From the IMG/VR virus record IMGVR_UViG_3300023178_003744, positions 1-64,000 of that record: a stretch of 64,000 nucleotides of DNA; one strand, 5' to 3'. Shown here piece after piece: positions 1 to 64,000 of the stretch. The translations under genes were made by a program, and so were the position numbers. Within the stretch, counting starts at the first letter, position 1; each line of letters starts with the position of its first letter. This DNA comes from a virus. The notes beneath the pieces are model-generated. The model did not search any database, was not told where the DNA came from, and worked only from the letters and a program-made list of their open reading frames with translations.

Positions 1-2
1 AC

Positions 3-143
3 GGCGTAATTCGCAAAGAACTTGTAATTTATCGCAAAACTGGCGGACACGTAATTCGTGAATCTGCTGTACGTGAATATCATACCAACGGTGATTATCA
101 CGATAGTATTGGCTCTACGCCAATTATTAAAGGAGATTTATAA
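3..143 (+). CDS. 3' end of a hypothetical protein, truncated by the window edge
   Basis: Open frame GVIRKELVIYRKTGGHVIRESAVREYHTNGDYHDSIGSTPIIKGDL*; its TAA overlaps the next ATG (TAATG). Confidence 0.7.
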   Translation, partial: GVIRKELVIYRKTGGHVIRESAVREYHTNGDYHDSIGSTPIIKGDL

Positions 144-328
144 TGGCTGAGCCCGTTGATATAAGCAAGAAACATTTTTATATCAGCCTCGTAAAGAGTG
201 CTGTACGTATCGGAGCAGGCGCTGCATTTGTAAGTGTACTGTTTATGCCGGTAGGAATTATGCCTATTGTAGTAGGCGGTGTATTACTAATTGGCGCTGA
301 AGTACTCGGTATTCTTGAGGAGCTTTAA
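143..328 (+). CDS. small membrane protein (two hydrophobic segments)
   Basis: AAGGAG RBS upstream; TAATG coupling at both ends; hydrophobic 61-aa product. Confidence 0.75.
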   Translation: MAEPVDISKKHFYISLVKSAVRIGAGAAFVSVLFMPVGIMPIVVGGVLLIGAEVLGILEEL

Positions 329-1221
329 TGAAATTACGTTATTCAGAAGCATTTTACAGTGTACAAGGTGAAGGCAAGTACGTAGGAGTACCTAGTGTGT
401 TCCTACGTACCTTCGGTTGTAACTTTCGATGCATGAACTTTGGTTTGCCAAAAGACAAAGACCGCTGGAAACAACATGCCGAAGGAAATCGATATAATCC
501 CGAAGTGAAAGAATTGCTCGATGCCGGTGTGCACAAAACTACAGAAAAGTTTGAAGATTTACCTATTATTCATACAGGGTGCGATACTTACGCAAGTATC
601 TATCCCGAATTTAAGCATTTTAACAAACTAGCAGAAGTCGACGAAGTAGTTGATCATTTAATTAGTTTATTACCCGAAGGCAAATGGACTATGGATAACG
701 GGCAAGACATCCACCTAATTATGACAGGCGGAGAGCCTCTTCTTGCTTGGCAACGACTTTACGTTGATTTATTTGAACACCCTAAAATGAAGGACTTAAA
801 AAATGTTACGTTTGAAACCAACACTACACAAATGTTACACAAAGATTTACTCGACTATCTCGAGAATAACAGAAGAATTCAAGTCACTTTCAGCTGTTCA
901 CCCAAACTCTCCGTTTCAGGCGAGTCTTGGAATGATGCTATTAAGCCTGAGGTTGCTAGCCAGTATGCCTCTGTTGCTAATAGCAATCTTTATCTTAAAT
1001 TTGTTGTTGCTGACAAAGACGACGTTGACGAAGTTGGTAAAGCCGTGGAAGCGTACCAAGAAGCAGGAGTTGAGTGTCCTGTATACCTCATGCCACTCGG
1101 TGGACGTTCAGAAGAATATAATATGAATGTTAAAGAAGTAGCGGAAATTTGTATGCAGCGTGGTTGGAGATTTACTCCTCGACTGCATATCTCATTATTC
1201 GGTAATGCTTGGGGAACATAA
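328..1221 (+). CDS. queE: 7-carboxy-7-deazaguanine synthase (QueE-like radical SAM)
   Basis: E-x-FYSVQGEG..G.PSVFLRTFGCNFRC...CDT, TGGEPLL, ETN, SPKL, C-terminal PRLH..L.GN. Confidence 0.88.
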   Translation: MKLRYSEAFYSVQGEGKYVGVPSVFLRTFGCNFRCMNFGLPKDKDRWKQHAEGNRYNPEVKELLDAGVHKTTEKFEDLPIIHTGCDTYASIYPEFKHFNKLAEVDEVVDHLISLLPEGKWTMDNGQDIHLIMTGGEPLLAWQRLYVDLFEHPKMKDLKNVTFETNTTQMLHKDLLDYLENNRRIQVTFSCSPKLSVSGESWNDAIKPEVASQYASVANSNLYLKFVVADKDDVDEVGKAVEAYQEAGVECPVYLMPLGGRSEEYNMNVKEVAEICMQRGWRFTPRLHISLFGNAWGT

Positions 1222-1772
1222 TGACTGAAATACTACCTGTAAAAGTACATCAAGTTTCAATCAATCAAACTATATTACACACAATATATCCCGGGCATCT
1301 GCATTGTAACGAAAAATGGATTAAAATCATTAAAGATATAGGCGACAAAATGGACAGGTCTACTAATATAAAAGGTGGAATGACTGATTACAATGATCTA
1401 CGTGATAATTCTGAATTTCAGCCATTAAAAGATTTTGCAATATCGATTTCAGAAGAACATCCTTATCATAGTCCTACTACTTTAGATACCAAAGTGGATA
1501 ATATGTGGGGTGCAATGTATAAAAAAGGTGATCATACAGTTCCACATTGGCATAATCCATATAATTTTTCTTTTGTATATTTTTTGAAATCAGATGAAAA
1601 TTCACAACCATTATGCTTTACAGATTCTAGTGATAAATTTTATATTCCTCCAATAGAAGGTTCATTTGTACTCTTTCCAGCTTATCTTTTTCATCATGTA
1701 CCGCATCAAACAAATGATACTGACCGAATTATAATTGCTGGCAATCTTACAACAAAGGAAAAAGAGAAATGA
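1221..1772 (+). CDS. putative 2OG-Fe(II) oxygenase (HxH...H type)
   Basis: WGAMYKKGDHTVPHWH..FSFVYFL and EGSFVLFPAYLFHHV...RIIIAGN; ATG 1221 is TAATG-coupled to queE, so preferred over the track's 1209. Confidence 0.75.
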   Translation: MTEILPVKVHQVSINQTILHTIYPGHLHCNEKWIKIIKDIGDKMDRSTNIKGGMTDYNDLRDNSEFQPLKDFAISISEEHPYHSPTTLDTKVDNMWGAMYKKGDHTVPHWHNPYNFSFVYFLKSDENSQPLCFTDSSDKFYIPPIEGSFVLFPAYLFHHVPHQTNDTDRIIIAGNLTTKEKEK

Positions 1773-2134
1773 AAAAATTTTTAAAACGTATTATGGGCAT
1801 TGATAAACTAGAACAAGAAAAAATCAAACTTCTTGAAGAAACTGATCCAAAAGCGGCTGCATCTGCAAAAGGTGAAGCATATGTAGCAGTGATAGATACA
1901 CAAGTTAATCCTGATAATATTAGAAACGGATTTTTTGAACTCGATTGGAACAACGAATTTATTGAGCAACTATTAGATGCTGGCTATAAAGGCGAAACAC
2001 CCGAAGCTATCGTAGATCAATGGTTTAAAACTGTTGTGTCACAGATGCTACAAGAAGAAGGACAAACTGCTGATCGAGATATGGGCTATATTAATGTTAT
2101 TCCTATCGACAAAGGAAAATCGGAGGTTTCTTAA
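1769..2134 (+). CDS. hypothetical phage protein
   Basis: ATGA overlap with upstream gene; core-like codon usage. Confidence 0.75.
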   Translation: MKKFLKRIMGIDKLEQEKIKLLEETDPKAAASAKGEAYVAVIDTQVNPDNIRNGFFELDWNNEFIEQLLDAGYKGETPEAIVDQWFKTVVSQMLQEEGQTADRDMGYINVIPIDKGKSEVS

Positions 2135-2811
2135 TGAATATCGAAGTACAATGGTTTGGTTGTATTGCAAATAATTTAGATTACGAATTAGCTGTAAATC
2201 CACCTACACCTATTCTTCCTTTTTTAATAAAAAAATATGGATCTAAATTAGACTACTGGCATTGTCCGTCTAAAACTGAATATTTAAAAAATGTATATTT
2301 AATTACAAGTCCTGTGAATTTTGTTTTAGATGTTGATCAAAACGAAAAAGTTACTTTTAAACACAACGGAAGTATTTTTACACAAAATGTAATTGAATCA
2401 AACCTAGAAACTCAAACTTGTTTAGATTTTCCGCTAAATTACTATTTTATAAATAAAAATGATAATGTTACTATTGATCTAATAGATCCTCCTCTTATTC
2501 ATTTACCATTTAAGAACTTTTGCGGAAGTTTTAACATTAGTAAAATTTGTAGGCCTACAAATTTTACGTGTATTCCAGCTCATGGACCTTGTACAATTAA
2601 TATAAAACGAGGCGATCCTTTATACGCAGTAAAATTCAACACTGCACAAAAAGTTGTATTGAAACAAATTGTTGATTCTAATTTACAGTCTAACATAATG
2701 AATAAATCGCAAAAAGTAATAAGTTTAAAAAATATTGTGAAAAATACATCACTATCAGACTTATATCAAAATTTTTCAAAATACATGAAACAATTATGGA
2801 AAAACAGTTGA
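2134..2811 (+). CDS. hypothetical protein (AT-rich; C-terminal IKRGDPL motif weakly reminiscent of dUTPase-like beta-clip folds)
   Basis: TAATG-coupled 225-aa ORF; the fold call is weak. Confidence 0.6.
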   Translation: MNIEVQWFGCIANNLDYELAVNPPTPILPFLIKKYGSKLDYWHCPSKTEYLKNVYLITSPVNFVLDVDQNEKVTFKHNGSIFTQNVIESNLETQTCLDFPLNYYFINKNDNVTIDLIDPPLIHLPFKNFCGSFNISKICRPTNFTCIPAHGPCTINIKRGDPLYAVKFNTAQKVVLKQIVDSNLQSNIMNKSQKVISLKNIVKNTSLSDLYQNFSKYMKQLWKNS

Positions 2812-2836
2812 CATTTGTGATATTATATACTAATAT
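2808..2836 (+). promoter_or_regulatory. sigma70-like promoter of the rnh-like gene (probably leaderless)
   Basis: TTGACA 2808-2813, 17 nt, TAATAT 2831-2836; ATG 6 nt later with no RBS. Confidence 0.55.
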
Positions 2837-2842
2837 AATTAT

Positions 2843-3832
2843 ATGAGCACTTATATTCTTGTAGACACTATGAACACTTTCTTTCGAGCTCGACATGTAG
2901 TTCGGGGAAGTCTCGACGACAAAGTCGGTATGGCTTTGCATGTAACTTTTAACAGTATTAAGAAAGCATGGACTGACTTTGATGCAGACCATGTGGTCTT
3001 TTGCTTAGAAGGCCGTAGTTGGCGCAAAGATGCTTACGAGCCTTACAAGCGTAACCGTAAAGAAGCTCGTGATGCTATGACTGCCCGAGAAGCAGAAGAA
3101 GATCGTGTGTTTTTTGAAATCTTTGACGAGTTTAAATCGTTTGTACGTGAAAAAACAAACTGTACTGTACTACACAACCCTGTGCTGGAAGCAGACGATC
3201 TTATTGCTGGTTGGGTGCAGTCTCATCCTAACGACAATCATGTTATTCTTAGTACAGATGGCGACTTTGCACAACTTATTGCACCCAATGTAAAACAATA
3301 CAACGGTGTTAGTAATACTACAATTACACACGAAGGTTATTTTGACGACAAAGGTAAGCCAGTTATTGATAAAAAAACTGGTGATGCAAAGCCTGCACCA
3401 GACCCACAGTGGTTGCTGTTTGAAAAGTGTATGCGTGGCGACACTAGTGACAACATCTTTAGTGCTTACCCCGGTGTACGTAAGAAAGGCACTAAGAATA
3501 AAGTAGGTCTTACTGAAGCTTATGCAGATATGACTACTAAAGGCTATAATTGGAACAACATGATGCTTCAGCGTTGGACTGATCACAACGGTGATGAACA
3601 CAGAGTTATTGACGATTACAATCGCAATGTTTTACTATGTGATTTGTCTGCACAACCCGAAAATATCCGTAACGAAATTACCAATACAATTAATGAACAA
3701 ACACATGCTCCTAAAGATTTATCACAAGTAGGTGTGCGACTTCTTAAATTTTGTAATAAGTGGGATATGCAGCGTATTGCTGATAATATTTCACTATATT
3801 CAACTCCATTCCAAGCGAGATACCCAGTATGA
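2843..3832 (+). CDS. rnh: T4 RNase H-like 5'-3' exonuclease (FEN/PIN fold)
   Basis: ILVDTMN, SWRKD.YEPYKRNR, EADDLIA, STDGDFAQL, GDTSDNI..YPGV motifs. Confidence 0.88.
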   Translation: MSTYILVDTMNTFFRARHVVRGSLDDKVGMALHVTFNSIKKAWTDFDADHVVFCLEGRSWRKDAYEPYKRNRKEARDAMTAREAEEDRVFFEIFDEFKSFVREKTNCTVLHNPVLEADDLIAGWVQSHPNDNHVILSTDGDFAQLIAPNVKQYNGVSNTTITHEGYFDDKGKPVIDKKTGDAKPAPDPQWLLFEKCMRGDTSDNIFSAYPGVRKKGTKNKVGLTEAYADMTTKGYNWNNMMLQRWTDHNGDEHRVIDDYNRNVLLCDLSAQPENIRNEITNTINEQTHAPKDLSQVGVRLLKFCNKWDMQRIADNISLYSTPFQARYPV

Positions 3833-4299
3833 AAAATGCAAAAGAAATCCTAAAAGACAAGTTTTGGCTTGTTATTGACAACGGTAAAAATGTTGGTACA
3901 ATATCATTCGACAACGACCATTACATTGTTAACAGCGACGGCAAATACGAAGTTTATAAGAACAAGTCTAATATTAAGAAAAAATTAGGTGATCTCACTT
4001 GGACTCAACTTAAAATTCAAGAAACTACACAATACGATGTGCACAAATTTGTGTGTAATTCTAAGCCATATAATAGCATGTGGGACCTTAAAAAGAAATT
4101 GCCCTTGTTTACAAAAAGCAAAAAGTCTAAAAGTGTATATTGTGCAGGATATTACATCATTAAATTTAACAAAGGCTGGGTAAAAAGCTTTTGTCCTAAG
4201 TTAATTACTATTGAAAGATATGATTACAAGGGTCCATTTAAAACAGAAATCGAAATGCGCCAACAATTGAGTAAAGAAAATGCAAAATCAACCAATTAA
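3829..4299 (+). CDS. hypothetical phage protein
   Basis: ATGA overlap with rnh; 156-aa ORF. Confidence 0.75.
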   Translation: MKNAKEILKDKFWLVIDNGKNVGTISFDNDHYIVNSDGKYEVYKNKSNIKKKLGDLTWTQLKIQETTQYDVHKFVCNSKPYNSMWDLKKKLPLFTKSKKSKSVYCAGYYIIKFNKGWVKSFCPKLITIERYDYKGPFKTEIEMRQQLSKENAKSTN

Positions 4300-4522
4300 T
4301 ACAAGTCCACTAAAGGATTTTTTAAGTTTAGTAAAGAGTGCAGAGTCAAGCAGACAAAAAGAAATCAGACTTGACATTGACAAAGCAAAAAAGTTACAAT
4401 TCTGCCTGACTTTAATGCTAGCTAGGCATGTAGAAAACTTAGAAGAACTGTTAATGAAAAAGCAAGATGAAGAAAATAATCCAGTAATCGACATCAAAAT
4501 GGATGGCGGTAGCAGTTGGTAA
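4280..4522 (+). CDS. hypothetical protein
   Basis: 80-aa ORF in the operon, fills the gap. Confidence 0.65.
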   Translation: MQNQPINTSPLKDFLSLVKSAESSRQKEIRLDIDKAKKLQFCLTLMLARHVENLEELLMKKQDEENNPVIDIKMDGGSSW

Positions 4523-4524
4523 TA

Positions 4525-4532
4525 GATAAATA
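4525..4532 (+). promoter_or_regulatory. T4-late-like promoter box GATAAATA
   Basis: Intergenic; followed by AAAGGAAG RBS and ATG 4556; the same box recurs before structural genes. Confidence 0.55.
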
Positions 4533-4555
4533 TACGTAGTTAAAGGAAGAAGAAA

Positions 4556-4843
4556 ATGAGCAGGCCGAAACCTGTTATCTTAAAAGAATACACGGATAAA
4601 AAGACATATAGAACAGAACAAGTTCTTCAAGCGGATGCAATTTGGGCAGTTTTTTATCAGAATAAACCTTTTAATCTAAAAAGTTTTAACAGTTTAACTA
4701 ACTACCCAGGTCCTAAGTATAAGAAAACTAGTTTTTCTAATCCCGGACACGCTCATAACCTTGCTCAAAGGTTAAATAGTATGTGGAACACTGAAGATTT
4801 TAAGGTTATTAAGTTTACTTCAGATAACTTACTGAATGAATAG
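4556..4843 (+). CDS. hypothetical phage protein
   Basis: RBS upstream; 95-aa ORF. Confidence 0.8.
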   Translation: MSRPKPVILKEYTDKKTYRTEQVLQADAIWAVFYQNKPFNLKSFNSLTNYPGPKYKKTSFSNPGHAHNLAQRLNSMWNTEDFKVIKFTSDNLLNE

Positions 4844-5222
4844 AGCAACATACACAAAAATTTTTTTAAACACTGCTAAAATTAGTGTTGATGAAGTTAA
4901 TCTAAAAAAATATTCATCCGAATGGTGGTACAACATTCGTGATAAGCAGTCTGGTGGCTTAAGATTGACTGAAGAAGGTAGAGATTTTTTAAAAAATCAA
5001 CTGTCTTTAGCGTTTTATCAAATTAACTTTCCACCAGATCTTAACATTTACAAAACGAACATTCTGATACACTTAGACAACTTTATCACATGTCCGTATT
5101 TTCTCACAAAAAAGTATATAGAAGTTACAGATGATCGCAAAGCAATGGAGCTAAGTTTGCTTTCTGGTGATATAGAAAGATACGGTTTAATTAAAGCAAT
5201 AGAAAAGCAAAAAAACATTTGA
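4836..5222 (+). CDS. hypothetical phage protein
   Basis: 128-aa ORF overlapping the upstream stop. Confidence 0.75.
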   Translation: MNRATYTKIFLNTAKISVDEVNLKKYSSEWWYNIRDKQSGGLRLTEEGRDFLKNQLSLAFYQINFPPDLNIYKTNILIHLDNFITCPYFLTKKYIEVTDDRKAMELSLLSGDIERYGLIKAIEKQKNI

Positions 5223-5247
5223 CATATAGTCTGTTTTGTCGTATTAT
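5219..5247 (+). promoter_or_regulatory. sigma70-like (early) promoter of the AAA ATPase gene
   Basis: TTGACA 5219-5224, 17 nt, TATTAT 5242-5247, then ATACAT (same layout as 6376-6404). Confidence 0.75.
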
Positions 5248-5285
5248 ATACATAGTTAATAAACAAATACACAGGTAAGAACACA

Positions 5286-6362
5286 ATGGACAATATTCGT
5301 ACTACTTCCCCTAATAATGCAAAGAAAGTTATTTCAGCTGCATTCGATCAGCAACGTCCAATCTTTATTTGGGGTCCTCCAGGTATCGGTAAGTCAGACA
5401 TTGTTCACCAAATTGGTGCTAGTAAGAATGCTCATGTAATTGACATTCGTCTTAGTCTTTGGGAGCCAACTGACATTAAAGGTATTCCGTACTTTGATTC
5501 AACGCAAAGCAAAATGGTTTGGGCACAACCTAGCGAATTGCCTGATGAAGAACTTGCAAGCCAGTACGAACATGTAATTTTGTTCTTGGACGAAATGAAC
5601 TCAGCTGCTCCAGCTGTGCAAGCTGCTGCATATCAGCTTATTCTTAACCGTCGTGTAGGACAATACAAACTGCCAGACAATGTTCTTATTGTTGCTGCCG
5701 GTAACCGTGACAGCGATAAAGGTGTTACTTATCGCATGCCAGCACCGCTGGCTAACCGTTTTGTGCACTTGGAGATGTCAGTATCATTTGATGACTGGTT
5801 TGAATGGGCTGTAAACAACAAAATTCACCCCGACGTAGTTGGTTACCTGCAGTTTAGTAAAGGTGACTTATATGACTTTGATCCTAAGTCGCCGAGTCGT
5901 TCGTTTGCAACACCCCGTTCGTGGTCGTTTGTAAGTGACTTCCTTACTGATAACTATGATTCGGAGACACTTATGGATCTTGTGTCAGGTTCGATCGGTG
6001 AAGGCCTTGCGGTAAAGTTTGTTGCACATCGTAAAGTTGCTGCTGACATGCCTAATCCAAGCGATATTTTGGCTGGTAAGGTAACAGATCTTGATACTAA
6101 CGAAATTAGTGCAATGTACAGCTTGATTGTTGCAATGTGTTACGAACTTAGTCAGTCAGTTAACGACGATAACAGTGACTTTTACGGACAAGTTGAAAAC
6201 TTCTTGAAGTTTTCAATGAAGAACTTTGATACTGAGTTGGTTGTAATGGGTATGAAACTTGCCCTTACTCAGTACCGTTTGCCGATTGATCCTGATAAAG
6301 TTCCTAGCTTTGATGAATTCCACGAAAGATATGGAAAATACATTAAGGCTGCACAAGAGTAA
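5286..6362 (+). CDS. MoxR-like AAA+ ATPase
   Basis: Walker A GPPGIGKS, Walker B LFLDEMN, AAGN, PLANRF, TPRSW. Confidence 0.9.
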   Translation: MDNIRTTSPNNAKKVISAAFDQQRPIFIWGPPGIGKSDIVHQIGASKNAHVIDIRLSLWEPTDIKGIPYFDSTQSKMVWAQPSELPDEELASQYEHVILFLDEMNSAAPAVQAAAYQLILNRRVGQYKLPDNVLIVAAGNRDSDKGVTYRMPAPLANRFVHLEMSVSFDDWFEWAVNNKIHPDVVGYLQFSKGDLYDFDPKSPSRSFATPRSWSFVSDFLTDNYDSETLMDLVSGSIGEGLAVKFVAHRKVAADMPNPSDILAGKVTDLDTNEISAMYSLIVAMCYELSQSVNDDNSDFYGQVENFLKFSMKNFDTELVVMGMKLALTQYRLPIDPDKVPSFDEFHERYGKYIKAAQE

Positions 6363-6365
6363 AAA

Positions 6366-6397
6366 AACAAAGCGCTTGACAAGTCAGGCGCTTTGTT
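6366..6397 (+). terminator. hairpin (putative terminator) superimposed on a promoter
   Basis: AACAAAGCGCTTGAC-AA-GTCAGGCGCTTTGTT; 15-bp arms with one G-U pair, just after the ATPase stop. Confidence 0.6.
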
Positions 6398-6404
6398 GTA
6401 TTAT
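6376..6404 (+). promoter_or_regulatory. sigma70-like (early) promoter of the VWA gene
   Basis: TTGACA 6376-6381, 17 nt, TATTAT 6399-6404. Confidence 0.75.
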
Positions 6405-6434
6405 ATACATATATTAAACAACAAAGGTGACATC

Positions 6435-7670
6435 ATGTCTGTAGAAGGTACAAAACACTGGCAACCCGATCCTAATATTACTCCCGAAGAACTTGATCGT
6501 ATGACTACAGAAGTAATGGATCGTATTACTGTTGCACGGGTCGGCTTGCTGTTGAAACATCCGTTCTTTGGCAACATGGCTACTCGTCTTAGAGTAAAAC
6601 CTGCTAACGATTGGCTGCCGACTGCTGCTGTTGATGGTCGTAACTTATACTTCAATGCACAATTTTTTAATGCAATGGAAAACTCTGAGATTGAGTTTGT
6701 GGTTGCACACGAAATTTTGCACTGTGTATTTGATCACCTTGGTCGTCGTGGTGATCGTGACCCTAAAATTCATAACGTAGCTGCTGATTACATTGTAAAC
6801 AATCTTCTTGTTCGCGACAAAATTGGTTCAAAGCCTAAACTTGTTGACTGTTACCAAGATTTCAAATACGAGGGCTGGTCTAGTGAAGAAGTTTACGATG
6901 ATCTAATGGAAAATGTTGTTGAGCATATCGACTTGGATCAACTAGGCGAAATGCTCGACGAGCACTTGGATCTCGACGGTGACGGTAAAGACGGTCAGCC
7001 TAAATACACCGAAGCAGAAATGAAAGAAATTCGCGACAGTATTAAAGAAAGTATGCTGTCGGCTGCACAAGCTGCCGGTGCTGGCAAAGTACCAGGTGAA
7101 ATTGCACGCATTATTAAACAGTTTACTGAACCTAAAATGAACTGGCGTGAAATTTTGCAACAGCAAATTCAAAGTACTGTTAAGAATGATTACAGCTTTG
7201 CTCGTCCGTCACGTAAATCACACTACGGTGCAATCATTCCGGGTACTGTAAATGAAGATACAATTGACATTTGTGTTGCACTTGACACCAGTGGTAGTAT
7301 CGGCGACGATATGCTTAAAGACTTCTTAAGTGAAATCAACGGCATTATGAGTCAATACAATGACTATAATGTTAAGGTTTGGTGTTTTGATACTAAGGTA
7401 TACAACATGGAAGAGTTTTCGGCTCATGATGGCGACATTGCCGAATACGAAGCTGCTGGTGGTGGTGGCACTGACTTTGAAGCTAACTGGGGCTATATGA
7501 AAGAAGAAGGTATTGAGCCTAAAAAACTGATTGTATTCACTGATGGTTATCCGTGGGGTAGCTGGGGTGACGAAACTTATTGCGATACTGTGTTTGTAAT
7601 TCACAGTAATCACGATAAGGATCTACAAGCACCGTTTGGAGTAACTGCCCACTATGAAGAAAAAAATTAA
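6435..7670 (+). CDS. metallopeptidase-like (HExxH) plus VWA domain protein, DUF2201-like MoxR partner
   Basis: AHEILH motif; MIDAS DTSGS, GGGTDF, VFTDGY; start moved to ATG 6435 after AAGGTG RBS. Confidence 0.88.
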   Translation: MSVEGTKHWQPDPNITPEELDRMTTEVMDRITVARVGLLLKHPFFGNMATRLRVKPANDWLPTAAVDGRNLYFNAQFFNAMENSEIEFVVAHEILHCVFDHLGRRGDRDPKIHNVAADYIVNNLLVRDKIGSKPKLVDCYQDFKYEGWSSEEVYDDLMENVVEHIDLDQLGEMLDEHLDLDGDGKDGQPKYTEAEMKEIRDSIKESMLSAAQAAGAGKVPGEIARIIKQFTEPKMNWREILQQQIQSTVKNDYSFARPSRKSHYGAIIPGTVNEDTIDICVALDTSGSIGDDMLKDFLSEINGIMSQYNDYNVKVWCFDTKVYNMEEFSAHDGDIAEYEAAGGGGTDFEANWGYMKEEGIEPKKLIVFTDGYPWGSWGDETYCDTVFVIHSNHDKDLQAPFGVTAHYEEKN

Positions 7671-7917
7671 TCAAGCGCCGAATCCACTAGAACTTTTTGA
7701 TATTCGTAGAGTTTCGATCTGTCCAGAACATTTCGAAACTACTACGATTTCTTTTGACGACAACACTCCATTCAAAATACGCATGGAGTTAGGACTTATT
7801 GAATGGATAGAGGCAAATACCTCAGGACGCTATTACTTTAGAAAATTTAAAGATAGTGTTTGTATTGGCTTTGAACAGCCAAAAGAATTAACCTTTTTTA
7901 TCATGTCAAATAAATAA
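7654..7917 (+). CDS. hypothetical protein
   Basis: 87-aa ORF overlapping the upstream stop. Confidence 0.7.
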   Translation: MKKKINQAPNPLELFDIRRVSICPEHFETTTISFDDNTPFKIRMELGLIEWIEANTSGRYYFRKFKDSVCIGFEQPKELTFFIMSNK

Positions 7918-7937
7918 ATTACAAAAGGAGTATATAA

Positions 7938-8201
7938 ATGACTGAAGAACAAAAAGAAATGCAAGAAGAAATGGTGTCTGAAGTACCACAAGGTTCACAA
8001 CCGGCACCTGACTCTACAGAACTAACGGTTACTGACCTTGCTCAGTTACGCCAAATTATTGATGTTGCCACAGGCCGTGGCGCTTTTAAAGCTGGTGAAA
8101 TGACTCAAGTTGGCCCAGTATATGATAAATTAGATAAATTTCTAAATCATATTGCAGCACAGCAGCAAGCACAGCAAGAAACACAAGCAAAAAGCGAGTA
8201 A
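7938..8201 (+). CDS. hypothetical phage protein
   Basis: AAGGAG RBS; TAAATA box at 7911-7916. Confidence 0.8.
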   Translation: MTEEQKEMQEEMVSEVPQGSQPAPDSTELTVTDLAQLRQIIDVATGRGAFKAGEMTQVGPVYDKLDKFLNHIAAQQQAQQETQAKSE

Positions 8202-8204
8202 AAT

Positions 8205-8858
8205 ATGTTAAAACACGTAGGACGAATAAAAAAAACACAAAAGAAGTGTATAGTAGCATATAGAGTTGTGCCTGGTACATCTGACGAATGTGTAATTATT
8301 CCGACTGAAAGTCTAAGTGCCGATGAACATGATAGTCTAATGAAACTAGTTGAAAGTTCAGCTGGTCAAGAAGCATACGAACTAGCCGAAGCAATGGCAC
8401 GGACTTCTTTGCCAGATGGTAGAAACATGTTAGCAGGTTTCCATACCACCAACAGAATGGTTAAAACACAAACTATTCAAATAGAAATGACTCCTGATAC
8501 TAAATCTGTTGTTGGCTTAGACGAATTAAACAATGTAATTGCACAACAAAAAGGTGTAACAGTAGAAGATTTAGCAATCAAAGATCCAAATGCTCCATCT
8601 AAGACTGCTACAGCACCAGTTGCAGAGCCACAAAAAGTAGATCCTGTATCTATTTATACAGACAATACACCTGCACCAACTCCCACAGCAGATGCAGAAA
8701 CAGGTGTTATCACAGACGAAGCACTGGCTGCTAGTTATAGGTCACAAGCTGATAAGTTGTTTAAAGAAGCTAAGTCTTTAAGAGAACAAGCAGAAGCACT
8801 AGTACCTACAAAAAAGAAAACTACAGCAAAAGCTACTAAAGAAACAGCTAGTGCTTAA
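8205..8858 (+). CDS. hypothetical phage protein with a Pro/Ala-rich linker
   Basis: 217-aa ORF in the operon. Confidence 0.8.
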   Translation: MLKHVGRIKKTQKKCIVAYRVVPGTSDECVIIPTESLSADEHDSLMKLVESSAGQEAYELAEAMARTSLPDGRNMLAGFHTTNRMVKTQTIQIEMTPDTKSVVGLDELNNVIAQQKGVTVEDLAIKDPNAPSKTATAPVAEPQKVDPVSIYTDNTPAPTPTADAETGVITDEALAASYRSQADKLFKEAKSLREQAEALVPTKKKTTAKATKETASA

Positions 8859-9156
8859 TAAGAAAAAACGATTTGAAGAAGAAACTATCAAGTCGTGGCC
8901 GGATATTCTTAAGGACATTCGAATAGAATCAATCCCTACTGACTATATTAAACATATAAAAATAAATTTTATAGACGGTAGGGAGTGGTTAATTGATGTG
9001 GAAGAGAATCCAAAAGCTGATTTTAATAAAGCAATAGACGAATTATATCAAGAATACAGTGATAGTATAGCTAGTATTAACTTCAACATTGATATACAAA
9101 AAATTAAAAAAGATATAGAAAAGCGGACAACAGTTTTTTTAAAAAAACGGCAGTAA
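8851..9156 (+). CDS. hypothetical protein
   Basis: GTG start overlapping the upstream gene. Confidence 0.7.
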   Translation: MLNKKKRFEEETIKSWPDILKDIRIESIPTDYIKHIKINFIDGREWLIDVEENPKADFNKAIDELYQEYSDSIASINFNIDIQKIKKDIEKRTTVFLKKRQ

Positions 9157-9160
9157 AGTT

Positions 9161-9168
9161 GATAAATA
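9161..9168 (+). promoter_or_regulatory. T4-late-like promoter box GATAAATA
   Basis: Intergenic; upstream of CAGGAG RBS and the fibre-like gene. Confidence 0.6.
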
Positions 9169-9199
9169 TATATAACTTATATGATTCCAGGAGTTATAA

Positions 9200-10567
9200 A
9201 TGGCTTTACAACTAAGACGCGGTACTGACGCTGAGCGTTTAACAATTACACCTGCAGAAGGTGAATTAATATATACTACTGATACGAAGTTAATATATGT
9301 AGGCGACGGCAGTACACTAGGGGGCACAAAAGCCGATAGTGGTATTACTGATTTACTTTCAGATAGCTCTCCGCAGCTAGGTGGTAACTTAGATCTAAAC
9401 TCACAAACTATTACTGGCACCGGCGCTATTAATATTACTGGCAATATTAATGGTAACACAGTAGCAGGCAGTAGTGGTAACTTTACAAGCTCAGTAATTG
9501 GTAGTTTACAAGCAGCAAGCATTCAAGGTGATCTAACTGGATCTGTATTTGCCGATGACTCTACAATGCTTGTAGATGGTACTGATGGCAAAATTGTTCT
9601 TGTAAACAATGTAATTCAAGATTTAAGTAATGTTTATGTGCCCGTTACACCAACCGGCGGCGATGCTCTTATATGGAATGCAGTAGACAGCCGTTGGGAA
9701 GCTGGTAATCCTGCTGCAAGCGGCGGTACATTTGTAGGCGACGTCAAAGGCAGTATATTTGCAGACGATAGTACTTTAGTTTTTGATGCTATCAATAACT
9801 TAATAACTGTTCCTAGTATAGGTACAACTAATATATTTCCTCGAGATGCTAATGGTATTTCAATTGTAGGATTTCCGTCGGTTACTAATAAATTTTATTT
9901 GCAAGGTCAAGAAATACGTAGTCAGCAGATATTTGCTAGAACTACAACCGAAGATATAGAAGGTGAATATGTTGCATCGGGATCAACACATGAATTTGTA
10001 AACGGTACTCCGAGATCAATAGGTTCAATAACATTCCAAAAATTTGACGGGGTTGAGTTCTTCACACACGGAGTAATCGAAGGATTGAGTCACCGCATGG
10101 TACTAGCACATACAGCTAGTGCAACTGAACAACCTCCAATTTCTAAGCAATTCAGATTGATAGATGGATTTTTTGTTTTTGGTGATGCAGATTTTAGAGA
10201 AAAATTAAACGTTGGCGGCTCGGTATATTTAACCGGTGAAGTTACCGCTGACCAAGGTGTTCGTGCAAACATTATAGGTGATGATTCTGCTGTGATTTTA
10301 AATTATACAACAGGAGCTATAAACGCTAGCACAGTTACTGGTGACTTAAAGGGTAGTGTTTTTGCCGACGATAGTACTGCAATTGTAGACAGCATTAACC
10401 AAACTATAACTGCTGGAGGATTTGTGCAGTTTGGCTCATATAACACTACAGAACGAAATGCTCTTACTGCGGCAAATGGAATGGTAATATACAACTCACA
10501 AGTCAATAGATTTCAAGGTTATCAAAATGGTGCGTGGATAAACATCGACGACGGAACTGCGGCTTAA
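9200..10567 (+). CDS. virion fibre/spike-like protein (Mtd/hyaluronidase-type N-terminus)
   Basis: MALQLRRGT...PAEGELIYTTDTKLIYVGDG; DSSPQLGGNLDLN; three GDxxGS(V/I)FADDST repeats; C-terminal TTERNAL.AANGMVIYN..FQGYQNGAW. Confidence 0.75.
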   Translation: MALQLRRGTDAERLTITPAEGELIYTTDTKLIYVGDGSTLGGTKADSGITDLLSDSSPQLGGNLDLNSQTITGTGAINITGNINGNTVAGSSGNFTSSVIGSLQAASIQGDLTGSVFADDSTMLVDGTDGKIVLVNNVIQDLSNVYVPVTPTGGDALIWNAVDSRWEAGNPAASGGTFVGDVKGSIFADDSTLVFDAINNLITVPSIGTTNIFPRDANGISIVGFPSVTNKFYLQGQEIRSQQIFARTTTEDIEGEYVASGSTHEFVNGTPRSIGSITFQKFDGVEFFTHGVIEGLSHRMVLAHTASATEQPPISKQFRLIDGFFVFGDADFREKLNVGGSVYLTGEVTADQGVRANIIGDDSAVILNYTTGAINASTVTGDLKGSVFADDSTAIVDSINQTITAGGFVQFGSYNTTERNALTAANGMVIYNSQVNRFQGYQNGAWINIDDGTAA

Positions 10568-11442
10568 CAGTACCCTACATTCTTAGGTGGCTTAATCGGC
10601 GGCAATGCAGGTGGCCAGCCTGGCCAAGCTGGCCCTACTTGTAAAAAAAGTTCTGCTTCGTTGGTTTCTAATACATCAAAATACAATGTGTATTCCTGTC
10701 CTTCAAAAGAAAATTTTATATCAAATTTTTCTTCAGTTTTTCCGTAAATAAATCCATCTTCGTAAAAAACACCTGTCGGTAGAGGACTAATGTCTATTTC
10801 ATGAACATTGCCATCGAATAATTGAAATGCAAATAGTTCGTTTGGTTGGATATTTAAAATATCATTATTATTATGAATTAGTCCTGACATATTGTGTAAT
10901 CCTTGTTTATTATATTTATGCTTATACAAATGATACTTGGCTAATAGTAGACTGTTAGATGATTTACTCCTAAAATATACTATATTTTGATTCATAGTGT
11001 TTAACATTTTAATAATTTTTTTATCTGATTTTTTTGCTACTATCGTTACATTAGAATGCATTGCAAGTGCAAGATAGTTTAACTGTTTTTTATTAGGAAA
11101 GCTTACATGTAGCTGTTCTTGATCAAATTTATTTAATAGTTTTGCTAGCTTTTTATCTAAATAAGATAATCCAAAAGGCATGTAAATAGGATATTTTATT
11201 TCATGATTTATAAATTGGCTTAATAAATTAAATAAACTTTCATTGTTAATATTGATGTTATAGATAATAATTGGATAATTTAGTGTAGTAAAAGATTCAG
11301 CAACTTTAATAGTGTGAGAATTTAAATAATTTGTATAAGAATTCCTTACTGATATTTGGCCTACTCTGTGTATTTTATTTAAATTTTTAGTGTCACGTAA
11401 AACACTTATATTATCAATTATAATTGCTAGTTTTTTATCCAT
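10564..11442 (-). CDS. degenerate subtilase(S8)-like domain, Ig-like segment and Pro/Trp-rich C-terminal tail
   Basis: Ordered motifs AIIIDN / NSHTIKVAE / IYMPFG / VSFPN / SNVTIVA / SSNSLL; LPTGVFYEDGFIYGK; tail GPAWPGWPPALPPIKPPKNVGYC. The ORF is solid, the fold call tentative; start 11442 or 11460. Confidence 0.5.
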   Translation of the reverse strand: MDKKLAIIIDNISVLRDTKNLNKIHRVGQISVRNSYTNYLNSHTIKVAESFTTLNYPIIIYNININNESLFNLLSQFINHEIKYPIYMPFGLSYLDKKLAKLLNKFDQEQLHVSFPNKKQLNYLALAMHSNVTIVAKKSDKKIIKMLNTMNQNIVYFRSKSSNSLLLAKYHLYKHKYNKQGLHNMSGLIHNNNDILNIQPNELFAFQLFDGNVHEIDISPLPTGVFYEDGFIYGKTEEKFDIKFSFEGQEYTLYFDVLETNEAELFLQVGPAWPGWPPALPPIKPPKNVGYC

Positions 11443-12250
11443 AAACGTTCGAGTTTCCATATGCCCAATGCTTCACTGCCATTTTCTTTTTTGATGATTT
11501 ATGATTATTTCGTAGTATCGTATCGTATGGTTTTCCGTATTTTTCTTTAAAATGAATTTTATATTCCTTAAATCCTGTCCAAGAGTTATCTTGTTGTATA
11601 ACGGGTAGTCCGAGATCATTATAAAGCAAAAATTTCTTTGTATACATATTTGCATTCTTCATGTTGTGTACGTTTGATTTGATTATTTGCTTTTCAACTT
11701 CAAATTCTAAAAAAAAGAAAGGAAACAAATTAACCATATTGTTACTTTCTTTATATCTATATAGAACAAGTTCATCGTACGAAATCCAATTATATAATTT
11801 ATAACCGTATGTATCCTGCCATAATATAGGTGCAGATGGCAGTAGAATATTATAGTCAGGAAAATGTTTTACAGCATAATCAATAATATGTAAATGTACT
11901 GCAAATTGAGGACTTGTGCATCTATATAGGTTAAAATATTCTTCTGTAATATTTTTTTCCATGTATAATTTATCTAAATCTAAATATAATTTATGATCTA
12001 TTTGTAGTTGTTCTGCTGTTAAATTATCATATTTATTAAAAAAATTTTTCTTACTACCGTCTATGCAGTATTTGGCAAATAAAGTTTCTACGTGTATATT
12101 ATTATTTTTTAAAAATAATGTTAACGCCTGTGAATCAATTCCACCGCTAAATAATACTAAATTTTTTCTATTTGCAATTTTTGTAAGATCGTACTTTTTT
12201 TCCTGAATAATACATATCTCAATATCTGATTTCGATAAAACTTTTAACAT
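11435..12250 (-). CDS. PP-loop ATPase (adenine nucleotide alpha hydrolase; asparagine synthetase/QueC-like)
   Basis: LVLFSGGIDSQ motif; lacks the QueC Zn cysteines. Confidence 0.7.
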   Translation of the reverse strand: MLKVLSKSDIEICIIQEKKYDLTKIANRKNLVLFSGGIDSQALTLFLKNNNIHVETLFAKYCIDGSKKNFFNKYDNLTAEQLQIDHKLYLDLDKLYMEKNITEEYFNLYRCTSPQFAVHLHIIDYAVKHFPDYNILLPSAPILWQDTYGYKLYNWISYDELVLYRYKESNNMVNLFPFFFLEFEVEKQIIKSNVHNMKNANMYTKKFLLYNDLGLPVIQQDNSWTGFKEYKIHFKEKYGKPYDTILRNNHKSSKKKMAVKHWAYGNSNVYG

Positions 12251-12254
12251 GTTT

Positions 12255-12271
12255 TATTTATAGTATAAATA
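12255..12271. promoter_or_regulatory. back-to-back T4-late-like promoters
   Basis: TATTTATA-G-TATAAATA; each TATAAATA ends 4 nt before a start codon (12250 -, 12276 +). Confidence 0.75.
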
Positions 12272-12275
12272 TCTT

Positions 12276-12716
12276 GTGATTATAAAAAAAATTACATTTA
12301 ATACTGCATTACCTTTCTTAAAAAATCTATGGCCTACTACAAATAACATTTTACCAGCAAGTAGCATGCAGTATCTAGGTGGAAATGATATAACTATTTA
12401 CGAAAAATTTGAACCTAGTTTTTTTGGGATGTATAATAATACAGAGATTATAGGTGTAGTATCTGGTCATAAATCTTCCCAAGAATACTATAGAATGCGA
12501 GGATTATGGATCAATGAATTTTATAGAAAAAAGGGATTAAGTAAAAATTTGTTTATTACTATCGAAAACCAAGCTTTAAATGAAAATTGTAATTTTTTAT
12601 GGAGCTTTCCTAGACACGAAGCAATAAAAGCATATGCATCAAATGGCTTTGTACAAACTAGTAAATTTTTATCAACATCATATGGATTAAATTGCTATGC
12701 ACTTAAAAAACTTTAA
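12276..12716 (+). CDS. GNAT family acetyltransferase
   Basis: RMRGLWINEFYRKKGLSKNL (motif A) and AIKAYASNGF (motif B). Confidence 0.85.
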   Translation: MIIKKITFNTALPFLKNLWPTTNNILPASSMQYLGGNDITIYEKFEPSFFGMYNNTEIIGVVSGHKSSQEYYRMRGLWINEFYRKKGLSKNLFITIENQALNENCNFLWSFPRHEAIKAYASNGFVQTSKFLSTSYGLNCYALKKL

Positions 12717-13278
12717 CTTTACTCCGCCATTTTATACAGTACTAGATGTCTTAACTGATAGAGAGTGCTTGTTTTTAGAAAAATATCTAGCATTATCTGA
12801 CGATCAATTACAAACAGCTACTATTAATAGTAATAAAAAACCATCCGACGAGCGTAAAAGTTTAATAAATTTTCATAAATTTAATAATTCAAAAAATAAA
12901 TGGATATTTGAAAAAATTAATAATAGTGTTTTACATGCAAATCATAATTTTTGGAACTATGACTTGCACGGATATGACTTTTTTCAATATACTGTATATA
13001 CTACAGAGAATTCTCACTATAATTGGCATAATGATATCGGAGATTACAATAGCTTTTTTGGTGAAAGAAAAATAAGTATTAGTATTTTAGTAAATGATGA
13101 GTTTACTGGTGGCGTATTCAAAATTAATAACTTAAATCGTAATCAAGAAATAGATGTTACGTTAAAAAAAGGTCAAGCTATAATTTTTCCTAGTTTTGTA
13201 CCGCATTGCGTAACACCAGTTACTGCCGGCACACGAAAAAGCGTGGTAGCTTGGATTTGCGGTCCGCAATTTAAATAA
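12697..13278 (+). CDS. 2OG-Fe(II) oxygenase (PKHD/prolyl-4-hydroxylase-like)
   Basis: YNWHND, RKISISI, FTGG.F, FPSFVPHCVTPVTAGTRKSVVAW. Confidence 0.88.
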   Translation: MHLKNFNFTPPFYTVLDVLTDRECLFLEKYLALSDDQLQTATINSNKKPSDERKSLINFHKFNNSKNKWIFEKINNSVLHANHNFWNYDLHGYDFFQYTVYTTENSHYNWHNDIGDYNSFFGERKISISILVNDEFTGGVFKINNLNRNQEIDVTLKKGQAIIFPSFVPHCVTPVTAGTRKSVVAWICGPQFK

Positions 13279-13290
13279 ACTAACCTACAG

Positions 13291-13353
13291 TTATAGCATA
13301 TCTACGGGATGAATGGGCAATTCGAATGACAATAATAAATCATCAGTAAACAT
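13291..13353 (-). CDS. unannotated 20-aa peptide MFTDDLLLSFELPIHPVDML
   Basis: Minus strand reads TAA-AGAGGTCAT-ATG; RBS and ATG lie 9 nt after the upstream stop, and the ORF fills most of an 84-nt gap. Confidence 0.5.
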   Translation of the reverse strand: MFTDDLLLSFELPIHPVDML

Positions 13354-13362
13354 ATGACCTCT

Positions 13363-14046
13363 TTATATTAATACATTTTTTAAATCGTTTATACCATCCG
13401 AATGCATTGCTATGAAAAACTGATAGGTTTCTTTGTCAACACAAGATCTTGCTCCGTGAATTATATTTGTGTCTATAACATATAACCTACCTGCTTCAAT
13501 TTCAAAATCTTCAAAGTCTTCTACTTGCGGATTCATGCTTTTAACATCTCGAGGATTAGATCGTCTACGTTGCTTATCAAATTGTATCTTAACTTTATCA
13601 GGTTCAGTTGTTCCCCATAGACGTAGTATAGGAGAAGGCATCCATGTGTCTGTATGTGGCCAGAAAAATGATTCTGCATCCCAGCGTAATATTGCACTCC
13701 TTACCATGTGCTTCTTAATAGGTTTAAGTACAGCAAATGCACTTTCGTCTAATACTTCTGTTGAGACTGTAGCATCGGCGTCTAGGAAAAATTTTTCTGG
13801 GCGAGCACGAATCCATTCATCTAATGGATAACATATTGGCTCTGGATTGTTAAGCATACTGCCGTTTTGATTTACCAATGGTAAGCCATATCTTGGCAAG
13901 TGAGCCTTTTCTTCTCCCCACTTTCTAAAAGCATACTTATACTTTTTCATACATTCATAAAAACTGTCTACATCAAAAACCATGCTAGTTTTTTGTAGTA
14001 CTGTAGGATGAAAGTCTATATATTCTTTTTCTTCGAGCATGTTCAT
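13363..14046 (-). CDS. cupin/Fe(II) oxygenase-like protein (Asp/Asn beta-hydroxylase-like)
   Basis: FWPHTD..LRLWG and EAGRLYVIDTNIIHGA (HxD...H). Confidence 0.6.
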   Translation of the reverse strand: MNMLEEKEYIDFHPTVLQKTSMVFDVDSFYECMKKYKYAFRKWGEEKAHLPRYGLPLVNQNGSMLNNPEPICYPLDEWIRARPEKFFLDADATVSTEVLDESAFAVLKPIKKHMVRSAILRWDAESFFWPHTDTWMPSPILRLWGTTEPDKVKIQFDKQRRRSNPRDVKSMNPQVEDFEDFEIEAGRLYVIDTNIIHGARSCVDKETYQFFIAMHSDGINDLKNVLI

Positions 14047-14627
14047 ATAATTGATGTTACTAAATGTATTCTTGATTCTGTGCTTGCATTAAAAGCAGTA
14101 TGATACTGAGCTGTATTAGTAAGCCACCAAGTATTAGCAGGCATGTGTACAACTTCGTTTTTTATAACCATTTTGCACCCTATATTAGTTTCTATAGGAT
14201 AGTGCAATCTTGTATCAGCATCGTTATGCCAAGTTAAACAGGTTTTAGGCCTCATTAACATCAGTCTCATTCGACCTATTGTAAATTTATCAGATACCGC
14301 ACGATAAATTTTTTCAAAAACTGTACCTTTAAATTGACTGCATAGATCAGTAAAATCTTTTTCATTTTTTGGCACTTTATAAGGTTTTGGTACAAATTTA
14401 ACTGTTTTACCGTTTTCGTCAAACACCTCGTGTCCATTTTGCCAATCCCAGATTAAACTGCCGGATCCGTAATGTATATCATCGGGACGATCTTTTGTAG
14501 TGTTAAGACAAATTTGACTGTCTCTTTTTTCCCATGATATTATTTCATTATCTATTAAATTGTCTAATTCTTCTGTAACATCTAGTACAGGTAAATCAGT
14601 TAGGTTTTTAAAAAATTTATATTTCAT
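14043..14627 (-). CDS. aspartyl/asparaginyl beta-hydroxylase-like 2OG-Fe(II) oxygenase
   Basis: RMRLM.M.PKTCLTWHND..RLHYPI.TN and NTAQYHTAFNAS.ESRIHLV. Confidence 0.75.
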   Translation of the reverse strand: MKYKFFKNLTDLPVLDVTEELDNLIDNEIISWEKRDSQICLNTTKDRPDDIHYGSGSLIWDWQNGHEVFDENGKTVKFVPKPYKVPKNEKDFTDLCSQFKGTVFEKIYRAVSDKFTIGRMRLMLMRPKTCLTWHNDADTRLHYPIETNIGCKMVIKNEVVHMPANTWWLTNTAQYHTAFNASTESRIHLVTSII

Positions 14628-14638
14628 ACTAAAATTAT

Positions 14639-15751
14639 TTATTTCTTGCGTTTGGGTATCTTGCTATCAGCTGAACTAACACAACTTTCAGTAATACAAG
14701 GTTTTGCACTATCAAAAAGTTTAAATCCAGTTTCTATATTGCCCAGGGGAGCATCATGACAGCTGTAGCTGCGCTTTACACTACCGTCAGGTTCTCTAAT
14801 AATAATACCGCTATAGCCAGCATTGCAGCTCCATCCTTTAAATTTATTGAAATCAAATGCATTAAATCTTTCAGCTTGATCCATATACCATTTTTTACCT
14901 TTGGAATCTGTAAATTCTACTTGCATATGCCACGGTACACTTTTATCATTTTCGCCTATTGCATATGAAGGTAGTTCGAAATTAGGTTTAGGTCTATTAG
15001 CCCACTTGCGCTTTACTTCAGTGTATGCCATTTGCGGCATACCGTTCCAAAGCCGCTTTAAGTCTTCTTCTTTGTAACCTTCGACCACACGTGATGCAGT
15101 AGGATCTGATTGTGGTTTAAGGGTAACATTGATTCCTTGTTCGTGGAAGAACAGTGCGTTTTCCCAGTCCCTTTCAAACCATTCTGGAACCATAACCATG
15201 TTAATAGTAACTTGGACATCGTGTTCTTGACACAGTACAAGCTTATTAGCAAAGTCCTGCATCTTCTCGCGGGTATTTAGATGCTCTGTATGTAAACTAG
15301 CAGTAATACTAGCACGGTGGAACGGCTTTGCGTATTCTACATATGTCTCAAACCACTTCATAGGTCGAGAGCAGTTTGACGTCATATGAATACTTGTGTA
15401 ATTAGTGTTATCAACGTCGTCAGCGAGATATTTAAGTATGTCAAGATAACCGGGATGAAAAGTAGGTTCACCCCCACTAAGGCTGAAATGAAAGCTATTA
15501 AATCCATTGCCCCGAGCTTGTCGTTTAATTTCATCTATTGTCCTCAAGCATAGTTTAGTCGGTCTGTGATCTTTTTTATCACTGCGAGCATAAGGCCAGC
15601 AGTAACTACAACGATAGTTACAGAAGCGTCCTAGTAACCAGCTTACTGTGAACAAGTCTCTGTATAGTAAAGTACGCTGCCCTACTTGTATTATATCATC
15701 AAATGGTATTTTTGTAAAGTCGTAATCTGACCATTTTAAATCTTCGGACAT
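14639..15751 (-). CDS. radical SAM enzyme with C-terminal twitch/SPASM-like domain
   Basis: CNYRCSYC, SGGEPT; C-terminal CNAG...DGSV..SYSC..PLGNI..C..C. Confidence 0.9.
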   Translation of the reverse strand: MSEDLKWSDYDFTKIPFDDIIQVGQRTLLYRDLFTVSWLLGRFCNYRCSYCWPYARSDKKDHRPTKLCLRTIDEIKRQARGNGFNSFHFSLSGGEPTFHPGYLDILKYLADDVDNTNYTSIHMTSNCSRPMKWFETYVEYAKPFHRASITASLHTEHLNTREKMQDFANKLVLCQEHDVQVTINMVMVPEWFERDWENALFFHEQGINVTLKPQSDPTASRVVEGYKEEDLKRLWNGMPQMAYTEVKRKWANRPKPNFELPSYAIGENDKSVPWHMQVEFTDSKGKKWYMDQAERFNAFDFNKFKGWSCNAGYSGIIIREPDGSVKRSYSCHDAPLGNIETGFKLFDSAKPCITESCVSSADSKIPKRKK

Positions 15752-15759
15752 GAAAATAC

Positions 15760-16410
15760 TTATCCAGTAATTAAATTCCTAATATATTTTGCTTGCCATT
15801 TTAATCCTTCTTCACCAAAATGGGCACCTTTGTCAACTATATATTCGTGAAATAAATCATCACCTAATACCTCTTCAATACACAGTACATTATGATCATA
15901 GTATTTTTTATATGTACTATATCCCCCAAATGTTTGGAAAAATGTTAAATTAAAATTATTTCTTATTGCTTCGAAAGTATTACTGAATTCTAATTCACTT
16001 TCTATTGTAGGAATTATTTTTAACCTGCTTTTGTAAAAATTCCTAATTTTCAACGGTCCTTTACTTGTAAGTTTTGGTTGATAAGTTATTGCATGAGATT
16101 CACGATCAAGCCAAAGCCCCCAATAATTTGACAATTCCTTTTTTAAATATTGCATTGGATCTATTATTTCGGGCATGTAGGTCCATCTCCATGCAGTCGT
16201 TCCCTGAAAAATGTGATATGTAGGTTCGTTAATTTTTTTTGATAAATGCATTATCAAAGCTGAAGAAAAATGTATGCTAGAGCCAGCATAAGAAAAATTA
16301 TAAATTTTCCAAGATGGTTCTAATAAAGCTAACTGTTTTGGCCAATTATCAAAATTATTAATGTGCGGTTGGCCCCAACTCCAACTACAACCATAAACAT
16401 GTATTCTCAT
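15760..16410 (-). CDS. SGNH/GDSL hydrolase-like protein
   Basis: VYGCSWSWG (block I), NFSYAGSS, terminal DKGAHF. Confidence 0.6.
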   Translation of the reverse strand: MRIHVYGCSWSWGQPHINNFDNWPKQLALLEPSWKIYNFSYAGSSIHFSSALIMHLSKKINEPTYHIFQGTTAWRWTYMPEIIDPMQYLKKELSNYWGLWLDRESHAITYQPKLTSKGPLKIRNFYKSRLKIIPTIESELEFSNTFEAIRNNFNLTFFQTFGGYSTYKKYYDHNVLCIEEVLGDDLFHEYIVDKGAHFGEEGLKWQAKYIRNLITG

Positions 16411-17174
16411 TACTTTCCTTTTTTAGGTATCAGTATGAAAGATGATATTTCTACGTTTTTTACAAATTGATACTTGTGCTGAGCACAAAATTGTCTTATA
16501 TACGGAGTATCAATTTCTCTAATAGGATTATCATTCAAGTGTTCAAATTGTATCAACGGTCTCCACTTTTCAATAAGTTTGTTTGCTCCTTTAATGATAG
16601 CAATATCACTACTTTCAGCATCAATTTTTATAAAGGACAAATCTTCAATTTTTTCTAAAAATACATTGTCGAGTGTAGAAGATTGCATTTCAATAGTAAA
16701 CCAATTTGGTAATATTTGTTTCTTAACATTGTTATTCACATCGTGTGGAAGAAGTGGTGAGAGCAACGGCGTGTGCAAAACCGTATTGTGTTTTGCATCA
16801 TCTTCTACCATATCAAAATACCGTGTAGAATAACCTATATCTTGATTACTGCAATGAAATTGTACAGTTTCTTGCTTATCTGATAAAAAATAATGATAAG
16901 CTTCTAAATTATTTAATTTTTTATTTTTGATGTCTTGCATGATTAGTTCATAACTACTCTCATGCGCATCTATAGCGTATACTGTTTTAAATAATTTTGT
17001 ATATTCTAAAGTATTATGGGTACACTTGCCAATTCCAACTTCAATAGCTGTGCTATTTTCATGCAAAAGTCTTTTTGAAATTAATGTACCTATACCTGTA
17101 TAATGAAATAATGTATTACGATCCACTTGATATCCACTTATAAAGTTCGGGATTAAGTGCACGCCAATGTTCAT
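16410..17174 (-). CDS. FkbM family methyltransferase
   Basis: AIEVGIGKC, TLDN, FIKIDAESSD..IIKGA..I...RPLIQFE; the true start may be GTG 17126. Confidence 0.8.
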   Translation of the reverse strand: MNIGVHLIPNFISGYQVDRNTLFHYTGIGTLISKRLLHENSTAIEVGIGKCTHNTLEYTKLFKTVYAIDAHESSYELIMQDIKNKKLNNLEAYHYFLSDKQETVQFHCSNQDIGYSTRYFDMVEDDAKHNTVLHTPLLSPLLPHDVNNNVKKQILPNWFTIEMQSSTLDNVFLEKIEDLSFIKIDAESSDIAIIKGANKLIEKWRPLIQFEHLNDNPIREIDTPYIRQFCAQHKYQFVKNVEISSFILIPKKGK

Positions 17175-18264
17175 TTCTTATTTTATTCATTATTGAATCC
17201 ATATAATGAAATTTTCGTATATCACCCGTTTGATTTATCTCATTTTGTAAAAGTTTAAAAAATACTTTATATGGTTTATATTTATTTTTCAACAACCAAT
17301 TGTTTATTTTTTTCTTAAGGCTATTTTTTGCTTGATCAGGCAGATTACGTATTTGCATGTAATTTGGTCCGCTTATTAACGAATAACGATGATCAAACTT
17401 ATTAGTAATACAATAGTCCATTAATCTATCAACTATATTAACGTTATATATACTTGCAACACTTTGTATACTTAATTGATCAAAATTTTTGTTAAACCAT
17501 TCTATAGTTGCTGTTGTGTTCTTCCATGTTGACCCTTTACGTAAAAAATCGTTCATCTTGCCATAAGAGTCTACGCTTAATGCAATAGATACAGATTTAC
17601 ATTGCTTAAGTATACCTATTAATTTATTGTTAGGTATGGTTGTTGCATTGGTGACTAAATGAATAGTTAAATTTTTAGTGTCGCATTTTTCTATAAGACT
17701 TATCATTTTATCTTGCTCTAATAGAGGTTCACCGCCTAAAAACTTAATATGCTGTACTCGAGAAAAATCACCTTTATCTAAAAAATTATTATTTACTACA
17801 CCTTTATATGTATCAAAAGGAAAACTCTTGTCTTTTTTGCTTGCCATTTGTTCTAATTTTTTTGCATCAGTGTACCAATTGGTGCTTAACGACGGGCCGC
17901 ACATTCTGCATTTATTGTTACATAAATTACTAAACGCAATGTCTAAAAAACTTATATACGGATCTGTATGTTCTCTCAAGCTAATTGTACCAAGATAATC
18001 TTGTACACTCGGTTCTAGTACATCAGTTCTATAACTTTTATTTGCAATTTTTTCTTCTTGATAACATCGTGTGCAACCTGGATGAGCTTCGTCTTTTTTG
18101 CATTTATCTCGTAAGTTCTCTAAATACTTATCATTAAAAACATTAGGGTTTGATATGTTTATTGACTTCGGTTTATCAACATCATAAAATACACAACATG
18201 GTGAAATTTCTCCATCGGGACGTATAAATAGAGCGTTTAAGGGCAAAGGGCATCCAAATTTCAT
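17116..18264 (-). CDS. radical SAM enzyme with N-terminal twitch domain
   Basis: N-terminal CPLP..DGEISPCC..CTRC; CNNKCRMC; LGGEPLL. Confidence 0.9.
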   Translation of the reverse strand: MKFGCPLPLNALFIRPDGEISPCCVFYDVDKPKSINISNPNVFNDKYLENLRDKCKKDEAHPGCTRCYQEEKIANKSYRTDVLEPSVQDYLGTISLREHTDPYISFLDIAFSNLCNNKCRMCGPSLSTNWYTDAKKLEQMASKKDKSFPFDTYKGVVNNNFLDKGDFSRVQHIKFLGGEPLLEQDKMISLIEKCDTKNLTIHLVTNATTIPNNKLIGILKQCKSVSIALSVDSYGKMNDFLRKGSTWKNTTATIEWFNKNFDQLSIQSVASIYNVNIVDRLMDYCITNKFDHRYSLISGPNYMQIRNLPDQAKNSLKKKINNWLLKNKYKPYKVFFKLLQNEINQTGDIRKFHYMDSIMNKIRNEHWRALNPELYKWISSGS

Positions 18265-18276
18265 AAATATATTTAT
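18263..18276. promoter_or_regulatory. palindromic divergent late-like promoter ATAAATATATTTAT
   Basis: Perfect 14-bp palindrome; the minus-strand box is 5 nt from ATG 18264; identical to 28468-28481. Confidence 0.65.
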
Positions 18277-18289
18277 TATAGGAAAATAT

Positions 18290-18889
18290 ATGTTGTTGAA
18301 AAAATATGCAGAAACTGCTGAACGTTGTCAGCGCAATTATGATATAACGCAGCTATTACCTAAAGAGCATGTAGATTATATTTTATCAGTTTGCACAACT
18401 ATGCCATCAAAAAATAATAAAAATTTGTATAGACTTTTGGCTATACAAAATACAAGCATTTCTAAAAAAATATATATAAAAGGGGCATGGGCAGCTGGCG
18501 ATCTCAAATTAAAAGAAGTTCCTAATCAATATAGAAATGGCCAAGTATACGCACCATTATTACTAATTTGGGACGGGTCTATTTGTCCTGAAGGCAGGAA
18601 TAGTAGAGAAGATCATCTTATGGCTGTAGGTATTTCTAGTGGTGCTGCTGCATTAGCAGCAGCAGAGCTTGGGTATAAGACCGGTTTCTGTGTATGTTTC
18701 GAAGAGAAAAAAGTTGAAGGTGTTTTGAATAAACATATAGGTCAAACTTTAAATTTAAAAATTACACTTATGTTAGGTATAGGTTTACCAGACAGCCGAT
18801 TTGATCGTACAGAATGTGTTTTAAACGATAAAGTTGTCTATACATGTGGTTCTTTTAACAAGACCACACCTATTTTAGAAATACATTAA
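18290..18889 (+). CDS. nitroreductase-family flavoprotein
   Basis: RCQRNYD, MPSKNN, APLLLI, VGISSG...AAAELGYKTGFC, LMLGIG. Confidence 0.75.
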   Translation: MLLKKYAETAERCQRNYDITQLLPKEHVDYILSVCTTMPSKNNKNLYRLLAIQNTSISKKIYIKGAWAAGDLKLKEVPNQYRNGQVYAPLLLIWDGSICPEGRNSREDHLMAVGISSGAAALAAAELGYKTGFCVCFEEKKVEGVLNKHIGQTLNLKITLMLGIGLPDSRFDRTECVLNDKVVYTCGSFNKTTPILEIH

Positions 18890-20088
18890 CCAAATACCTT
18901 CATGTCAGTTAAATGACTAGGTAGTATGTCAAACAACTGCTGTTTTTCAGTAGCTTTAGGCACGCATAGACCACAACCACAGTGCTTTCCAGGACCTAAC
19001 GGGCATTGAATTACTGGCATTGTATTATTTTCTATATTACTTCGTAAATTTTCTAGAATTTTTCTATTTTCAGTAATTGATCCGATTGGGCCTCGAGTAC
19101 CGTCAAATCTTGCTTGGCAAGTTTGATGATGCCAAATAGTATCTGTTTGTTGTTCTATATGCAAAAAGAACCAATTTACACTGCAATGCCAATTTCTAAA
19201 TTTAGCAAACTCTAAAAATTGACTCTTTTTCCATTCGCCGTCATTGCTACAAACTTCCATTGTTCTACTACCACAGCAAGGCCTTCCTAATTCTCTTGCA
19301 AGTTTTTTCTCTTGTGATTTTTCAGTTTGAACTGCACTAGCTTCATGAGATACTTTTGCTTCTTTTGCTACTTTAGACTCATTCAATTTAGCATTTTTAT
19401 TGGCCCAATACTCTTTAAACCAAGAAAGTTGTTCGTCGGTATATCTATGAGCAAAGCTGTTATGACTGTCTTCATGTTCACCGATTAATCTGGGAACAAA
19501 TCCTATGCCGTCTCGATCTAATTGTAAACATAAATCTTTGCATTCTTCAAAATACTCTGCATGGAACATAACATTGGTTTTCAATGGAAATTTCTTTTCA
19601 GTAAGATAATAAATGTTATCTACTACTTGTTTTTTAAGCTTTTGATGAGCTTCGGCGTGATAGCTTATTGTAATAAAACCATAGTTTTCGATTATGCTGT
19701 CAGCCATTTTCCTACTAAAAGCTCCGTTACTTGTAATAGTAAGGTTAAGCATAAATTTTTTCTTATACTTTTCTTTGTAAGTTTCTTTTAGCCATTCTCC
19801 AAACTTTAAAAAGTTTGGATTTACTGTAGGTTCACCTCCAGTAAAATTTAAATTTAAGCGTTTATTAGTTTTGTATCGTGTTAGGAGTTCGCCGTATTCA
19901 AATACAAAATTAGCAGTATCTTGCAGTGTTTCTAAACTTGCATGAGGTGAAAAATTATCATGTCTATGTGCCGGACAATAAGTGCAGTCATAATTACAAC
20001 GACGGCCTACATCCCAAGTCACAGTTAAATTGTGTCCATCTAACAAATTTACTGCTTTAAAATCAGTTTTTTCAATTGTTTCGGTCAT
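18886..20088 (-). CDS. radical SAM enzyme with Cys-rich C-terminal SPASM-like domain
   Basis: CNYDCTYC, TGGEPT; GRPCCG, CSVNW, CQA, CP..CGCGLC. Confidence 0.9.
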   Translation of the reverse strand: MTETIEKTDFKAVNLLDGHNLTVTWDVGRRCNYDCTYCPAHRHDNFSPHASLETLQDTANFVFEYGELLTRYKTNKRLNLNFTGGEPTVNPNFLKFGEWLKETYKEKYKKKFMLNLTITSNGAFSRKMADSIIENYGFITISYHAEAHQKLKKQVVDNIYYLTEKKFPLKTNVMFHAEYFEECKDLCLQLDRDGIGFVPRLIGEHEDSHNSFAHRYTDEQLSWFKEYWANKNAKLNESKVAKEAKVSHEASAVQTEKSQEKKLARELGRPCCGSRTMEVCSNDGEWKKSQFLEFAKFRNWHCSVNWFFLHIEQQTDTIWHHQTCQARFDGTRGPIGSITENRKILENLRSNIENNTMPVIQCPLGPGKHCGCGLCVPKATEKQQLFDILPSHLTDMKVFG

Positions 20089-21398
20089 ATCATATACTTT
20101 TCTAAGTTAGGGCATACTTCTGCTATGCTTTCATTGCGCATAGTGTCTAATTTTTTAGTGTAGCTGCAAAATTCTTGCCAGTGATCATTATAGTAACTTT
20201 CACTATTCATATATTTACATACTCCGTTTACAATTCTATGAGCATGTTCTACAACGTGTTTTTCAAAATTATTTTCTTCAATCCACGTAAGAAAATCATT
20301 AAAACGTTCTGTAAGTCTTGCTTTTTCTTCGTTCGGTAACACTCTTATATTTAAATGCTTTGGGTGATGTGCTACATGATGAGTAATTATAGGTTTACCT
20401 CTAGTACTGTTTATTTTTTTAAAACCACTTTCTGTAAGTTTCCATTTCATAAAATCAATCATATGATCCACAGTATAAGCTGTTACAGTAAACGCTAGCC
20501 AACTTCTAACATTTCCTGCCATATTGTCTAATGTTTGTAAATTTTTTAAAGTTTTGAGCCATTTTGCTGGATGCCGTTGGTATTCAAAAACTTTATCCAT
20601 TCCATCTATACTTGCACCTATCTTAACTGATTTAAACCATTCCCATAACTTTTTAACTCGTGATGGTAATGTACTCATATTTGTGTTGTACTCTACAGAA
20701 ATATTTTTAGCGTAATCATTTTGTACACAGTATTCTAAGAAATCATAATGGCGCTCAATTAGCATAGGTTCGCCGCCTGCAAAATATACATGCTCTATAG
20801 TATTTGCATTTTTTTCTAATTGTTGCCAAAAAGGTTCATAATTAGGCCAGTCAAATTCTTTCGCATGCAACCCTTTACTGGTATTTTCAATTGTAATATT
20901 TCCGCTACTATCTTTAAAAGTATTTGATCCAGTTAATTTTATCCAATCTTCATACCAAGCACTACTATCAGTAGGTCCACACATTCTACATTTTAAATTA
21001 CAAAAATTACCAAATCGTATATCATAATGGCGTACTGGCACTAACTCTGTGTTTATATTACCGTCTTGATCAGTATCAGCTTTAGCCTGCTCTAGTGTAT
21101 AGTCCCATTGTTTTAGTTCTTCTGTACGCCTGCTATGTAAGCCGTTGGATTCTTCTGTTAAACACCGGCCGCACTCTTGACTCCATTGATTATTAAGCAT
21201 ATTAATGCGCATAGCACGCATTAACTTAGAATTTCTACTATCGTCTAAGCTATCAAATCCAGCATTGTAAGCTGACCCATCTTGTTTACGCAAAACACCT
21301 TTATTAGGTGTTACGTTAGCTTGACAGCAAACTCTTACATCGCCATTAGCTCGTACTGCTTGAAAAATCCAAGGTATAGGGCAAAAAGTGTTTGACAT
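20085..21398 (-). CDS. radical SAM enzyme with N-terminal twitch domain
   Basis: CPIPW..GDVRVCC..CGRC; CNLKCRMC; AGGEPML; YNTN. Confidence 0.9.
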   Translation of the reverse strand: MSNTFCPIPWIFQAVRANGDVRVCCQANVTPNKGVLRKQDGSAYNAGFDSLDDSRNSKLMRAMRINMLNNQWSQECGRCLTEESNGLHSRRTEELKQWDYTLEQAKADTDQDGNINTELVPVRHYDIRFGNFCNLKCRMCGPTDSSAWYEDWIKLTGSNTFKDSSGNITIENTSKGLHAKEFDWPNYEPFWQQLEKNANTIEHVYFAGGEPMLIERHYDFLEYCVQNDYAKNISVEYNTNMSTLPSRVKKLWEWFKSVKIGASIDGMDKVFEYQRHPAKWLKTLKNLQTLDNMAGNVRSWLAFTVTAYTVDHMIDFMKWKLTESGFKKINSTRGKPIITHHVAHHPKHLNIRVLPNEEKARLTERFNDFLTWIEENNFEKHVVEHAHRIVNGVCKYMNSESYYNDHWQEFCSYTKKLDTMRNESIAEVCPNLEKYMI

Positions 21399-22258
21399 TA
21401 TTTTATCTTTAACTTCTTCTTTGCAGAGTCAATTGCCCATTTGCGTTCTGCACACCAATAACAACAGCCTTTTTCTAAATCATCTGTCAAATCTAAACAT
21501 TCTATTAAAGGACTTTTACCGTGTTTATACGTAGTATAATCTTCAAACTGAGATAGTAATAATTTATCACCTTCGCAGCTTCTTGTAGTAGCAAGTAAAT
21601 CTTCCCATCCATTTTTATAATACTGTCCTATTACAAAATCTTTAGAAAGTAATCTCCACGGCAAAACCGTACGCTTGTCATTGTTAAGATGCCATTGCGG
21701 ACAGTCAAGTTCCCTCATAACTTTTTTCCAAGTCCACTTTCTGTCCCAAGGTTCACCCCTATGCTTAAACTTTTCATCTATAGGATTATTTGTTATAAAT
21801 CCATAAACTGCATCTATATCATACCTGTGCTGCACGTAGCTATTAAAACTGTTTGTGCAAATTCTATCACCAGATTTGTCTAGCTGCGCTATTTTTCCTA
21901 TTGCACCGTCTTCGAGTTCAGGCGGAATAAAGTTTTCTAATCTTGTCATTTTAATATTAGGAAACATCGACTGTAATTTTTCAAAAACTTCTACACTAAT
22001 AGGTGCTGCCCAGGGCCTATTATTCCATACTCTTACATTAGAAATAACAATTAATTCTGCATTAGACTTGGTTTTTTCAATAAAAGAACATAAAGTAGCT
22101 GTACCACAAGCACTATCCGCACCTCCGCTCACATTTACTGCTATTTTTTTCCATGTAGGATCAAATGGAAACACCGTATTATCTAAGGGCTGTAAAATGT
22201 TTTTAGGTACTTTCCAGTAATTATAACTTTTATTATTCAATTCTACATTAAATTTCAT
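21398..22258 (-). CDS. QueC-like PP-loop ATPase
   Basis: VNVSGGADS; TRSCE...CCYWCAERKW. Confidence 0.7.
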   Translation of the reverse strand: MKFNVELNNKSYNYWKVPKNILQPLDNTVFPFDPTWKKIAVNVSGGADSACGTATLCSFIEKTKSNAELIVISNVRVWNNRPWAAPISVEVFEKLQSMFPNIKMTRLENFIPPELEDGAIGKIAQLDKSGDRICTNSFNSYVQHRYDIDAVYGFITNNPIDEKFKHRGEPWDRKWTWKKVMRELDCPQWHLNNDKRTVLPWRLLSKDFVIGQYYKNGWEDLLATTRSCEGDKLLLSQFEDYTTYKHGKSPLIECLDLTDDLEKGCCYWCAERKWAIDSAKKKLKIK

Positions 22259-23645
22259 TAAATATATCTTTCATATCAGGAAATACATCTTGCCAACTGG
22301 TGCTTCTTTGTTTATCGCAAAGTTCTAGAAATTCTTTCATTTCAGGCAATCGAATACTCCAATCTTCTGATTCCATAAATTGTAACATACCTTCTAAACG
22401 TTGTATACCATAATTTGCTGTTCGCCAATCTTCGTACGTTACTTTTCCTTTATGCCAACTTGGAATGCCTTTTTCCCAATTAGCTTCCCACCAAGGATAA
22501 AACTCTTCGTATTTTTTTCTGCATTTTTCCTTAAACTCGTTAGGCAAAATTTTAACATTTAAATGCGGCGGATGGTATACAAAATGATAATTTACACCAC
22601 CTGCTCCAAACGGCCACATATTTATTTTGTTAAAGTTTTGCTCTAGTTTCCACTTTATTAAGTCAGGAATATAATATATGTTTAACGCTTGAACTGCACA
22701 AGCTACAGTAATTTCTACATTGTTTGATGTTTCTTTGTCAAGAATATGAAATACTTCTTTTTGCCTTTTCCACTTACTTGGATAGCGTATGTAATCATTC
22801 ATTTCTTCTATACTATCTATACTGTAATGGAAACGCACTAATTTAAAATGTTTCCATAAATCAAATAAGTCATCTCGCCATTCTACACCATTTGAATTAT
22901 ATCTTATTTCTAGGTCTTTAGCATAACCCATTTCAATACATTTTTCTAATATTTCGTAGTGCTCTTCGATAATAAGGCTTTCGCCGCCTGCAAAATAAAT
23001 TTGTTGCATGTTAGGAATTTGTTCATAAAATTGCTCCCAAAATACAGGATTTTGCTTATGCCAATTGTAACTACTACCGTTGTAACTGCCTTTGTCTTTC
23101 CATTGCATTGTTGTTTTTAAACTGGCATTTTCTACTGCTGGAAAAATAGCTTTGTAATCTTTTATCCAACCCGAACTATCGTGCGGAGAGCACATTACGC
23201 ATGCTAGTTGGCATTTAGTGCCAAACCGCAAATCAATATAAGCTAATTGCGGAGGTACACTTCCGTCATCGTTTGTGTTTTCTATTAATTTACCAACACT
23301 TACTCTTTTGCTCCAGTACTCTGTTTCCCATTGGCGTTTACTACGATGACCGGCTGCTTCTTCTTTATAACATTTTAAACAACTAGGAGGCTTTTCACCA
23401 TTCATCATTTGTCTTCTGACATTTTTCATATAAGTGCTATTCCAACTACTTAAAAAATCACTTACATTTAAATTATTAGGCTTACCGTCATCTGTTTTTA
23501 AAATTCCTACCATACCACCGTGTTCACGATCGTTGGTAGCTCCTACACTAGATGCATTTGCTGTACAACATACTCGCATACTTCCGTCTGGCCTAGTGCT
23601 CAAATGAACCCAGGGTAAAATACAAAATGTATCACTTACTGTCAT
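22248..23645 (-). CDS. radical SAM enzyme with N-terminal twitch domain
   Basis: CILPW..DGSMRVCC..CLKC; CQLACVMC; AGGESL. Confidence 0.9.
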   Translation of the reverse strand: MTVSDTFCILPWVHLSTRPDGSMRVCCTANASSVGATNDREHGGMVGILKTDDGKPNNLNVSDFLSSWNSTYMKNVRRQMMNGEKPPSCLKCYKEEAAGHRSKRQWETEYWSKRVSVGKLIENTNDDGSVPPQLAYIDLRFGTKCQLACVMCSPHDSSGWIKDYKAIFPAVENASLKTTMQWKDKGSYNGSSYNWHKQNPVFWEQFYEQIPNMQQIYFAGGESLIIEEHYEILEKCIEMGYAKDLEIRYNSNGVEWRDDLFDLWKHFKLVRFHYSIDSIEEMNDYIRYPSKWKRQKEVFHILDKETSNNVEITVACAVQALNIYYIPDLIKWKLEQNFNKINMWPFGAGGVNYHFVYHPPHLNVKILPNEFKEKCRKKYEEFYPWWEANWEKGIPSWHKGKVTYEDWRTANYGIQRLEGMLQFMESEDWSIRLPEMKEFLELCDKQRSTSWQDVFPDMKDIFNEI

Positions 23646-25057
23646 TTATTATCATCCGTAAAAATATATTCGTAAAACTTTGGGAATATGTCTAAAATTG
23701 ATTGCCCGCGATGCGCATCGAGTTGTTCTGTGTATTTTTCACATTCTATTCTTTGCTCTGCTTTATGTCCATGCTGATCTTCTGTAAGATTGCTAGGCAG
23801 CGCATTAAAAACCATTTCAGTTTTTTCTTCATTTGGGATAAGCACATCAGCATGCTTTCCGATTTTTACAATATCTTTGTTAATTCTATCAATCTTATAC
23901 CAAGTTACTTTAACGTTTTCGGGTTCATTATCTATATTATCCATTAGATTTTTATAATATTGTTTCCATTTAGTATACTCTTCAAACCAAGCTTTTTTGC
24001 CTTGATTATTTAAAATTTTAATACTTAACCTACTAGGATCATATAAAAAATCAAACGATAAATTAAAATTATAACGTATTCGTTGATTGACTCTAAATTG
24101 TTCGATATACCATTTTGCCATATCAAACACATCAAAAACATTATATATTTGTACAACATAAGAAATATTTATTGTAACTTGTTTTCCGTCTTGCTCTAGT
24201 AACTTTGCTAAATTAGTAGATAACACTTCCCATTTACTAGGGTATCTTATATATTCATTTACTTTTTCTGTGCCGTCGATGCTTAAATTAAAAATAACTC
24301 TTTCGAATTTGTTTATTACTGCTAACAATCTAGGCTGTAAATTTGTTAAATTAGTAGTCATCTTTAATGTTATTTGTTTAGCATAATCTTTTTCTACTAG
24401 ATTGTCAAGTAAGTCATACATCTCATCGTGTAATGTAGGTTCACCGCCGACAAAAGTTATTTCTTTTACTTCAAATATATTATCTTCTAAACTTTTCCAA
24501 AAAACAGATATGTCATCTATTTTATCAAAAGTTAGATCTTTATACCAAGTGGGTTGATTGGTATCTTGAAATTGTTGCTGTTCTTTAACAATTTGACTGC
24601 TAAACTGGGGCCAGCACATTCTGCATTTTAAGTTGCATAAATTATTTAATCTAATATCAAAATATGAAATCTGAGGATTTGTAACTATTTCGTCAAACGA
24701 CCTAGTTAAAGCATCTTGCCATTTTACATTCTCTTTCATTCGTTTACTAGGTAAAAATTGTTTTGGTCCTACTTCAGTCCAATCTTTATCAAAATCAACT
24801 TCCTCTTTCCAACAAATTTCACACTCTGGCAATCTTTCATCATTTAAGATTTTCTGCCTAGCTTCGTTCATGTAATCGCTATTCCAAATTTCAGTAACTG
24901 AATCCTTTGCAATATTAAATTTTTCATTATTATTTTTCACTGCTACTTTTTTTCGATTAACTTTGCAGCATAATCTTACGTTACCTTCAGTAGTCGTTGC
25001 TAAATGGATGAAAGGTAGTATACAAAAATTTTTTAAGTCAGAAACTTTGTTACTCAT
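23642..25057 (-). CDS. radical SAM enzyme with N-terminal twitch domain
   Basis: CILPF..GNVRLCC..CEIC; CNLKCRMC; VGGEPT. Confidence 0.9.
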   Translation of the reverse strand: MSNKVSDLKNFCILPFIHLATTTEGNVRLCCKVNRKKVAVKNNNEKFNIAKDSVTEIWNSDYMNEARQKILNDERLPECEICWKEEVDFDKDWTEVGPKQFLPSKRMKENVKWQDALTRSFDEIVTNPQISYFDIRLNNLCNLKCRMCWPQFSSQIVKEQQQFQDTNQPTWYKDLTFDKIDDISVFWKSLEDNIFEVKEITFVGGEPTLHDEMYDLLDNLVEKDYAKQITLKMTTNLTNLQPRLLAVINKFERVIFNLSIDGTEKVNEYIRYPSKWEVLSTNLAKLLEQDGKQVTINISYVVQIYNVFDVFDMAKWYIEQFRVNQRIRYNFNLSFDFLYDPSRLSIKILNNQGKKAWFEEYTKWKQYYKNLMDNIDNEPENVKVTWYKIDRINKDIVKIGKHADVLIPNEEKTEMVFNALPSNLTEDQHGHKAEQRIECEKYTEQLDAHRGQSILDIFPKFYEYIFTDDNK

Positions 25058-25062
25058 AAAGA

Positions 25063-25092
25063 TATTTATAACTGCATTAAATAAGGTAAATA
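25063..25092. promoter_or_regulatory. divergent late-like promoters
   Basis: TATAAATA on the minus strand (25063-25070), 5 nt from ATG 25057; TAAATA on the plus strand (25087-25092), 4 nt from ATG 25097. Confidence 0.7.
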
Positions 25093-25096
25093 TTTC

Positions 25097-26356
25097 ATGA
25101 ACGATTCTACATTTTGTCCTTTTCCTTTTGAATCATTAGCTCTTAAAAGTTGGCTAAACGGCCAAATTCATAAAGTTTATCCGTGTTGTAATATGAAACA
25201 CGATCGTCCCATAACTGAAGTAAATAAAGAAACAGATCTGCAAAAAGTTTTTGACAGTCAGACCTTTCAAAATCTACGTAAAGACTTAATGAACGGAAAG
25301 AAAAATTCTCTATGTAATTATTGCTGGAACTTAGAGAAGCAAACTGGCCAAAGTCCAAGAACAATAGCATGTGAATCAAATAATACAACTTACAAAAAGA
25401 CAAAAAAACTAAAAATTAAAAAATTAGATATTCTTACTGATGAAGCATGCAATTTACGATGTCGAATGTGTACTCCGTCGTCGTCAAACAGTTTAAGAAT
25501 AGATGTAAATAATCTCATAAGCAATGACAAACCATTAGTTAGCAATTGGCCAAAGCATTCTGTAAGTTATGCAAAATTAGATCCAAAAGGCACCAGTGCT
25601 TTTTTTAATATGGGCCAAAAATATATAGATGAAATAGTACAAATTTCTGATACTTTAGAAGAAATAAAATTTACAGGCGGCGAGCCGACAATAAGTTCTA
25701 CTTTTTGGCAAATAATAGATAATATTCAAAATCCTAATATCAAAATTCATCTTACAACAAATGGTACAAAATTTAATCAGAGATTATTGAAAACTTTAGA
25801 TAAATTTACTAATAAACATTTTACAATAAGTGTAGATGGCACAGATTCAACCTATGAGTACATACGTCATCCGTTTTTGTGGAGTAAACTCACTGAAAAT
25901 ATAAATCGTTTAATATCTCATAACCAAAATCACAATACTGAAATACATTTTTGCAGTGTACTAACTTCTTACAACATATTAAACATACACTATCTTGTAA
26001 CCTACATAGAAAAACTATCAACTACTTGCTCGAATAACATAAAATGGAAATGCATTCCTAATCCTCATCCTAAAGATAGCGTGTTTGATGTTAAATATCT
26101 TCCTACTCATATTTTAAAAAAAGCATTAAACTATTTTGAGATTTTAGAACAAGACTGTACTAAAACATCAATACATGCTGTGAGAAAAATTAAAAATTAT
26201 TTGCAGTTTAACATAGAAAATCCAATTGACATTGATACAAAAACAAAAAAATTAACAATGTTAAAACAAGATATAGATTTATTAGATTTCTCTCGAAAAC
26301 AGTCGTATAAAGACTTTCTTCATGACGACTTAATAGACATTATAGAAGATATTTAA
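25097..26356 (+). CDS. radical SAM enzyme with N-terminal twitch domain
   Basis: CPFPF..YPCC..CNYC; CNLRCRMC; TGGEPT. Confidence 0.9.
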   Translation: MNDSTFCPFPFESLALKSWLNGQIHKVYPCCNMKHDRPITEVNKETDLQKVFDSQTFQNLRKDLMNGKKNSLCNYCWNLEKQTGQSPRTIACESNNTTYKKTKKLKIKKLDILTDEACNLRCRMCTPSSSNSLRIDVNNLISNDKPLVSNWPKHSVSYAKLDPKGTSAFFNMGQKYIDEIVQISDTLEEIKFTGGEPTISSTFWQIIDNIQNPNIKIHLTTNGTKFNQRLLKTLDKFTNKHFTISVDGTDSTYEYIRHPFLWSKLTENINRLISHNQNHNTEIHFCSVLTSYNILNIHYLVTYIEKLSTTCSNNIKWKCIPNPHPKDSVFDVKYLPTHILKKALNYFEILEQDCTKTSIHAVRKIKNYLQFNIENPIDIDTKTKKLTMLKQDIDLLDFSRKQSYKDFLHDDLIDIIEDI

Positions 26357-27446
26357 ATTCAGGTATAGTTTTTATATAATCTATGTTTCTTATTTTAGAT
26401 ATGTCATGTAGATGATCTACTAGTACTGCATGGTAATCTTGTTTATAAGAAGAATTTGTAACAATAGTTTGTAATTCACTAATTTTTTTCCGTATATTAG
26501 GAAAATTTTTCTCTGATGTTTTCAACATATCAGTAACAAACTGCTTTGCCGAGTCTGGCATTGCGTCGATACTAAAATGCTTAGGATTAATGCAATTTAA
26601 AAAATCTATTTTTGTTTTTGGCCTGTCTTTTACAAACTTAGAAATAAAATGCAACCATTGGTCTGCTACTAAAATGTTATAAGGTTGTATGACAAAATTT
26701 AGATTTATATTAATCTCTTTCATTGTACAAAGTTGATCAACGTTATGTTTTACTGTATTCCAATTTGCTGGAAATCTTATGAGGTTGTACACCTCATCAA
26801 CAGCATCAATACTTAATATAACTGTTAAACTTTTAAACTTACTTTTGTATTTGTCAAAAAAGTTTTTTATTCTAGTTGCATTTGTAGTAATTATTAACTC
26901 AACTTTTGATGCATCATATTTTTTTATAAATTTATCTAAGAATGCAATACAATACGGATCAATGGTTGGTTCTCCGCCAGCAAGTTTTAAAAATTTCAAA
27001 TTACTAAAATCAATATCAATGTTAATATCCAAATTATTACCAGCAGCTACTTGCCTAAAATATTTAGACATGTGTGTATTTTTTTTTACAAAACTTTGTA
27101 TTTGAGAACTGTCTGCTTGTGAACACATGTTGCATTGTAAATTACAATAATTGCTTGTTCTTATATCTGCCCAAATTGGTTTATGCTTTTTGTAATCAAT
27201 GGACGATTGATGCTCTTTGTCTAGTTGAGAAAACCAATTCCGTAAAGACATTTCACTTGTATAAGTTTCTTTATTCCAACAAACTCTGCACTCTTTTTGT
27301 TTTTTTCTGTTAACGTAATTAGCAACCTTTTTATAATTATAATCATCTAGATTATAATCATCATCATAATTGCAACAAGGAGCAATTGTATTTTTGTCAG
27401 TTTTATAAAAAAGACCTATATAAGGTGCTGCACACTTATTTGTCAT
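26340..27446 (-). CDS. radical SAM enzyme with short N-terminal twitch domain
   Basis: CAAPY..APCC..CRVC; CNLQCNMC; AGGEPT. Confidence 0.88.
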   Translation of the reverse strand: MTNKCAAPYIGLFYKTDKNTIAPCCNYDDDYNLDDYNYKKVANYVNRKKQKECRVCWNKETYTSEMSLRNWFSQLDKEHQSSIDYKKHKPIWADIRTSNYCNLQCNMCSQADSSQIQSFVKKNTHMSKYFRQVAAGNNLDINIDIDFSNLKFLKLAGGEPTIDPYCIAFLDKFIKKYDASKVELIITTNATRIKNFFDKYKSKFKSLTVILSIDAVDEVYNLIRFPANWNTVKHNVDQLCTMKEININLNFVIQPYNILVADQWLHFISKFVKDRPKTKIDFLNCINPKHFSIDAMPDSAKQFVTDMLKTSEKNFPNIRKKISELQTIVTNSSYKQDYHAVLVDHLHDISKIRNIDYIKTIPEFKYLL

Positions 27447-28455
27447 GGAATTTTATTTCATTTTGGTACGCACCCTTTTTAGCACATGTTCTAATGCATC
27501 TACTTATATGAAGATTATGTTTAGGGTCCCAACTGTCTTGCAAAACTTTTTGATAGTATTCTGTACTTAGAATTTCATCTAGGGAATGAAACTGTAAATT
27601 GTTCCAATCCGTAGGAAAGGTTTTATATTTGTCTAATATTTGTTCTTTATTTTTGAATGCACTATCCCATAGAAAACAACACGGCCAAACAGTACTATTA
27701 GCTGCGATGAAAATTTCTTTTCCATGATAAAATTTGCAATCAATACTTGATAATATTTCTTTTGTTTGCTGTTCTGATTTATTTTCATTTGTAATAAATT
27801 TATCAAGCTCGGCTACTACTGCTTTTTTGCTGTGCTCTTTTGCTCCACTAGTTGTTATTACTACATCGGTTTTATCGTTTTTCTTACCGATTTTTGATAC
27901 CCAATCATGATAACTATTCCTCATACCAGTACGGGTTGCAAAATCAAATCCGTATTCTCTTGCTAATTTTTTAGCTTCATCAACTTCGTGTTCATTATGA
28001 TCAAAAACAATGTATATCCACGTTCCTTGGCCGCCTGCGTCACTATACGCTTTCATGTTCCGTTTGATTATATCAAAATTTGTATTAACTCTATATATAT
28101 AATTACTATGCGTACCGTCTACACAAAAATTTACCTTAATATTTAACTTACCTAGTTCGTTCCACCACGAAGCACTGTTACGTCCTCCGTTAGTACTATA
28201 TTGTATAAATGCACCTTTTTCTACTAGATATTGTGTTATTTCTAAACATTCAGGATTTACAATAGGATCTCCTAGAACTCCACAAAACTTGAATTTTATT
28301 CCTTTTGGGTCTGGGAACCAATTTTTAATTTGTTGTAGTGTTAAGTTCTGTGGTTTTAAAATATCTAAATTTTGAGTCCGAGCACATCCCGGACATGCTG
28401 CGTTACAGTCACTGGAAATTTCTAATTCTACTCGTTGTATATTTTTTATTTGCAT
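27436..28455 (-). CDS. radical SAM enzyme with C-terminal twitch domain
   Basis: CNAACPGC, CGVLGDP, STNG; C-terminal C..WPCC..CIRTC. Confidence 0.9.
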   Translation of the reverse strand: MQIKNIQRVELEISSDCNAACPGCARTQNLDILKPQNLTLQQIKNWFPDPKGIKFKFCGVLGDPIVNPECLEITQYLVEKGAFIQYSTNGGRNSASWWNELGKLNIKVNFCVDGTHSNYIYRVNTNFDIIKRNMKAYSDAGGQGTWIYIVFDHNEHEVDEAKKLAREYGFDFATRTGMRNSYHDWVSKIGKKNDKTDVVITTSGAKEHSKKAVVAELDKFITNENKSEQQTKEILSSIDCKFYHGKEIFIAANSTVWPCCFLWDSAFKNKEQILDKYKTFPTDWNNLQFHSLDEILSTEYYQKVLQDSWDPKHNLHISRCIRTCAKKGAYQNEIKFHDK

Positions 28456-28467
28456 TAATCGCTTCCA

Positions 28468-28481
28468 ATAAATATATTTAT
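28468..28481. promoter_or_regulatory. palindromic divergent late-like promoter ATAAATATATTTAT
   Basis: Identical to 18263-18276; the plus-strand box is 5 nt from ATG 28480. Confidence 0.65.
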
Positions 28482-29805
28482 GAATAAAAATAGCGGCAAG
28501 AATTTAATGCATGCCAAACTAACAAATGCTTACGGTGAAAGTTTTTGTGCAAGTCCATGGAATAGTTTACATGAAGGCCCAAACGGAATAGTTAACACAT
28601 GTTGTAAGACAAGATGGCCAATTGGAAAAAATACAGAAAGTTCCTTTGAGCAAATGTATAACAGTGATCATGCTAAGAGTGTTAGAAAAGAATTTTTAGA
28701 AGGCAAAAAGCCAGAACAGTGTAAAGAATGCTGGGTACAAGAAGAAGCAGGAAATCATTCTATTAACAGAATTGCTGCTAACAAAATGAGTACTGAAGCA
28801 GTTATTGCCGACCTAGTAAAAAACACAGACTCAGACGGTACTTTACATAAACATAAACCGGAATGGTTAGATTTGCTTTGGTCAAATAAATGTAACTTTG
28901 CATGCATAGGTTGTGTTCCTGATCTAAGTTCAACTATTAACAAAAATTTCAAAAAAGAATTTGCTATACTCAACGGCAAAAATCCATCATCATATCACAT
29001 TGATACTAAAGATTGGACAAATTCTAATAACAATAAAATAGATTACATATTGCGTCATAAAGATACTATAAGGCGTATTCATTTTAATGGCGGAGAGCCA
29101 TTTTTGAACGAAGATATATACGAACTGCTTGAAGTATTATTAAAGAAAAAACTACACAAAAAAATAAACATTTGGACTCACACAAACGGTAGTGTTACTA
29201 AAAGTTACAAAGGAACAGATATAATAGAAGACTATCTAGTACACTGGGGCGACAATGCAGATGTTGTTATGAGCAATGACGGTTTCGGAAAAATAGGAGA
29301 ATATATAAGGTGGGGATATACTGATAAAAAATGGTTAGCGACCTATGAAAAGATCTCAAATACTAATATAAATTTAAAAATCCAAACTTGCTATAATATG
29401 TTTAATGCTTGTAATATTCATGAATTAGGTGAATGGTTTATTCAAAACTGTAAAAATAAAACGGTATACGGTAAACTAACTGTGTGGACAAACGAAACTA
29501 CCAATCCGAGTATGTTAAACTATAATTCAGATGTCAAACAAACAGCAATTGATTCTTTAACAAAATCAATACAATCAAGAAATCATCCAGTAGGCTGGGA
29601 AGATAATTTACATAAATGGTTAGACTGGTTAACTGGAGACGGAAAAGCAGCACAGCATGAAAAAAGCTATAGTTTGAACAATTATAGAAATTTAAAAGCA
29701 TGGTACAACGGCGTAAATGCACTAGACATTAAAAGAGGTACTGATCTTTGCCAAGATATTCCACTGTTAGCTCCGCTGTATAACTTAGGGAAAGCTATTA
29801 GTTAA
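28480..29805 (+). CDS. radical SAM enzyme with N-terminal twitch domain
   Basis: CASPW..NTCC..CKEC; CNFACIGC; NGGEPF. Confidence 0.9.
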   Translation: MNKNSGKNLMHAKLTNAYGESFCASPWNSLHEGPNGIVNTCCKTRWPIGKNTESSFEQMYNSDHAKSVRKEFLEGKKPEQCKECWVQEEAGNHSINRIAANKMSTEAVIADLVKNTDSDGTLHKHKPEWLDLLWSNKCNFACIGCVPDLSSTINKNFKKEFAILNGKNPSSYHIDTKDWTNSNNNKIDYILRHKDTIRRIHFNGGEPFLNEDIYELLEVLLKKKLHKKINIWTHTNGSVTKSYKGTDIIEDYLVHWGDNADVVMSNDGFGKIGEYIRWGYTDKKWLATYEKISNTNINLKIQTCYNMFNACNIHELGEWFIQNCKNKTVYGKLTVWTNETTNPSMLNYNSDVKQTAIDSLTKSIQSRNHPVGWEDNLHKWLDWLTGDGKAAQHEKSYSLNNYRNLKAWYNGVNALDIKRGTDLCQDIPLLAPLYNLGKAIS

Positions 29806-30355
29806 CTAAAACTGATTGATTTCTCCATTGATCATTTACGTAGTTTACAATAATACTACTTCTATCATTACTTAACGGTTTTAGACTATGATATTCGGTT
29901 CCTGTGTTTTTAAAAAACCAACCAGAATTTTCTTTTGCTGCAACTTGACTATTGTTTAATATCGTACTGTCTTGCAATGATGTTAAATAAACTTGCAAAG
30001 TAAACAACTTTGCTTTATCATCAACATGACTGTGTAGATAGCTTCCTTTAGCATCGTTACAAAGTTCAATTCTTGTCTTACATTTAATAAAGTTTTGATT
30101 ACACACATTTCCAAAAAATTCTTTACATTTAGCAGTATCGAATTCTTTACCTAACTCGTATAATAATTTAGACTGAATAGAATTACAAAATATTCTATTT
30201 TTGACGTCAGTTCGTTGGCCAGAAAAAGTATCAAATGGAAATTTTTGGTATTCATCTACTAGTGCGTCAAAGACTGATTTTTCCAGTAAATCATCAAATT
30301 TAAAAAATGTATAACTACTAGATATCTTTTTGTATATAAAATTGTAATTTATCAA
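29798..30355 (-). CDS. 2OG-Fe(II) oxygenase
   Basis: YLHSHVD..KLFTLQVYL; EYHSL...RSSIIVNY. Confidence 0.7.
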   Translation of the reverse strand: MINYNFIYKKISSSYTFFKFDDLLEKSVFDALVDEYQKFPFDTFSGQRTDVKNRIFCNSIQSKLLYELGKEFDTAKCKEFFGNVCNQNFIKCKTRIELCNDAKGSYLHSHVDDKAKLFTLQVYLTSLQDSTILNNSQVAAKENSGWFFKNTGTEYHSLKPLSNDRSSIIVNYVNDQWRNQSVLVN

Positions 30356-31278
30356 AATTTTATCTTCTTACGTACTAGTGTATTATATAATTTACAATTA
30401 AATAATTCTTTATCACTATTTGCAGTTAGATTAACAATACGTATTTTTTTTGTTTCGCATTCTTTAATTCTTATATCGGGATCTATATGAAAAAATAATT
30501 CCCAAAAATCAAAATTTTGATACATAATATCTTTATCAAGAACTTCGATATAAACTTCATTCTTAGGAGACTTTGTTTTCATATCAGTTACAAAATTATT
30601 ATTTACTAAAACTTTTTTGCTTACAGGATTTATAACTTCTAGCCCATATTCTAATAGATACTCTCTGTAATTACATGAACTAGGTCTGCTTTCACTTTTT
30701 CTAAACCAATCATCATATCCGTTATCATCCCTAAAACTAGACAAACCGTGCCAGCTTATTTCTAAGCGTTCTTTATTACGTATTTGCACACTAATATCAT
30801 TACCAAAATTAGATATAATTTCATCTTGATTTTTAATTTGTGTGTAACTAGTTTTTTTGATAGGTTTTGTACTTTTTGTTTGCTCAAGAATTGGCACTGT
30901 GTCTAAATTTAAATATCTAGCTATTAATAATCGTTTATTACCGGGGTGCACTGCTTCATAAAACTTTTGAATAGGCATAAAAATTCCGTTTTGATCAATG
31001 TCAGTTATAATAAAATTACATAAATCAATTGTTCCCTGTAGCCATAATTCAAGTTTATGATACATAGATAGCATTCTATAATCTAGGTTGCTATATAAGT
31101 TTCTAAGTCTTCGACTCGGCATATAGTCTGCAAACGCACTAGGAATATTATTTAATTTTTCTAATTTATATTCCGGATATATAAAAAAATTATAATTTTG
31201 AAAAATGTAATTCAAAGCAGCATTGTCTGGCCATCTAGGTTTTTCTGACAAATTATCTTGCAAAGTTTTTAATTTCAT
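30352..31278 (-). CDS. hypothetical protein (weak ParB/sulfiredoxin-like motif)
   Basis: Coupled 308-aa ORF; GIFMPI...VHPGNKRLLIARYL...VPI. Confidence 0.6.
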   Translation of the reverse strand: MKLKTLQDNLSEKPRWPDNAALNYIFQNYNFFIYPEYKLEKLNNIPSAFADYMPSRRLRNLYSNLDYRMLSMYHKLELWLQGTIDLCNFIITDIDQNGIFMPIQKFYEAVHPGNKRLLIARYLNLDTVPILEQTKSTKPIKKTSYTQIKNQDEIISNFGNDISVQIRNKERLEISWHGLSSFRDDNGYDDWFRKSESRPSSCNYREYLLEYGLEVINPVSKKVLVNNNFVTDMKTKSPKNEVYIEVLDKDIMYQNFDFWELFFHIDPDIRIKECETKKIRIVNLTANSDKELFNCKLYNTLVRKKIKF

Positions 31279-32357
31279 TATTTAAATTGCTCCGAAAAAG
31301 GATCAAATTCCTTACCACACTTCATAGCACAGACTTTCAACTTTCCAGCTTTGCAACTAGGTTTATTCCAACTTTCTTCTATGTTGTTAAATATACCTGT
31401 ATCAAATACCGCCTTTAATCCGTGTTTTTTTGCACTGATAGCATCTTTTCCACCAACACTTTTTATAAAATCCCATACTTGTTCAACTTTTGGATCTTTA
31501 TGCCACCATTTATACATACGACCTGCGGTCCAACAACACGGCATAGCAAGACCTTCTGCTGTAATAAACAAGCTGCCTTCGTCTTTTACCTTACAAAATA
31601 TTTCAGCTTGATCATAATATGCATCCATCGTACCGTGTTTTTGTTTGATATCGTCATATTGCTTAATAGCTGCATTTTGATACTGTGCGTTAGGTTTTTT
31701 TAATTCAGCAGTTTTATTTCCTTTACGATCCACTGCTTGGTGTGTTTCCTTTTTTTCGCTTTTTGCACTTATAAATCTACCAGTTTTCTTTGCAACAAAT
31801 CTTTCAAAACCTATTTTTTCACTTAATAATTTGGCTTGTTCTACTTGATGTTGATTATGCTCAAATATTAAAAAATCCCATCGGCTACGGCCGCCTGCAT
31901 TTGTAAATGCTCGCATACTGCGTTCTACGTTATCCCATACTACACCTTGACGATAGATATGATTAGTATCGGACATTCCATCTACACTAAAAATAACAGC
32001 GCCCATACGACCAAAAGTTTTTGCAAGTTCCTGCCACCATGCTTCGTCTCTTGCACCTGCATTTGTATTCATTGATAACCACATTTTAGAATTGTGTTTT
32101 CTAAAATATTGAAATATCTCAAGTGTATCCCGTGCAACAATAGGGTCGCCTAGGTTGCCACACATGTACATAGTGTTTAATTGTTGGATAAATTCTGGTT
32201 TAAAAATACGCTTGCAATCATCAAGTGTTAATTCGCTAAGATCGATATGTGGATTTATTGCGCCACCGTTTTGGTTACGATCACACATTGGACAACTTGC
32301 CTGACAATTTTGTGTATTTTCTAAGTGTATGGTTCGTATATTTTCATACTTGTACAT
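31278..32357 (-). CDS. radical SAM enzyme with C-terminal twitch domain (paralogue of 27436-28455)
   Basis: CQASCPMC, CGNLGDP, MPCCW, CAMKC; start set at the TAATG-coupled ATG 32357. Confidence 0.9.
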   Translation of the reverse strand: MYKYENIRTIHLENTQNCQASCPMCDRNQNGGAINPHIDLSELTLDDCKRIFKPEFIQQLNTMYMCGNLGDPIVARDTLEIFQYFRKHNSKMWLSMNTNAGARDEAWWQELAKTFGRMGAVIFSVDGMSDTNHIYRQGVVWDNVERSMRAFTNAGGRSRWDFLIFEHNQHQVEQAKLLSEKIGFERFVAKKTGRFISAKSEKKETHQAVDRKGNKTAELKKPNAQYQNAAIKQYDDIKQKHGTMDAYYDQAEIFCKVKDEGSLFITAEGLAMPCCWTAGRMYKWWHKDPKVEQVWDFIKSVGGKDAISAKKHGLKAVFDTGIFNNIEESWNKPSCKAGKLKVCAMKCGKEFDPFSEQFK

Positions 32358-33022
32358 TAGTAGTGACCAAATCCCCAGTGTTTCTCTCTGCATGACCAAC
32401 AATCTTTACAAATTACTGACCAATTTTCTGTAAAAACTTCACAACTACGAGTTTCAGGTAATAAGCTGTCTAACACACCTAAAGATTTATACAGCTCTTG
32501 TACACCGCGTTTATCAATATTGATTAAAGGTCGAAATGATCTAACCCCATAACGTTGTGGTTTTTTATGATGTTTTTTCTTTTTACGACCTTTATCGTAA
32601 ATATGTTTGCCGTCATATAGTTCGGGTGCTTTCTTTTTACTAGGATTTGCAGTCAAACCTACAAAATGTGCTTGTATTTTTTTTTGTTTATACAAATCCA
32701 TTACTATATCGCTCATATCTCCAATGTAATTGTTCGCAGCGTCTGTTCTTATTGTGCCTATAAAATGCTCACCAAAATTAACACCTGTAAGTTCTGTAAT
32801 TTTATTCATTACTCTTTTTGCATAAACTTCTTGAAATGGTTTATTTTCTGCTATACAACTTATAGGGTGAATAACAGTATCGGAACGTTCTTCTTTTACA
32901 TACAATGCAAGCATATAACAAACTATAGCACTATCAATACCGCCGCTAAGTTTAATACCTACTTTTTTAACAAATTTTGAAAATTCTATATTAATGATAT
33001 CTTGTTTATTATAAAATTCCAT
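32357..33022 (-). CDS. QueC-like PP-loop ATPase (7-cyano-7-deazaguanine synthase-like)
   Basis: KLSGGIDS; PLINIDK; TRSC-x10-CxxCxxC Zn motif. Confidence 0.75.
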   Translation of the reverse strand: MEFYNKQDIINIEFSKFVKKVGIKLSGGIDSAIVCYMLALYVKEERSDTVIHPISCIAENKPFQEVYAKRVMNKITELTGVNFGEHFIGTIRTDAANNYIGDMSDIVMDLYKQKKIQAHFVGLTANPSKKKAPELYDGKHIYDKGRKKKKHHKKPQRYGVRSFRPLINIDKRGVQELYKSLGVLDSLLPETRSCEVFTENWSVICKDCWSCREKHWGFGHY

Positions 33023-33024
33023 TT

Positions 33025-33246
33025 TTATTCCAAAATCAACTTAATGTCTTTTCCTGGCCCAATTTTACTAGGAAGGTCGCCATATGTATCCACATACCAT
33101 TCAATAACTGCAATATACCAGTTATGACTATTGTGATGTGCTTTTTTATTAAACTTATGTATGTTATTATTAGTAGCTTGCATAGTGCTCAAAGCACGAG
33201 CACTTTCTTTTTGCAAATCTCTAACGCTTAGATTACTTATATCCAA
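33025..33246 (-). CDS. small hypothetical protein
   Basis: 73-aa ORF filling the operon gap. Confidence 0.7.
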   Translation of the reverse strand: MDISNLSVRDLQKESARALSTMQATNNNIHKFNKKAHHNSHNWYIAVIEWYVDTYGDLPSKIGPGKDIKLILE

Positions 33247-35836
33247 TTCTCATAAACCTTGTATAACCTTCTAAATTTAATTCATCTGAAAACAGTACAT
33301 CCGACATTGGCGTTTGTGATTCAAACTGTTGTAAATTACTCGATCTATTAATATGCTCATCTATTTTCAAATCATTACTTTGTAATATTAACAACTTTCC
33401 TTGTGGCAATCTATCATACCATAAAGTAAAGTTTTCTATATGTTCACAGCTTGTATTAATAATTGTGTCCGGTCTTGCTTCTAAAGTTACTTCTCTATCT
33501 TCTTGTGCTGTTAAAGTTTTAAATTCAAAAAAGGAATAATCAATGTTATGTATATCCATTGTCTGTGCTTTAAACTTCCAATCGCCTGCTACTATATCTT
33601 TATTAAACAGTTCTGCAATTTTCCAGCAAGTAGGATCACTATCAAAGCTGTACATTTTAGTAAAATCTACACCATGCTCTCGTAATAGCGGCACAACTGT
33701 TGCATACCATCCAGCACATAAAAATACTATACCTAAATTTTCTATTGCGTCTAATGACGACACTGTATTTGCTAACCATTTTTTACTTAATATTTGTCCT
33801 CGAGAGAAGCAATCAAAATTAAAATTTTCATTATCTTTTAATTTTTTCAAAGGCTCTACAAATAAGCTACTTGTGTATTTTTCTAATATACGCCATAACG
33901 CATGATAGTTGTTAGACAATAAACTAAATTCATCTTTTAAATCAGGCAATAACCTAGATAAACTGTATAAGTTATTCTCTAGTACAGCTTTCCGTAAGTC
34001 ATCATTTTCTGTCAATTTAAAAATACTGGACAAATCATGATCGTTGTACATACGCCTTACATTTGAAATTTGTCCTTGATACAATATTTCAAATCTATCT
34101 AGTGTATCAATAATGTTCATAGACTTAGGTATAATTACACTGCTTTTAATTTGACTTTCTATACCTTCATCTAACGATACCACTGCTTCTTGCTCTGGGT
34201 ATTCTATATTATCAAATGTATTGCTAGGCACAAACGCAACAGATTGAAACTTTGCGTGTAACCATTCAAAATCATTTATTTTCTTTAACTTTTCGGGATC
34301 TGTTTTATTACTTTTTCCGTAATTTCTACCTTCATTAGCACCTTTTAAAATCCAATCTTTCAAAGGTCCTTCGGCATGCGTACACCAAGTTTTAAGTCTT
34401 TCTTCGGTTTCATTATCTTTTTGACGGTCGATTACTTTGCTTGCTAACTTAACACATTCTCTAAAAGCACTACGCCAAGCACTAAATTCATCTACTGCAA
34501 AATTTGTTAAATTACTTACAGTTGGCATAGGCTTAAATTTAGAACTTATGCTTGTAGTCATATCAGTTTTTGATATATCCATATGTTCTGTAAGTGCACG
34601 TGGCAACAGCTTTACACCACCGTAGCCATACTCTAGACCGTTAATTGGGTTTTTACTTCTCCATACCTTTACATAGTCTTTTTCGTTTTCAGGAGTAATA
34701 TAATCAAAGTTAAAATCATCAACAATAGTTGCGTCGCCGTCTACTACCCAAAACATATCAGAATTAACTTGTTTTGCAGCTTCTATGTGTGCTTGATGAA
34801 TACCTTCTATACCGTGTACTCTTTTTGCTCTAGGAAAACGTTTTAACAATTCGTCATAATTTTTATCTGCTTCGGGTTCATCGTAGGTTATCATTACTAT
34901 ATCATAATGGCTTTTTTCTGTTTTCAAATACTTATGGCCGATACGAGGCGGGTTAACGTACATGCTCTTAAACATTTTGCTTTGATCTTCGTTATATACA
35001 TCTAACGGTACATCCATGCTGAGCTCATTTACTAAGTGTTCTCCAAGGATTTCCATTTCGTATAAAAGATCTTCTTCGCCCATTTTAGAATATGTGTCAG
35101 TCCACATCTTATTAACATATTCAAAATCACGGACATTAACATAATCCCAATCAGTGCAATTTGTAAGATAAGTGCCAAGGCGGGCACCATACATTGCCCA
35201 TATACCATTATCTACATCTAATCCTACAGTTTGCCAAATACGTAATCTGTCCATGTTTTTCTTGTGTATTTTATGAAAATTAGCAAGATCTACTTTTTCA
35301 CCTTCTCTTAGAGTCATTTTTACGCCTTCTCTAAATCCAGCACGCCATGCTTGATGCGGAGTTGCATTGTTGTATACTGTACTACATACTCTATCTATCT
35401 GGCAATATTCTACATCCCAGCAAAAGTCTACTTGAGCTTGGATATTATTTGGATCAGCTGACTCGTGTGTTTTCATATTTTCGATTATATGTTTTGGCCA
35501 TGACTTGATGCCGCCGTTACCGTACACTAATCCATTAATTATATTCCGACCGCTCCAACTTACAACACTGTTTTCTAAGTCAACATGATCTTGAAAAACA
35601 AGTTCTTGATTTATAAAGTCGCCGTTGATTACATTATCAGCATCTACAATAATTAATCTTTCTGTATCAGATAATTTTGCACATGCTTTATGTGCAGCAT
35701 CAGAACCTTCAACACCGTGCACCCGTTTTGCCCATGGTATTTTTTTAATTAAATCATTGTAATTTTTTTCTGCATTAGGCTCATCATAACTTAAAAAAAT
35801 CACGTCATAATCAGCAGGTTTCAATATATTAGTCAT
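33233..35836 (-). CDS. fusion of two tandem GT-A-like glycosyltransferase domains and a C-terminal class I methyltransferase-like domain
   Basis: Internal repeat YD(V/I)..SYDEP.A.KNY..RVHG.EG...AH..(I/V)VD(A/G)D..NGL.YG.GG.K..AWR..FRE.VK; C-terminal FLCAGWYA, SFDSDP, INTSCEH. Confidence 0.7.
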   Translation of the reverse strand: MTNILKPADYDVIFLSYDEPNAEKNYNDLIKKIPWAKRVHGVEGSDAAHKACAKLSDTERLIIVDADNVINGDFINQELVFQDHVDLENSVVSWSGRNIINGLVYGNGGIKSWPKHIIENMKTHESADPNNIQAQVDFCWDVEYCQIDRVCSTVYNNATPHQAWRAGFREGVKMTLREGEKVDLANFHKIHKKNMDRLRIWQTVGLDVDNGIWAMYGARLGTYLTNCTDWDYVNVRDFEYVNKMWTDTYSKMGEEDLLYEMEILGEHLVNELSMDVPLDVYNEDQSKMFKSMYVNPPRIGHKYLKTEKSHYDIVMITYDEPEADKNYDELLKRFPRAKRVHGIEGIHQAHIEAAKQVNSDMFWVVDGDATIVDDFNFDYITPENEKDYVKVWRSKNPINGLEYGYGGVKLLPRALTEHMDISKTDMTTSISSKFKPMPTVSNLTNFAVDEFSAWRSAFRECVKLASKVIDRQKDNETEERLKTWCTHAEGPLKDWILKGANEGRNYGKSNKTDPEKLKKINDFEWLHAKFQSVAFVPSNTFDNIEYPEQEAVVSLDEGIESQIKSSVIIPKSMNIIDTLDRFEILYQGQISNVRRMYNDHDLSSIFKLTENDDLRKAVLENNLYSLSRLLPDLKDEFSLLSNNYHALWRILEKYTSSLFVEPLKKLKDNENFNFDCFSRGQILSKKWLANTVSSLDAIENLGIVFLCAGWYATVVPLLREHGVDFTKMYSFDSDPTCWKIAELFNKDIVAGDWKFKAQTMDIHNIDYSFFEFKTLTAQEDREVTLEARPDTIINTSCEHIENFTLWYDRLPQGKLLILQSNDLKIDEHINRSSNLQQFESQTPMSDVLFSDELNLEGYTRFMRIGYK

Positions 35837-36338
35837 TCTCAAAACTCATAGGTAAATTTTTCTTTGTAAAGATACTTATTGGTACATTAATTTTATCTGA
35901 AATTTTTATTTCAATACAGCGCTTTTCAAATAGCTCGTTTACGGACAAAGTTATAGTATCAAGTAAATTATGTGGTGAATTTTTTTCAGTTACATAAAAA
36001 ACTATCCAACTGCTAGTAACAGATTCAATATCTGCTTGGTCCGTTAAAGTAATTTTTAAAATATTATCTACTTTTGTGATTATTATTGTACTATCTGCAT
36101 TATTTTTTACATTCACAAAACTTTTATAGCTAACAGTAAAATTATTGATTGCTTTTTTTTCTACTAGGCAATATACATCATGTATTTTTTGAACTTGAAA
36201 ACTGTGAAGATTAACTTTTCCTTCTACAAAATCTACATATTGCTGCTTGCTTACTTCCAGTAAATCTAAAGTGTTGTCATGAAAATTGATACATCCTAAA
36301 ATAGTTCCTGTATTTTTGTCAAATTTTAGATAAAACAT
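35829..36338 (-). CDS. hypothetical protein
   Basis: TGATG-coupled 169-aa ORF. Confidence 0.7.
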   Translation of the reverse strand: MFYLKFDKNTGTILGCINFHDNTLDLLEVSKQQYVDFVEGKVNLHSFQVQKIHDVYCLVEKKAINNFTVSYKSFVNVKNNADSTIIITKVDNILKITLTDQADIESVTSSWIVFYVTEKNSPHNLLDTITLSVNELFEKRCIEIKISDKINVPISIFTKKNLPMSFEND

Positions 36339-37144
36339 CAGTCATCTAGCCAATCTTTAATATCATCATTAATAAAATTATCTTCTACATAGTGTAAAAA
36401 TTGGTGTTGTTTATAATTATTAATAAAAATTCCATCAGCACTTGCATAGTACATCAAACTTTCAGTCCAACTTTGAATGTTTCGAACTCCTTGCAAAGGT
36501 GTTTTCATGTGAACTAGATTAAATTTATTTTTATCTAATTTAATATTGCATAATTTAACACACATTGCTGCGGCGACATCTATACTGCAAAATTCTTGTT
36601 TTTGCTTAGGAGTGAATATGTTAGCAAAATCATCAAAATTATCTACTATTAATTCTAAATTATCAAAAAAGTTATCATTTGTTTCATTTTTTTCAAAGTA
36701 AAAAAATGCACTGTAAATGTTAGGTAAATTATTTGCTAAAAATACTTTCCTATGCTTATAATCTTGGATGATCTTACGCCCTCTATGATTTACAATTTCT
36801 GTACTAAAATATAATTTAGTATCTTGTAACTCATCCCATATATTAGATAAATTACACAATACCAACACATCTGTGTCAAAAACTATAGTACGATTGTACG
36901 GTGTTAATTTGTAAATAAGCTTCCTATTATTAATTCTCCACTCATTAATTTCAGTTAAATCATTTTCAATTGGAATAATTTTATCAAACAAATGTATTTT
37001 TTCATCAGGCACTTTATCGTTAGTAATAATACTTATTTTTTCGTCTTTACTAAATTTTTTTATACTTTGGGCTAGATAGCAAGCTTGCAATACATAGTTA
37101 AATTTAGTATTATTTTGTGCTACTACACACACTCCTTTATTCAT
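36338..37144 (-). CDS. GT-A fold glycosyltransferase-like protein (GT8-like)
   Basis: IYKLTPYNRTIVFDTDVLV (DxD); start set at MNKG 37144. Confidence 0.75.
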   Translation of the reverse strand: MNKGVCVVAQNNTKFNYVLQACYLAQSIKKFSKDEKISIITNDKVPDEKIHLFDKIIPIENDLTEINEWRINNRKLIYKLTPYNRTIVFDTDVLVLCNLSNIWDELQDTKLYFSTEIVNHRGRKIIQDYKHRKVFLANNLPNIYSAFFYFEKNETNDNFFDNLELIVDNFDDFANIFTPKQKQEFCSIDVAAAMCVKLCNIKLDKNKFNLVHMKTPLQGVRNIQSWTESLMYYASADGIFINNYKQHQFLHYVEDNFINDDIKDWLDD

Positions 37145-37979
37145 TTGCAAAGTCCTTGTCAATAATTTTATCTAACTCAAACTTATTCATTAAATGCACA
37201 TTGGTATTTTTCATTACATGTAAATTATAATCACCTCTATTATTAGACAATACTTTAATAGTACTGTTGTCTATTGATAACGGTATGTCTACATCAAATG
37301 AATTATACAGTGTATAAGGCAGGTCGACTACAGTTTTACTTTCAGTAAAACCATTTATAATATGTGCTGCAATACTAAATGCATAATCATTTCTAAATTT
37401 TGTACTTGTAACATTAAACAACGACCGATAGTAACTCCAATTATCTCTTACAAAGCCTACTAAATCAAAAATATTTTTTGCTAAGTTGCTTTTTTTGAAG
37501 TATACTACCGTTGCCCAGTATAAAGGAATACTAGCCTTAGATACTCTACCTTGTTTAACTTGAGGTACTGTGTCTGCAAAGTCTTTATATGCTTTACCAA
37601 TACATATATCATTGTTACTTTGAAAAAGATTTAATAAATTAGAATTAGCAATAATAAAATCTGTGTCAATTAACAATGTTTTATCGTAAGGGGTCAGTGT
37701 ATAAGCATCTACTCTATTAGAATTATGCCATAGATCTCTAATCTTAAGTGATCCTTGCGTAAATGTACGATAATTCTCAAAATCGGGAGTATTTGTAACT
37801 ACAATATTATCTACATACTTAGAATAAAACGGATATTTTTGAAAATTATCTGTATCGTTTGTAACAACAGTTACAGGTAATTTTAAATATCGTTTTACAC
37901 GCTTGGCACAGTATATTGCTTGTTTTACATAGTCAACTGTTTCATTATTAATTGCAAACAATAATACTCCGCTAGACAC
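37137..37979 (-). CDS. GT-A fold glycosyltransferase-like protein (paralogue of the adjacent gene)
   Basis: AYTLTPYDKTLLIDTDFII; FRNDYAFSIA; HLMNK. Confidence 0.75.
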   Translation of the reverse strand: MSSGVLLFAINNETVDYVKQAIYCAKRVKRYLKLPVTVVTNDTDNFQKYPFYSKYVDNIVVTNTPDFENYRTFTQGSLKIRDLWHNSNRVDAYTLTPYDKTLLIDTDFIIANSNLLNLFQSNNDICIGKAYKDFADTVPQVKQGRVSKASIPLYWATVVYFKKSNLAKNIFDLVGFVRDNWSYYRSLFNVTSTKFRNDYAFSIAAHIINGFTESKTVVDLPYTLYNSFDVDIPLSIDNSTIKVLSNNRGDYNLHVMKNTNVHLMNKFELDKIIDKDFANE

Positions 37980-38310
37980 TTTTGTTCCTAATTAAATCGG
38001 CAATATTATCATAATCAGCTTTGTACTGTTTTAAAGCAACATTATAGGTATTCCAAACTATATGATAAAAGTCATACAAGTTAGTAACACAGATTGGTAT
38101 ATTATCGTTGTCAAGAAAGACTGCGTCTTCTTCATCTTTAGACAAAAACAAGCCGATTTGTCGCACTAATTCAGCATCAGCTGTGAAGGCGCCGCCGTTA
38201 TAATACACTTGTAATTTTTCTAAAAACTTATCGTATATGTAAGCTCTTTGTCTATTGATTGATTCTAAATTTTTACTAGCTTCTAAAGCTTTAACTAATC
38301 TTTGATCCAT
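37972..38310 (-). CDS. hypothetical phage protein
   Basis: 112-aa ORF, first gene of the glycosyltransferase operon. Confidence 0.75.
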   Translation of the reverse strand: MDQRLVKALEASKNLESINRQRAYIYDKFLEKLQVYYNGGAFTADAELVRQIGLFLSKDEEDAVFLDNDNIPICVTNLYDFYHIVWNTYNVALKQYKADYDNIADLIRNKSV

Positions 38311-38316
38311 GTTACT

Positions 38317-38344
38317 ATTATATAGTAAAAAATAACAAAGTCAA
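38317..38344 (-). promoter_or_regulatory. sigma70-like promoter of the glycosyltransferase operon (leaderless)
   Basis: Minus strand TTGACT, 16 nt, TATAAT; ATG 6 nt downstream with no RBS. Confidence 0.65.
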
Positions 38345-38348
38345 GAAA

Positions 38349-39326
38349 TTAATAAGTTGCCGTAAATCCTACTGTGCTACCATTTGCACTAAATGTAGGC
38401 GTAGTTGCAGCAAAAGTACCCGTAGGTGTAATAACATCTACAGTAGTTGTAACTACTGTCTGTACATCTTCATCATTAAGAGTATCGCCTACATCCGCAT
38501 CATAAAAATCTAAAAATATTTGATATGTAGTATCGTTAGCTCGTCTAAACCTATATCTTACATAATTTTCATTATATACAGCATCTCCGCCGTCTATATC
38601 GCTGGTAAACTTATATATTTCTGTATCAGGAGTACCGTTAGGTTTACCATCTAAAAAATACCATCCTTCGTACGATGCTAATTTAGTTGATCCTGCATAC
38701 GCACTATTTGTATAGGTTATACTATCTGCAAATATATCAACCTGCTCTAAATTATTAACCATATTACGCCAGTCAATACTTTTTGCTTCTGAACCGGTAT
38801 ATGTCGCACTTGCAGTAATGCGCAAACTGCCACCTGTGTTAAAAAAAACAAATTTATCATTTTCAGACGCAAAAACAATGTTAAAAACATGCTGATTATT
38901 ACCATTCCAGCCAGCAGCTAGTGTACCGGTAGTAGCTGTTGTTAAACTTGTATTTGTACTATCAACAGTAAATCTATCACCATAATTTGTATTATGAGCC
39001 GCGGCTATTGCATTGTATTTTGCTGCGGTTATTTTTTCAGTTGATGTTAAAGTTGGAAGGCTACCGCTAGTGCCGGTTCTATGCCCTGTAACCAAGTTAA
39101 CAATATTGGAAACTGTGTTCCAATCATCAGCAGTAATTTTATCGACATCAGTTACAGTGCTACCTTGTGTTATAGATGAGCCATAACCTTGGATAGTTCC
39201 TTCTGTGCCATCATTTACATATGATCCACTAGGTGTATCTATTATTGCATTTACTTCATTAATTAGATCGTTATACTTTGTTGCTGTAATACTATTTGTA
39301 GTTGCTACTGATGTTACTGTGCCCAT
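38349..39326 (-). CDS. virion structural protein (tail-associated)
   Basis: Thr/Gly-rich; ITA..(Y/W)N repeats; FFNTGG.LR; paralogue of the next gene. Confidence 0.7.
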   Translation of the reverse strand: MGTVTSVATTNSITATKYNDLINEVNAIIDTPSGSYVNDGTEGTIQGYGSSITQGSTVTDVDKITADDWNTVSNIVNLVTGHRTGTSGSLPTLTSTEKITAAKYNAIAAAHNTNYGDRFTVDSTNTSLTTATTGTLAAGWNGNNQHVFNIVFASENDKFVFFNTGGSLRITASATYTGSEAKSIDWRNMVNNLEQVDIFADSITYTNSAYAGSTKLASYEGWYFLDGKPNGTPDTEIYKFTSDIDGGDAVYNENYVRYRFRRANDTTYQIFLDFYDADVGDTLNDEDVQTVVTTTVDVITPTGTFAATTPTFSANGSTVGFTATY

Positions 39327-39329
39327 TTT

Positions 39330-40310
39330 TTATGCCAATACTAAACTATTACCAGGTCCTTCAGAAAATACAGGGACAGGCAAGCTTATATAATCTCCGC
39401 TAGGGGTTTCCACAAACACATTACTATTAATATTTGTTCTCACGTCTTCATCTACACTCGGGTCGCCAGTATCAGCATCATTAAAGGTCACTGTAAATCT
39501 ATAACGTGTCTCAGAAATTTTTTCTACTTCAATTTCGTAATAGTTTTCGTCATAATTAGGAAAACCAGATACATCTCCAGCATTCAAAGTGTAGAGTTTT
39601 GTAAGTGTATTCAAAGGTAATGCATCTATTGCCCACCATCCAGCATAAGTAACACCGCTGCCATTAGTTTGTGCTATTTTAATAGTGCCTAATCCGCTAC
39701 TTGTAATACTAAGATTTTTAATTTCAACTGTGCCTATACTTGCCACAATATTAGCCCAATCTGTATCTTTATCTTCAGGACTATTAGGAAGAGATGCACT
39801 CCCGCCTAATCTAAGCACGCCGCCTGCATTAAAAAATCCTTTTTTATGATTTTCACTTTCCCAAACCATATCAAACACATGTGTTTGAATTCCGTTCCAC
39901 GGTGTTGATATACTTCCAATACTAGCATTACTTAGACTTTTCTGACTAGGATGACAGGTATTTCTATTGTTTGTATTTTGTAATTGAACTGCTTCCCAAG
40001 TGTTGTATATGTCAGCATCAACTGTGTCATTATTAGACAGTTCAGGCATAGCTATATCACCAGTTGGTTCATTACCATTGATATGCACATATGCTCTTAT
40101 AATGTCCTGTCTTAATAGATTCCAGTCTGCTGCTGTTATTAATTCTTCAGCAACTACCGGTACTGCATTTAGCGGGTTAAAGTAACCCGCTGTAGTACCT
40201 ATAGTATTAATACTCCAGGATCCTGTAGGAGTTCCGATAATTCTTACAACTTTTGCTCTAAGATCTTCAAACTCAGCTGCTCCAATAATATCACCGACTT
40301 CAACTGCCAC
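39330..40310 (-). CDS. virion structural protein (tail-associated)
   Basis: ITAADWN, FFNAGGVLRL, KDTDW; AAGGA RBS and GTG start. Confidence 0.7.
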   Translation of the reverse strand: MAVEVGDIIGAAEFEDLRAKVVRIIGTPTGSWSINTIGTTAGYFNPLNAVPVVAEELITAADWNLLRQDIIRAYVHINGNEPTGDIAMPELSNNDTVDADIYNTWEAVQLQNTNNRNTCHPSQKSLSNASIGSISTPWNGIQTHVFDMVWESENHKKGFFNAGGVLRLGGSASLPNSPEDKDTDWANIVASIGTVEIKNLSITSSGLGTIKIAQTNGSGVTYAGWWAIDALPLNTLTKLYTLNAGDVSGFPNYDENYYEIEVEKISETRYRFTVTFNDADTGDPSVDEDVRTNINSNVFVETPSGDYISLPVPVFSEGPGNSLVLA

Positions 40311-40319
40311 AATAATTCC

Positions 40320-41834
40320 TTACACCATTAAAAAACATTCAACAAGCTTTTCGTCAGTATTTATATTTGTTTCTAACGCTATGCCTACAAGATGAAACTT
40401 TTGTTCTACACTTGCACAGCCATTATTGCAAGCCCAAACTCTATCACCTTTATTTACAGGACCTGTAACTCTTACAGGCACACGGCCTTTAAGTGCAATT
40501 GCTTGTCCTTCAGCTTCGGCATTCATCAACAGTGCTGGTTTCTTAGAAATAACTCCTATAGCTGCAAAAGAATTTTCAGTATATTCTTTAGTTTCTGTAT
40601 CTTCATATGTGCTCACCGTCATTACGGTGCCTACTGCATAATCTTTGTCTGTTGTATAAACTTCAGCTAAGTCAGCATATTTTGCTTTAGTAGCTGTACC
40701 TTGGAATAGTACTGCATTTAAATTGCCGCCTGCATCACGTATAGCAACTGTATTTCCAGTACCAGTTGCTGCTGTATCAACGCTACCTGGATATACTGTA
40801 CCACCAACTCTTAATCCTAGTGCATCGCTAGCAGTACCGATAAAGTTACTTGCATACATGTCAATATACGGACTTGCTGCACTACCTACATTAACACTTT
40901 GGCCTGGCCCCGGTAATAGTTCTCCAGCTTTTGCTTGTACAACATCAACATCTGCGCCGCCGCCGCTTTTCACACGCAACTTTGTTACTAAGCCTTGTTG
41001 ATTTTGTATAACTGCTTCATTACCATTTTCTATGAAAAGTTGTAAATCTTTACTAGCACCTATTGCTACACCACCGTCGTTGTTAACATCTACTGCTTCT
41101 TGTAATTGAGTTGTAATACCTGGGATTTCTTTAATGTGATATTGTGCTAGTACGCCTCCTAGCATTTCTGCATTACGCACAGTGCCCCAGAATATATGAT
41201 CACTTGAAGTTACACCCGGACCGTAAGCATCGCCAGCTGGATCAGTAGTTGTAGTGTTAAGTTGCGTCATACCGGGAAATACATTATCAAATCCCGGATA
41301 AGCATTTACTGCTTGGTCAATGGTGTACTCGTTGTCATTACTTACAATATAAACTGTTACATCATTAATTACCGCAATAATTGCCTGGTGATTAATTCCT
41401 AGTGTATCACGTATTAATACACTTTTCCAAAGTGTTTCACCATCGCCTGCGTCTTGAGGACCAATTAAAATAAATTCATTACCAGTGTACGCATACAACT
41501 GCAAATCATCATTATCCCACCAAAGGTCACCTTCTAATAGTCCTACTGGCGGTTCTGGTGCAACTTCTGTACCACCGGTGTTTCTCCAGCGAACACCGTT
41601 CCAATATTTTAAGCGTCCGGAACCAGCATCGTACCAAACTTGTCCAGTTAGTTTTCTCGGTGGTTGGTTTGCTCCTGCAAAATTTTCAAGTAGAAATACA
41701 AAGTTTTCATTTTGTATTTCGCCGTAACCTGCATAGTTACGCCCAACTAGTTTAAGATCAGTGGACTGATCAATAGTGCCGTCTTCGACAACTGTTAATA
41801 CATCATTATCATAGGTATTAATTGTATATGCCAT
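40320..41834 (-). CDS. tail fibre-like protein with C-terminal peptidase G2/intramolecular chaperone-like domain
   Basis: Shared N-terminus L.L.G.NY.GYG...EN...LLENFA..GQVWYD; C-terminal YADLAE.Y...GVIS..PA..MN..ALKGRVP. Confidence 0.7.
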   Translation of the reverse strand: MAYTINTYDNDVLTVVEDGTIDQSTDLKLVGRNYAGYGEIQNENFVFLLENFAGANQPPRKLTGQVWYDAGSGRLKYWNGVRWRNTGGTEVAPEPPVGLLEGDLWWDNDDLQLYAYTGNEFILIGPQDAGDGETLWKSVLIRDTLGINHQAIIAVINDVTVYIVSNDNEYTIDQAVNAYPGFDNVFPGMTQLNTTTTDPAGDAYGPGVTSSDHIFWGTVRNAEMLGGVLAQYHIKEIPGITTQLQEAVDVNNDGGVAIGASKDLQLFIENGNEAVIQNQQGLVTKLRVKSGGGADVDVVQAKAGELLPGPGQSVNVGSAASPYIDMYASNFIGTASDALGLRVGGTVYPGSVDTAATGTGNTVAIRDAGGNLNAVLFQGTATKAKYADLAEVYTTDKDYAVGTVMTVSTYEDTETKEYTENSFAAIGVISKKPALLMNAEAEGQAIALKGRVPVRVTGPVNKGDRVWACNNGCASVEQKFHLVGIALETNINTDEKLVECFLMV

Positions 41835-41859
41835 GCTTGCTTAACCTCTCAGTTACAAG

Positions 41860-41865
41860 TATTTA
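41860..41865 (-). promoter_or_regulatory. late-like TAAATA box
   Basis: Intergenic; upstream of GAGAGG RBS and ATG 41834. Confidence 0.55.
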
Positions 41866-41882
41866 GCCTAATTTATTAGATT

Positions 41883-43034
41883 TTACAATGCAGCAATTCT
41901 AGCTTGGAAGTCTGCAAAGTTAGTGCTTGCTGCTACTTCAGTTTGCAGTACAGATAAACTAATATATCCTGGTATTGTTCCATTTACAGCATCTACTAGA
42001 AGAGTTGAATCGTCTGCAAATACGCTACCTTTAAAATCACTTACTACTTCTGTAGCGGTCACAGTGCCGGTCACGTCTAATTCTGAAGCTGGTGCACTAT
42101 TGAAAATGCCAATCCTACTTTCACTGCTATCTATATATAAAGCATCAACTCGTGTTGTATCGTCTAGAATTCTTATTGCAAAATCGTTATTTTGTCTTTC
42201 TATATCTAAGACAGTATTTGTTGTTGAAGTATCAACTTTTAATGTTCCATATTTTGAGTCTTGATATCCTATAGATAGACCACTTGTGCCTTTTACAAAT
42301 AATCCTGATTCTATGTTTTGATCAACTAATACGTTTTCGCTATCTCTTTGATTATTTCTAACAAAATTACTTGGAGAATAATTGTTACCGTCTGCGCCAA
42401 CAAGTGTGTCTGTTGAAAGGGCTGTTCCTCTAAATTTATAATTGTCAACATCTACAGGATTAAAACCAATTTTGATAGGTGTATTTGCTGGATATAATGA
42501 TATACCAAAAGTATTAATTGGCGTAAATTCTTCTCTACTAGATATACCTACTAAAAAACCATTTACATAATGAGTTTGTACTGTTTTAGGCACACCTACT
42601 GTATCAGTTAACGTTATTGCTTCTGTGCCTGTTTTTCCTTGTGCCTTTGTATACGCAGGGCCCACGGTAATATATTCGCTACCGTTATAAAATTTCAATT
42701 GGTCTACACCAGTATCAATAAAAATGTCACCGATATCAGCGTTGCTTGCTACAGTTCCTACTATATTGCCGTTTGCAGTAACAAAATTTTCACCATTATA
42801 TACAAGTAATCTACCTTGTGCAATATCAAACCAAATTTGACCTAGTAATGCATTCTCAGGTGCAGTAGTTGAAGCAAAATTTTCTAATAATTTAACAAAA
42901 TTTTCGTTTAATGCTTCGCCAAAGTTTGAATAATTTTGCCCTATTAATGCAAGATCAGTTGATGTAGTATCTAGCACACCGTCTATTAGATCTGTTAATA
43001 TATCACCGTTGGTTTTATTAATCCTATAACTCAT
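41883..43034 (-). CDS. tail fibre/baseplate-associated protein
   Basis: Same N-terminal module (LLENFA..GQIWFD); C-terminal KGSVFADDST and AAST.FADFQARIAAL; TGATG-coupled start 43034. Confidence 0.7.
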   Translation of the reverse strand: MSYRINKTNGDILTDLIDGVLDTTSTDLALIGQNYSNFGEALNENFVKLLENFASTTAPENALLGQIWFDIAQGRLLVYNGENFVTANGNIVGTVASNADIGDIFIDTGVDQLKFYNGSEYITVGPAYTKAQGKTGTEAITLTDTVGVPKTVQTHYVNGFLVGISSREEFTPINTFGISLYPANTPIKIGFNPVDVDNYKFRGTALSTDTLVGADGNNYSPSNFVRNNQRDSENVLVDQNIESGLFVKGTSGLSIGYQDSKYGTLKVDTSTTNTVLDIERQNNDFAIRILDDTTRVDALYIDSSESRIGIFNSAPASELDVTGTVTATEVVSDFKGSVFADDSTLLVDAVNGTIPGYISLSVLQTEVAASTNFADFQARIAAL

Positions 43035-45142
43035 CAATTAACTCCTGTATAGATGATGTAGCTCATTGTTAAATGTGGATTTGTAACATCTAATGGTAGA
43101 CCTGTTGTAGGATTAAGTACGCCGCCACTGGATGCGATTCTCTCACTAGTATTACTTAATGCAACTTCAAATGATCCACTTGACACTCCACTAGGTGTTG
43201 GTGTTTCTTGTATTTCCCTATAGGCATAGAACTGCTGTCCTGTACTAGATTTTAAATCATGTTCGTGTTCGGGTAAATTTTGTACATCAATACTAACTTC
43301 TTCATTACCACCTACTGCTGCTATTGTTTGCGCACTAGCCCCTGTTACTCTATTGGTATCTGCAGATGGTGTTGTACTGCCCATATTATACGCACCTAAA
43401 GGCAATCTGCCTCGTAAATCTGGTAATACAAAAGTTCCTTCAGTTGATGTTGGATTTCCCAAACCATCAACTGGTGTATAAGTATATCCTATAACATTGA
43501 ACAACAGAGAATATATGTTAATATCTAGCTCTGCTCCATTACACCAAGCCCACCCCGAAGGCACTGTACTTGTAGGCCATATCATCATTCCGCCTACTGG
43601 CATGACTCCAGGTATGTTACTTAAAAAAGTTTGTCTTGTAATTCTTTTAAGACCAGTGTTCAAGCCATCTAGTCTTTCTACAAGTATTTGATCAGAATTA
43701 AATGTTTCTGTTGTTAAGTCTTTGGTATTAATAACTGTAGGTGCAATGGTCAAATTAAATGTTTTTGTAGTACCTGTGCTACCATCAAAATCATTAGAAA
43801 CTGTCTCTACGTCTCCAGTAAACTGAAATACTGTGCTGTTTGTTAATCTAGATGCGGTGCCTGCATTACCACTTACTGATCCAAAAACATTTCCTTGCAC
43901 GTTGCCTACAAAACTAGAAGCATAAATGTTTTTAAATTTAAGATCGGCTCTACCTATATTGCGAGCACTGTCTAAGTCAGGTATAATTAAGTCATTCCTT
44001 GGATCATTTTCTGGAATGTCTAAATTACCAATTACTAAACCTTCTTTAAATGTTGCACCGCCTCCAACATTTAAATTGCCTGATATCCCTGCGCCGCCTG
44101 TAATTACAAGTGATCCAGTTTGAAAATCTGTAGATTCAACACCGCCTGCACCTTTGATATTACCAGTAGCAGCAATGTTTCCATCTACATCTAAAGCTTC
44201 TTCAGGTGCTTGATTATTGATACCTACTTTTTGATCACTTGCTAAACTTAATATAGTTTTTGTTTGCCCAGCTTGTCTAAGTCTAAAGTCAATATTACCG
44301 TTTTGAACACTATTACTAATAACTCCATTTATATTATCAATTGAGAACGATATTTCGTTATTTACGCCTAATTTTAACGCATCTGCATTACGTATACGCA
44401 AAGGATATTGTGTTGTACTTTCGACATCACTTCTTAAAAAATTGCCTGCGCTTACTACTTTATCGCCTATGATTAAATTTTCTGCTTTTTCTGCTACGCC
44501 ATGATATTTTACTAAGTTTTCATATTGATCGGGATTTACTAGTGCATCTGGTTGCGTTACTGCAAGATTTATACCTGGTTTTATTTCTTTTCCTATAAAG
44601 CCAGGTATAGTTTGTTTTGGTGTAAATGTTTGATTAGATACAATAGCAATAGCATTTTGCTCTACTTCTAATACAACTACATTATATTCATTATTATCTG
44701 TTGCTACAATCTGCTTAACAGTAGCACCGGTAGTTAATCCATCACTGAATTCAGGGCCTACTAAAATCCAATTGTTACCATTGAACAAATACAACTGTTG
44801 AGAGCCTTGGTCAACCCACAAGTCACCATCTACACTATCAGCAACTTCAGGTCTTGTTAAGCTTTTTTGCAATCCGCCTGCACTTGAAAATTTCGTTCCG
44901 TCGTAAACTTTAAGTTGCTCTGCATTGTTATCGTACCATACTTGACCTTCTATTGGATTTATAGGTTCTACAGGACTAGCAAAATTTTCAAGTAACCTAA
45001 TTAAATTTTCTGCAATAACTTGTCCGTATCCAAGAGAATTTTTACCAGGTAGTTTTAAACTGGTTTCTGTATTGATAGTATTATCTTCTATCTCTATTGG
45101 ATTTTTAGTTGTATTGTCTGAGAACTCTATAGTGTAGGCCAT
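43034..45142 (-). CDS. tail fibre protein with phage tail collar domain
   Basis: PVGGMMIW..VPSGWAWCNG...LFNVIG...FVLPDLRGRLPLG; NLPEHEH; NPHLTMSYII. Confidence 0.85.
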   Translation of the reverse strand: MAYTIEFSDNTTKNPIEIEDNTINTETSLKLPGKNSLGYGQVIAENLIRLLENFASPVEPINPIEGQVWYDNNAEQLKVYDGTKFSSAGGLQKSLTRPEVADSVDGDLWVDQGSQQLYLFNGNNWILVGPEFSDGLTTGATVKQIVATDNNEYNVVVLEVEQNAIAIVSNQTFTPKQTIPGFIGKEIKPGINLAVTQPDALVNPDQYENLVKYHGVAEKAENLIIGDKVVSAGNFLRSDVESTTQYPLRIRNADALKLGVNNEISFSIDNINGVISNSVQNGNIDFRLRQAGQTKTILSLASDQKVGINNQAPEEALDVDGNIAATGNIKGAGGVESTDFQTGSLVITGGAGISGNLNVGGGATFKEGLVIGNLDIPENDPRNDLIIPDLDSARNIGRADLKFKNIYASSFVGNVQGNVFGSVSGNAGTASRLTNSTVFQFTGDVETVSNDFDGSTGTTKTFNLTIAPTVINTKDLTTETFNSDQILVERLDGLNTGLKRITRQTFLSNIPGVMPVGGMMIWPTSTVPSGWAWCNGAELDINIYSLLFNVIGYTYTPVDGLGNPTSTEGTFVLPDLRGRLPLGAYNMGSTTPSADTNRVTGASAQTIAAVGGNEEVSIDVQNLPEHEHDLKSSTGQQFYAYREIQETPTPSGVSSGSFEVALSNTSERIASSGGVLNPTTGLPLDVTNPHLTMSYIIYTGVN

Positions 45143-45144
45143 TT

Positions 45145-45759
45145 TTATTCCTCATTAAACCCAGTTAGACTTTGAATTCTAACTGTGTAATCTATTTGAA
45201 TTAATCTATTAAGACTCTTTTGCACTGGATGAAAAATTACATGAGTAAGCAATCTACCTTCACCGTTTGGATCATACGATACTAATCCAAGCTCGTCAAA
45301 TATAAATATTCCGTCTGTAGTTTGTGAATTATCAAAGGCATCTTGACCTTCTGGTTCACTGTAATCTAAAAGACATGACACAAAAACATCAGTATAGTTA
45401 GTACCGCTTACGTGTCTAGTTTCAATTTTATTTCTAAACGGATCTACGTTTTCAACACTGTTATCGTCGACAATTTTGCTGTAAGTTTGATTATACAAAC
45501 TTGCATTAGTGCCAGTGCTGTTAGGAGTCAAGTAAGTAATAATGCCTGTTGGGTCAACACTTGTTCCACCATTACCAAATGCCATTTGATATATAAAACC
45601 GCTGCTTGAATTACCTATACTTTCTGCTAAACTTATACTCATGTTTTCATAATGTATAGCATTGCGTTTATTAATTAATACTTCGCCAGAGTCAGGATCA
45701 TGTATTTTTATATGACCCTCAATATGCACTCCGTTATAATCTTTCATTGCGTCGTTCAT
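45145..45759 (-). CDS. virion structural (baseplate-associated) protein
   Basis: FDELGL..LLTHVIFHPVQKS.NR.IQIDYT; position in the tail module; preceded by a late box. Confidence 0.65.
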   Translation of the reverse strand: MNDAMKDYNGVHIEGHIKIHDPDSGEVLINKRNAIHYENMSISLAESIGNSSSGFIYQMAFGNGGTSVDPTGIITYLTPNSTGTNASLYNQTYSKIVDDNSVENVDPFRNKIETRHVSGTNYTDVFVSCLLDYSEPEGQDAFDNSQTTDGIFIFDELGLVSYDPNGEGRLLTHVIFHPVQKSLNRLIQIDYTVRIQSLTGFNEE

Positions 45760-45778
45760 TTTTATATCCTAATAATTG

Positions 45779-45786
45779 TATTTATC
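45779..45786 (-). promoter_or_regulatory. late-like promoter box GATAAATA
   Basis: Intergenic; upstream of AGGA RBS and ATG 45759. Confidence 0.6.
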
Positions 45787-45793
45787 TGACCTT

Positions 45794-48700
45794 TTAGTTA
45801 GATACATTTTGTAAAAACACTGCTGCTGGCGTAGCACTATCTTTTAAACTTTTACCTGATTCATACCAAGACATTCCCTTCTTGCGAATTACTAGTATTT
45901 TAACATTTTCAGGTGGTGTATTTTTTAACACTAATTTACTATCATCTACGATAGTAAAATCAGGCTCTAAAGTTATGTCGCCTTCTGGTGAATCTTGATC
46001 AATAGGTTGTATTACATTTCCTTGGTCATCTTTATATTCGAATCTATAACTAGCAATAGAATTTTTACGTAATCTAGACCCTGCTACAAAAACTTCAAAC
46101 TCTGACTCACTTGTTGGCGTAAAGTCTAATTCATACTCGCTAGATGTTCCGTCTGCGGTAAAGATTGTACTAAACGTTTCGTCTTTGTAAGGAATTCTAT
46201 GTTCATCATTAATGTATAAAACCTCTGTAGATTTTTCATGCAGTACCGGAACACCAGTTCCTAATGTTCCTCTTCTTATCTGAGATATCACATTACCATC
46301 TCTTACATAATATTCAATTCTTTCTCCGTTTATCCATATTATTCCCGGCTTATCATTTACGCCCGGTGATGGAAGATTATCTGCATTTTTTAGAGTAAGC
46401 TTTTTATCATACCAATATAAATCGTCAGCTAAAGTATATTCTTGATTATTAGTAATTGCGTAGAATCGTGTCCTATTTAAAATATCTTTAAACTGTATCC
46501 ACGAAAGTTCACTTTGTACAGGGCCAGCCGCAAAGTGTATAACTAAAAATTCATCGCCTAAATCTACATCTGTAATAATTTCTATTACTTTTTTGCTAGA
46601 GTCTATTACATAATCAACATTTGGCGTCAGTAATTGCTTATTTCTCGATAGCCAAACATACTGTGCGTCAACAGTTTCTGTTGTAAGATTAATTTTTTTG
46701 TTTATTATGTTGGAAATTTTTCTCCATTCTTTTGTATTTTCTTGTAACCCAGACAATGATTTAACTGTGATTCTATCTCTAATCAAACCTTGATGCGTAG
46801 CATTGTTAAATCTATAAATTTTAATTTTTGCATTCTCAGCATATATTGTGTCAAATGTAATAGTATTATTATCTACTATAAATTCTTCATTTACAAAATT
46901 ACCAAACTGATATTCTGCATTATGTCTTACATATACCTTTAAATCCTGCCCTGCATCAAAACTTACAACATTGTTGTCTAAAATTACAGCAGCTCTGTCT
47001 GAATCCCAATTATAGTCTTGCAAGTATTGTAATTTTGTGTCATCTATATATACCTCAACTGTATAACCAGGTATATTGCCTAAATCAACTTGCTCTTTAT
47101 TTAAAGAATATTCAAAAACATTTGCTGTCAAATTAAAGGTTTCGTAATATCCTGGATCTAAGACTTGATCGTTTACAGTGACTACTACTTGCCATTCGTT
47201 TAGAGATCTAGTTTGACCTTCTTGAACTTCATACTGTGTAGAACTACCATCTGCTGTTAAGTTTTCTATAGACAACTGACTGTAGTTTATATGATCACTA
47301 GTATTGTATATGTTATACTGTATTTCAGCATTTTCTTGTATGGAATCTGCAAATTCAACAACCGTGTTACCTGCGTCGTCGTTTACAAGCTGATGTTCTT
47401 TTTCTATGCCATCTACTGATACAATACTTTGTAAATTTTCTTTGTAAGGCACACTTGTTATTATGCTTAGTGTACTACCGTCACTTATTAATGATTCCGA
47501 AGCTAAAATATCGTTGCCGCCTACAGAGAAATTACTTATAGATATAATATCTCCATTTGCAGGTGCAGTGTTAAATTCTATGCTTGAATTATTAAAATCT
47601 ACAGTAAACTCTGCTGTGTCAACTATATCTCCGTTTAATCTTGCAATAATCTGATTATTTAAAAATACATCTGCATTTACTTTGTAAATTTTTGTACTTC
47701 CGTCGCCGTAATAAGTGTCTGACGATATTACGCTAGAACCGCCTTGAGCTTTTTGTGTTACCTTGATGTTTAAGGTGTCTAGTACTTGTCCAGGTACATG
47801 TTCTTCTACGCTTCCGCTTGTATTAGGAGTTACAAAATTATCTCCGTCTATTGTAATATCATTTGCTAATAAACCCTGAGCATTACCATATGTTAAATTA
47901 CCGCCAGATAAGTTTGTATCAATACTGTCAGGCATAGGAGCAAATGTACCGTCACTCGAAGTTTTTCTAATTACAAGCACATCGCCTTGTACTACTTTTA
48001 TTTCTGCATAATTAGCAGATCCTGGCATTCTAAATTCATCTAGATATAATGTTTGTGTTACGCCATCGCCAATTAACGATTCCATAATAGCATTAGGGTT
48101 ATCTACAATAGTAGACCCGTCGTATGCTGAATCATCTAATCTTGTGTTGTTCAAGTATACGTTATAGGTTGTATTTGCTTCTAATGGTGAACTTAATGTA
48201 ATCTGTGTAGTAGAACCATCAAAAGTAAATATTTCATCTTCGTTTGTATCTACATAAGAATCCCAAGTACTGTTAAACCATACATCATTGTCCCAGCCCT
48301 TAATGTTATCAAACTCTAAACCTTTAACTTCAACACCGCCGTAGTCTACACCAGACATAAGTTGTGATAGTTCTTTTCCTAATCCTTCTGTTTGAGGTAG
48401 ATACAATTTTCCTATTCGGTCGGCAGCATTTAATAGTTCTATAGATTTAGAGTACTCAATTCTTACTTCTGAACCTTCACTTAGAGGATTGTTTGTAGTT
48501 ATTCTTCCTAAATATCTCAAATAGCTTTTTGTTTTATCTTCAATATTTTCGTAAGTATAATCACCAAGTAATAATTCTATATCATTTACATACACTTTAA
48601 TTTTGTCAGTACGTATGTCTAATGGCCATTTTAAAGTGTATTGAGTTGAAGTTCCGCTAGCAACAAAAGATTCGGTAGACTCTAAAACACTTACAACAAA

Positions 48701-51700
48701 ATTATTTGTTATTCTATCAAATTTCATTTTACTTGTAAGAGATCTTGTCTTACTGTTTCCTATTTCTACACTTATTCTTGCAGGTGTGCCAGAGTCTGTT
48801 ATATTAGAAATAATTTCAACTTCGGGTACTGAAAAATATCCTTTACCAGGGTTTATGATTTCACATCTTTTTAATTTGCCATTTGTTCCAATGTATGTTT
48901 TAATTTCTGCACCAGTGCCTGACTTGCTTGTTAAATTTATGATAGGCGGCGTTCTATAACCACTACCCGGATCTATAATATTAACTGCCGTTATTTCAAA
49001 ACTTGCGTTGTCTAACCAAATTTTATTAGGATAATCTTCGACAAATCTAGACTCTACTTCTATTTGATCGTTGATGAATTTTGTCTTAGGAACAACAATT
49101 CGATTCAACTCATCATCATAGACTACTCTTAAATCAAAGTCTGTAGTAAGAGCTCTTGCTGGTTCTAATCTATCATAGATACTTAAATATTCTCTTATTT
49201 TAGTCTTATAAGGCTTTATTTCTTCTATATAATTTTCATAGCTAGGCAAATTATCATTATTAAAAGTAAGATCTTTTCTTAATTTTCCGACATTATGCTT
49301 TGCTTTTATAAAACTTGTTTTAAATAACCAGTCTGCATTATTTTGCTCTGATAGTAAATATCTTATACTAGCAAAAAATAGTTTATTATATTCATCTAAC
49401 AAGTCATTTACAAACAAGTTATTCTTAATTGCATAAAGAATTATTCTAAGTTCAAAAATTGGTAGGAAATCATATAGCTTTATATCAAAACTATTACTAT
49501 CATAACCAAACGGTAAAGGTTTGTAAAGTCTTTCTGAAAATTCTATAGTTCCATTTTGTCTACCAATGGTGTCGTAATCTATTGTATAATCTAAACTATT
49601 AGTTGTGTTAACTCTACGTAGGAGCAACCAGCCACCCGTGCCTACATTTTTAATTTTTACAGTTTGATTAAAATTAATATTAGCTGTATAAATGTCATGT
49701 GTTGTTTCAACAATATGATTTATTTCTGTATTTTGATTATACCCTTTTGCGTACCAGTCTATATAATTCCAGTACAATGTAGTATCAAACTTTTGAGTAA
49801 TTGCTCTAGTCCATACCTGGAATACAGTATCTCTTTCGTATATAGCCCATTTGGTATTGATGTTAGAGTCAGAATTTACTAATACTCTATAACTACGAAC
49901 AGTAGCAATGGTATCTTTATCATAATTTTGCCCTGCGTTTTCTATCACAACAGAACTTAATTTGCCTACACTATCAATAGTAGTAGAAATTACAGCGCCC
50001 GAACCTTGCCCTATTATTTCTACTGTAGGTGCTACTTTGTATCCGCGACCTTTTGATACAATGTCTACTCTAGAAACTCTACCGTTTTCGATAACCAAAG
50101 AAATTTTTGCCTGTGTAAACTTTTCTGTTTTAATATCTGTTAAATCATCATAAGTATCTACAATTTGGTCATAAGCTTGTTGTTCGCTTGTAGGTGGAGG
50201 ATCTGCATCAAATAAAGGTGTTAAATCTTTATTATCTACGATGAGATTTTGTTTTAGCACATAATTTGTACGCTCGACAACCTGTTTCAAAGCTTCAATT
50301 CTGTTTTCAAACCAAGTTTGTCTAGGTGTAAATAGGTTTCCGTATCTATATTTAATAGGAACTCTTGGATCTGGAACTGGTCTTTGAAAATCGTCGTATC
50401 CAATTAAGCTGTCGTACCATTTCAAGATAATATCATCATTAGGCTGACTCGAACCTAAATTTTCTGTTGTGATTTGATATTGTAAGTGCGAATTGTTGTC
50501 TTCATTGCCGACCTTAAAAGTTTGCACACTTAATACTATATCATCATCTGTTAAATATTTCTTTACATTGTTTAGTAAGAATGAATTACCATTTAAGAAA
50601 GAAACAAATTCTATGCCTGCGTTTACAGGGTTGCTAATAATAGAAGCTATCTGAGAAATACTAATATTTCTACCTTCTACATTTGGTATAGTGCTTTTGT
50701 TTTTTACCCAAAAATAGTACCTTGGCACAAATTGTTCTGATACAACATCATATTTTTGTTTAACAGTATATGCTCTATTACCATACACACTAAATCCACC
50801 CGATATTAATCCTTCTTGAACTACAGAATCATATTCAGACGGAGTTAATCGACTTTCTACCCATTCGTACACATCAATACTGCTATTATCAATCAATGTA
50901 TTTTGAGTTTGGGAGTTATATATTACGTCATTTTGATATGTATTTAAGAATGAAGCATTACTAATATCCCACCATACTTTGCCTACATACTCTTCCGCCC
51001 AAGGCGAACCACTATCAAAAATTACATCTTCACCTTCGTCAGAGCTACTACTAGTTGATACTATATTGTAACTAGCTGGATCATCTGGTGTTTTAAATGA
51101 TATTTCTTGCTCTGCAACTCCGGCTATTTTTCCTTGAATAATATCTATGTAGTCTAAATTCCTAATTACTTTGTCTGTTTTTCTGTTATACAAAAAGACT
51201 TTTTTAATCTTACTAAGGTCAACTGTTTCTTCAAGGCTTCTTATTTTTAACCACATTGTATTAGTTGTGGTATCTGTAAGTTTAAAATTATAAATTTGTC
51301 CTATACTATCATCTCTAAATGTCGAAGTTGCATATATGTTATTGTTTTTTAGAACAATTTGAGAACCAAAATTTTCAATGTCATTATCTGGAGCACTTAA
51401 GATTTGCGCTAATAGGAATTCATCATCGATATTATCATAAATGTAAACTTTTCCTTGATTTGCATTTGTATATGCAAACCGTGTAAAGCTGTAATCAAAC
51501 GTTGTGTTATTATTGTCATATGTTGTATCAATAATTGATTCGCTATTTTTTGCGCTAATTAGTAATTTTTCACCGTCGAAATCAATTTCTGTGCCAAATT
51601 GTTCATTTTTGTCATAGTTTTGATTTTCAAGAACAGACAGTAATTCAAACGAGCCGTTAATTTGCTTATAAATTAAAACTCGACCTTCATTTTTTCTAAT

Positions 51701-54700
51701 TGTATCTTTTAAGGGTTCGTTAATAGCAATGTATAATCCAGAACCACTAATTGCTACCCGTGTGCCTAAACCGGAAGTTGTGCTATCTAGCTGATTAGTA
51801 CTATCGTCACCAGTTATTATAGTTTGACTTAATTGATATAGCCCGTTGATATTTCTGTAGACTACAATTTTAGACGGTTTATCTAAATATGTTGCTCTTG
51901 CTACAAGTACATCTCCATTTTTCGATACGTCAAATGTAGAGCCAAATGTCTCTAGTAGTTCTTGATCTAATATAGTAGAGTAATCTACTGAATCATTTAT
52001 AACTACAGTTCCTGTATTGTTAGGTATATGTCCTACATAGTCTATGTATTCAGATTTCTCTGTCCAATTAGCAATATTAAATACACTAGGCACTAGATTT
52101 GTTTTTGCTTCATACAAAGTGCCATCAGGGTCATCAAGATAAATTATATCACCTGTTCTATAATTAAGTGTTTCGTCAAAAGCACCTTTGTATTTCTTAA
52201 ATTTAGCTAGGTCCCAAGAATAATCAACTCCGTCTATAGTACCATTATTAACAAAATATATTTTACCAGGTAATACAATGCTTTCGTCACCTTTCGCTGC
52301 AACAAATGCTTTTTGATTACTACCATCTATTCGTAAAGTTACCTGAGATCCTAAATGTCTATTACTTTGTCTATCTGGTGTTGTAAAGTTACCTATTAGT
52401 TCATGACCCTGCCCTAAACTCTTATATATAGAATACATTCCTTCATTTGTAAAATTACTTGCTTCTCCGTTTATATCAGCTGGAATGTTGAAAATCTCTT
52501 TCCAATTGCTGTTAATAATACTAGGTGATTCATTTGTAATAGGTGCACCTAAAATTTGTCTATTTGTATACAACCAATATTCTGCATCTATTAATTCGTT
52601 TTGACCTGTATACTGTATCTCTAAACTATTGTCAAGTTCTATGCTTACTGTATTTTCAAAAACTAATAAGTCGCCTATTCCTTGAGCTGAATTTCCTAAA
52701 CTTACAGCATTTACATTTCCTATTTCTCTATCTATTTGATAAATCGAGCTAGGGTCGCTAGGTATTGCTAAAAATTCTATAGCTGCTAAGTCACCATAAT
52801 CAAATCCTTTGCTCCAAGTGCCTGTTGTATTTTTTACAAATATTTTTACATTTGTGCCATTACGTTCTATGAATGCAACTTCTGCTGTTGCTCCAGTACT
52901 TTTATCTCTTACTGTTTGGCCAATTTTAGGTTGATAAGGTTCGCCGTTAGTCTGGAATTTTGTAAATTCAAAACTAATGTACCCATTCCAAATGTCAACA
53001 ATATTGTGTTCTCTATTAATTTGCCCCGGTGACAAACCAATATTAGTAATAGGATTTTGTACGCCCAACGTGTAATTAGGAATTTGATTTACATATATGT
53101 AAACGTCATCGCCTATAGATAAAGTGTCTAAAAATGCAGACGGTGCTCTAACAGCAAATTTTGTATTTAAAATTTCTCCATTTACATTATCAGCATTAGG
53201 AAAACCTTCATAGCTAAAAGTTTTAATGTAAGAATTTACATTATTTTCACTGTCTATTATTGTAGTATTAGTATCATATATGTTGTGATAATCATTAATG
53301 TAAGTAGAATCTTCACTTATGTCAAGGTATATTAATCCTCGACCTTCGTCTGTCAATGTAGAACCATTTGTAACTGTATATGTTGGTGTTTCGATAAACC
53401 AAAAACCGCCGTATACAATTCTATCTGCGTCTAGTTGTTTTACAAAATCTCCTACAAATTCACCAGTATTAAGTAAAAACAAAGATGCAGTAGTATTAAA
53501 TGTACCAACAGTATCTTTTAGATATACTATATATTTGTCTTCGTCGTTCTTGTGAACATACGCAACTGTACCTGCGCCAGTTGAAGACTGCACTGCATCG
53601 CCTACTTGTGGAATAGTGTTAATACTTGCAAAATATAATGTTGTATCAATAGCTTCCCTAATTATATGTTGAGATTCAAAAAATGCTTCGTCTATTCCAT
53701 TATATTCTAAATTAAATGGATTTGTTGGCACTAGCGTTTCTTGATCTTGATAGGTTTTTGTAAGTGTGTTCCATGCAAATTTTGCTTGATATGAATCAGC
53801 ATTACGAGTATTATCGTATAAAGTTTTAGGCACTCTTACAAGTATATGATTTACATCTCCTGTAAATGCAGGTATACTAGTACCAGTACGTAGTGCATAA
53901 TTTCCTACATTCAGTATAGAATAAGTTTCTGTTCTGTTTTCTTGATTTGAATCAATAATACCTTGAGTAACACTGCTAAAAGTATTAAACAAGTTTCCGT
54001 CGAGCGCTGGAATTAGATCAAATTTTGATTCCCATAATCTATCTTTATATTTTACAATATCGCCCTCGGAGTATGATACCGACGTTGAAAACGCATCTTT
54101 GTATTTGGTTTTTACATTAGATGCTGTAGGCGAACCTACAATTATATGAGGTCCTTTTATATCTACACTAGAACCAAATTTTAAATTATTACCAATGCTA
54201 GTATCTGGCTCTAATACATCATTTAAAGTCCAAGACGAAGAAGCAGATTTTCTACTGTAAACCCAAACTTTTCCTTGTTCATTTTCAGGATCACCTATTA
54301 CTAAAATATTATTATTATCGTTTACTGCAATACTATCACCAAATGTTCCACTAAATGTTGTTTCGGTATCACTAGGTCCGTTTACTTTTTCTAATAAATC
54401 AAATTGATTACTATTTTTGAGTACTTGCCAATTATTAGATTCGGCAAAATTATCAATCCAAATACGCATATTGTCATCAAAAGATTTCTGTAATGTTTGA
54501 TTAGCTTCGCCGACGTCTGTAAATCTTACCTTCTCTAATTTTGTAATATTTGCTGTTAGATTAGATCCCGAAGGAAGTTGTTTTGTAAATTTTACATATA
54601 ATGTGTCATTTTCTTTTCTTGTAACCTGTCCGAAATAATTAACTGATGAATTATATACTGACTCATTTAAAGTAACTGAACTGTCCGCAAGGTTTCCGCC

Positions 54701-57700
54701 TTGATCAGTATTAGGTGCATAAAAATTGTTTATACCTATAATATCATTTACTTGTATATCGCCAACTGGTTGTTTAAATTGTATTTCTGCAACATAAAAA
54801 GTAAGTGCTTTAGATTCTGTAAAAGCGCCTAAATCGCCAAATAATGATTCAGCTATTGCTTGATCCGATAATCTATTTGCTTGTTGTATTTTTGCTTGAG
54901 TGTCTAGATATTGTTGATAAAGAAAATCAGACTGTTCTCGATCAATAATGTTAACTATTTCTTCTAATGTTAAAGTTTCAGTAGACACATTTATAATTTC
55001 ATAGTCGTCGATAGCTTTGACTTGTAAATCTGTTTTTACATGTTTGTATACATTCCAATCTTCAGTTTTATCACCAAATATCCAAAGATATTCATTATTT
55101 CCTAAAACATTTGTTCCTACTCCTATTATGTCAGCTAGATTTGATAAACCTGCTTTTACATCTTCTTTGTGAACATAACCAGCTGTGTTCACATAGCTAG
55201 TAAATTGTTTTTTAGTGGGGAACGGATTATTAATGTTTTCTGAAGGAACATATACATCATAAGTTGGAATGTTATACGTTGTGTCACCGTTCGTATTTTC
55301 ATCAGCAATTTGTATTAATTGCGGATTAACAATAAACTTTGCTTCGTCTAGTTTAACTTCAAATTCATCAAAAGTTGCCGAAGCACCGTATACACCATCT
55401 CTAATTGCCCATTCTTCATAAAATTCCAAACTGTCTTTATCTTCACTTGCTAACGCATCAAACAATTTAGAAAAAGCATTTTGAGTTCCTTTTTCGAGAA
55501 TCATGCCCTGATAAAATTTATATTGACTTACATCGTCAGCTATAATATTTTCAAGGTAATCTCTTTTTTGATATCCTATTAGGTGTTGAGCAAATTTTTG
55601 CTGCTCGGTATCAAAATTATCACTATCTAGATCATAAAAATCACCAAATTGATTAACTTTATATTCAAAATTAGGTAACAATCCTTGTTTTGGTTTTTCG
55701 TTTAATGCAATCCAATTAGAAGCATTAAAAAATTCTGTACCAAGAATTTTTTTATCCGCAACATAAAATTTTTGTTCATATTGAATAAGGTCGCCTACAT
55801 CATATGATTTATTTGATTCCCACTGTTCGTAATCTGCATCTTGAAAAACAAAACCCGGGATGTTAGCACTACCATTCCACTCATCAGTGCTATAGCCTAA
55901 TATTTTTATTCTTTCTTGCCTATAACCAGGTATAAGATCAAAAATTACGTCACTAAATATAGTTTGATTATTCAATAAAATTACATGCTCTTTTTGAATT
56001 AAGGGCAATTCTACGTGATAAATTCCTTCGCCTGTGTCTTCGTCGTTTACATATAATGTATAGTTAGAATCACTTCTACCTACTGAAGATAAATTAATTT
56101 CTAGTATATTTCCATTAGCATTATACAATGTATTTCCATTAGGACCATTATAAATGTCACCAACTACAGCATAAGGATTTTGGAATTCTAAATAATTAGA
56201 TCCTGGGCTTAAAGAAATTAAGCTACCTTCATCTAAGTCAAATAAAGTCCAAAACAAAAATTCTTTCGACGTGTGTAACCAATTATATACAACATTTTCG
56301 TTGCTTTTATAGTATTCAAAAACAAAACCTTTTTGTTGTAGATATTCGCCATAGCTGATTAAAAAGTCAACTACTTCTTGTTCTGTAGTTAACAAAGTGC
56401 CATATGGGATTTCTTTTATTTTTGCTTGAAATTGTGTACGTATTTCAACTGTTTTACCGCCTATAATAGGCAAGCTATCTAGTTTTGCAAAAAAATCTAG
56501 ATTAAATTCTGTTTCTCTATTTGTTGCGGTACATCTATAAAATGTATTATTATTACGCACAATCGTACCAGTGGTATATAAGTTGCCGCTTTGCCATTCA
56601 ACATATGATTCACTTATACCACCTACGTTTATAGGGTAATCTGTACTACTAGCAATATGAGGGAAAATAGAAAAATATCCTTTTGCTTTGTTATATCCTT
56701 TTAATAAAAATCCTTCTTCAGTTCGTTCAATAATTACACCGCTATAGGAACATATATCAACAGGAGTGCTCTCATTGTAAACAATTTCGTAATCTTCTTC
56801 AGGTACAAAAACATTTCCTTTGTTTAGTGGTGTTCTGCTGTCAAGGATTAACTTTAATTTGTTTTTTTCCGTGTAACCTGCAAATTTAAATCCCATTTGA
56901 TTAGTAATATTTTGCAAGTCATTTTTATAAAGATCGAAATTTTTCTTAATCATTTTTGAATAATTTGCAATATAATTTATTATACCACTAGTTGCAACAT
57001 AATCATCGTCAATATTATTAGGAGGATACACTATGTCTTCTAACTGTAGTCTATTATTAGACGGTTTGTAAATTATATTTCCGCTTATATCTCTTATTTG
57101 ATTATATCTATCAAATGCAGTTGCAAAAAATTCATTAGGTTTATTTAAACCATATGCCATAAGCAATGCAAACGGGTACTCGCTAGATCTACGCCAAGCT
57201 GCTTCAACAGGAGCGCCATCTCCAAATACAAAAGGCTTTTCTATATTATTAAAATTATAAGCACCGATCAAACCAATTTCTAATGGTTTAATTAAATCAC
57301 CATGCTCGTCTACTGGAAGTATTTCAAATAAATTAGGCCTACTATATTTAGGATTGTAAATAGGTCTTTGATTAGGAACACGTATGATACCTTTTTGGAT
57401 GTCTTCCCATAGTAAAAAATTATCTTTTGTGTAAGGCGCTGAACCGTAGGTATCTTTCCACCAAGTAGGCTCAATAGAAAATCCTAGCATTTCCCACGGA
57501 GTAATATTAGGACGATCAGTATCGTAGTAGTATTTGAAAATTTCACGCCAAAAACCTGGCAATTTATTATACTCTATATCTGTACTATCACTGTAGTTAT
57601 AAGTAAAACTATTATCTCGTTCAAAAAAATCATGACTATGATAGTCTGTGTTTATTAAATTTGTCCAAGCAATAAATTCAGGAGTAAGTGCTTTATTAAC

Positions 57701-60700
57701 TAATTCAGTACTCAAAGAATCATTTCTATAAAAGCTAGATTTCACTCTAGATATATCAAATAATTCAGTATTGTAAGTTACTTTAATATTATTAAAAATT
57801 CTTTTTTCTAATTCTACTAAAAGGTCATCTCTATAATCATCATAAGCTTTAGTTATAGATCCGTCATGACCTTGTATAACATTTACTGGTGTTTGTAATG
57901 TTGTATCTAAATAGATTTTTGGTTCAAAAAGAGGATACAAACCTAGTTTAGTTGGAGTAGGCGGAATGTAATTACCATTTGTACTTTCATATTCGTAAAT
58001 TGAAATTACGTCTTGCGGCTGTTTATTAGCCGTTACTACTGCGTAGCCTTCGTTATTAAATGTATAATCAATTCCGTGCAATAATTGTACATCATTCAAA
58101 TAAACTTGAACAGCTCTTGTTGAAGCATCTGCTAGTGTAAAGTTTTCAGCTAAAGGAAAATAAATTTCATCGCTATCTTCAATTTCGTGATCGGTTTTTA
58201 TATTGCCACTGTATGGTACCATATCACTAAAATAGAAGTTGTCATTTGTATTTTTATTACGAGAAAATTCTTCTAAAATTTTATCAACATGAGTTTTTGC
58301 ATCACCGCTAATTCCTAAATTTTCGCTCAAGCTTAAAAATTCACGTTTGAATTTACTATACTCATTTTTAGCATAGCGTATAGCATCAACAAAATTAGCA
58401 TTTTCATTTACTATATGATACAATGATAAATTTAAAGGTGCGCTATGTTGTAAAAAACGTCTACCATTTTTATCAATATCTGATATATCTCTTAAATTAC
58501 TCGAACCAGGATATTGGCCTATAAATTCTGCTGTATTTTCTACAATACTAGATACATGATCATTTACTTCTCCTAAAGTAAAAGTATCTAGATTTTGATT
58601 TTTAGGGTTTCGTTCTAAAGAATACGGAAATTCATATTTTCCATTTTGATTTTTCTGTAAATCTGAGGTAGTTTTTATGACTATGTTGTCGCCATACTCT
58701 AAAGCAGCAATAAAATCAATTCTTGCATATTCAGTTACATCGGGCTCTACAGTATAGTCTGTACCTTTAATTAAAAGTTCATTATTTTTGAATACATTGA
58801 TCTGTATATTTTCAATATTGTTTGAACTATCGTCATATACGTCTATATAAACATTATTAAAAGATTCGTCATATACATATTGTCTGATCACAGGTTGTTT
58901 ATATTCAGTAATTTTTTGCCATTGAGACACATTTTCAAAATCTGTTCTATTTTGATATTTTCGTAAATAGCCTTTGTTTACCTCTACAATCTTCTCGTTT
59001 TCGTTTTCTATGTACGTAAAAGTACTTTGACCGTAATCAGACTCAAATACAATATCTCCTACATTATTAATATTTTGATATGATAAAGGAAAGCCTAATT
59101 CAGAGTCTGAAACACCAGTTCCAACTTTGTATCCTACAATTCTATTACCATTAAATGTGCTAGATTCATAATAATTAATATCTCCGTAGCTGTAGTTATT
59201 GCTATCAAACATATCAAACAACGGAGCTTGATTTCTTTGAATTTTTCTTTGACTTACAGTCCAGGTATTATTTGCAAAAGATAAAACTTTCCCTTTATAT
59301 TCATTACCTCTTAAAACTGCAACTGTTTCGTTTTCTAAAGATTCTGCATCGTCGGCTTCTACTAAAGTAATTTGCCTTCTACCTGACACAATAGCATCAT
59401 CTTCAATTGTACCATCATATGTAATAAATTTTACTGTATAAATTTTATTTGTTACGAACGGATCTAGATCTGCAAGGAACAATACTCTCATACCGTCTGC
59501 TAAATCTACACCATCTACATTATATCCTATGCTTCCTTCAATAACAGAAAATACATCAACAGTAAAATCATCAACCAAATCAATATTCTGTTTTGCTTTT
59601 GTGCCATAGTTATATAATTTAATATTAGGATTAAATTCAATAATAGGTCTGCTGGCTCTAAAATTTTGATCTAATTCAACAACAGAATTATTTAGGTCTG
59701 CTGACTGTTGAATAATATCTTTATGGAACCATCTATTGTGTCGTGACCATAGATTTCCATCTATAGATGATCTGTTAATTGTTAAATAATCTTTTTGCGA
59801 CGGATATCCAATCGCTGTATCAAACGGTTTAGAATCAAATTGTATACTATCAAAGTCTACTTCTATATCTGGTGTGTATTCAGAAGGTATATTAAGAGAA
59901 TTTTCTTCTATGAGAGTAATACTATCTCCAACTCCTTCGACGTAGAATGTTTTATCTTTATAATATGCTGGCTCAACTTCACCGATAAATTTAATTTTCA
60001 TTCCGTTAGAAAATTCAACGCCGTTGCCTGATTTATAGTATTTCTTTTGTAGAATTTCTGCTTCTACGTCAACAAAAGCAGCTTCCTCTAAATCTTTGAT
60101 TTCAATGCGTCCATTAATATTAATATCCTCTGTTGATACATACCATAGAGTGTCCGGCGCATACTGGCTTAACTGTAAAGTTGCTGTGCCTTTTTCTAAA
60201 CCTTGTATATCTAAGCCTTCATATATTATAATAGATGAACTATCTAAATCAAAATTCGGCTGATCGGTTAATTTACTTCTAAATACAATAGGAAAATTTG
60301 GTATATCAACATCAAATTTATATGTTATGCCTCTATACAATGTTAAAGTAGGATTGTTCGTTAATCCATCTGGTGTAAAGATATACGAGTACGAATCTAA
60401 ATTATCACCAAGTCTTACTTTTATAGTACTATCAACTTCTACCGAGTTTCCAGCAATACTAATTGCTTGAGGCCCGCTAGGTAGCCAATAGTATTCTCTA
60501 AAATTAGCAAATTTATCCCAATTGATATTAGGGTTCCATGCATAAAATTCTTGCTGGGTTAATAAACTATAATCTTTGTTAGCAGAATTATAATTTGCAA
60601 ATGCATTAGTATAATCATTAAAATCTTTATAGAATCTTGTATTGCCTAAATTATCTTTTATAATCGACGCAGGCTCAAACTTATAATCATTTCTCTTTTT

Positions 60701-60934
60701 AGAAACATCATCGAAGTATGTGTCATCTATATTATATGCTTTAGAATCTTTTCTCCCTACAAATCCATTAACTCTGTTAATTAAACCAGGAGATATAAAC
60801 CTATCTAATGTTGCATTTAAAAATTTACTATTCTGTGGAGTTCTAAAAATTTTAGGTAAATGATCTCTACTACGTCTTTTAGAAGATCCGTTAACTGGCA
60901 AGTTAGGTTCATTTTGAAAATTATCGTAAGCCAT
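45794..60934 (-). CDS. giant (5046 aa) baseplate/tail structural protein
   Basis: Uninterrupted 15.1-kb ORF with FG-GAP-like, CBM5/12-like, G.GY..P.V and (A/G)DGS(T/S) repeats; adjacent to the wedge gene. Confidence 0.8.
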   Translation of the reverse strand: MAYDNFQNEPNLPVNGSSKRRSRDHLPKIFRTPQNSKFLNATLDRFISPGLINRVNGFVGRKDSKAYNIDDTYFDDVSKKRNDYKFEPASIIKDNLGNTRFYKDFNDYTNAFANYNSANKDYSLLTQQEFYAWNPNINWDKFANFREYYWLPSGPQAISIAGNSVEVDSTIKVRLGDNLDSYSYIFTPDGLTNNPTLTLYRGITYKFDVDIPNFPIVFRSKLTDQPNFDLDSSSIIIYEGLDIQGLEKGTATLQLSQYAPDTLWYVSTEDININGRIEIKDLEEAAFVDVEAEILQKKYYKSGNGVEFSNGMKIKFIGEVEPAYYKDKTFYVEGVGDSITLIEENSLNIPSEYTPDIEVDFDSIQFDSKPFDTAIGYPSQKDYLTINRSSIDGNLWSRHNRWFHKDIIQQSADLNNSVVELDQNFRASRPIIEFNPNIKLYNYGTKAKQNIDLVDDFTVDVFSVIEGSIGYNVDGVDLADGMRVLFLADLDPFVTNKIYTVKFITYDGTIEDDAIVSGRRQITLVEADDAESLENETVAVLRGNEYKGKVLSFANNTWTVSQRKIQRNQAPLFDMFDSNNYSYGDINYYESSTFNGNRIVGYKVGTGVSDSELGFPLSYQNINNVGDIVFESDYGQSTFTYIENENEKIVEVNKGYLRKYQNRTDFENVSQWQKITEYKQPVIRQYVYDESFNNVYIDVYDDSSNNIENIQINVFKNNELLIKGTDYTVEPDVTEYARIDFIAALEYGDNIVIKTTSDLQKNQNGKYEFPYSLERNPKNQNLDTFTLGEVNDHVSSIVENTAEFIGQYPGSSNLRDISDIDKNGRRFLQHSAPLNLSLYHIVNENANFVDAIRYAKNEYSKFKREFLSLSENLGISGDAKTHVDKILEEFSRNKNTNDNFYFSDMVPYSGNIKTDHEIEDSDEIYFPLAENFTLADASTRAVQVYLNDVQLLHGIDYTFNNEGYAVVTANKQPQDVISIYEYESTNGNYIPPTPTKLGLYPLFEPKIYLDTTLQTPVNVIQGHDGSITKAYDDYRDDLLVELEKRIFNNIKVTYNTELFDISRVKSSFYRNDSLSTELVNKALTPEFIAWTNLINTDYHSHDFFERDNSFTYNYSDSTDIEYNKLPGFWREIFKYYYDTDRPNITPWEMLGFSIEPTWWKDTYGSAPYTKDNFLLWEDIQKGIIRVPNQRPIYNPKYSRPNLFEILPVDEHGDLIKPLEIGLIGAYNFNNIEKPFVFGDGAPVEAAWRRSSEYPFALLMAYGLNKPNEFFATAFDRYNQIRDISGNIIYKPSNNRLQLEDIVYPPNNIDDDYVATSGIINYIANYSKMIKKNFDLYKNDLQNITNQMGFKFAGYTEKNKLKLILDSRTPLNKGNVFVPEEDYEIVYNESTPVDICSYSGVIIERTEEGFLLKGYNKAKGYFSIFPHIASSTDYPINVGGISESYVEWQSGNLYTTGTIVRNNNTFYRCTATNRETEFNLDFFAKLDSLPIIGGKTVEIRTQFQAKIKEIPYGTLLTTEQEVVDFLISYGEYLQQKGFVFEYYKSNENVVYNWLHTSKEFLFWTLFDLDEGSLISLSPGSNYLEFQNPYAVVGDIYNGPNGNTLYNANGNILEINLSSVGRSDSNYTLYVNDEDTGEGIYHVELPLIQKEHVILLNNQTIFSDVIFDLIPGYRQERIKILGYSTDEWNGSANIPGFVFQDADYEQWESNKSYDVGDLIQYEQKFYVADKKILGTEFFNASNWIALNEKPKQGLLPNFEYKVNQFGDFYDLDSDNFDTEQQKFAQHLIGYQKRDYLENIIADDVSQYKFYQGMILEKGTQNAFSKLFDALASEDKDSLEFYEEWAIRDGVYGASATFDEFEVKLDEAKFIVNPQLIQIADENTNGDTTYNIPTYDVYVPSENINNPFPTKKQFTSYVNTAGYVHKEDVKAGLSNLADIIGVGTNVLGNNEYLWIFGDKTEDWNVYKHVKTDLQVKAIDDYEIINVSTETLTLEEIVNIIDREQSDFLYQQYLDTQAKIQQANRLSDQAIAESLFGDLGAFTESKALTFYVAEIQFKQPVGDIQVNDIIGINNFYAPNTDQGGNLADSSVTLNESVYNSSVNYFGQVTRKENDTLYVKFTKQLPSGSNLTANITKLEKVRFTDVGEANQTLQKSFDDNMRIWIDNFAESNNWQVLKNSNQFDLLEKVNGPSDTETTFSGTFGDSIAVNDNNNILVIGDPENEQGKVWVYSRKSASSSWTLNDVLEPDTSIGNNLKFGSSVDIKGPHIIVGSPTASNVKTKYKDAFSTSVSYSEGDIVKYKDRLWESKFDLIPALDGNLFNTFSSVTQGIIDSNQENRTETYSILNVGNYALRTGTSIPAFTGDVNHILVRVPKTLYDNTRNADSYQAKFAWNTLTKTYQDQETLVPTNPFNLEYNGIDEAFFESQHIIREAIDTTLYFASINTIPQVGDAVQSSTGAGTVAYVHKNDEDKYIVYLKDTVGTFNTTASLFLLNTGEFVGDFVKQLDADRIVYGGFWFIETPTYTVTNGSTLTDEGRGLIYLDISEDSTYINDYHNIYDTNTTIIDSENNVNSYIKTFSYEGFPNADNVNGEILNTKFAVRAPSAFLDTLSIGDDVYIYVNQIPNYTLGVQNPITNIGLSPGQINREHNIVDIWNGYISFEFTKFQTNGEPYQPKIGQTVRDKSTGATAEVAFIERNGTNVKIFVKNTTGTWSKGFDYGDLAAIEFLAIPSDPSSIYQIDREIGNVNAVSLGNSAQGIGDLLVFENTVSIELDNSLEIQYTGQNELIDAEYWLYTNRQILGAPITNESPSIINSNWKEIFNIPADINGEASNFTNEGMYSIYKSLGQGHELIGNFTTPDRQSNRHLGSQVTLRIDGSNQKAFVAAKGDESIVLPGKIYFVNNGTIDGVDYSWDLAKFKKYKGAFDETLNYRTGDIIYLDDPDGTLYEAKTNLVPSVFNIANWTEKSEYIDYVGHIPNNTGTVVINDSVDYSTILDQELLETFGSTFDVSKNGDVLVARATYLDKPSKIVVYRNINGLYQLSQTIITGDDSTNQLDSTTSGLGTRVAISGSGLYIAINEPLKDTIRKNEGRVLIYKQINGSFELLSVLENQNYDKNEQFGTEIDFDGEKLLISAKNSESIIDTTYDNNNTTFDYSFTRFAYTNANQGKVYIYDNIDDEFLLAQILSAPDNDIENFGSQIVLKNNNIYATSTFRDDSIGQIYNFKLTDTTTNTMWLKIRSLEETVDLSKIKKVFLYNRKTDKVIRNLDYIDIIQGKIAGVAEQEISFKTPDDPASYNIVSTSSSSDEGEDVIFDSGSPWAEEYVGKVWWDISNASFLNTYQNDVIYNSQTQNTLIDNSSIDVYEWVESRLTPSEYDSVVQEGLISGGFSVYGNRAYTVKQKYDVVSEQFVPRYYFWVKNKSTIPNVEGRNISISQIASIISNPVNAGIEFVSFLNGNSFLLNNVKKYLTDDDIVLSVQTFKVGNEDNNSHLQYQITTENLGSSQPNDDIILKWYDSLIGYDDFQRPVPDPRVPIKYRYGNLFTPRQTWFENRIEALKQVVERTNYVLKQNLIVDNKDLTPLFDADPPPTSEQQAYDQIVDTYDDLTDIKTEKFTQAKISLVIENGRVSRVDIVSKGRGYKVAPTVEIIGQGSGAVISTTIDSVGKLSSVVIENAGQNYDKDTIATVRSYRVLVNSDSNINTKWAIYERDTVFQVWTRAITQKFDTTLYWNYIDWYAKGYNQNTEINHIVETTHDIYTANINFNQTVKIKNVGTGGWLLLRRVNTTNSLDYTIDYDTIGRQNGTIEFSERLYKPLPFGYDSNSFDIKLYDFLPIFELRIILYAIKNNLFVNDLLDEYNKLFFASIRYLLSEQNNADWLFKTSFIKAKHNVGKLRKDLTFNNDNLPSYENYIEEIKPYKTKIREYLSIYDRLEPARALTTDFDLRVVYDDELNRIVVPKTKFINDQIEVESRFVEDYPNKIWLDNASFEITAVNIIDPGSGYRTPPIINLTSKSGTGAEIKTYIGTNGKLKRCEIINPGKGYFSVPEVEIISNITDSGTPARISVEIGNSKTRSLTSKMKFDRITNNFVVSVLESTESFVASGTSTQYTLKWPLDIRTDKIKVYVNDIELLLGDYTYENIEDKTKSYLRYLGRITTNNPLSEGSEVRIEYSKSIELLNAADRIGKLYLPQTEGLGKELSQLMSGVDYGGVEVKGLEFDNIKGWDNDVWFNSTWDSYVDTNEDEIFTFDGSTTQITLSSPLEANTTYNVYLNNTRLDDSAYDGSTIVDNPNAIMESLIGDGVTQTLYLDEFRMPGSANYAEIKVVQGDVLVIRKTSSDGTFAPMPDSIDTNLSGGNLTYGNAQGLLANDITIDGDNFVTPNTSGSVEEHVPGQVLDTLNIKVTQKAQGGSSVISSDTYYGDGSTKIYKVNADVFLNNQIIARLNGDIVDTAEFTVDFNNSSIEFNTAPANGDIISISNFSVGGNDILASESLISDGSTLSIITSVPYKENLQSIVSVDGIEKEHQLVNDDAGNTVVEFADSIQENAEIQYNIYNTSDHINYSQLSIENLTADGSSTQYEVQEGQTRSLNEWQVVVTVNDQVLDPGYYETFNLTANVFEYSLNKEQVDLGNIPGYTVEVYIDDTKLQYLQDYNWDSDRAAVILDNNVVSFDAGQDLKVYVRHNAEYQFGNFVNEEFIVDNNTITFDTIYAENAKIKIYRFNNATHQGLIRDRITVKSLSGLQENTKEWRKISNIINKKINLTTETVDAQYVWLSRNKQLLTPNVDYVIDSSKKVIEIITDVDLGDEFLVIHFAAGPVQSELSWIQFKDILNRTRFYAITNNQEYTLADDLYWYDKKLTLKNADNLPSPGVNDKPGIIWINGERIEYYVRDGNVISQIRRGTLGTGVPVLHEKSTEVLYINDEHRIPYKDETFSTIFTADGTSSEYELDFTPTSESEFEVFVAGSRLRKNSIASYRFEYKDDQGNVIQPIDQDSPEGDITLEPDFTIVDDSKLVLKNTPPENVKILVIRKKGMSWYESGKSLKDSATPAAVFLQNVSN

Positions 60935-60936
60935 TA

Positions 60937-63900
60937 TTAGTATGAGCCTCCTGAATTATTGTTACTTGAACTAGATGAAGTATAATTTGTTGTTGAAGTT
61001 ACATTTAAGGCAGTGCTTTGTACACCTGCATTTACATCAGTAGTTGACGTAGTAATTAATCCGCTAGCTTGGATTTTAGTTGCTGTGATTTCATCTATAA
61101 CTTCTAAATCTGTAATCTTTGCACCACTTACAAATATTTCATCTGATTCTGATTTTACTTCAAATAAGCTACCAAAAACTCTATTTGCATCGCTAGGAAC
61201 GACAATAAATGTAACTATGTCAGGACTAAGTTGTTTCATTACATACGCACTCAATTCACTAAAATAGAATGTATCACCAAAATTCCAATTTTCTAATGCA
61301 AAAAATTCTTCAATTGCACTTAAACACTGTGATTTTATATCATTATCGTTGATTACAGATTCTGGATTTTTAACAATTTTAAATGTTGCTTGCAAGTCAC
61401 TATCTGCTTTTGCACCAAAAATTATTTTGTACTTTACAGGATTATAAATTATTTCATCACTTACTGATTTGATAGAAGCAAGATTTGCATTGTAAGAAAG
61501 ATATAGCTGATCAGTACTAGGAGGCAGGGGTTTTTCTGCTTCGTCTCTTAGATATCTTCTAAAACTTGTGTCATAAGATTGAGTAAGCACATATACATCT
61601 ATTATGTTGCTTACACTCGGGTCTAATCTTTTATCTTTATCTGCAGAATGCACATAATGGAATTTTAAATTATCTCTGCCAGAAACAGCTCGGTAGTCTG
61701 CTGTAACCTTTAGTGAATTTGATTCTTTGTTTAGAACTTCAAAATAATCCTCGTCTAGATAATAGAATATTTGTCCATCATCATACAAGCTAGTCGTTTG
61801 CACTGATGCCTTAGTTGCAAACGAAATAATTTCGTTGTTTGAATTAGGAAAATACAAATATTGTTCGCTTCCGTCAGCGTTCTGCTGTCTTTGTCTATAT
61901 ACAATTTTATTTTCACTGTTTACCTCGTCAGCAACAATTACTTCAAAAAGATCAGGATCATCAACTATTCCATCTTCGTCGCTATCAAAAAAAGTAATTT
62001 CCATTTTGCTACTATCAACATAACCATCTGTATCTCTATAACTTGCTAATACAGACCAATCATAATCAACAGTAAAAGCATCTGTAGAATCAGGTTTTGG
62101 ATTTATACTCAAAACAGAAATTTTATCTTTTAATGTTTTGCCACTTGTTTTATTAAAAACTTTATCTGATGAATCAAAATAAAATCTAATTTCGTTAGGA
62201 CTTTCGAACAAGTACCTACATGCTCTATATGTTACTGTATAAGTATTGCCTTCTGGCTCAAACAATAACAGCCAACTACTATCTAATTGTCTGCTCGAAT
62301 TATTCCCTGCTTGCTTCAAACTGAAGTCATTAAAAATATCCAAATTTTCAAGGGTAATTACTTCCCATTTTAAATTATTTGTATCATATCTTAAGCCAAA
62401 AGTTTGTCTTGCAAATGCTTGATTAACTATCTGTGTCTGTGTAGTAGTAAATAATTCATTAGACATTTTTGGAATGATTTGATCTAATATTGCACCTGTA
62501 GGAATTATATCAGATAATTTTACTGGTCCGTCTCCGTTGTCTGTTAATTCTGTACCATTACCTTGGATACTGTATACTTTTGTCCAAAGATAAGTAACTG
62601 AATCTTTATGATCCGCTTCGCCGTCCATTAAAGCATTATTATTGCTTTTCATAAAATGCTTGCCTTCTGGTGCAACAAATTTTAACAAAGTATTAGGCTT
62701 AATAAGCTTTAATGTACTTGTAGTAAAATCTCCTAGCAATTGTAATTGGCCGCCAAGGTCATTAAAATAACCTGTATTTTGATTCGTACTACTAGATACA
62801 CTTGTCCAAAAATTGTTAAAGTCATTTACTTTTATTTTTGTATATTCGCTGTAGTAAAAGTTTTGTAAATTTTTATTTGCTAGCACAGGCTGCACAACAT
62901 TTATTATCGCACCGGCAATATCAGTTCTTGTTTGCCAAGAGAATTTTTCTTTAAATTGTAGTAATTCTTTTGTTAGAATACCATCATTACCGTATAAATT
63001 TGTTTTACTGTATTTTCCTGTACTGTCTAATAGATCAAAATATCTACTAATACCACTACTTATTCTGTTTACACTTTTAACTTTTACAATGTCCGGGTTC
63101 CTTGTAATAGGTGCTAACTGATAATCTTCAGCTGTAATCATTCTATTTTGTGTATAGTAATTTGCCGGAGCGTTAGTTTTTATACTTTCATTAGACTCAG
63201 AACTAGAACCATTGTTTATAGTATTAGGCAATTGGCATTGAATGTTAAGTGTCTCTTCTTTACCAAACTTACTTATGTACGGAATATTTAAACTAATAGC
63301 TGAAAGTTCTTCTGGATCTAAAGAGCCTACATCTGGACTAGATACTCTAAAATACGCTCTAAATTTTCCTAATGGAATATTACCAAAAGTTCCGTCTCCG
63401 AAAACCAAACTAATTCTGTCTTCTAATCTAGTTAACACACTGAAAACATTTTTATCATTTTTATTTAAGTTATTATATATTACATTATTTCCTTCAGTAG
63501 AAACAACTTTTGTCCATTCTTCGTCTTCATTGTTTTGTGCATCTAACGAGTACAGCCAAACGTCTGATTCATTAACATTTGTATCGTCAATAGCTACTAC
63601 TTGATTACTGTTACCTTCATTAAGTGTAAAATCTCCATTTATGAGTGTTCCTTGCCTAAAGTGCATAAAGTAACCTGTATTTTCACTTTGATTTCCTCTA
63701 CCATCTGATCGATATAGAATTGCAAATTTGTTTCCGTTAAACGGAGCTTCTTCTACTATAGAACCATTTTCTATTCCAGTACTTACAATTTCGAAGGGTC
63801 TGTTTATGCCATTTATCGGACGGGTAAAAGGAAAAATAGGTAAACCTACATTTGCACTATTAAATCTATATTGTTGGGTTAAGATACCATTAATTGTTTC

Positions 63901-63999
63901 TTCTTGTAATGGATTACCTATACTGGCTTCATACGGAAGTGCTGCATTTAATATTCTTGTAAATTTACTTTTCCAGCCGACATCTTGGGAATCATTAAA
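60937..63999 (-). CDS. baseplate wedge subunit (T4 gp6-like), 5' end outside the window
   Basis: LVFGDGTFG.IP and ESNESIKTNAP..YYTQNRMITAEDY; the frame stays open from 63666 to the window edge. Confidence 0.8.
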   Translation of the reverse strand, partial: FNDSQDVGWKSKFTRILNAALPYEASIGNPLQEETINGILTQQYRFNSANVGLPIFPFTRPINGINRPFEIVSTGIENGSIVEEAPFNGNKFAILYRSDGRGNQSENTGYFMHFRQGTLINGDFTLNEGNSNQVVAIDDTNVNESDVWLYSLDAQNNEDEEWTKVVSTEGNNVIYNNLNKNDKNVFSVLTRLEDRISLVFGDGTFGNIPLGKFRAYFRVSSPDVGSLDPEELSAISLNIPYISKFGKEETLNIQCQLPNTINNGSSSESNESIKTNAPANYYTQNRMITAEDYQLAPITRNPDIVKVKSVNRISSGISRYFDLLDSTGKYSKTNLYGNDGILTKELLQFKEKFSWQTRTDIAGAIINVVQPVLANKNLQNFYYSEYTKIKVNDFNNFWTSVSSSTNQNTGYFNDLGGQLQLLGDFTTSTLKLIKPNTLLKFVAPEGKHFMKSNNNALMDGEADHKDSVTYLWTKVYSIQGNGTELTDNGDGPVKLSDIIPTGAILDQIIPKMSNELFTTTQTQIVNQAFARQTFGLRYDTNNLKWEVITLENLDIFNDFSLKQAGNNSSRQLDSSWLLLFEPEGNTYTVTYRACRYLFESPNEIRFYFDSSDKVFNKTSGKTLKDKISVLSINPKPDSTDAFTVDYDWSVLASYRDTDGYVDSSKMEITFFDSDEDGIVDDPDLFEVIVADEVNSENKIVYRQRQQNADGSEQYLYFPNSNNEIISFATKASVQTTSLYDDGQIFYYLDEDYFEVLNKESNSLKVTADYRAVSGRDNLKFHYVHSADKDKRLDPSVSNIIDVYVLTQSYDTSFRRYLRDEAEKPLPPSTDQLYLSYNANLASIKSVSDEIIYNPVKYKIIFGAKADSDLQATFKIVKNPESVINDNDIKSQCLSAIEEFFALENWNFGDTFYFSELSAYVMKQLSPDIVTFIVVPSDANRVFGSLFEVKSESDEIFVSGAKITDLEVIDEITATKIQASGLITTSTTDVNAGVQSTALNVTSTTNYTSSSSSNNNSGGSY

Positions 64000-64000
64000 T

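Follow-up and report, generated by a model that had tools for sequence, protein, structure and literature searches.

A fibre-linked island of radical SAM and glycosyltransferase genes in a giant marine phage lineage, with orthologues in putative polysaccharide loci of Bdellovibrionota

Cassettes of glycosyltransferase (GT) and radical SAM (rSAM) genes within a fibre-linked hypervariable island of pelagimyophages have been read as tailoring the host surface (PMC7029224), and a preprint describes phage GTs able to glycosylate DNA (bioRxiv 10.1101/2023.12.21.572611). Here we analysed an island with GT and rSAM genes in an uncultured, marine, giant phage, using a stretch of 64,000 nucleotides (the window; positions 1 to 64,000 of IMG/VR record IMGVR_UViG_3300023178_003744). 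An earlier reading of the letters alone (the sequence-only reading) had called the source a jumbo phage, which is supported by CheckV (21% of ~357 kb) and by a 275-kb relative.

That reading had also described about 30 contiguous enzyme-rich genes between fibre genes, and at 10564-38310 we counted 30, including a missed 73-aa gene, s73 (Table 1). Intergenic gaps do not exceed 84 nt except in the stretch holding s73, and the genes are packed into few transcription units, flanked on the left by the Mtd_N gene 9200 and on the right by genes with tail-fibre PHROG matches (40320, 41883 and 43034). All island proteins are predicted to be soluble, with zero transmembrane segments, in keeping with the earlier remark that no transporter was recognised. 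The enzymes comprise 11 rSAMs, 3 PP-loop proteins with SGGxDS, a GNAT, an FkbM protein, a nitroreductase and two Fe/2OG hydroxylases; sugar transfer is represented by two GT8-like transferases and an 869-aa GT-A/GT-A/methyltransferase protein, and SAM methyltransferases number two. No gene for NDP-sugar synthesis (dehydratase, aminotransferase, nucleotidyltransferase) was recognised within the phage island.

Table 1. Genes of the island and its flanks (positions in the window)
Feature	Position	Strand	Evidence
Left flank, fibre or receptor-binding protein, 455 aa	9200..10567	+	Pfam Mtd_N 2.8e-11
298-aa protein, Pro/Trp-rich C-terminal tail	10564..11460	-	no HMM match
PP-loop ATPase, SGGxDS at residue 35	11435..12250	-	motif; weak QueC/MnmA-type N-terminal matches below cut-off
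GNAT acetyltransferase	12276..12716	+	PF00583 2.6e-10
Fe(II)/2OG oxygenase, P4H/YbiX-like	12697..13278	+	PF13640 1e-14; NF003974 2e-12
227-aa protein	13363..14046	-	HxD motifs only, no HMM match
Asp/Asn beta-hydroxylase family oxygenase	14043..14627	-	PF05118 3.3e-11
Core rSAM, 370 aa, conserved array end	14639..15751	-	PF04055 2.1e-15
216-aa protein, SGNH candidate	15760..16410	-	no HMM match
FkbM-family methyltransferase	16410..17174	-	PF05050 1.4e-10; TIGR01444
N-terminal-twitch rSAM	17116..18264	-	NF033640 245.5 bits
Nitroreductase-fold protein	18290..18889	+	PF00881 24.9 bits vs cut-off 23.5
rSAM, 400 aa, not N-twitch type	18886..20088	-	PF04055
N-terminal-twitch rSAM	20085..21398	-	NF033640 368.8 bits
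PP-loop ATPase, SGGxDS at residue 44, 9 Cys	21398..22258	-	motif
Core N-terminal-twitch rSAM	22248..23645	-	NF033640 426 bits
N-terminal-twitch rSAM	23642..25057	-	NF033640 320 bits
N-terminal-twitch rSAM	25097..26356	+	NF033640 225.9 bits
N-terminal-twitch rSAM	26340..27446	-	NF033640 194.7 bits
rSAM, C-terminal SPASM-type domain	27436..28455	-	PF04055; PF13186
N-terminal-twitch rSAM	28480..29805	+	NF033640 237.7 bits
185-aa protein	29798..30355	-	no HMM match; homologues in L012 and L016
308-aa protein	30352..31278	-	no significant HMM match
Core rSAM, 374 aa, C-terminal Cys cluster	31278..32402	-	PF04055
PP-loop ATPase, SGGxDS at residue 26	32357..33022	-	motif; partial QueC, NAD synthase, Asn synthase matches
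s73, missed 73-aa gene	33025..33246	-	TTG start, 14-nt overlap with end of 33233, no Cys
GT-A/GT-A/class I methyltransferase protein, 869 aa	33233..35842	-	predicted fold
169-aa protein	35829..36338	-	no HMM match; relatives' same position, 24-31% identity
GT8-like (glycogenin-like) glycosyltransferase, DTD motif	36338..37162	-	family profile vs PDB glycogenin-1, E 5.3e-7
Second GT8-like glycosyltransferase, paralogue	37137..37979	-	hhalign to 36338 family, probability 99.8%, E 1e-27
112-aa protein	37972..38310	-	syntenic in relatives, 27-38% identity
Two paralogous ~325-aa Thr/Ser-rich proteins, candidate acceptors	38349..40310	-	between fibres and GT module
Right flank, three fibre genes (40320, 41883, 43034)	40320..45142	-	PHROG tail-fibre matches; N-termini in common, paralogy

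The eleven rSAMs recognised earlier all carry CX3CX2C, and ten score above the Pfam PF04055 cut-off; the eleventh (28480-29805) reaches 24.5 vs a cut-off of 29.5, yet scores 238 bits against NF033640 (cut-off 170 bits), the family with an N-terminal auxiliary Fe-S 'twitch' domain (N_Twi) that takes in 7/11 of the island rSAMs. To our knowledge, no member of this family has been characterised. Among the island enzymes, rSAM 22248 is conserved best (80-86% identity over 240 IMG/VR loci); two further core rSAMs are 14639 (80-91% to phage relatives) and 31278 (59-79% among relatives). Together they belong to a backbone with the order fibre, GT8-like pair, GT-GT-MT, s73, rSAM 31278, rSAM 22248, variable rSAM array and rSAM 14639, whose recurrence across hundreds of contigs from a single ~357-kb phage lineage is reported here. 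The genes are thus not scattered, and throughout the lineage they are repeatedly linked to fibre genes; since the arrangement is found in 240 and 397 IMG/VR loci (anchored on rSAM 22248 and s73, respectively), it is more than chance. Cassette content between relatives is hypervariable, and the 298-aa protein 10564 has no homologue among 80 related loci.

Pfam returned no GT match in any island protein; nevertheless, the four GT-A domains proposed earlier are supported by profile or fold evidence (36338, 37137 and two in 33233), with the GT8 assignment based on ~100 N-terminal residues. The AF2 model of the 33233 protein (pLDDT 82) contains two GT-A-like domains and a class I methyltransferase, its Foldseek matches are methyltransferases and K4CP, and it resembles viral GT+MT proteins, including a 638-aa chlorovirus protein. 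DxD is invariant or almost so in both GT domains of the family, and some relatives, as well as bacteria, encode the protein as three separate genes. Protein 35829 is syntenic and fast-evolving. Next to this module lies s73, which was overlooked in the original gene list and is a new find. It ranks with the best-conserved island genes: it is present in 71/80 related loci (64-85% identity), comes after the methyltransferase domain in 71 out of 73 related contigs that span this position, and is represented by 397 IMG/VR loci and by 3296 clusters of 73-77 aa. When loci are anchored on s73, the methyltransferase domain lies directly upstream in 66/80 and rSAMs downstream in 56/57. The protein has no Pfam or Atlas match and belongs to no known family.

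The remaining tailoring genes had been assigned with mixed success. GNAT, FkbM and nitroreductase were all confirmed by HMM, and three PP-loop proteins do carry SGGxDS (11435, 21398 and 32357), although HMMs give weak backing to two of them and none to 21398, a paralogue of 32357 whose start overlaps the end of rSAM 22248. The FkbM gene 16410 likewise overlaps its adjoining rSAM gene 17116. From four proposed HxD...H oxygenases, two are recovered by HMM (2OG-FeII_Oxy_3 and Asp/Arg hydroxylase), and 13363, 29798 and 30352 show the motif only; the proposed SGNH enzyme 15760 drew zero HMM support, and it has an N-terminal GCS instead of GDS. Natural fusions join an N_Twi rSAM to a PP-loop enzyme (the counterpart of 21398, in 827-840-aa proteins of relatives) and FkbM to an N_Twi rSAM (protein P0366).

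At the flanks, fibre gene 9200 has a repeated motif in common with fibre 41883 and is preceded by TAAATA, which occurs 10-37 nt upstream of the start codon in 15/54 genes (~1.7 expected) and precedes fibre genes and island transcription units alike, a pattern consistent with common late-type control of both. The Thr/Ser-rich pair is syntenic in relatives (34% mutual identity; Ser+Thr 25% of residues in 38349 and 17% in 39330). Near-identical contigs with island genes, including s73, occur in three metatranscriptome libraries, which is weak evidence; these RNA-library contigs may derive from carried-over DNA.

Bdellovibrionota are predatory bacteria, and 79 of 301 sampled genomes contain island orthologues, many on Mb-sized contigs. 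The island core represented there comprises rSAMs 22248 (53-62% identity), 14639 (63-66%, chromosomal copies), 31278 (45%, locus L097), 18886 (48%, locus L102) and 20085 (46%), with core rSAMs at 45-66% overall, together with GT-A/GT-A/MT modules; some loci combine 60-66% identical core rSAMs with a split GT/GT/MT. Their neighbours include GT2, GT-C (PMT_2), sugar aminotransferase, epimerase/dehydratase, GDSL and ABC-2 exporter genes; one context examined holds three GT2 genes and PMT_2, and a raw tally of 108 neighbouring genes, with no matched random-locus control, gave GT2 5, GDSL 4, ABC 3+2, DegT 2, GT1 2 and epimerase/dehydratase. This gene content is that of predicted surface-polysaccharide loci, and the occurrence of orthologues of the island core in such putative loci is new here. 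The GT8-like pair, s73, 37972, 35829 and 39330 had no match in 12 bacterial stretches surrounding N_Twi genes.

Taken together, these comparisons suggest that the substrate is probably a sugar or glycan. We tentatively favour, at somewhat less than an even chance, a cytoplasmic pathway that makes a glycan and then edits it. A phage protein is a possible acceptor, again short of even; a virion protein in this role is our inference, and a target on the host surface would also account for these observations. The sequence-only reading had proposed decoration of virion proteins with a modified glycan or peptide, or a RiPP-like product, with DNA hypermodification as the alternative: its glycan branch gains from the four GT-A-type domains and the bacterial polysaccharide-locus orthologues, its RiPP branch is left with s73 as sole candidate, and its DNA branch lacks DpdA/TGT.

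The same glycan chemistry could instead be aimed at the host, with soluble enzymes acting on lipid- or nucleotide-linked precursors of the infected cell and borrowing host membrane GTs and a flippase or ABC exporter, so that the receptor polysaccharide is re-tailored. Orthologous tailoring genes sit with exporters in the bacterial polysaccharide loci, the phage island has no initiation or export gene, so that host machinery could provide both, the pelagimyophage cassettes have already been read in this way (PMC7029224), and hypervariable cassettes resemble receptor arms races. We nonetheless consider a host target somewhat unlikely: if initiation came from the host, a GT8-like pair and small proteins peculiar to the phage would be difficult to account for, and the TAAATA shared with fibre genes suggests expression that would be late for exclusion.

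A RiPP-like role, or protein side-chain modification, with the s73 protein or a fibre protein as substrate, is unlikely and less likely than a glycan pathway. Here rSAMs would cross-link, epimerise or alkylate residues, PP-loop enzymes would amidate or cyclise, the nitroreductase-fold protein would dehydrogenate, and GTs would attach sugars, a glycocin feature; diphthamide synthesis likewise has a radical SAM step, methylation and PP-loop amidation. The island enzyme classes correspond to RiPP tailoring sets, and s73 is a genuine, very conserved small gene within the operon. Moreover, the AF2 model of rSAM 22248 (pLDDT 93) has as its nearest Foldseek structures the peptide maturases SkfB, CteB and SuiB, with the nucleotide and sugar enzymes viperin, BlsE, MoaA and DesII slightly below, so the predicted structural neighbours are mixed and count against sugar editing; TPR+N_Twi fusions also occur, and we count these against a glycan because they would suit protein substrates. 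Against a RiPP-like role, the s73 protein shows even conservation from end to end, with 29 invariant columns, no Cys and no variable core, and HMM searches and transmembrane prediction of island proteins revealed neither an RRE/PqqD domain nor a peptidase or exporter. The bacterial context is that of polysaccharide rather than peptide, and since the s73 profile found no match in the 12 bacterial stretches or in four whole Bdellovibrionota genomes, the bacterial rSAM clusters would act on a substrate other than s73.

Quite improbable is a free small molecule (modified nucleoside, aminoglycoside-like sugar, cofactor or toxin) used in infection and left unattached: BlsE, DesII and BtrN-type neighbours of the rSAMs make such compounds and every island enzyme is soluble, but four transferase domains and a fixed place beside fibre genes suggest a polymer or conjugate, the island has no exporter or resistance gene, and the bacterial loci hold polysaccharide exporters. 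Least probable is that rSAM, PP-loop, GT and MT enzymes make a modified or glycosylated base protecting virion DNA. In favour of it are the partial QueC-like matches in two PP-loop genes, the presence of viperin, MoaA and QueE among weak rSAM matches, and the DNA glycosylation by phage GTs described in the preprint (bioRxiv 10.1101/2023.12.21.572611). Against it, the QueC scores fall far under the NCBIfam cut-off (21.8 vs 150), the island lies among fibre genes, its context in bacteria is one of polysaccharide, there was no Tet/JBP match (in a search without positive control) and, extending what was noted earlier for the island, no TGT/DpdA was found in the record or in eight related phage records, including the 275-kb contig (estimated 77% complete).

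Under the glycan-building and editing pathway that we favour, the phage and Bdellovibrionota would have in common that half of a polysaccharide pathway which handles elongation and tailoring, with the membrane-bound initiation and export half replaced by the phage's own front end (two soluble glycogenin-like GT8 enzymes, 37972, 35829 and s73). The GT8-like enzymes could begin a sugar chain directly on protein, with the s73 protein as adaptor or primer, and GT-GT-MT would extend and cap it. The rSAM array may then make single-sugar edits via H-atom abstraction (oxidation, epimerisation, deoxygenation or C-C chemistry), followed by final decoration by PP-loop enzymes (carboxylate amidation), methyltransferases, GNAT and hydroxylases. 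The likeliest acceptor would be a virion protein associated with the fibres, with the Thr/Ser-rich pair at 38349-40310 as one candidate, and variable rSAM cassettes would yield glycan diversity among phage strains. If the host were instead the target, the island may serve superinfection exclusion, or keep progeny from sticking to debris.

CheckV put the completeness of the 77-kb source record, whose first 64 kb form the window, at 21%, which implies a genome of roughly 357 kb. The nearest homologues of its baseplate wedge protein (~30% identity) are in jumbo phages of 280-490 kb, Atu_ph07 and 121Q among them, and its largest relatives reached 275 kb at 77% completeness, so that the jumbo phage label of the sequence-only reading is a reasonable one. 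Thirty closely packed genes make up the island. Searches of Pfam and NCBIfam recovered all 11 radical SAM enzymes (rSAMs) of that reading, recognised by the CX3CX2C motif and a PF04055 score above cut-off: the motif was present in 11/11 and the 29.5-bit cut-off was exceeded by 10/11; the eleventh, 28480 (genes are named by start coordinate), scored 24.5 bits yet reached 238 bits on NF033640, a family whose auxiliary twitch domain is N-terminal (N_Twi). The GNAT, FkbM, nitroreductase, P4H-type 2OG oxygenase and Asp/Asn hydroxylase assignments held in the same searches, the last two being two of the four proposed HxD oxygenases; HMM searches did not bear out the other two or the SGNH enzyme, and for the three proposed PP-loop ATPases the SGGxDS motif was present with weak or absent HMM support. 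No island protein has a transmembrane segment.

Several observations concern the borders. The leftmost gene, of no known family, had no homologue among 80 related loci, and a 20-aa ORF proposed earlier was rejected as not conserved. The fibre module is a paralogue family: 40320, 41883 and 43034 have their N-termini in common, the Thr/Ser-rich ~325-aa proteins 38349 and 39330 are 34% identical, and 9200 and 41883 have a short repeated motif in common. In the tail module, a single 5046-aa ORF is flanked by a 204-aa gene on one side and the gene for the baseplate wedge on the other; it may be the counterpart of the VrlC-type giant structural proteins found at the edges of such islands in marine myoviruses.

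Coordinates of the features discussed, in the window unless another source is named
Feature	Source	Coordinates	Strand	Description
CobS-like AAA ATPase	window	5286-6362
Region of the sigma-70-like promoter	window	5210-7670		TTGACA-17 nt-TATTAT
Fibre module, left part	window	9200-10567
Tailoring island	window	10564-38310
Leftmost island gene	window	10564-11460	-
C-terminus of leftmost gene	window	10564-10653	-	Pro/Trp-rich tail, ~24 residues
Divergent junctions	window	12236-12290; 18250-18304; 25043-25111; 28441-28494
Rejected 20-aa ORF	window	13291-13353
Only long gap of the island	window	33023-33232
73-aa gene	window	33025-33246	-
Fibre module, right part	window	38349-45142
Thr/Ser-rich pair	window	38349-40310
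5046-aa ORF	window	45794-60934	-
Three-gene split of GT-A/GT-A/MT	L008	1757-5612		N_Twi rSAM between two GT-A genes
Three-gene split of GT-A/GT-A/MT	L012	2565-6228		N_Twi rSAM between two GT-A genes
Three-gene split of GT-A/GT-A/MT	L015	2428-6246		N_Twi rSAM between two GT-A genes
rSAM cluster of Vibrio phage K566	L081	161.5-166 kb
Bacterial rSAM array	G006:C34 (L083/L094)	146-192 kb		~15 rSAM genes in 46 kb
Bacterial orthologous locus	G168:C1	1.40-1.43 Mb
Bacterial N_Twi rSAM cluster	G277:C15	0.64-0.67 Mb

The island proved to have a fixed backbone across relatives. It starts with a fibre gene, one or two 39330-type proteins, 37972, two GT8-like genes (37137 and 36338 in the window) and 35829; it continues with a GT-A/GT-A/methyltransferase (MT) unit (here the 869-aa protein 33233), a 73-aa gene, variable genes, rSAM 31278 (59-79% identity) and further variable genes; and it ends with rSAM 22248 (80-86%), a variable array of rSAM, PP-loop, methyltransferase and other genes, and rSAM 14639 (80-91%). 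Some genomes encode the GT-A/GT-A/MT unit as one fused protein and others as separate ones, at times with an rSAM placed between the domains, and five larger relatives each carry 2 to 9 N_Twi copies over the family cut-off. Given this fixed backbone with variable arrays, the island combines a conserved scaffold with exchangeable tailoring cassettes and always lies next to fibre genes; its homologues recur in linkage to each other and to fibre genes and are not scattered at random.

Seven island proteins belong to NF033640 (full-length score >=170 bits, the SAM core being preceded by a Cys-rich twitch/SPASM-like domain), scoring 194.7-426.4 bits over their full length, and in 6/7 the Pfam SPASM match falls at residues ~5-93, ahead of Radical_SAM. 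C8, C26, C89 and C92 were invariant, together with CX3CX2C, among 71 aligned N_Twi sequences, and the twitch/SPASM domain (model pLDDT 93) holds conserved Cys ligands for a predicted additional [4Fe-4S] cluster. We know of no reaction for any member, and membership names a fold, not a function. BtrN, DesII, BlsE, viperin and MoaA, which abstract H from sugars or nucleotides, have the same partial-barrel rSAM core and are among the HMM and fold neighbours of N_Twi proteins; they differ in carrying the auxiliary domain at the opposite chain end, and their TM-scores against the N_Twi model are just 0.27-0.36 on the query. The Foldseek neighbours of this model did not separate peptide from sugar substrates; peptide maturases score equally well, and an alignment of the seven paralogues gave no pattern usable for locus search. 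In several relatives, a PP-loop enzyme of the 21398 type is fused to an N_Twi rSAM in one 827-840-aa protein, other family representatives include FkbM+N_Twi, TPR+N_Twi and tandem N_Twi fusions, and in the window 22248 overlaps 21398 and the FkbM gene 16410 overlaps rSAM 17116. These fusions and overlaps argue that the radical, adenylation and methylation steps most likely form a single pathway. The best-conserved rSAM matched 2275 90%-identity clusters, one of them with 2014 sequences. Cultured 250-kb KVP40-like Vibrio phages also carry clusters of three rSAM genes, ~25% identical to the island N_Twi enzymes and surrounded by unannotated genes, and could be a laboratory model; the neighbours of the annotated cluster in Vibrio phage K566 are all hypothetical, and QD01 is another cultured Vibrio phage with a three-rSAM cluster.

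None of the island glycosyltransferases (GTs) was named by an HMM library, and support comes from profiles, fold and motifs instead. For GT8 we looked for a GT-A Rossmann-like N-terminal half with DxD and homology to GT8 members: the 36338-family profile matched glycogenin-1 (GT8) at E 5e-7 over residues 6-103 only, the DxD-bearing N-terminal half, and its DTD motif is invariant in the family. The 37137 family is a paralogue of it (hhalign probability 99.8%); Pfam PF01501 (GT8) matched neither protein of the pair, and the 37137-family profile found nothing in the PDB. The AF2 model of 33233 (pLDDT 82) has two similar alpha/beta domains and a Rossmann domain, for which Foldseek returned class I methyltransferases and the two-GT-A chondroitin polymerase K4CP (probability 0.98) and, among viral models, many GT2/GT-A and GT-A+MT proteins, including a 638-aa chlorovirus protein. 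Its domains 1 and 2 combine the GT-A fold with DxD (D67/D69 nearly invariant, D368/D370 invariant), an assignment at fold level without a sequence-HMM match. An Atlas search with 33233 gave weak leads only (scores 0.77-0.78), and a profile of the full 33233 family run against PDB sequences brought up nothing but spurious armadillo-repeat matches. A similar architecture is that of the A064R type of chlorovirus PBCV-1, a cytoplasmic GT-GT-methyltransferase of capsid glycosylation. As in 33233, one soluble chain carries two GT-A-type domains and then a SAM methyltransferase, and like the island it is virus-encoded without membrane machinery; chloroviruses are not known to have an rSAM array, PP-loop enzymes or a 73-aa partner. 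Judging from the model, 33233 shares the A064R architecture and would work like A064R, but we do not file it as a member: membership means sequence homology to A064R and a capsid glycan product, and HMM and profile searches detected no sequence homology between the two.

When one genome per prokaryote species was scanned for exact peptides, relatives of 22248 turned up in just six loci, five in MAGs labelled Bdellovibrionota and the sixth within the same phylum sample. NF033640 scored above cut-off in 79/301 Bdellovibrionota genomes (vs. 0/14 control genomes), many of the matches lying on 1-3.8-Mb contigs with several paralogues clustered (loci L082-L107 and the G168 and G277 loci). Two chromosomal loci encode orthologues of 22248 (60-62%), 14639 (63-66%), 31278 (45%), 18886 (48%) and 20085 (46%), with the GT-A, GT-A and MT modules as separate genes (34-42% identity). 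In one of them, on the 2.9-Mb chromosome of G168, three GT2 genes, a PMT_2 (GT-C) membrane transferase and a flavin oxidoreductase lie between the rSAM and GT/MT blocks. Around seven other bacterial loci, the commonest of 108 neighbours (raw tally) were GT2, more rSAMs, GDSL, ABC transporter with ABC-2 permease, DegT sugar aminotransferase and GT1, with NAD epimerase/dehydratase and carbamoyltransferase also present; by predicted gene content this is the neighbourhood of surface-polysaccharide loci. The GT8-like pair, 37972, 35829, 39330 and the 73-aa gene had no match in 12 bacterial stretches around N_Twi genes. In a tree, the viral 22248 orthologues grouped in a single clade (100/100) adjacent to the bacterial sequences, with weak support (85/28) for a position inside them. 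One 349-kb bacterial contig (GC 0.33 where sampled) carries an rSAM array larger than the phage's; as a candidate near-complete phage genome it was rejected, being bacterial and having no baseplate homologue. The best cellular matches of the phage all fell in Bdellovibrionota (sample: that phylum and 14 controls), and, as a lead, the host of this abundant phage lineage may be a predatory bacterium.

We reasoned that the bacterial sugar context, the four transferase domains, the solubility of the island proteins and the phage-only glycogenin-like enzymes together favour a glycan pathway, and we consider a sugar or glycan the probable substrate of the island enzymes. In such a pathway, cytoplasmic enzymes would start a glycan on a protein, which would next be extended and capped, and its sugars would then be edited by radical chemistry, amidation, methylation, acetylation and hydroxylation. 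That the acceptor is a fibre-associated phage protein, the Thr/Ser-rich pair being one candidate, is a tentative proposal that we would place short of probable. It is somewhat unlikely, if still to be taken seriously, that the acceptor is the host's surface polysaccharide. Parts of a polysaccharide locus, defined by a membrane initiating GT, a flippase or ABC exporter, and a polymerase or ligase, do surround the bacterial orthologues; the island does not make up such a locus, and the lack of any membrane segment in it, set against those membrane parts, suggests that it represents a soluble subset derived from a polysaccharide locus rather than the whole of one.

A further alternative to the glycan pathway, which we judge improbable, is a RiPP-like product with the protein of the 73-aa gene as substrate. 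This gene, missed earlier, fills the only long gap of the island, sharing 14 nt with the end of 33233 and stopping 2 nt before the next start codon. It was present in 71/80 loci anchored on rSAM 22248, and 7/9 loci without it do not reach its position; in loci anchored on the gene itself, the MT domain ended at its start in 66/80 and rSAMs lay <=8 kb downstream in 56/57. The protein, which has 397 IMG/VR loci and is 73-77 aa long throughout its 3296 protein clusters, is 64-85% identical in relatives, among the highest values in the island, and matched no known family in Pfam or Atlas. In favour of this reading, peptide maturases top the fold list of the N_Twi model and TPR+N_Twi fusions exist. 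However, the only candidate substrate contains no Cys and is evenly conserved along its length, and its profile also found nothing in the 12 bacterial stretches or in four whole bacterial genomes, at least two of which hold orthologous rSAM clusters. Nor is the island a RiPP cluster in the sense of a precursor with leader and core, an RRE-bearing maturase, and a leader peptidase or exporter: HMM and transmembrane searches found no PqqD/RRE, peptidase or transporter/exporter in it. A free small molecule as product is less likely again. DNA modification is very improbable, as searches of the record and of eight related phage records turned up no TGT/DpdA, which the sequence-only reading had not recognised in the island either, TIGR00364 (QueC) reached just 14.8 and 21.8 bits vs. 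a cut-off of 150, the 7-deazaguanine set (DpdA/TGT with QueC and QueE at family cut-offs) did not emerge from these searches, and Tet_JBP gave no match in a search run without a positive control.

The T4 late promoter core, TAAATA, occurs 10-37 nt before the start of 15/54 genes (vs. ~1.7 expected), at every divergent junction of the island and at three fibre-module genes (9200, 40320 and 45145), consistent with shared late control of island and fibre genes. At four divergent junctions, 6/8 flanking genes have (A)TAAATA(T) ending 4-5 nt ahead of the start codon and lack a Shine-Dalgarno, which suggests that late transcripts there have no leader or almost none. The full T4 late octamer, TATAAATA, was rejected as a signal (8 found vs. 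16 expected), only the positioned core being enriched. In contrast to these TAAATA-type sites, the CobS-like AAA ATPase is preceded by a sigma-70-like promoter; the gene after it encodes a 425-aa partner (PHROG 1314, labelled HNH endonuclease). Three metatranscriptome libraries from different studies contained contigs that match island genes, the 73-aa gene among them, at 99-100% identity; covering parts of the island, they are weak evidence of transcription, as they may stem from DNA carry-over, and nothing can be read from the parts without coverage.

Virus-encoded glycosylation is already known, and to our knowledge no product is known for any phage pathway with about a dozen rSAMs. Large, variable islands with GT and rSAM cassettes among fibre genes have been reported in the hypervariable 'host recognition cluster' of pelagimyophages and cyanomyophages (PMC7029224) and in a T4-like marine genome with 12 rSAM genes (PMC5332604), both of which mention rSAM-rich islands in passing and assign no function. 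The present phage differs in belonging to a ~357-kb lineage with a baseplate protein nearest 121Q and Atu_ph07, and those papers do not describe a backbone with the 73-aa gene or Bdellovibrionota orthologues; the 'moraphage' paper concerns another lineage and was rejected as a description of this phage. In mycobacteriophages, phage GTs reportedly decorate structural proteins (Freeman et al., 2023, cited in PMC12619734); that system resembles the proposed role in using phage-encoded GTs and differs in lacking radical chemistry, in its unrelated phage group and in the linkage to fibres seen here, where the acceptor is a candidate only. The present analysis adds the orthologous loci of bacteria, the 73-aa gene, the fusions, and a division of the pathway into a tailoring half shared with bacteria and a front end specific to the phage.

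Taken jointly, a marine lineage of ~357 kb would infect Bdellovibrionota, share and have expanded their rSAM glycan-editing toolkit, and re-aim it at its own fibre proteins via phage-only parts, a combination that we regard as rather unlikely to hold as a whole. The phage-only parts may be the glycogenin-like initiators and the 73-aa protein, the N_Twi rSAMs may perform carbohydrate radical chemistry not yet described, and swaps of rSAM cassettes may give each strain a different virion glycan, a combinatorial post-translational system of host range or immunity evasion. We rate the finding as probable virus-encoded glycan machinery with uncharacterised chemistry. Its core proteins are abundant by cluster counts, and it offers two entry points, namely the orthologous chromosomal loci in Bdellovibrionota, some of them bacteria that are perhaps culturable, and a defined conserved backbone suited to heterologous expression. 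If the glycan reading is true, the island would hold new radical carbohydrate chemistry, and these phages would have a means of diversifying the display of their own fibres or of host surfaces.

Follow-up and report, generated by a model that had tools for sequence, protein, structure and literature searches.

The enzymes to which the protein described here can best be compared are the subtilisins (MEROPS family S8), among them BPN', Carlsberg and the intracellular subtilisins. The viral protein, which we refer to as the 'mini-subtilase', is predicted to share their alpha/beta fold (Z 10.3-10.9; about 168-173 residues align), and it carries Asp, His, (Asn) and Ser in the same order and at equivalent topological sites. 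A signal peptide is lacking, as in the intracellular subtilisins. It differs in its core of about 182 residues, the usual length being about 270, in matching no PF00082/S8 HMM, and in lacking an I9 prodomain. Only about 16 clusters make up this small family, all of them found in metagenomic and viral contigs; the literature that we searched holds no account of it.

Proprotein convertases (kexin, furin and PCSK9) give the best structural scores of all (Z 11.6-12.2), and in them, too, a subtilase core is followed by an all-beta domain. In the mini-subtilase, however, this domain is predicted to be a small Ig-like sandwich (~65 residues) rather than a P-domain or Cys-rich domain, and neither prodomain nor secretion signal is present. 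Other subtilases (PatA/PagA, the macrocyclase PatG, NisP, EpiP and LicP) use the subtilisin fold to process or cyclize ribosomal peptides. The cyanobactin subtilase structures 3zxx, 4akt and 4h6w align with Z of 11.3-11.9 and, as with the cyanobactin and lanthipeptide proteases, the mini-subtilase is encoded among enzymes of the peptide-tailoring type. The scores are tied with those of unrelated subtilases, and so they indicate no specific kinship. Unlike those proteases, the mini-subtilase has no known precursor gene of its own and no known recognition sequence. No capping insertion of the PatG kind was identified in it, and it shows no sequence similarity to any of these enzymes. Finally, enzyme-fused RiPP precursors (borosin methyltransferases of the OphMA type, the plant BURP-domain cyclases or burpitides, and an engineered, autocatalytic PatG-substrate fusion, PMC10804404) carry a C-terminal core on a folded enzyme, a variable peptide on a conserved scaffold, and this concept bears on the present protein. 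Unlike these, most mini-subtilases are tail-less, and their scaffold has the fold of a protease; our literature search found no natural fused precursor on a scaffold of that kind.

In marine T4-like myophages, hypervariable islands termed 'host recognition clusters' carry radical SAM cassettes and Asp/Asn beta-hydroxylases between tail-fibre genes (PMC7029224). That account names no subtilase-like gene, and the words 'protease' and 'peptidase' do not occur in it. The locus described here resembles these islands in that a block of enzyme genes lies between fibre genes and varies among close relatives; unlike the T4-like myophages of that study, the phage here is larger. We consider it fairly probable that the gene in question encodes a divergent, miniature serine hydrolase of clan SB (S8-like) with an Ig sandwich and an accessory tail, expressed from a late operon and having a role in processing.

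The locus

The window is a 64,000-nt stretch of a 77-kb viral record. The source is an uncultured marine jumbo phage, of whose genome the 77 kb is estimated to represent 21%; the closest matches to its DUF2201/VWA protein come from jumbo phages (PA5oct-type, CMSTMSU), at about 43-44% identity. The mini-subtilase gene, present in a single copy in the record, lies at the edge of a radical-SAM-rich enzyme island with fibre genes on both sides. Radical SAM genes in the island number at least 9, of which several have SPASM-type clusters, and they are accompanied by hydroxylases, a nitroreductase and a methyltransferase. Features of the region are collected in Table 1.

Table 1. Features of the mini-subtilase locus, in window coordinates
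Feature	Position	Strand	Description	Basis
Mini-subtilase gene	10564..11442	(-)	292 aa; mini-subtilase domain, then Ig-like domain, then Pro-rich tail	ORF list
Predicted subtilisin-fold domain	10888..11442	(-)	residues 1-185	AF2 model, VIA-align, residue invariance
Candidate catalytic codons	D10 11413-11415; H43 11314-11316; N117 (oxyanion) 11092-11094; S164 10951-10953	(-)		
Predicted Ig-like beta-sandwich	10663..10860	(-)	residues about 195-260	AF2, Foldseek, BFVD
Disordered Pro/Trp/Gly-rich tail	10567..10635	(-)	residues 270-292 = GPAWPGWPPALPPIKPPKNVGYC, 23 aa	
PP-loop-like (Asn-synthase/QueC-like) ATPase	11435..12250	(-)	271 aa; upstream, translationally coupled	
T4-type late-promoter-like boxes, divergent	12255..12271	both		read from sequence
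GNAT acetyltransferase	12276-12716	(+)	divergent from PP-loop/subtilase operon	PF00583, 2.6e-10
Prolyl-hydroxylase-type 2OG-Fe(II) oxygenase	12697-13278	(+)	PHROG 61 in 12276..13278 pair	PF13640, 1e-14
Tail-fibre gene with Mtd_N domain, convergent	9200..10567	(+)		PF18454, 2.8e-11

A longer open reading frame (10564..11460, minus strand) is also present, and its upstream ATG at 11460 offers another possible start, one for which the family gives no support; the family alignment and a 77%-identical relative (P0002) both begin at the second ATG, 11442. At its 3' end, the stop codon (10564-10566) shares a TTAA overlap with the stop of the convergent fibre gene. Related-phage contigs have the 3' end of the fibre gene in common, and their similarity breaks off at 10560 or 10568. 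The Mtd_N domain of this fibre prompted us to consider diversification of the mini-subtilase tail by a DGR-type mechanism; we rejected this, since the tail DNA is nowhere repeated in template-like form in the 77-kb record. Two short metatranscriptome contigs span only 10400-10647 and 11308-11458, from libraries that may contain DNA.

The ATG at 11442 overlaps the TAA (11435-11437) of the PP-loop-like gene in ATGGATAA, an overlap of 8 nt. Coupling to a PP-loop-like gene, proposed in the preliminary description of this DNA, is supported; the PP-loop call itself is weak. The partner contains the motif FSGGIDSQ (SGGIDS), its Pfam match to QueC (PF06508, E 6.7e-4) scores 19.6 bits, below the cut-off of 22, and NCBIfam PP-loop families match with E of 0.006-0.09, far below their cut-offs. 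In the Atlas it lies closest to viral clusters labelled 'Asn synthase family' (scores 0.95-0.97). In a 158-kb relative (L003 = G001), a TAATG overlap couples a tail-less subtilase-like gene to a different PP-loop-like gene, the orthologue of the window's own PP-loop gene (35% identical) being 1.6 kb away. Coupling to PP-loop genes therefore occurs at both loci read (n = 2).

Upstream of this operon, the GNAT and the prolyl-hydroxylase-like oxygenase, also noted at the outset, are recognized by Pfam. The GNAT has an orthologue in the 158-kb relative (45% identity); for the oxygenase, that record contains no homologue. Between the two transcription units, TATAAATA occurs on both strands, in each case 4 nt ahead of a start codon (minus strand, ATG at 12250; plus strand, GTG at 12276). 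These boxes resemble the late-promoter consensus of T4-like phages and are putative late promoters.

Distribution of the family

Sequence-only annotation (Pfam, PHROGs, NCBIfam) misses the mini-subtilase family completely: no significant family was found for the protein with Pfam (E<=1), PHROGs, NCBIfam or a PDB profile search. Searches by tblastn and megablast of 50,697 phage records gave no match to the protein, to its PP-loop partner or to the 5-kb region. Scans of genome contigs found no bacterial or archaeal relative of either protein, and since these scans were pattern-based, they do not prove that cellular copies are absent. Scans of viral contigs yielded no extra loci, the 158-kb record being the only related one found. 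Its core genes are 63-73% identical to those of the phage described here, and its mini-subtilase only 26%; the two share a block comprising fibre, GNAT, subtilase-like gene, PP-loop gene and Asp/Asn hydroxylase. One further candidate member, P0008 (809 aa, with LamG-like repeats), was judged a spurious match.

Fold and catalytic residues

The first reading of the gene rested on six motifs (AIIIDN, NSHTIKVAE, IYMPFG, VSFPN, SNVTIVA and SSNSLL) said to follow the order of those in subtilisin. All are in the translation, and in that order, as are the other two segments singled out, the Ig-like LPTGVFYEDGFIYG and the acidic ETNEAELFLQ that precedes the tail VGPAWPGWPPALPPIKPPKNVGYC. Motif order by itself is unconvincing as evidence beyond chance; the invariant residues D10, H43, N117 and S164 and the fold search agree with it.

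No sequence method recognizes the protein as an S8 enzyme. PF00082 matches neither the query nor any of 15 family members at E<=1, and has no match in the phage genome at E<=10, although control genomes did match; a PDB profile search at E<=10 found no S8 chain. The glycine-rich signatures that classically surround Asp, His and Ser are missing, and D-[ST]-G, H-G-T-H and G-T-S-M-A are replaced here by I-D-N, S-H-T and N-S-L.

Structure prediction gives a different result. An AF2 model built from a shallow alignment of 16 homologous sequences has a mean pLDDT of 73.5, and of about 80-94 across residues 41-170; a single-sequence model (pLDDT 45.6) was set aside. Compared by VIA-align with 48,161 PDB representative chains, the model is matched at ranks 1-40 by S8/S53 (clan SB) proteins, with the exception of rank 36 (Z 8.8-11.6, rmsd 3.5-4.3 A, 158-180 of 185 residues aligned). 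A repeat comparison reached Z of 12.2, with model residues 1-182 spanning 24-276 of subtilisin BPN' and D10 falling within one residue of D32. Unrelated folds come next, at Z <= 8, apart from ExoVII (Z 9.2, only 113 residues aligned). Foldseek's best match is subtilisin DY. The subtilase assignment is thus borne out in the predicted structure: residues 1-185 are supported as a subtilisin (clan SB) fold by structure, and not by sequence. A Z of 10-12 for a model proves a common fold, not activity.

For activity, the evidence is the pattern of conservation. D10 is conserved in 14 of 14 members that cover the column, H43 in 15 of 15, and N117 and S164 in all 16. No more than 14 positions, these four included, are invariant in the family, whose members are 22-40% identical to the query. 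In the model, D10 ends strand 5-10, H43 and S164 each lie at a helix N-terminus (helices 42-52 and 163-176), and N117 is three residues past strand 111-114; we take these sites to be the topological equivalents of subtilisin D32, H64, N155 and S221. Asp10, His43 and Ser164 would then likely form the charge-relay triad, with Asn117 as the oxyanion-hole residue. The suggestion that the D/H/N/S set is possibly kept while the glycines are lost is borne out, and the label 'degenerate' or 'pseudoprotease' is not supported: invariance of the four residues at only ~25% family identity argues that the mini-subtilase is probably an active enzyme.

The Ig-like segment was also correctly placed after the subtilase core, to judge from the model, which predicts a beta-sandwich of eight strands. 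Foldseek matches it to the Ig modules of FGFR and Robo with probabilities of 0.93-1.0 over 76-88 columns, though with E of only 8e-3 to 2e-2, and BFVD structural matches are to phage tail-collar and Ig proteins. The domain has no Pfam match; profile matches to designed Ig proteins are weak, as is an Atlas lead to Big_2 (score 0.80, under the Atlas reliability line).

These properties might instead be those of a non-catalytic pseudoenzyme, in which the Ig domain serves in virion decoration or as a fibre chaperone and the Pro-rich tail as an anchor. The missing S8 signatures and HMM matches fit such a protein, as do the tail-collar and structural proteins among the BFVD matches, the abutting fibre gene, the late-promoter-like box, and the very fast evolution seen against the 158-kb relative. 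Moreover, the highest-scoring structural chain is that of PCSK9, which after self-cleavage works by binding, not by catalysis. Pseudoenzymes normally lose their catalytic residues, however, and here Asp, His, Asn and Ser are strictly invariant amid near-total change; coupling to an ATPase gene likewise suggests enzymology. We regard this alternative as unlikely, if the strongest of those considered.

The C-terminal tail

The tail is disordered in the AF2 model (pLDDT about 30) and differs sharply in composition from what precedes it: 59% GC in 10567-10635, against 25% in the remainder of the gene and 33% in the whole window, a switch caused by its Pro, Gly, Ala and Trp codons. The switch had been observed from the outset and is real; its position had been given as 10564-10653, whereas the 24-aa tail then proposed, with its stop, occupies 10564-10638. 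A candidate bidirectional terminator within the tail was rejected, the hairpin having no U-run after it on either strand.

The tail is conserved as protein in relatives P0001, P0002 and P0022, in the first two of which it is seen to be in frame, and P0003-P0006 have analogous tails that cannot be aligned to it. Tails rich in Pro, Gly, Trp and Tyr, non-homologous to one another, occur in six lineages and have in common, if loosely, a (P/D)(P/Q)(K/E)x0-3Y motif close to the C-terminus. In 10 of the 16 members (subfamily b) there is no tail, the protein ending right after the Ig domain in a conserved, short C-terminus. Between close pairs, substitutions affect 19 of 138 tail positions (13.8%) and 22 of 1078 scaffold positions (2.0%; OR 7.7, p 1e-8), so that tails evolve about 7-8 times faster. 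This rate is in line with the prediction of a conserved scaffold with a hypervariable tail; however, disorder alone would predict fast change, the last 9 residues, KPPKNVGYC, are identical in P0002 at 77% overall identity, and a distinct, variable tail is found only outside subfamily b. Absent from most members, disordered and fast-evolving, the tail is probably accessory and would not be the conserved reason for the family.

What it does can be explained in more than one way. It could be a collagen-like or polyproline substrate of the P4H-type oxygenase that tethers the enzyme to fibre, particle or host envelope, and would not be released as a product. PP and PxP repeats (PPALPPIKPPK) occur in it, the P0004 tail has about five G-X-Y triplets, and the PF13640 oxygenase encoded 1.2 kb away is missing from the 158-kb record of the tail-less relative. 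This co-occurrence comes from two genomes, of which one is just 45% complete, and phages of this kind commonly encode other 2OG oxygenases; we rate the proposal a little below that of a pseudoenzyme.

Alternatively, as the preliminary description had it, the protein may be a fused RiPP or cofactor-like precursor, its tail a core peptide on an enzyme scaffold. The scheme takes borosins, burpitides and PatG as its models: the island's oxygenases and radical SAM enzymes would modify the tail (for example by Pro hydroxylation or Trp/Tyr/Cys cross-links), and the subtilase domain would release or cyclize it. Being disordered and preceded by ~35 flexible tethering residues, the tail could reach its own active site. 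Its rapid change, the independent tails of six lineages with their end motif, and the island's radical SAM and other tailoring enzymes are all in keeping with this scheme; the best structural matches include PatA, PagA and PatG, tied though they are with all other subtilases, and the tail-less relative also lacks the P4H-type oxygenase (n = 2 only). But that same tail-less locus retains its PP-loop, GNAT, hydroxylase and rSAM neighbours, from which it follows that the family's conserved function needs no fused core. In addition, the extreme C-terminus is kept within clusters, disordered tails change fast for non-specific reasons, and Pfam scans of 18 neighbouring proteins found no PqqD/RRE family in the adjoining enzymes, although divergent RREs could be missed. 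With 10 of 16 members tail-less and the tail end conserved, the precursor reading is unproven and weakened, and we think it improbable. No better are the chances of its fullest form, a self-contained phage peptide factory in which the tail is modified, either in cis or by the oxygenases and radical SAM enzymes of the island, the protein's own active site cuts or cyclizes it, and the PP-loop protein provides activation with ATP. If true, a small modified peptide or cofactor would be made in infection, and the protein would be without precedent, both as a natural protease-fused RiPP-type precursor and as one encoded in a phage host-recognition island.

That the tail is an artefact or product of recoding (a frameshift or read-through extension, or slippage on a run of seven Ts) is very improbable and largely refuted: a T TTT TTA heptamer does lie 7 nt before a GC-rich hairpin (-20.2 kcal/mol), the -1 frame leads to an alternative 17-aa end, and deletion of one T (by hand translation) would end the protein two codons later, near the end of subfamily b, but translation in the open zero frame yields the tail by default; the three relatives named above conserve it as protein, and five other lineages have tails of their own; P0002 reads ELFAQV with only one WP, so both T-run and hairpin are unconserved; the hairpin is unexceptional for its composition (z = -1.3; 21/200 shuffles fold as well), which together with the P0002 sequence led us to reject programmed -1 frameshifting; and metagenome contigs show no indels at the T run.

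Proposed function and significance

We regard the mini-subtilase as a new and divergent offshoot of a familiar class of enzymes. The analysis documents the modelled fold, the invariant residues, the order of domains, the gene coupling, and the occurrence of tails and their rate of change. For catalytic activity, substrate, the PP-loop partnership and the role of the tail, we infer the following. Residues 1-185 would form an alpha/beta subtilisin core of about two thirds the usual length. The enzyme has no signal peptide and no prodomain, and would therefore act within the infected cell or on the virion. By analogy with the P-domain or PPC of other subtilases, and with Ig domains on phage particles, the Ig-like sandwich (about 195-260) probably mediates binding, while the last 23 residues would be a disordered, polyproline-like appendage, confined to one subfamily and evolving fast. 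Expression would be late, from the TATAAATA box, in a two-gene operon with the PP-loop (adenylating) ATPase. As a sequence-specific protease or transpeptidase, the mini-subtilase would most likely process an island-linked phage or host protein or peptide, acting jointly with its ATP-dependent adenylating partner. The tail would then be an accessory tether, or a docking or substrate segment, possibly hydroxylated by the adjoining P4H-type oxygenase.

If the triad is active, few natural enzymes of the subtilisin fold would be smaller than the mini-subtilase, which has about 182 residues and is without a prodomain and without recognizable calcium-site or glycine signatures. As such, it would bear on the minimum fold needed for folding and catalysis, and on the engineering of proteases and peptiligases. 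For the phages themselves, the finding would place a protease-type enzyme, paired with adenylating ATPases, in the fast-evolving, fibre-adjacent islands of marine jumbo phages, and would offer a testable handle on what these islands are for: what the protease cuts, and whether its own tail is a substrate.

Sequence searches and the extent of the family

The subtilase-like protein gave no significant match in Pfam, PHROGs or NCBIfam, and tblastn against 50,697 phage records returned nothing. PF00082 matched nothing in this genome at E<=10; the same model matches 8 of 14 control genomes. When 1.84 billion representatives were searched exhaustively with phmmer, six credible relatives emerged, and two profile rounds enlarged these to a family of about 16 clusters. 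All of the clusters come from metagenomes and none has a name. Identity to the query is 22–40% throughout, except for one relative, P0002, at 78%. No member turned up when 185,579 prokaryotic species genomes were scanned by pattern, and the family has so far been seen only in metagenomic and viral contigs. Within the open reading frame as listed (10564..11460, minus strand), both the family alignment and P0002 (77% identical) begin at the second ATG, at 11442, so that the protein has 292 aa; the TAA of the gene upstream runs into this ATG within ATGGATAA.

Near-identical copies of the gene and its borders (window 10400–11700; 3–5 substitutions per 1.1 kb) occur in salt-marsh samples from 2018, in marine samples from 2021 and 2024, and in seawater, and the phage lineage thus persists over years and across coastal habitats. 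Metatranscriptome data reach the gene in two short contigs, which is insufficient as proof of transcription.

Fold

A model built from the single sequence was too poor to use. Built with the 16-sequence family alignment, it reached a pLDDT of 73.5 overall and ~80–94 at residues 41–170. When this model was compared with 48,161 PDB representatives by VIA-align, a method independent of Foldseek, clan SB peptidases (S8 subtilases and S53 sedolisins) headed the list, taking ranks 1–40 with the exception of rank 36 (Z 8.8–11.6, rmsd 3.5–4.3 Å, 158–180 of model residues 1–185 aligned). Next came unrelated Rossmann-like folds, with Z<=8 and ~115 residues aligned. Foldseek's best PDB match was subtilisin DY (E 3.8e-3, probability 1.0), and the matches in BFVD include a phage protein labelled ‘Peptidase S8/S53 domain’, aligned along 180 columns. 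The modelled structure thus bears out the S8 relationship suggested in the preliminary description, and the protein very probably has a subtilisin fold. In a second VIA-align comparison (Z up to 12.2), model residues 1–182 spanned residues 24–276 of subtilisin BPN'; the whole subtilisin core would therefore be compressed into ~182 residues, about two thirds of its normal size.

Residues ~195–260 form an all-beta domain in the model, matching Ig modules of FGFR and Robo (probability 0.93–1.0) and the Ig/tail-collar parts of phage structural proteins in BFVD. Modelled within the whole protein, this domain is, with moderate support, Ig-like. Residues 261–292 are predicted to be disordered.

Catalytic residues

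Only 14 positions are invariant in the family alignment, and they include D10 (14/14), H43 (15/15), N117 (16/16) and S164 (16/16). The model places D10 at the C-terminal end of strand 1, H43 at the N-terminus of helix 42–52, N117 just past strand 111–114, and S164 at the N-terminus of helix 163–176, the topological sites of subtilisin D32, H64, N155 and S221. By the 1-to-24 register of the VIA-align alignment, D10 lies at most one residue from D32. The subtilisin-like motifs quoted earlier from the sequence are all in the translation, in the order claimed, and their correspondence with subtilisin is right. ‘Degenerate’, the word then applied to the protein, is not the best one: the glycines are gone but the D/H/N/S chemistry is retained, which argues for an active enzyme. 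Judged by these residues, the protein is probably active.

The C-terminal tail

The family falls into two subfamilies according to the C-terminus. The 10 members of subfamily b (~270 aa) have no Pro-rich tail and end ~17 residues past the penultimate Ig strand, in a conserved NPxKxNNYQFSILAKKW-type sequence. Subfamily a, comprising the window protein, P0002 and four further metagenomic relatives (P0003–P0006), carries tails of 22–50 residues in which Pro, Gly, Trp, Tyr and Asn abound. Between lineages the tails cannot be aligned, and they share only a loose (P/D)(P/Q)(K/E)x0-3Y near the end and, often, PxW near the start; that of P0004 has about five G-X-Y triplets. In the window protein the tail is the last 23 residues, GPAWPGWPPALPPIKPPKNVGYC. 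The switch in composition noticed earlier is real, 59% GC in the tail against 25% in the remainder of the gene, and is due to codons for Pro, Gly, Ala and Trp; the range first assigned was slightly long, since a tail of 24 aa with its stop occupies 10564–10638.

The preliminary description took the gene for a candidate fused RiPP precursor, with the tail as a core peptide on a subtilase scaffold. The tail is indeed variable: across four pairs of almost identical proteins, 19 of 138 tail sites had changed versus 22 of 1078 scaffold sites (odds ratio 7.7, p 1e-8), and four of the five changes between P0002 and P0022, another relative, lie in it. Numerous tailoring-type enzymes are encoded close by, and RiPP proteases have the same fold. 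But the majority of the family has no tail, the tail's end is conserved (at 77% overall identity, the window protein and P0002 agree in all of the final nine residues, KPPKNVGYC), and Pfam scans of the neighbouring proteins showed no recognition element. We consider a fused precursor improbable.

The substitution pattern and the identical KPPKNVGYC mark the tail as true coding sequence, changing fast in the middle and constrained at the end, rather than a frameshift artefact. A −1 frameshift cassette was considered: on the minus strand, 10613–10645 holds a T TTT TTA heptamer and, 7 nt further on, a 22-nt near-palindrome, GGCCAGC..GCTGGCC. A shift to the −1 frame would bring a stop after 17 aa, and loss of one T would terminate the protein two codons later. 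The near-palindrome arises from repeated TGG-CCA Trp-Pro codons, the hairpin does not stand out for its composition (z −1.3), and P0002 has an L-to-A change and a single WP, so that neither T run nor hairpin is conserved; the cassette was rejected. Targeting by a diversity-generating retroelement is unsupported, because the tail DNA has no template-like repeat anywhere in the 77-kb record.

Genomic setting

The 77-kb record to which the window belongs has an estimated completeness of 21%, and the phage is therefore a jumbo phage; the closest homologues of its DUF2201/VWA protein are from jumbo phages (PA5oct, CMSTMSU; ~43–44% identity).

Features of the subtilase-like gene and its surroundings (window positions)
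Feature	Position	Strand	Remarks
Tail-fibre gene	9200-10567		Bounds island on one side
Subtilase-like gene	10564-11442	-	292 aa
Tail	10567-10635	-	Last 23 residues
PP-loop-like gene	11435-12250	-	271 aa; SGGIDS motif
GNAT gene	12276-12716	+	Divergent from PP-loop/subtilase operon
P4H-type 2OG oxygenase gene	12697-13278	+	Divergent from PP-loop/subtilase operon
Asp/Asn beta-hydroxylase, FkbM methyltransferase, nitroreductase genes			Beyond the P4H-type oxygenase
Radical SAM genes			At least nine in island; several with N-terminal SPASM-type clusters
Five of these radical SAM genes	17116-18264, 20085-21398, 22248-23645, 23642-25057, 25097-26356		Region 17116-29805
Tail-fibre genes	40320-45142		Bounds island on other side
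5046-aa ORF	45794-60934		Between tail-fibre genes and baseplate wedge gene

The upstream, translationally coupled PP-loop-like protein scores 19.6 bits with QueC, below the cut-off, and its Atlas neighbours are viral ‘Asn synthase family’ proteins (0.95–0.97). A TATAAATA box lies 4 nt before the ATG at 12250 that begins this two-gene operon, and its mirror image 4 nt before the GTG of the GNAT gene. These boxes are T4-type late-promoter-like elements, and their spacing implies that the late transcripts have no Shine-Dalgarno sequence and little or no leader.

In contigs of related phages, the match to the 3' end of the fibre gene (~90% identity) gives way to unrelated sequence from 10560 or 10568. 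Divergence at the fibre gene's stop assigns the subtilase-like gene to a variable island, and makes the TTAA of the overlapping convergent stops its edge and a recombination breakpoint. The island, flanked by tail-fibre genes, has the layout of the hypervariable ‘host recognition cluster’ of marine T4-like myophages, where radical SAM cassettes and Asp/Asn hydroxylases are likewise present (PMC7029224). In the five radical SAM proteins tabulated individually, a SPASM-type Cys-rich match at residues ~1–90 precedes the radical SAM core, the reverse of the usual order.

Comparison with relatives rests on one syntenic locus, L003, in a 158-kb record (G001). Its exonuclease, MoxR ATPase and DUF2201 proteins are 63–73% identical to those of the window, its GNAT 45%, hydroxylase 44%, PP-loop protein 35% and subtilase-like protein only 26%. 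A fibre gene and two GNAT genes precede the homologue, which is tail-less; an overlap in TAATG couples it to a second PP-loop-like gene (318 aa, SGGIDSE), not orthologous to the one in the window. The window's PP-loop gene has its orthologue 1.6 kb off, on the other strand (L003 10001–11766 and 12404–13213). Both loci thus pair the subtilase-like gene with a PP-loop gene, though the partners are not orthologous. The 158-kb record has no homologue of the P4H-type oxygenase anywhere; joint absence of oxygenase and tail is compatible with a link between the two, or, in two incomplete genomes, with coincidence.

Implications

The tail is a disordered, lineage-specific accessory, plausibly a tether or a substrate of the P4H-type oxygenase. 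The best-supported reading of the whole, and a likely one, is that of a subtilisin-fold hydrolase that is new, miniaturised and probably active and carries an Ig-like domain for binding. It would be expressed late, together with the adenylating PP-loop ATPase, and may act on a protein or peptide tied to the fibre-flanked island. In the subtilase-like protein, a fold and a catalytic logic that are both known take a form that no sequence model picks up.
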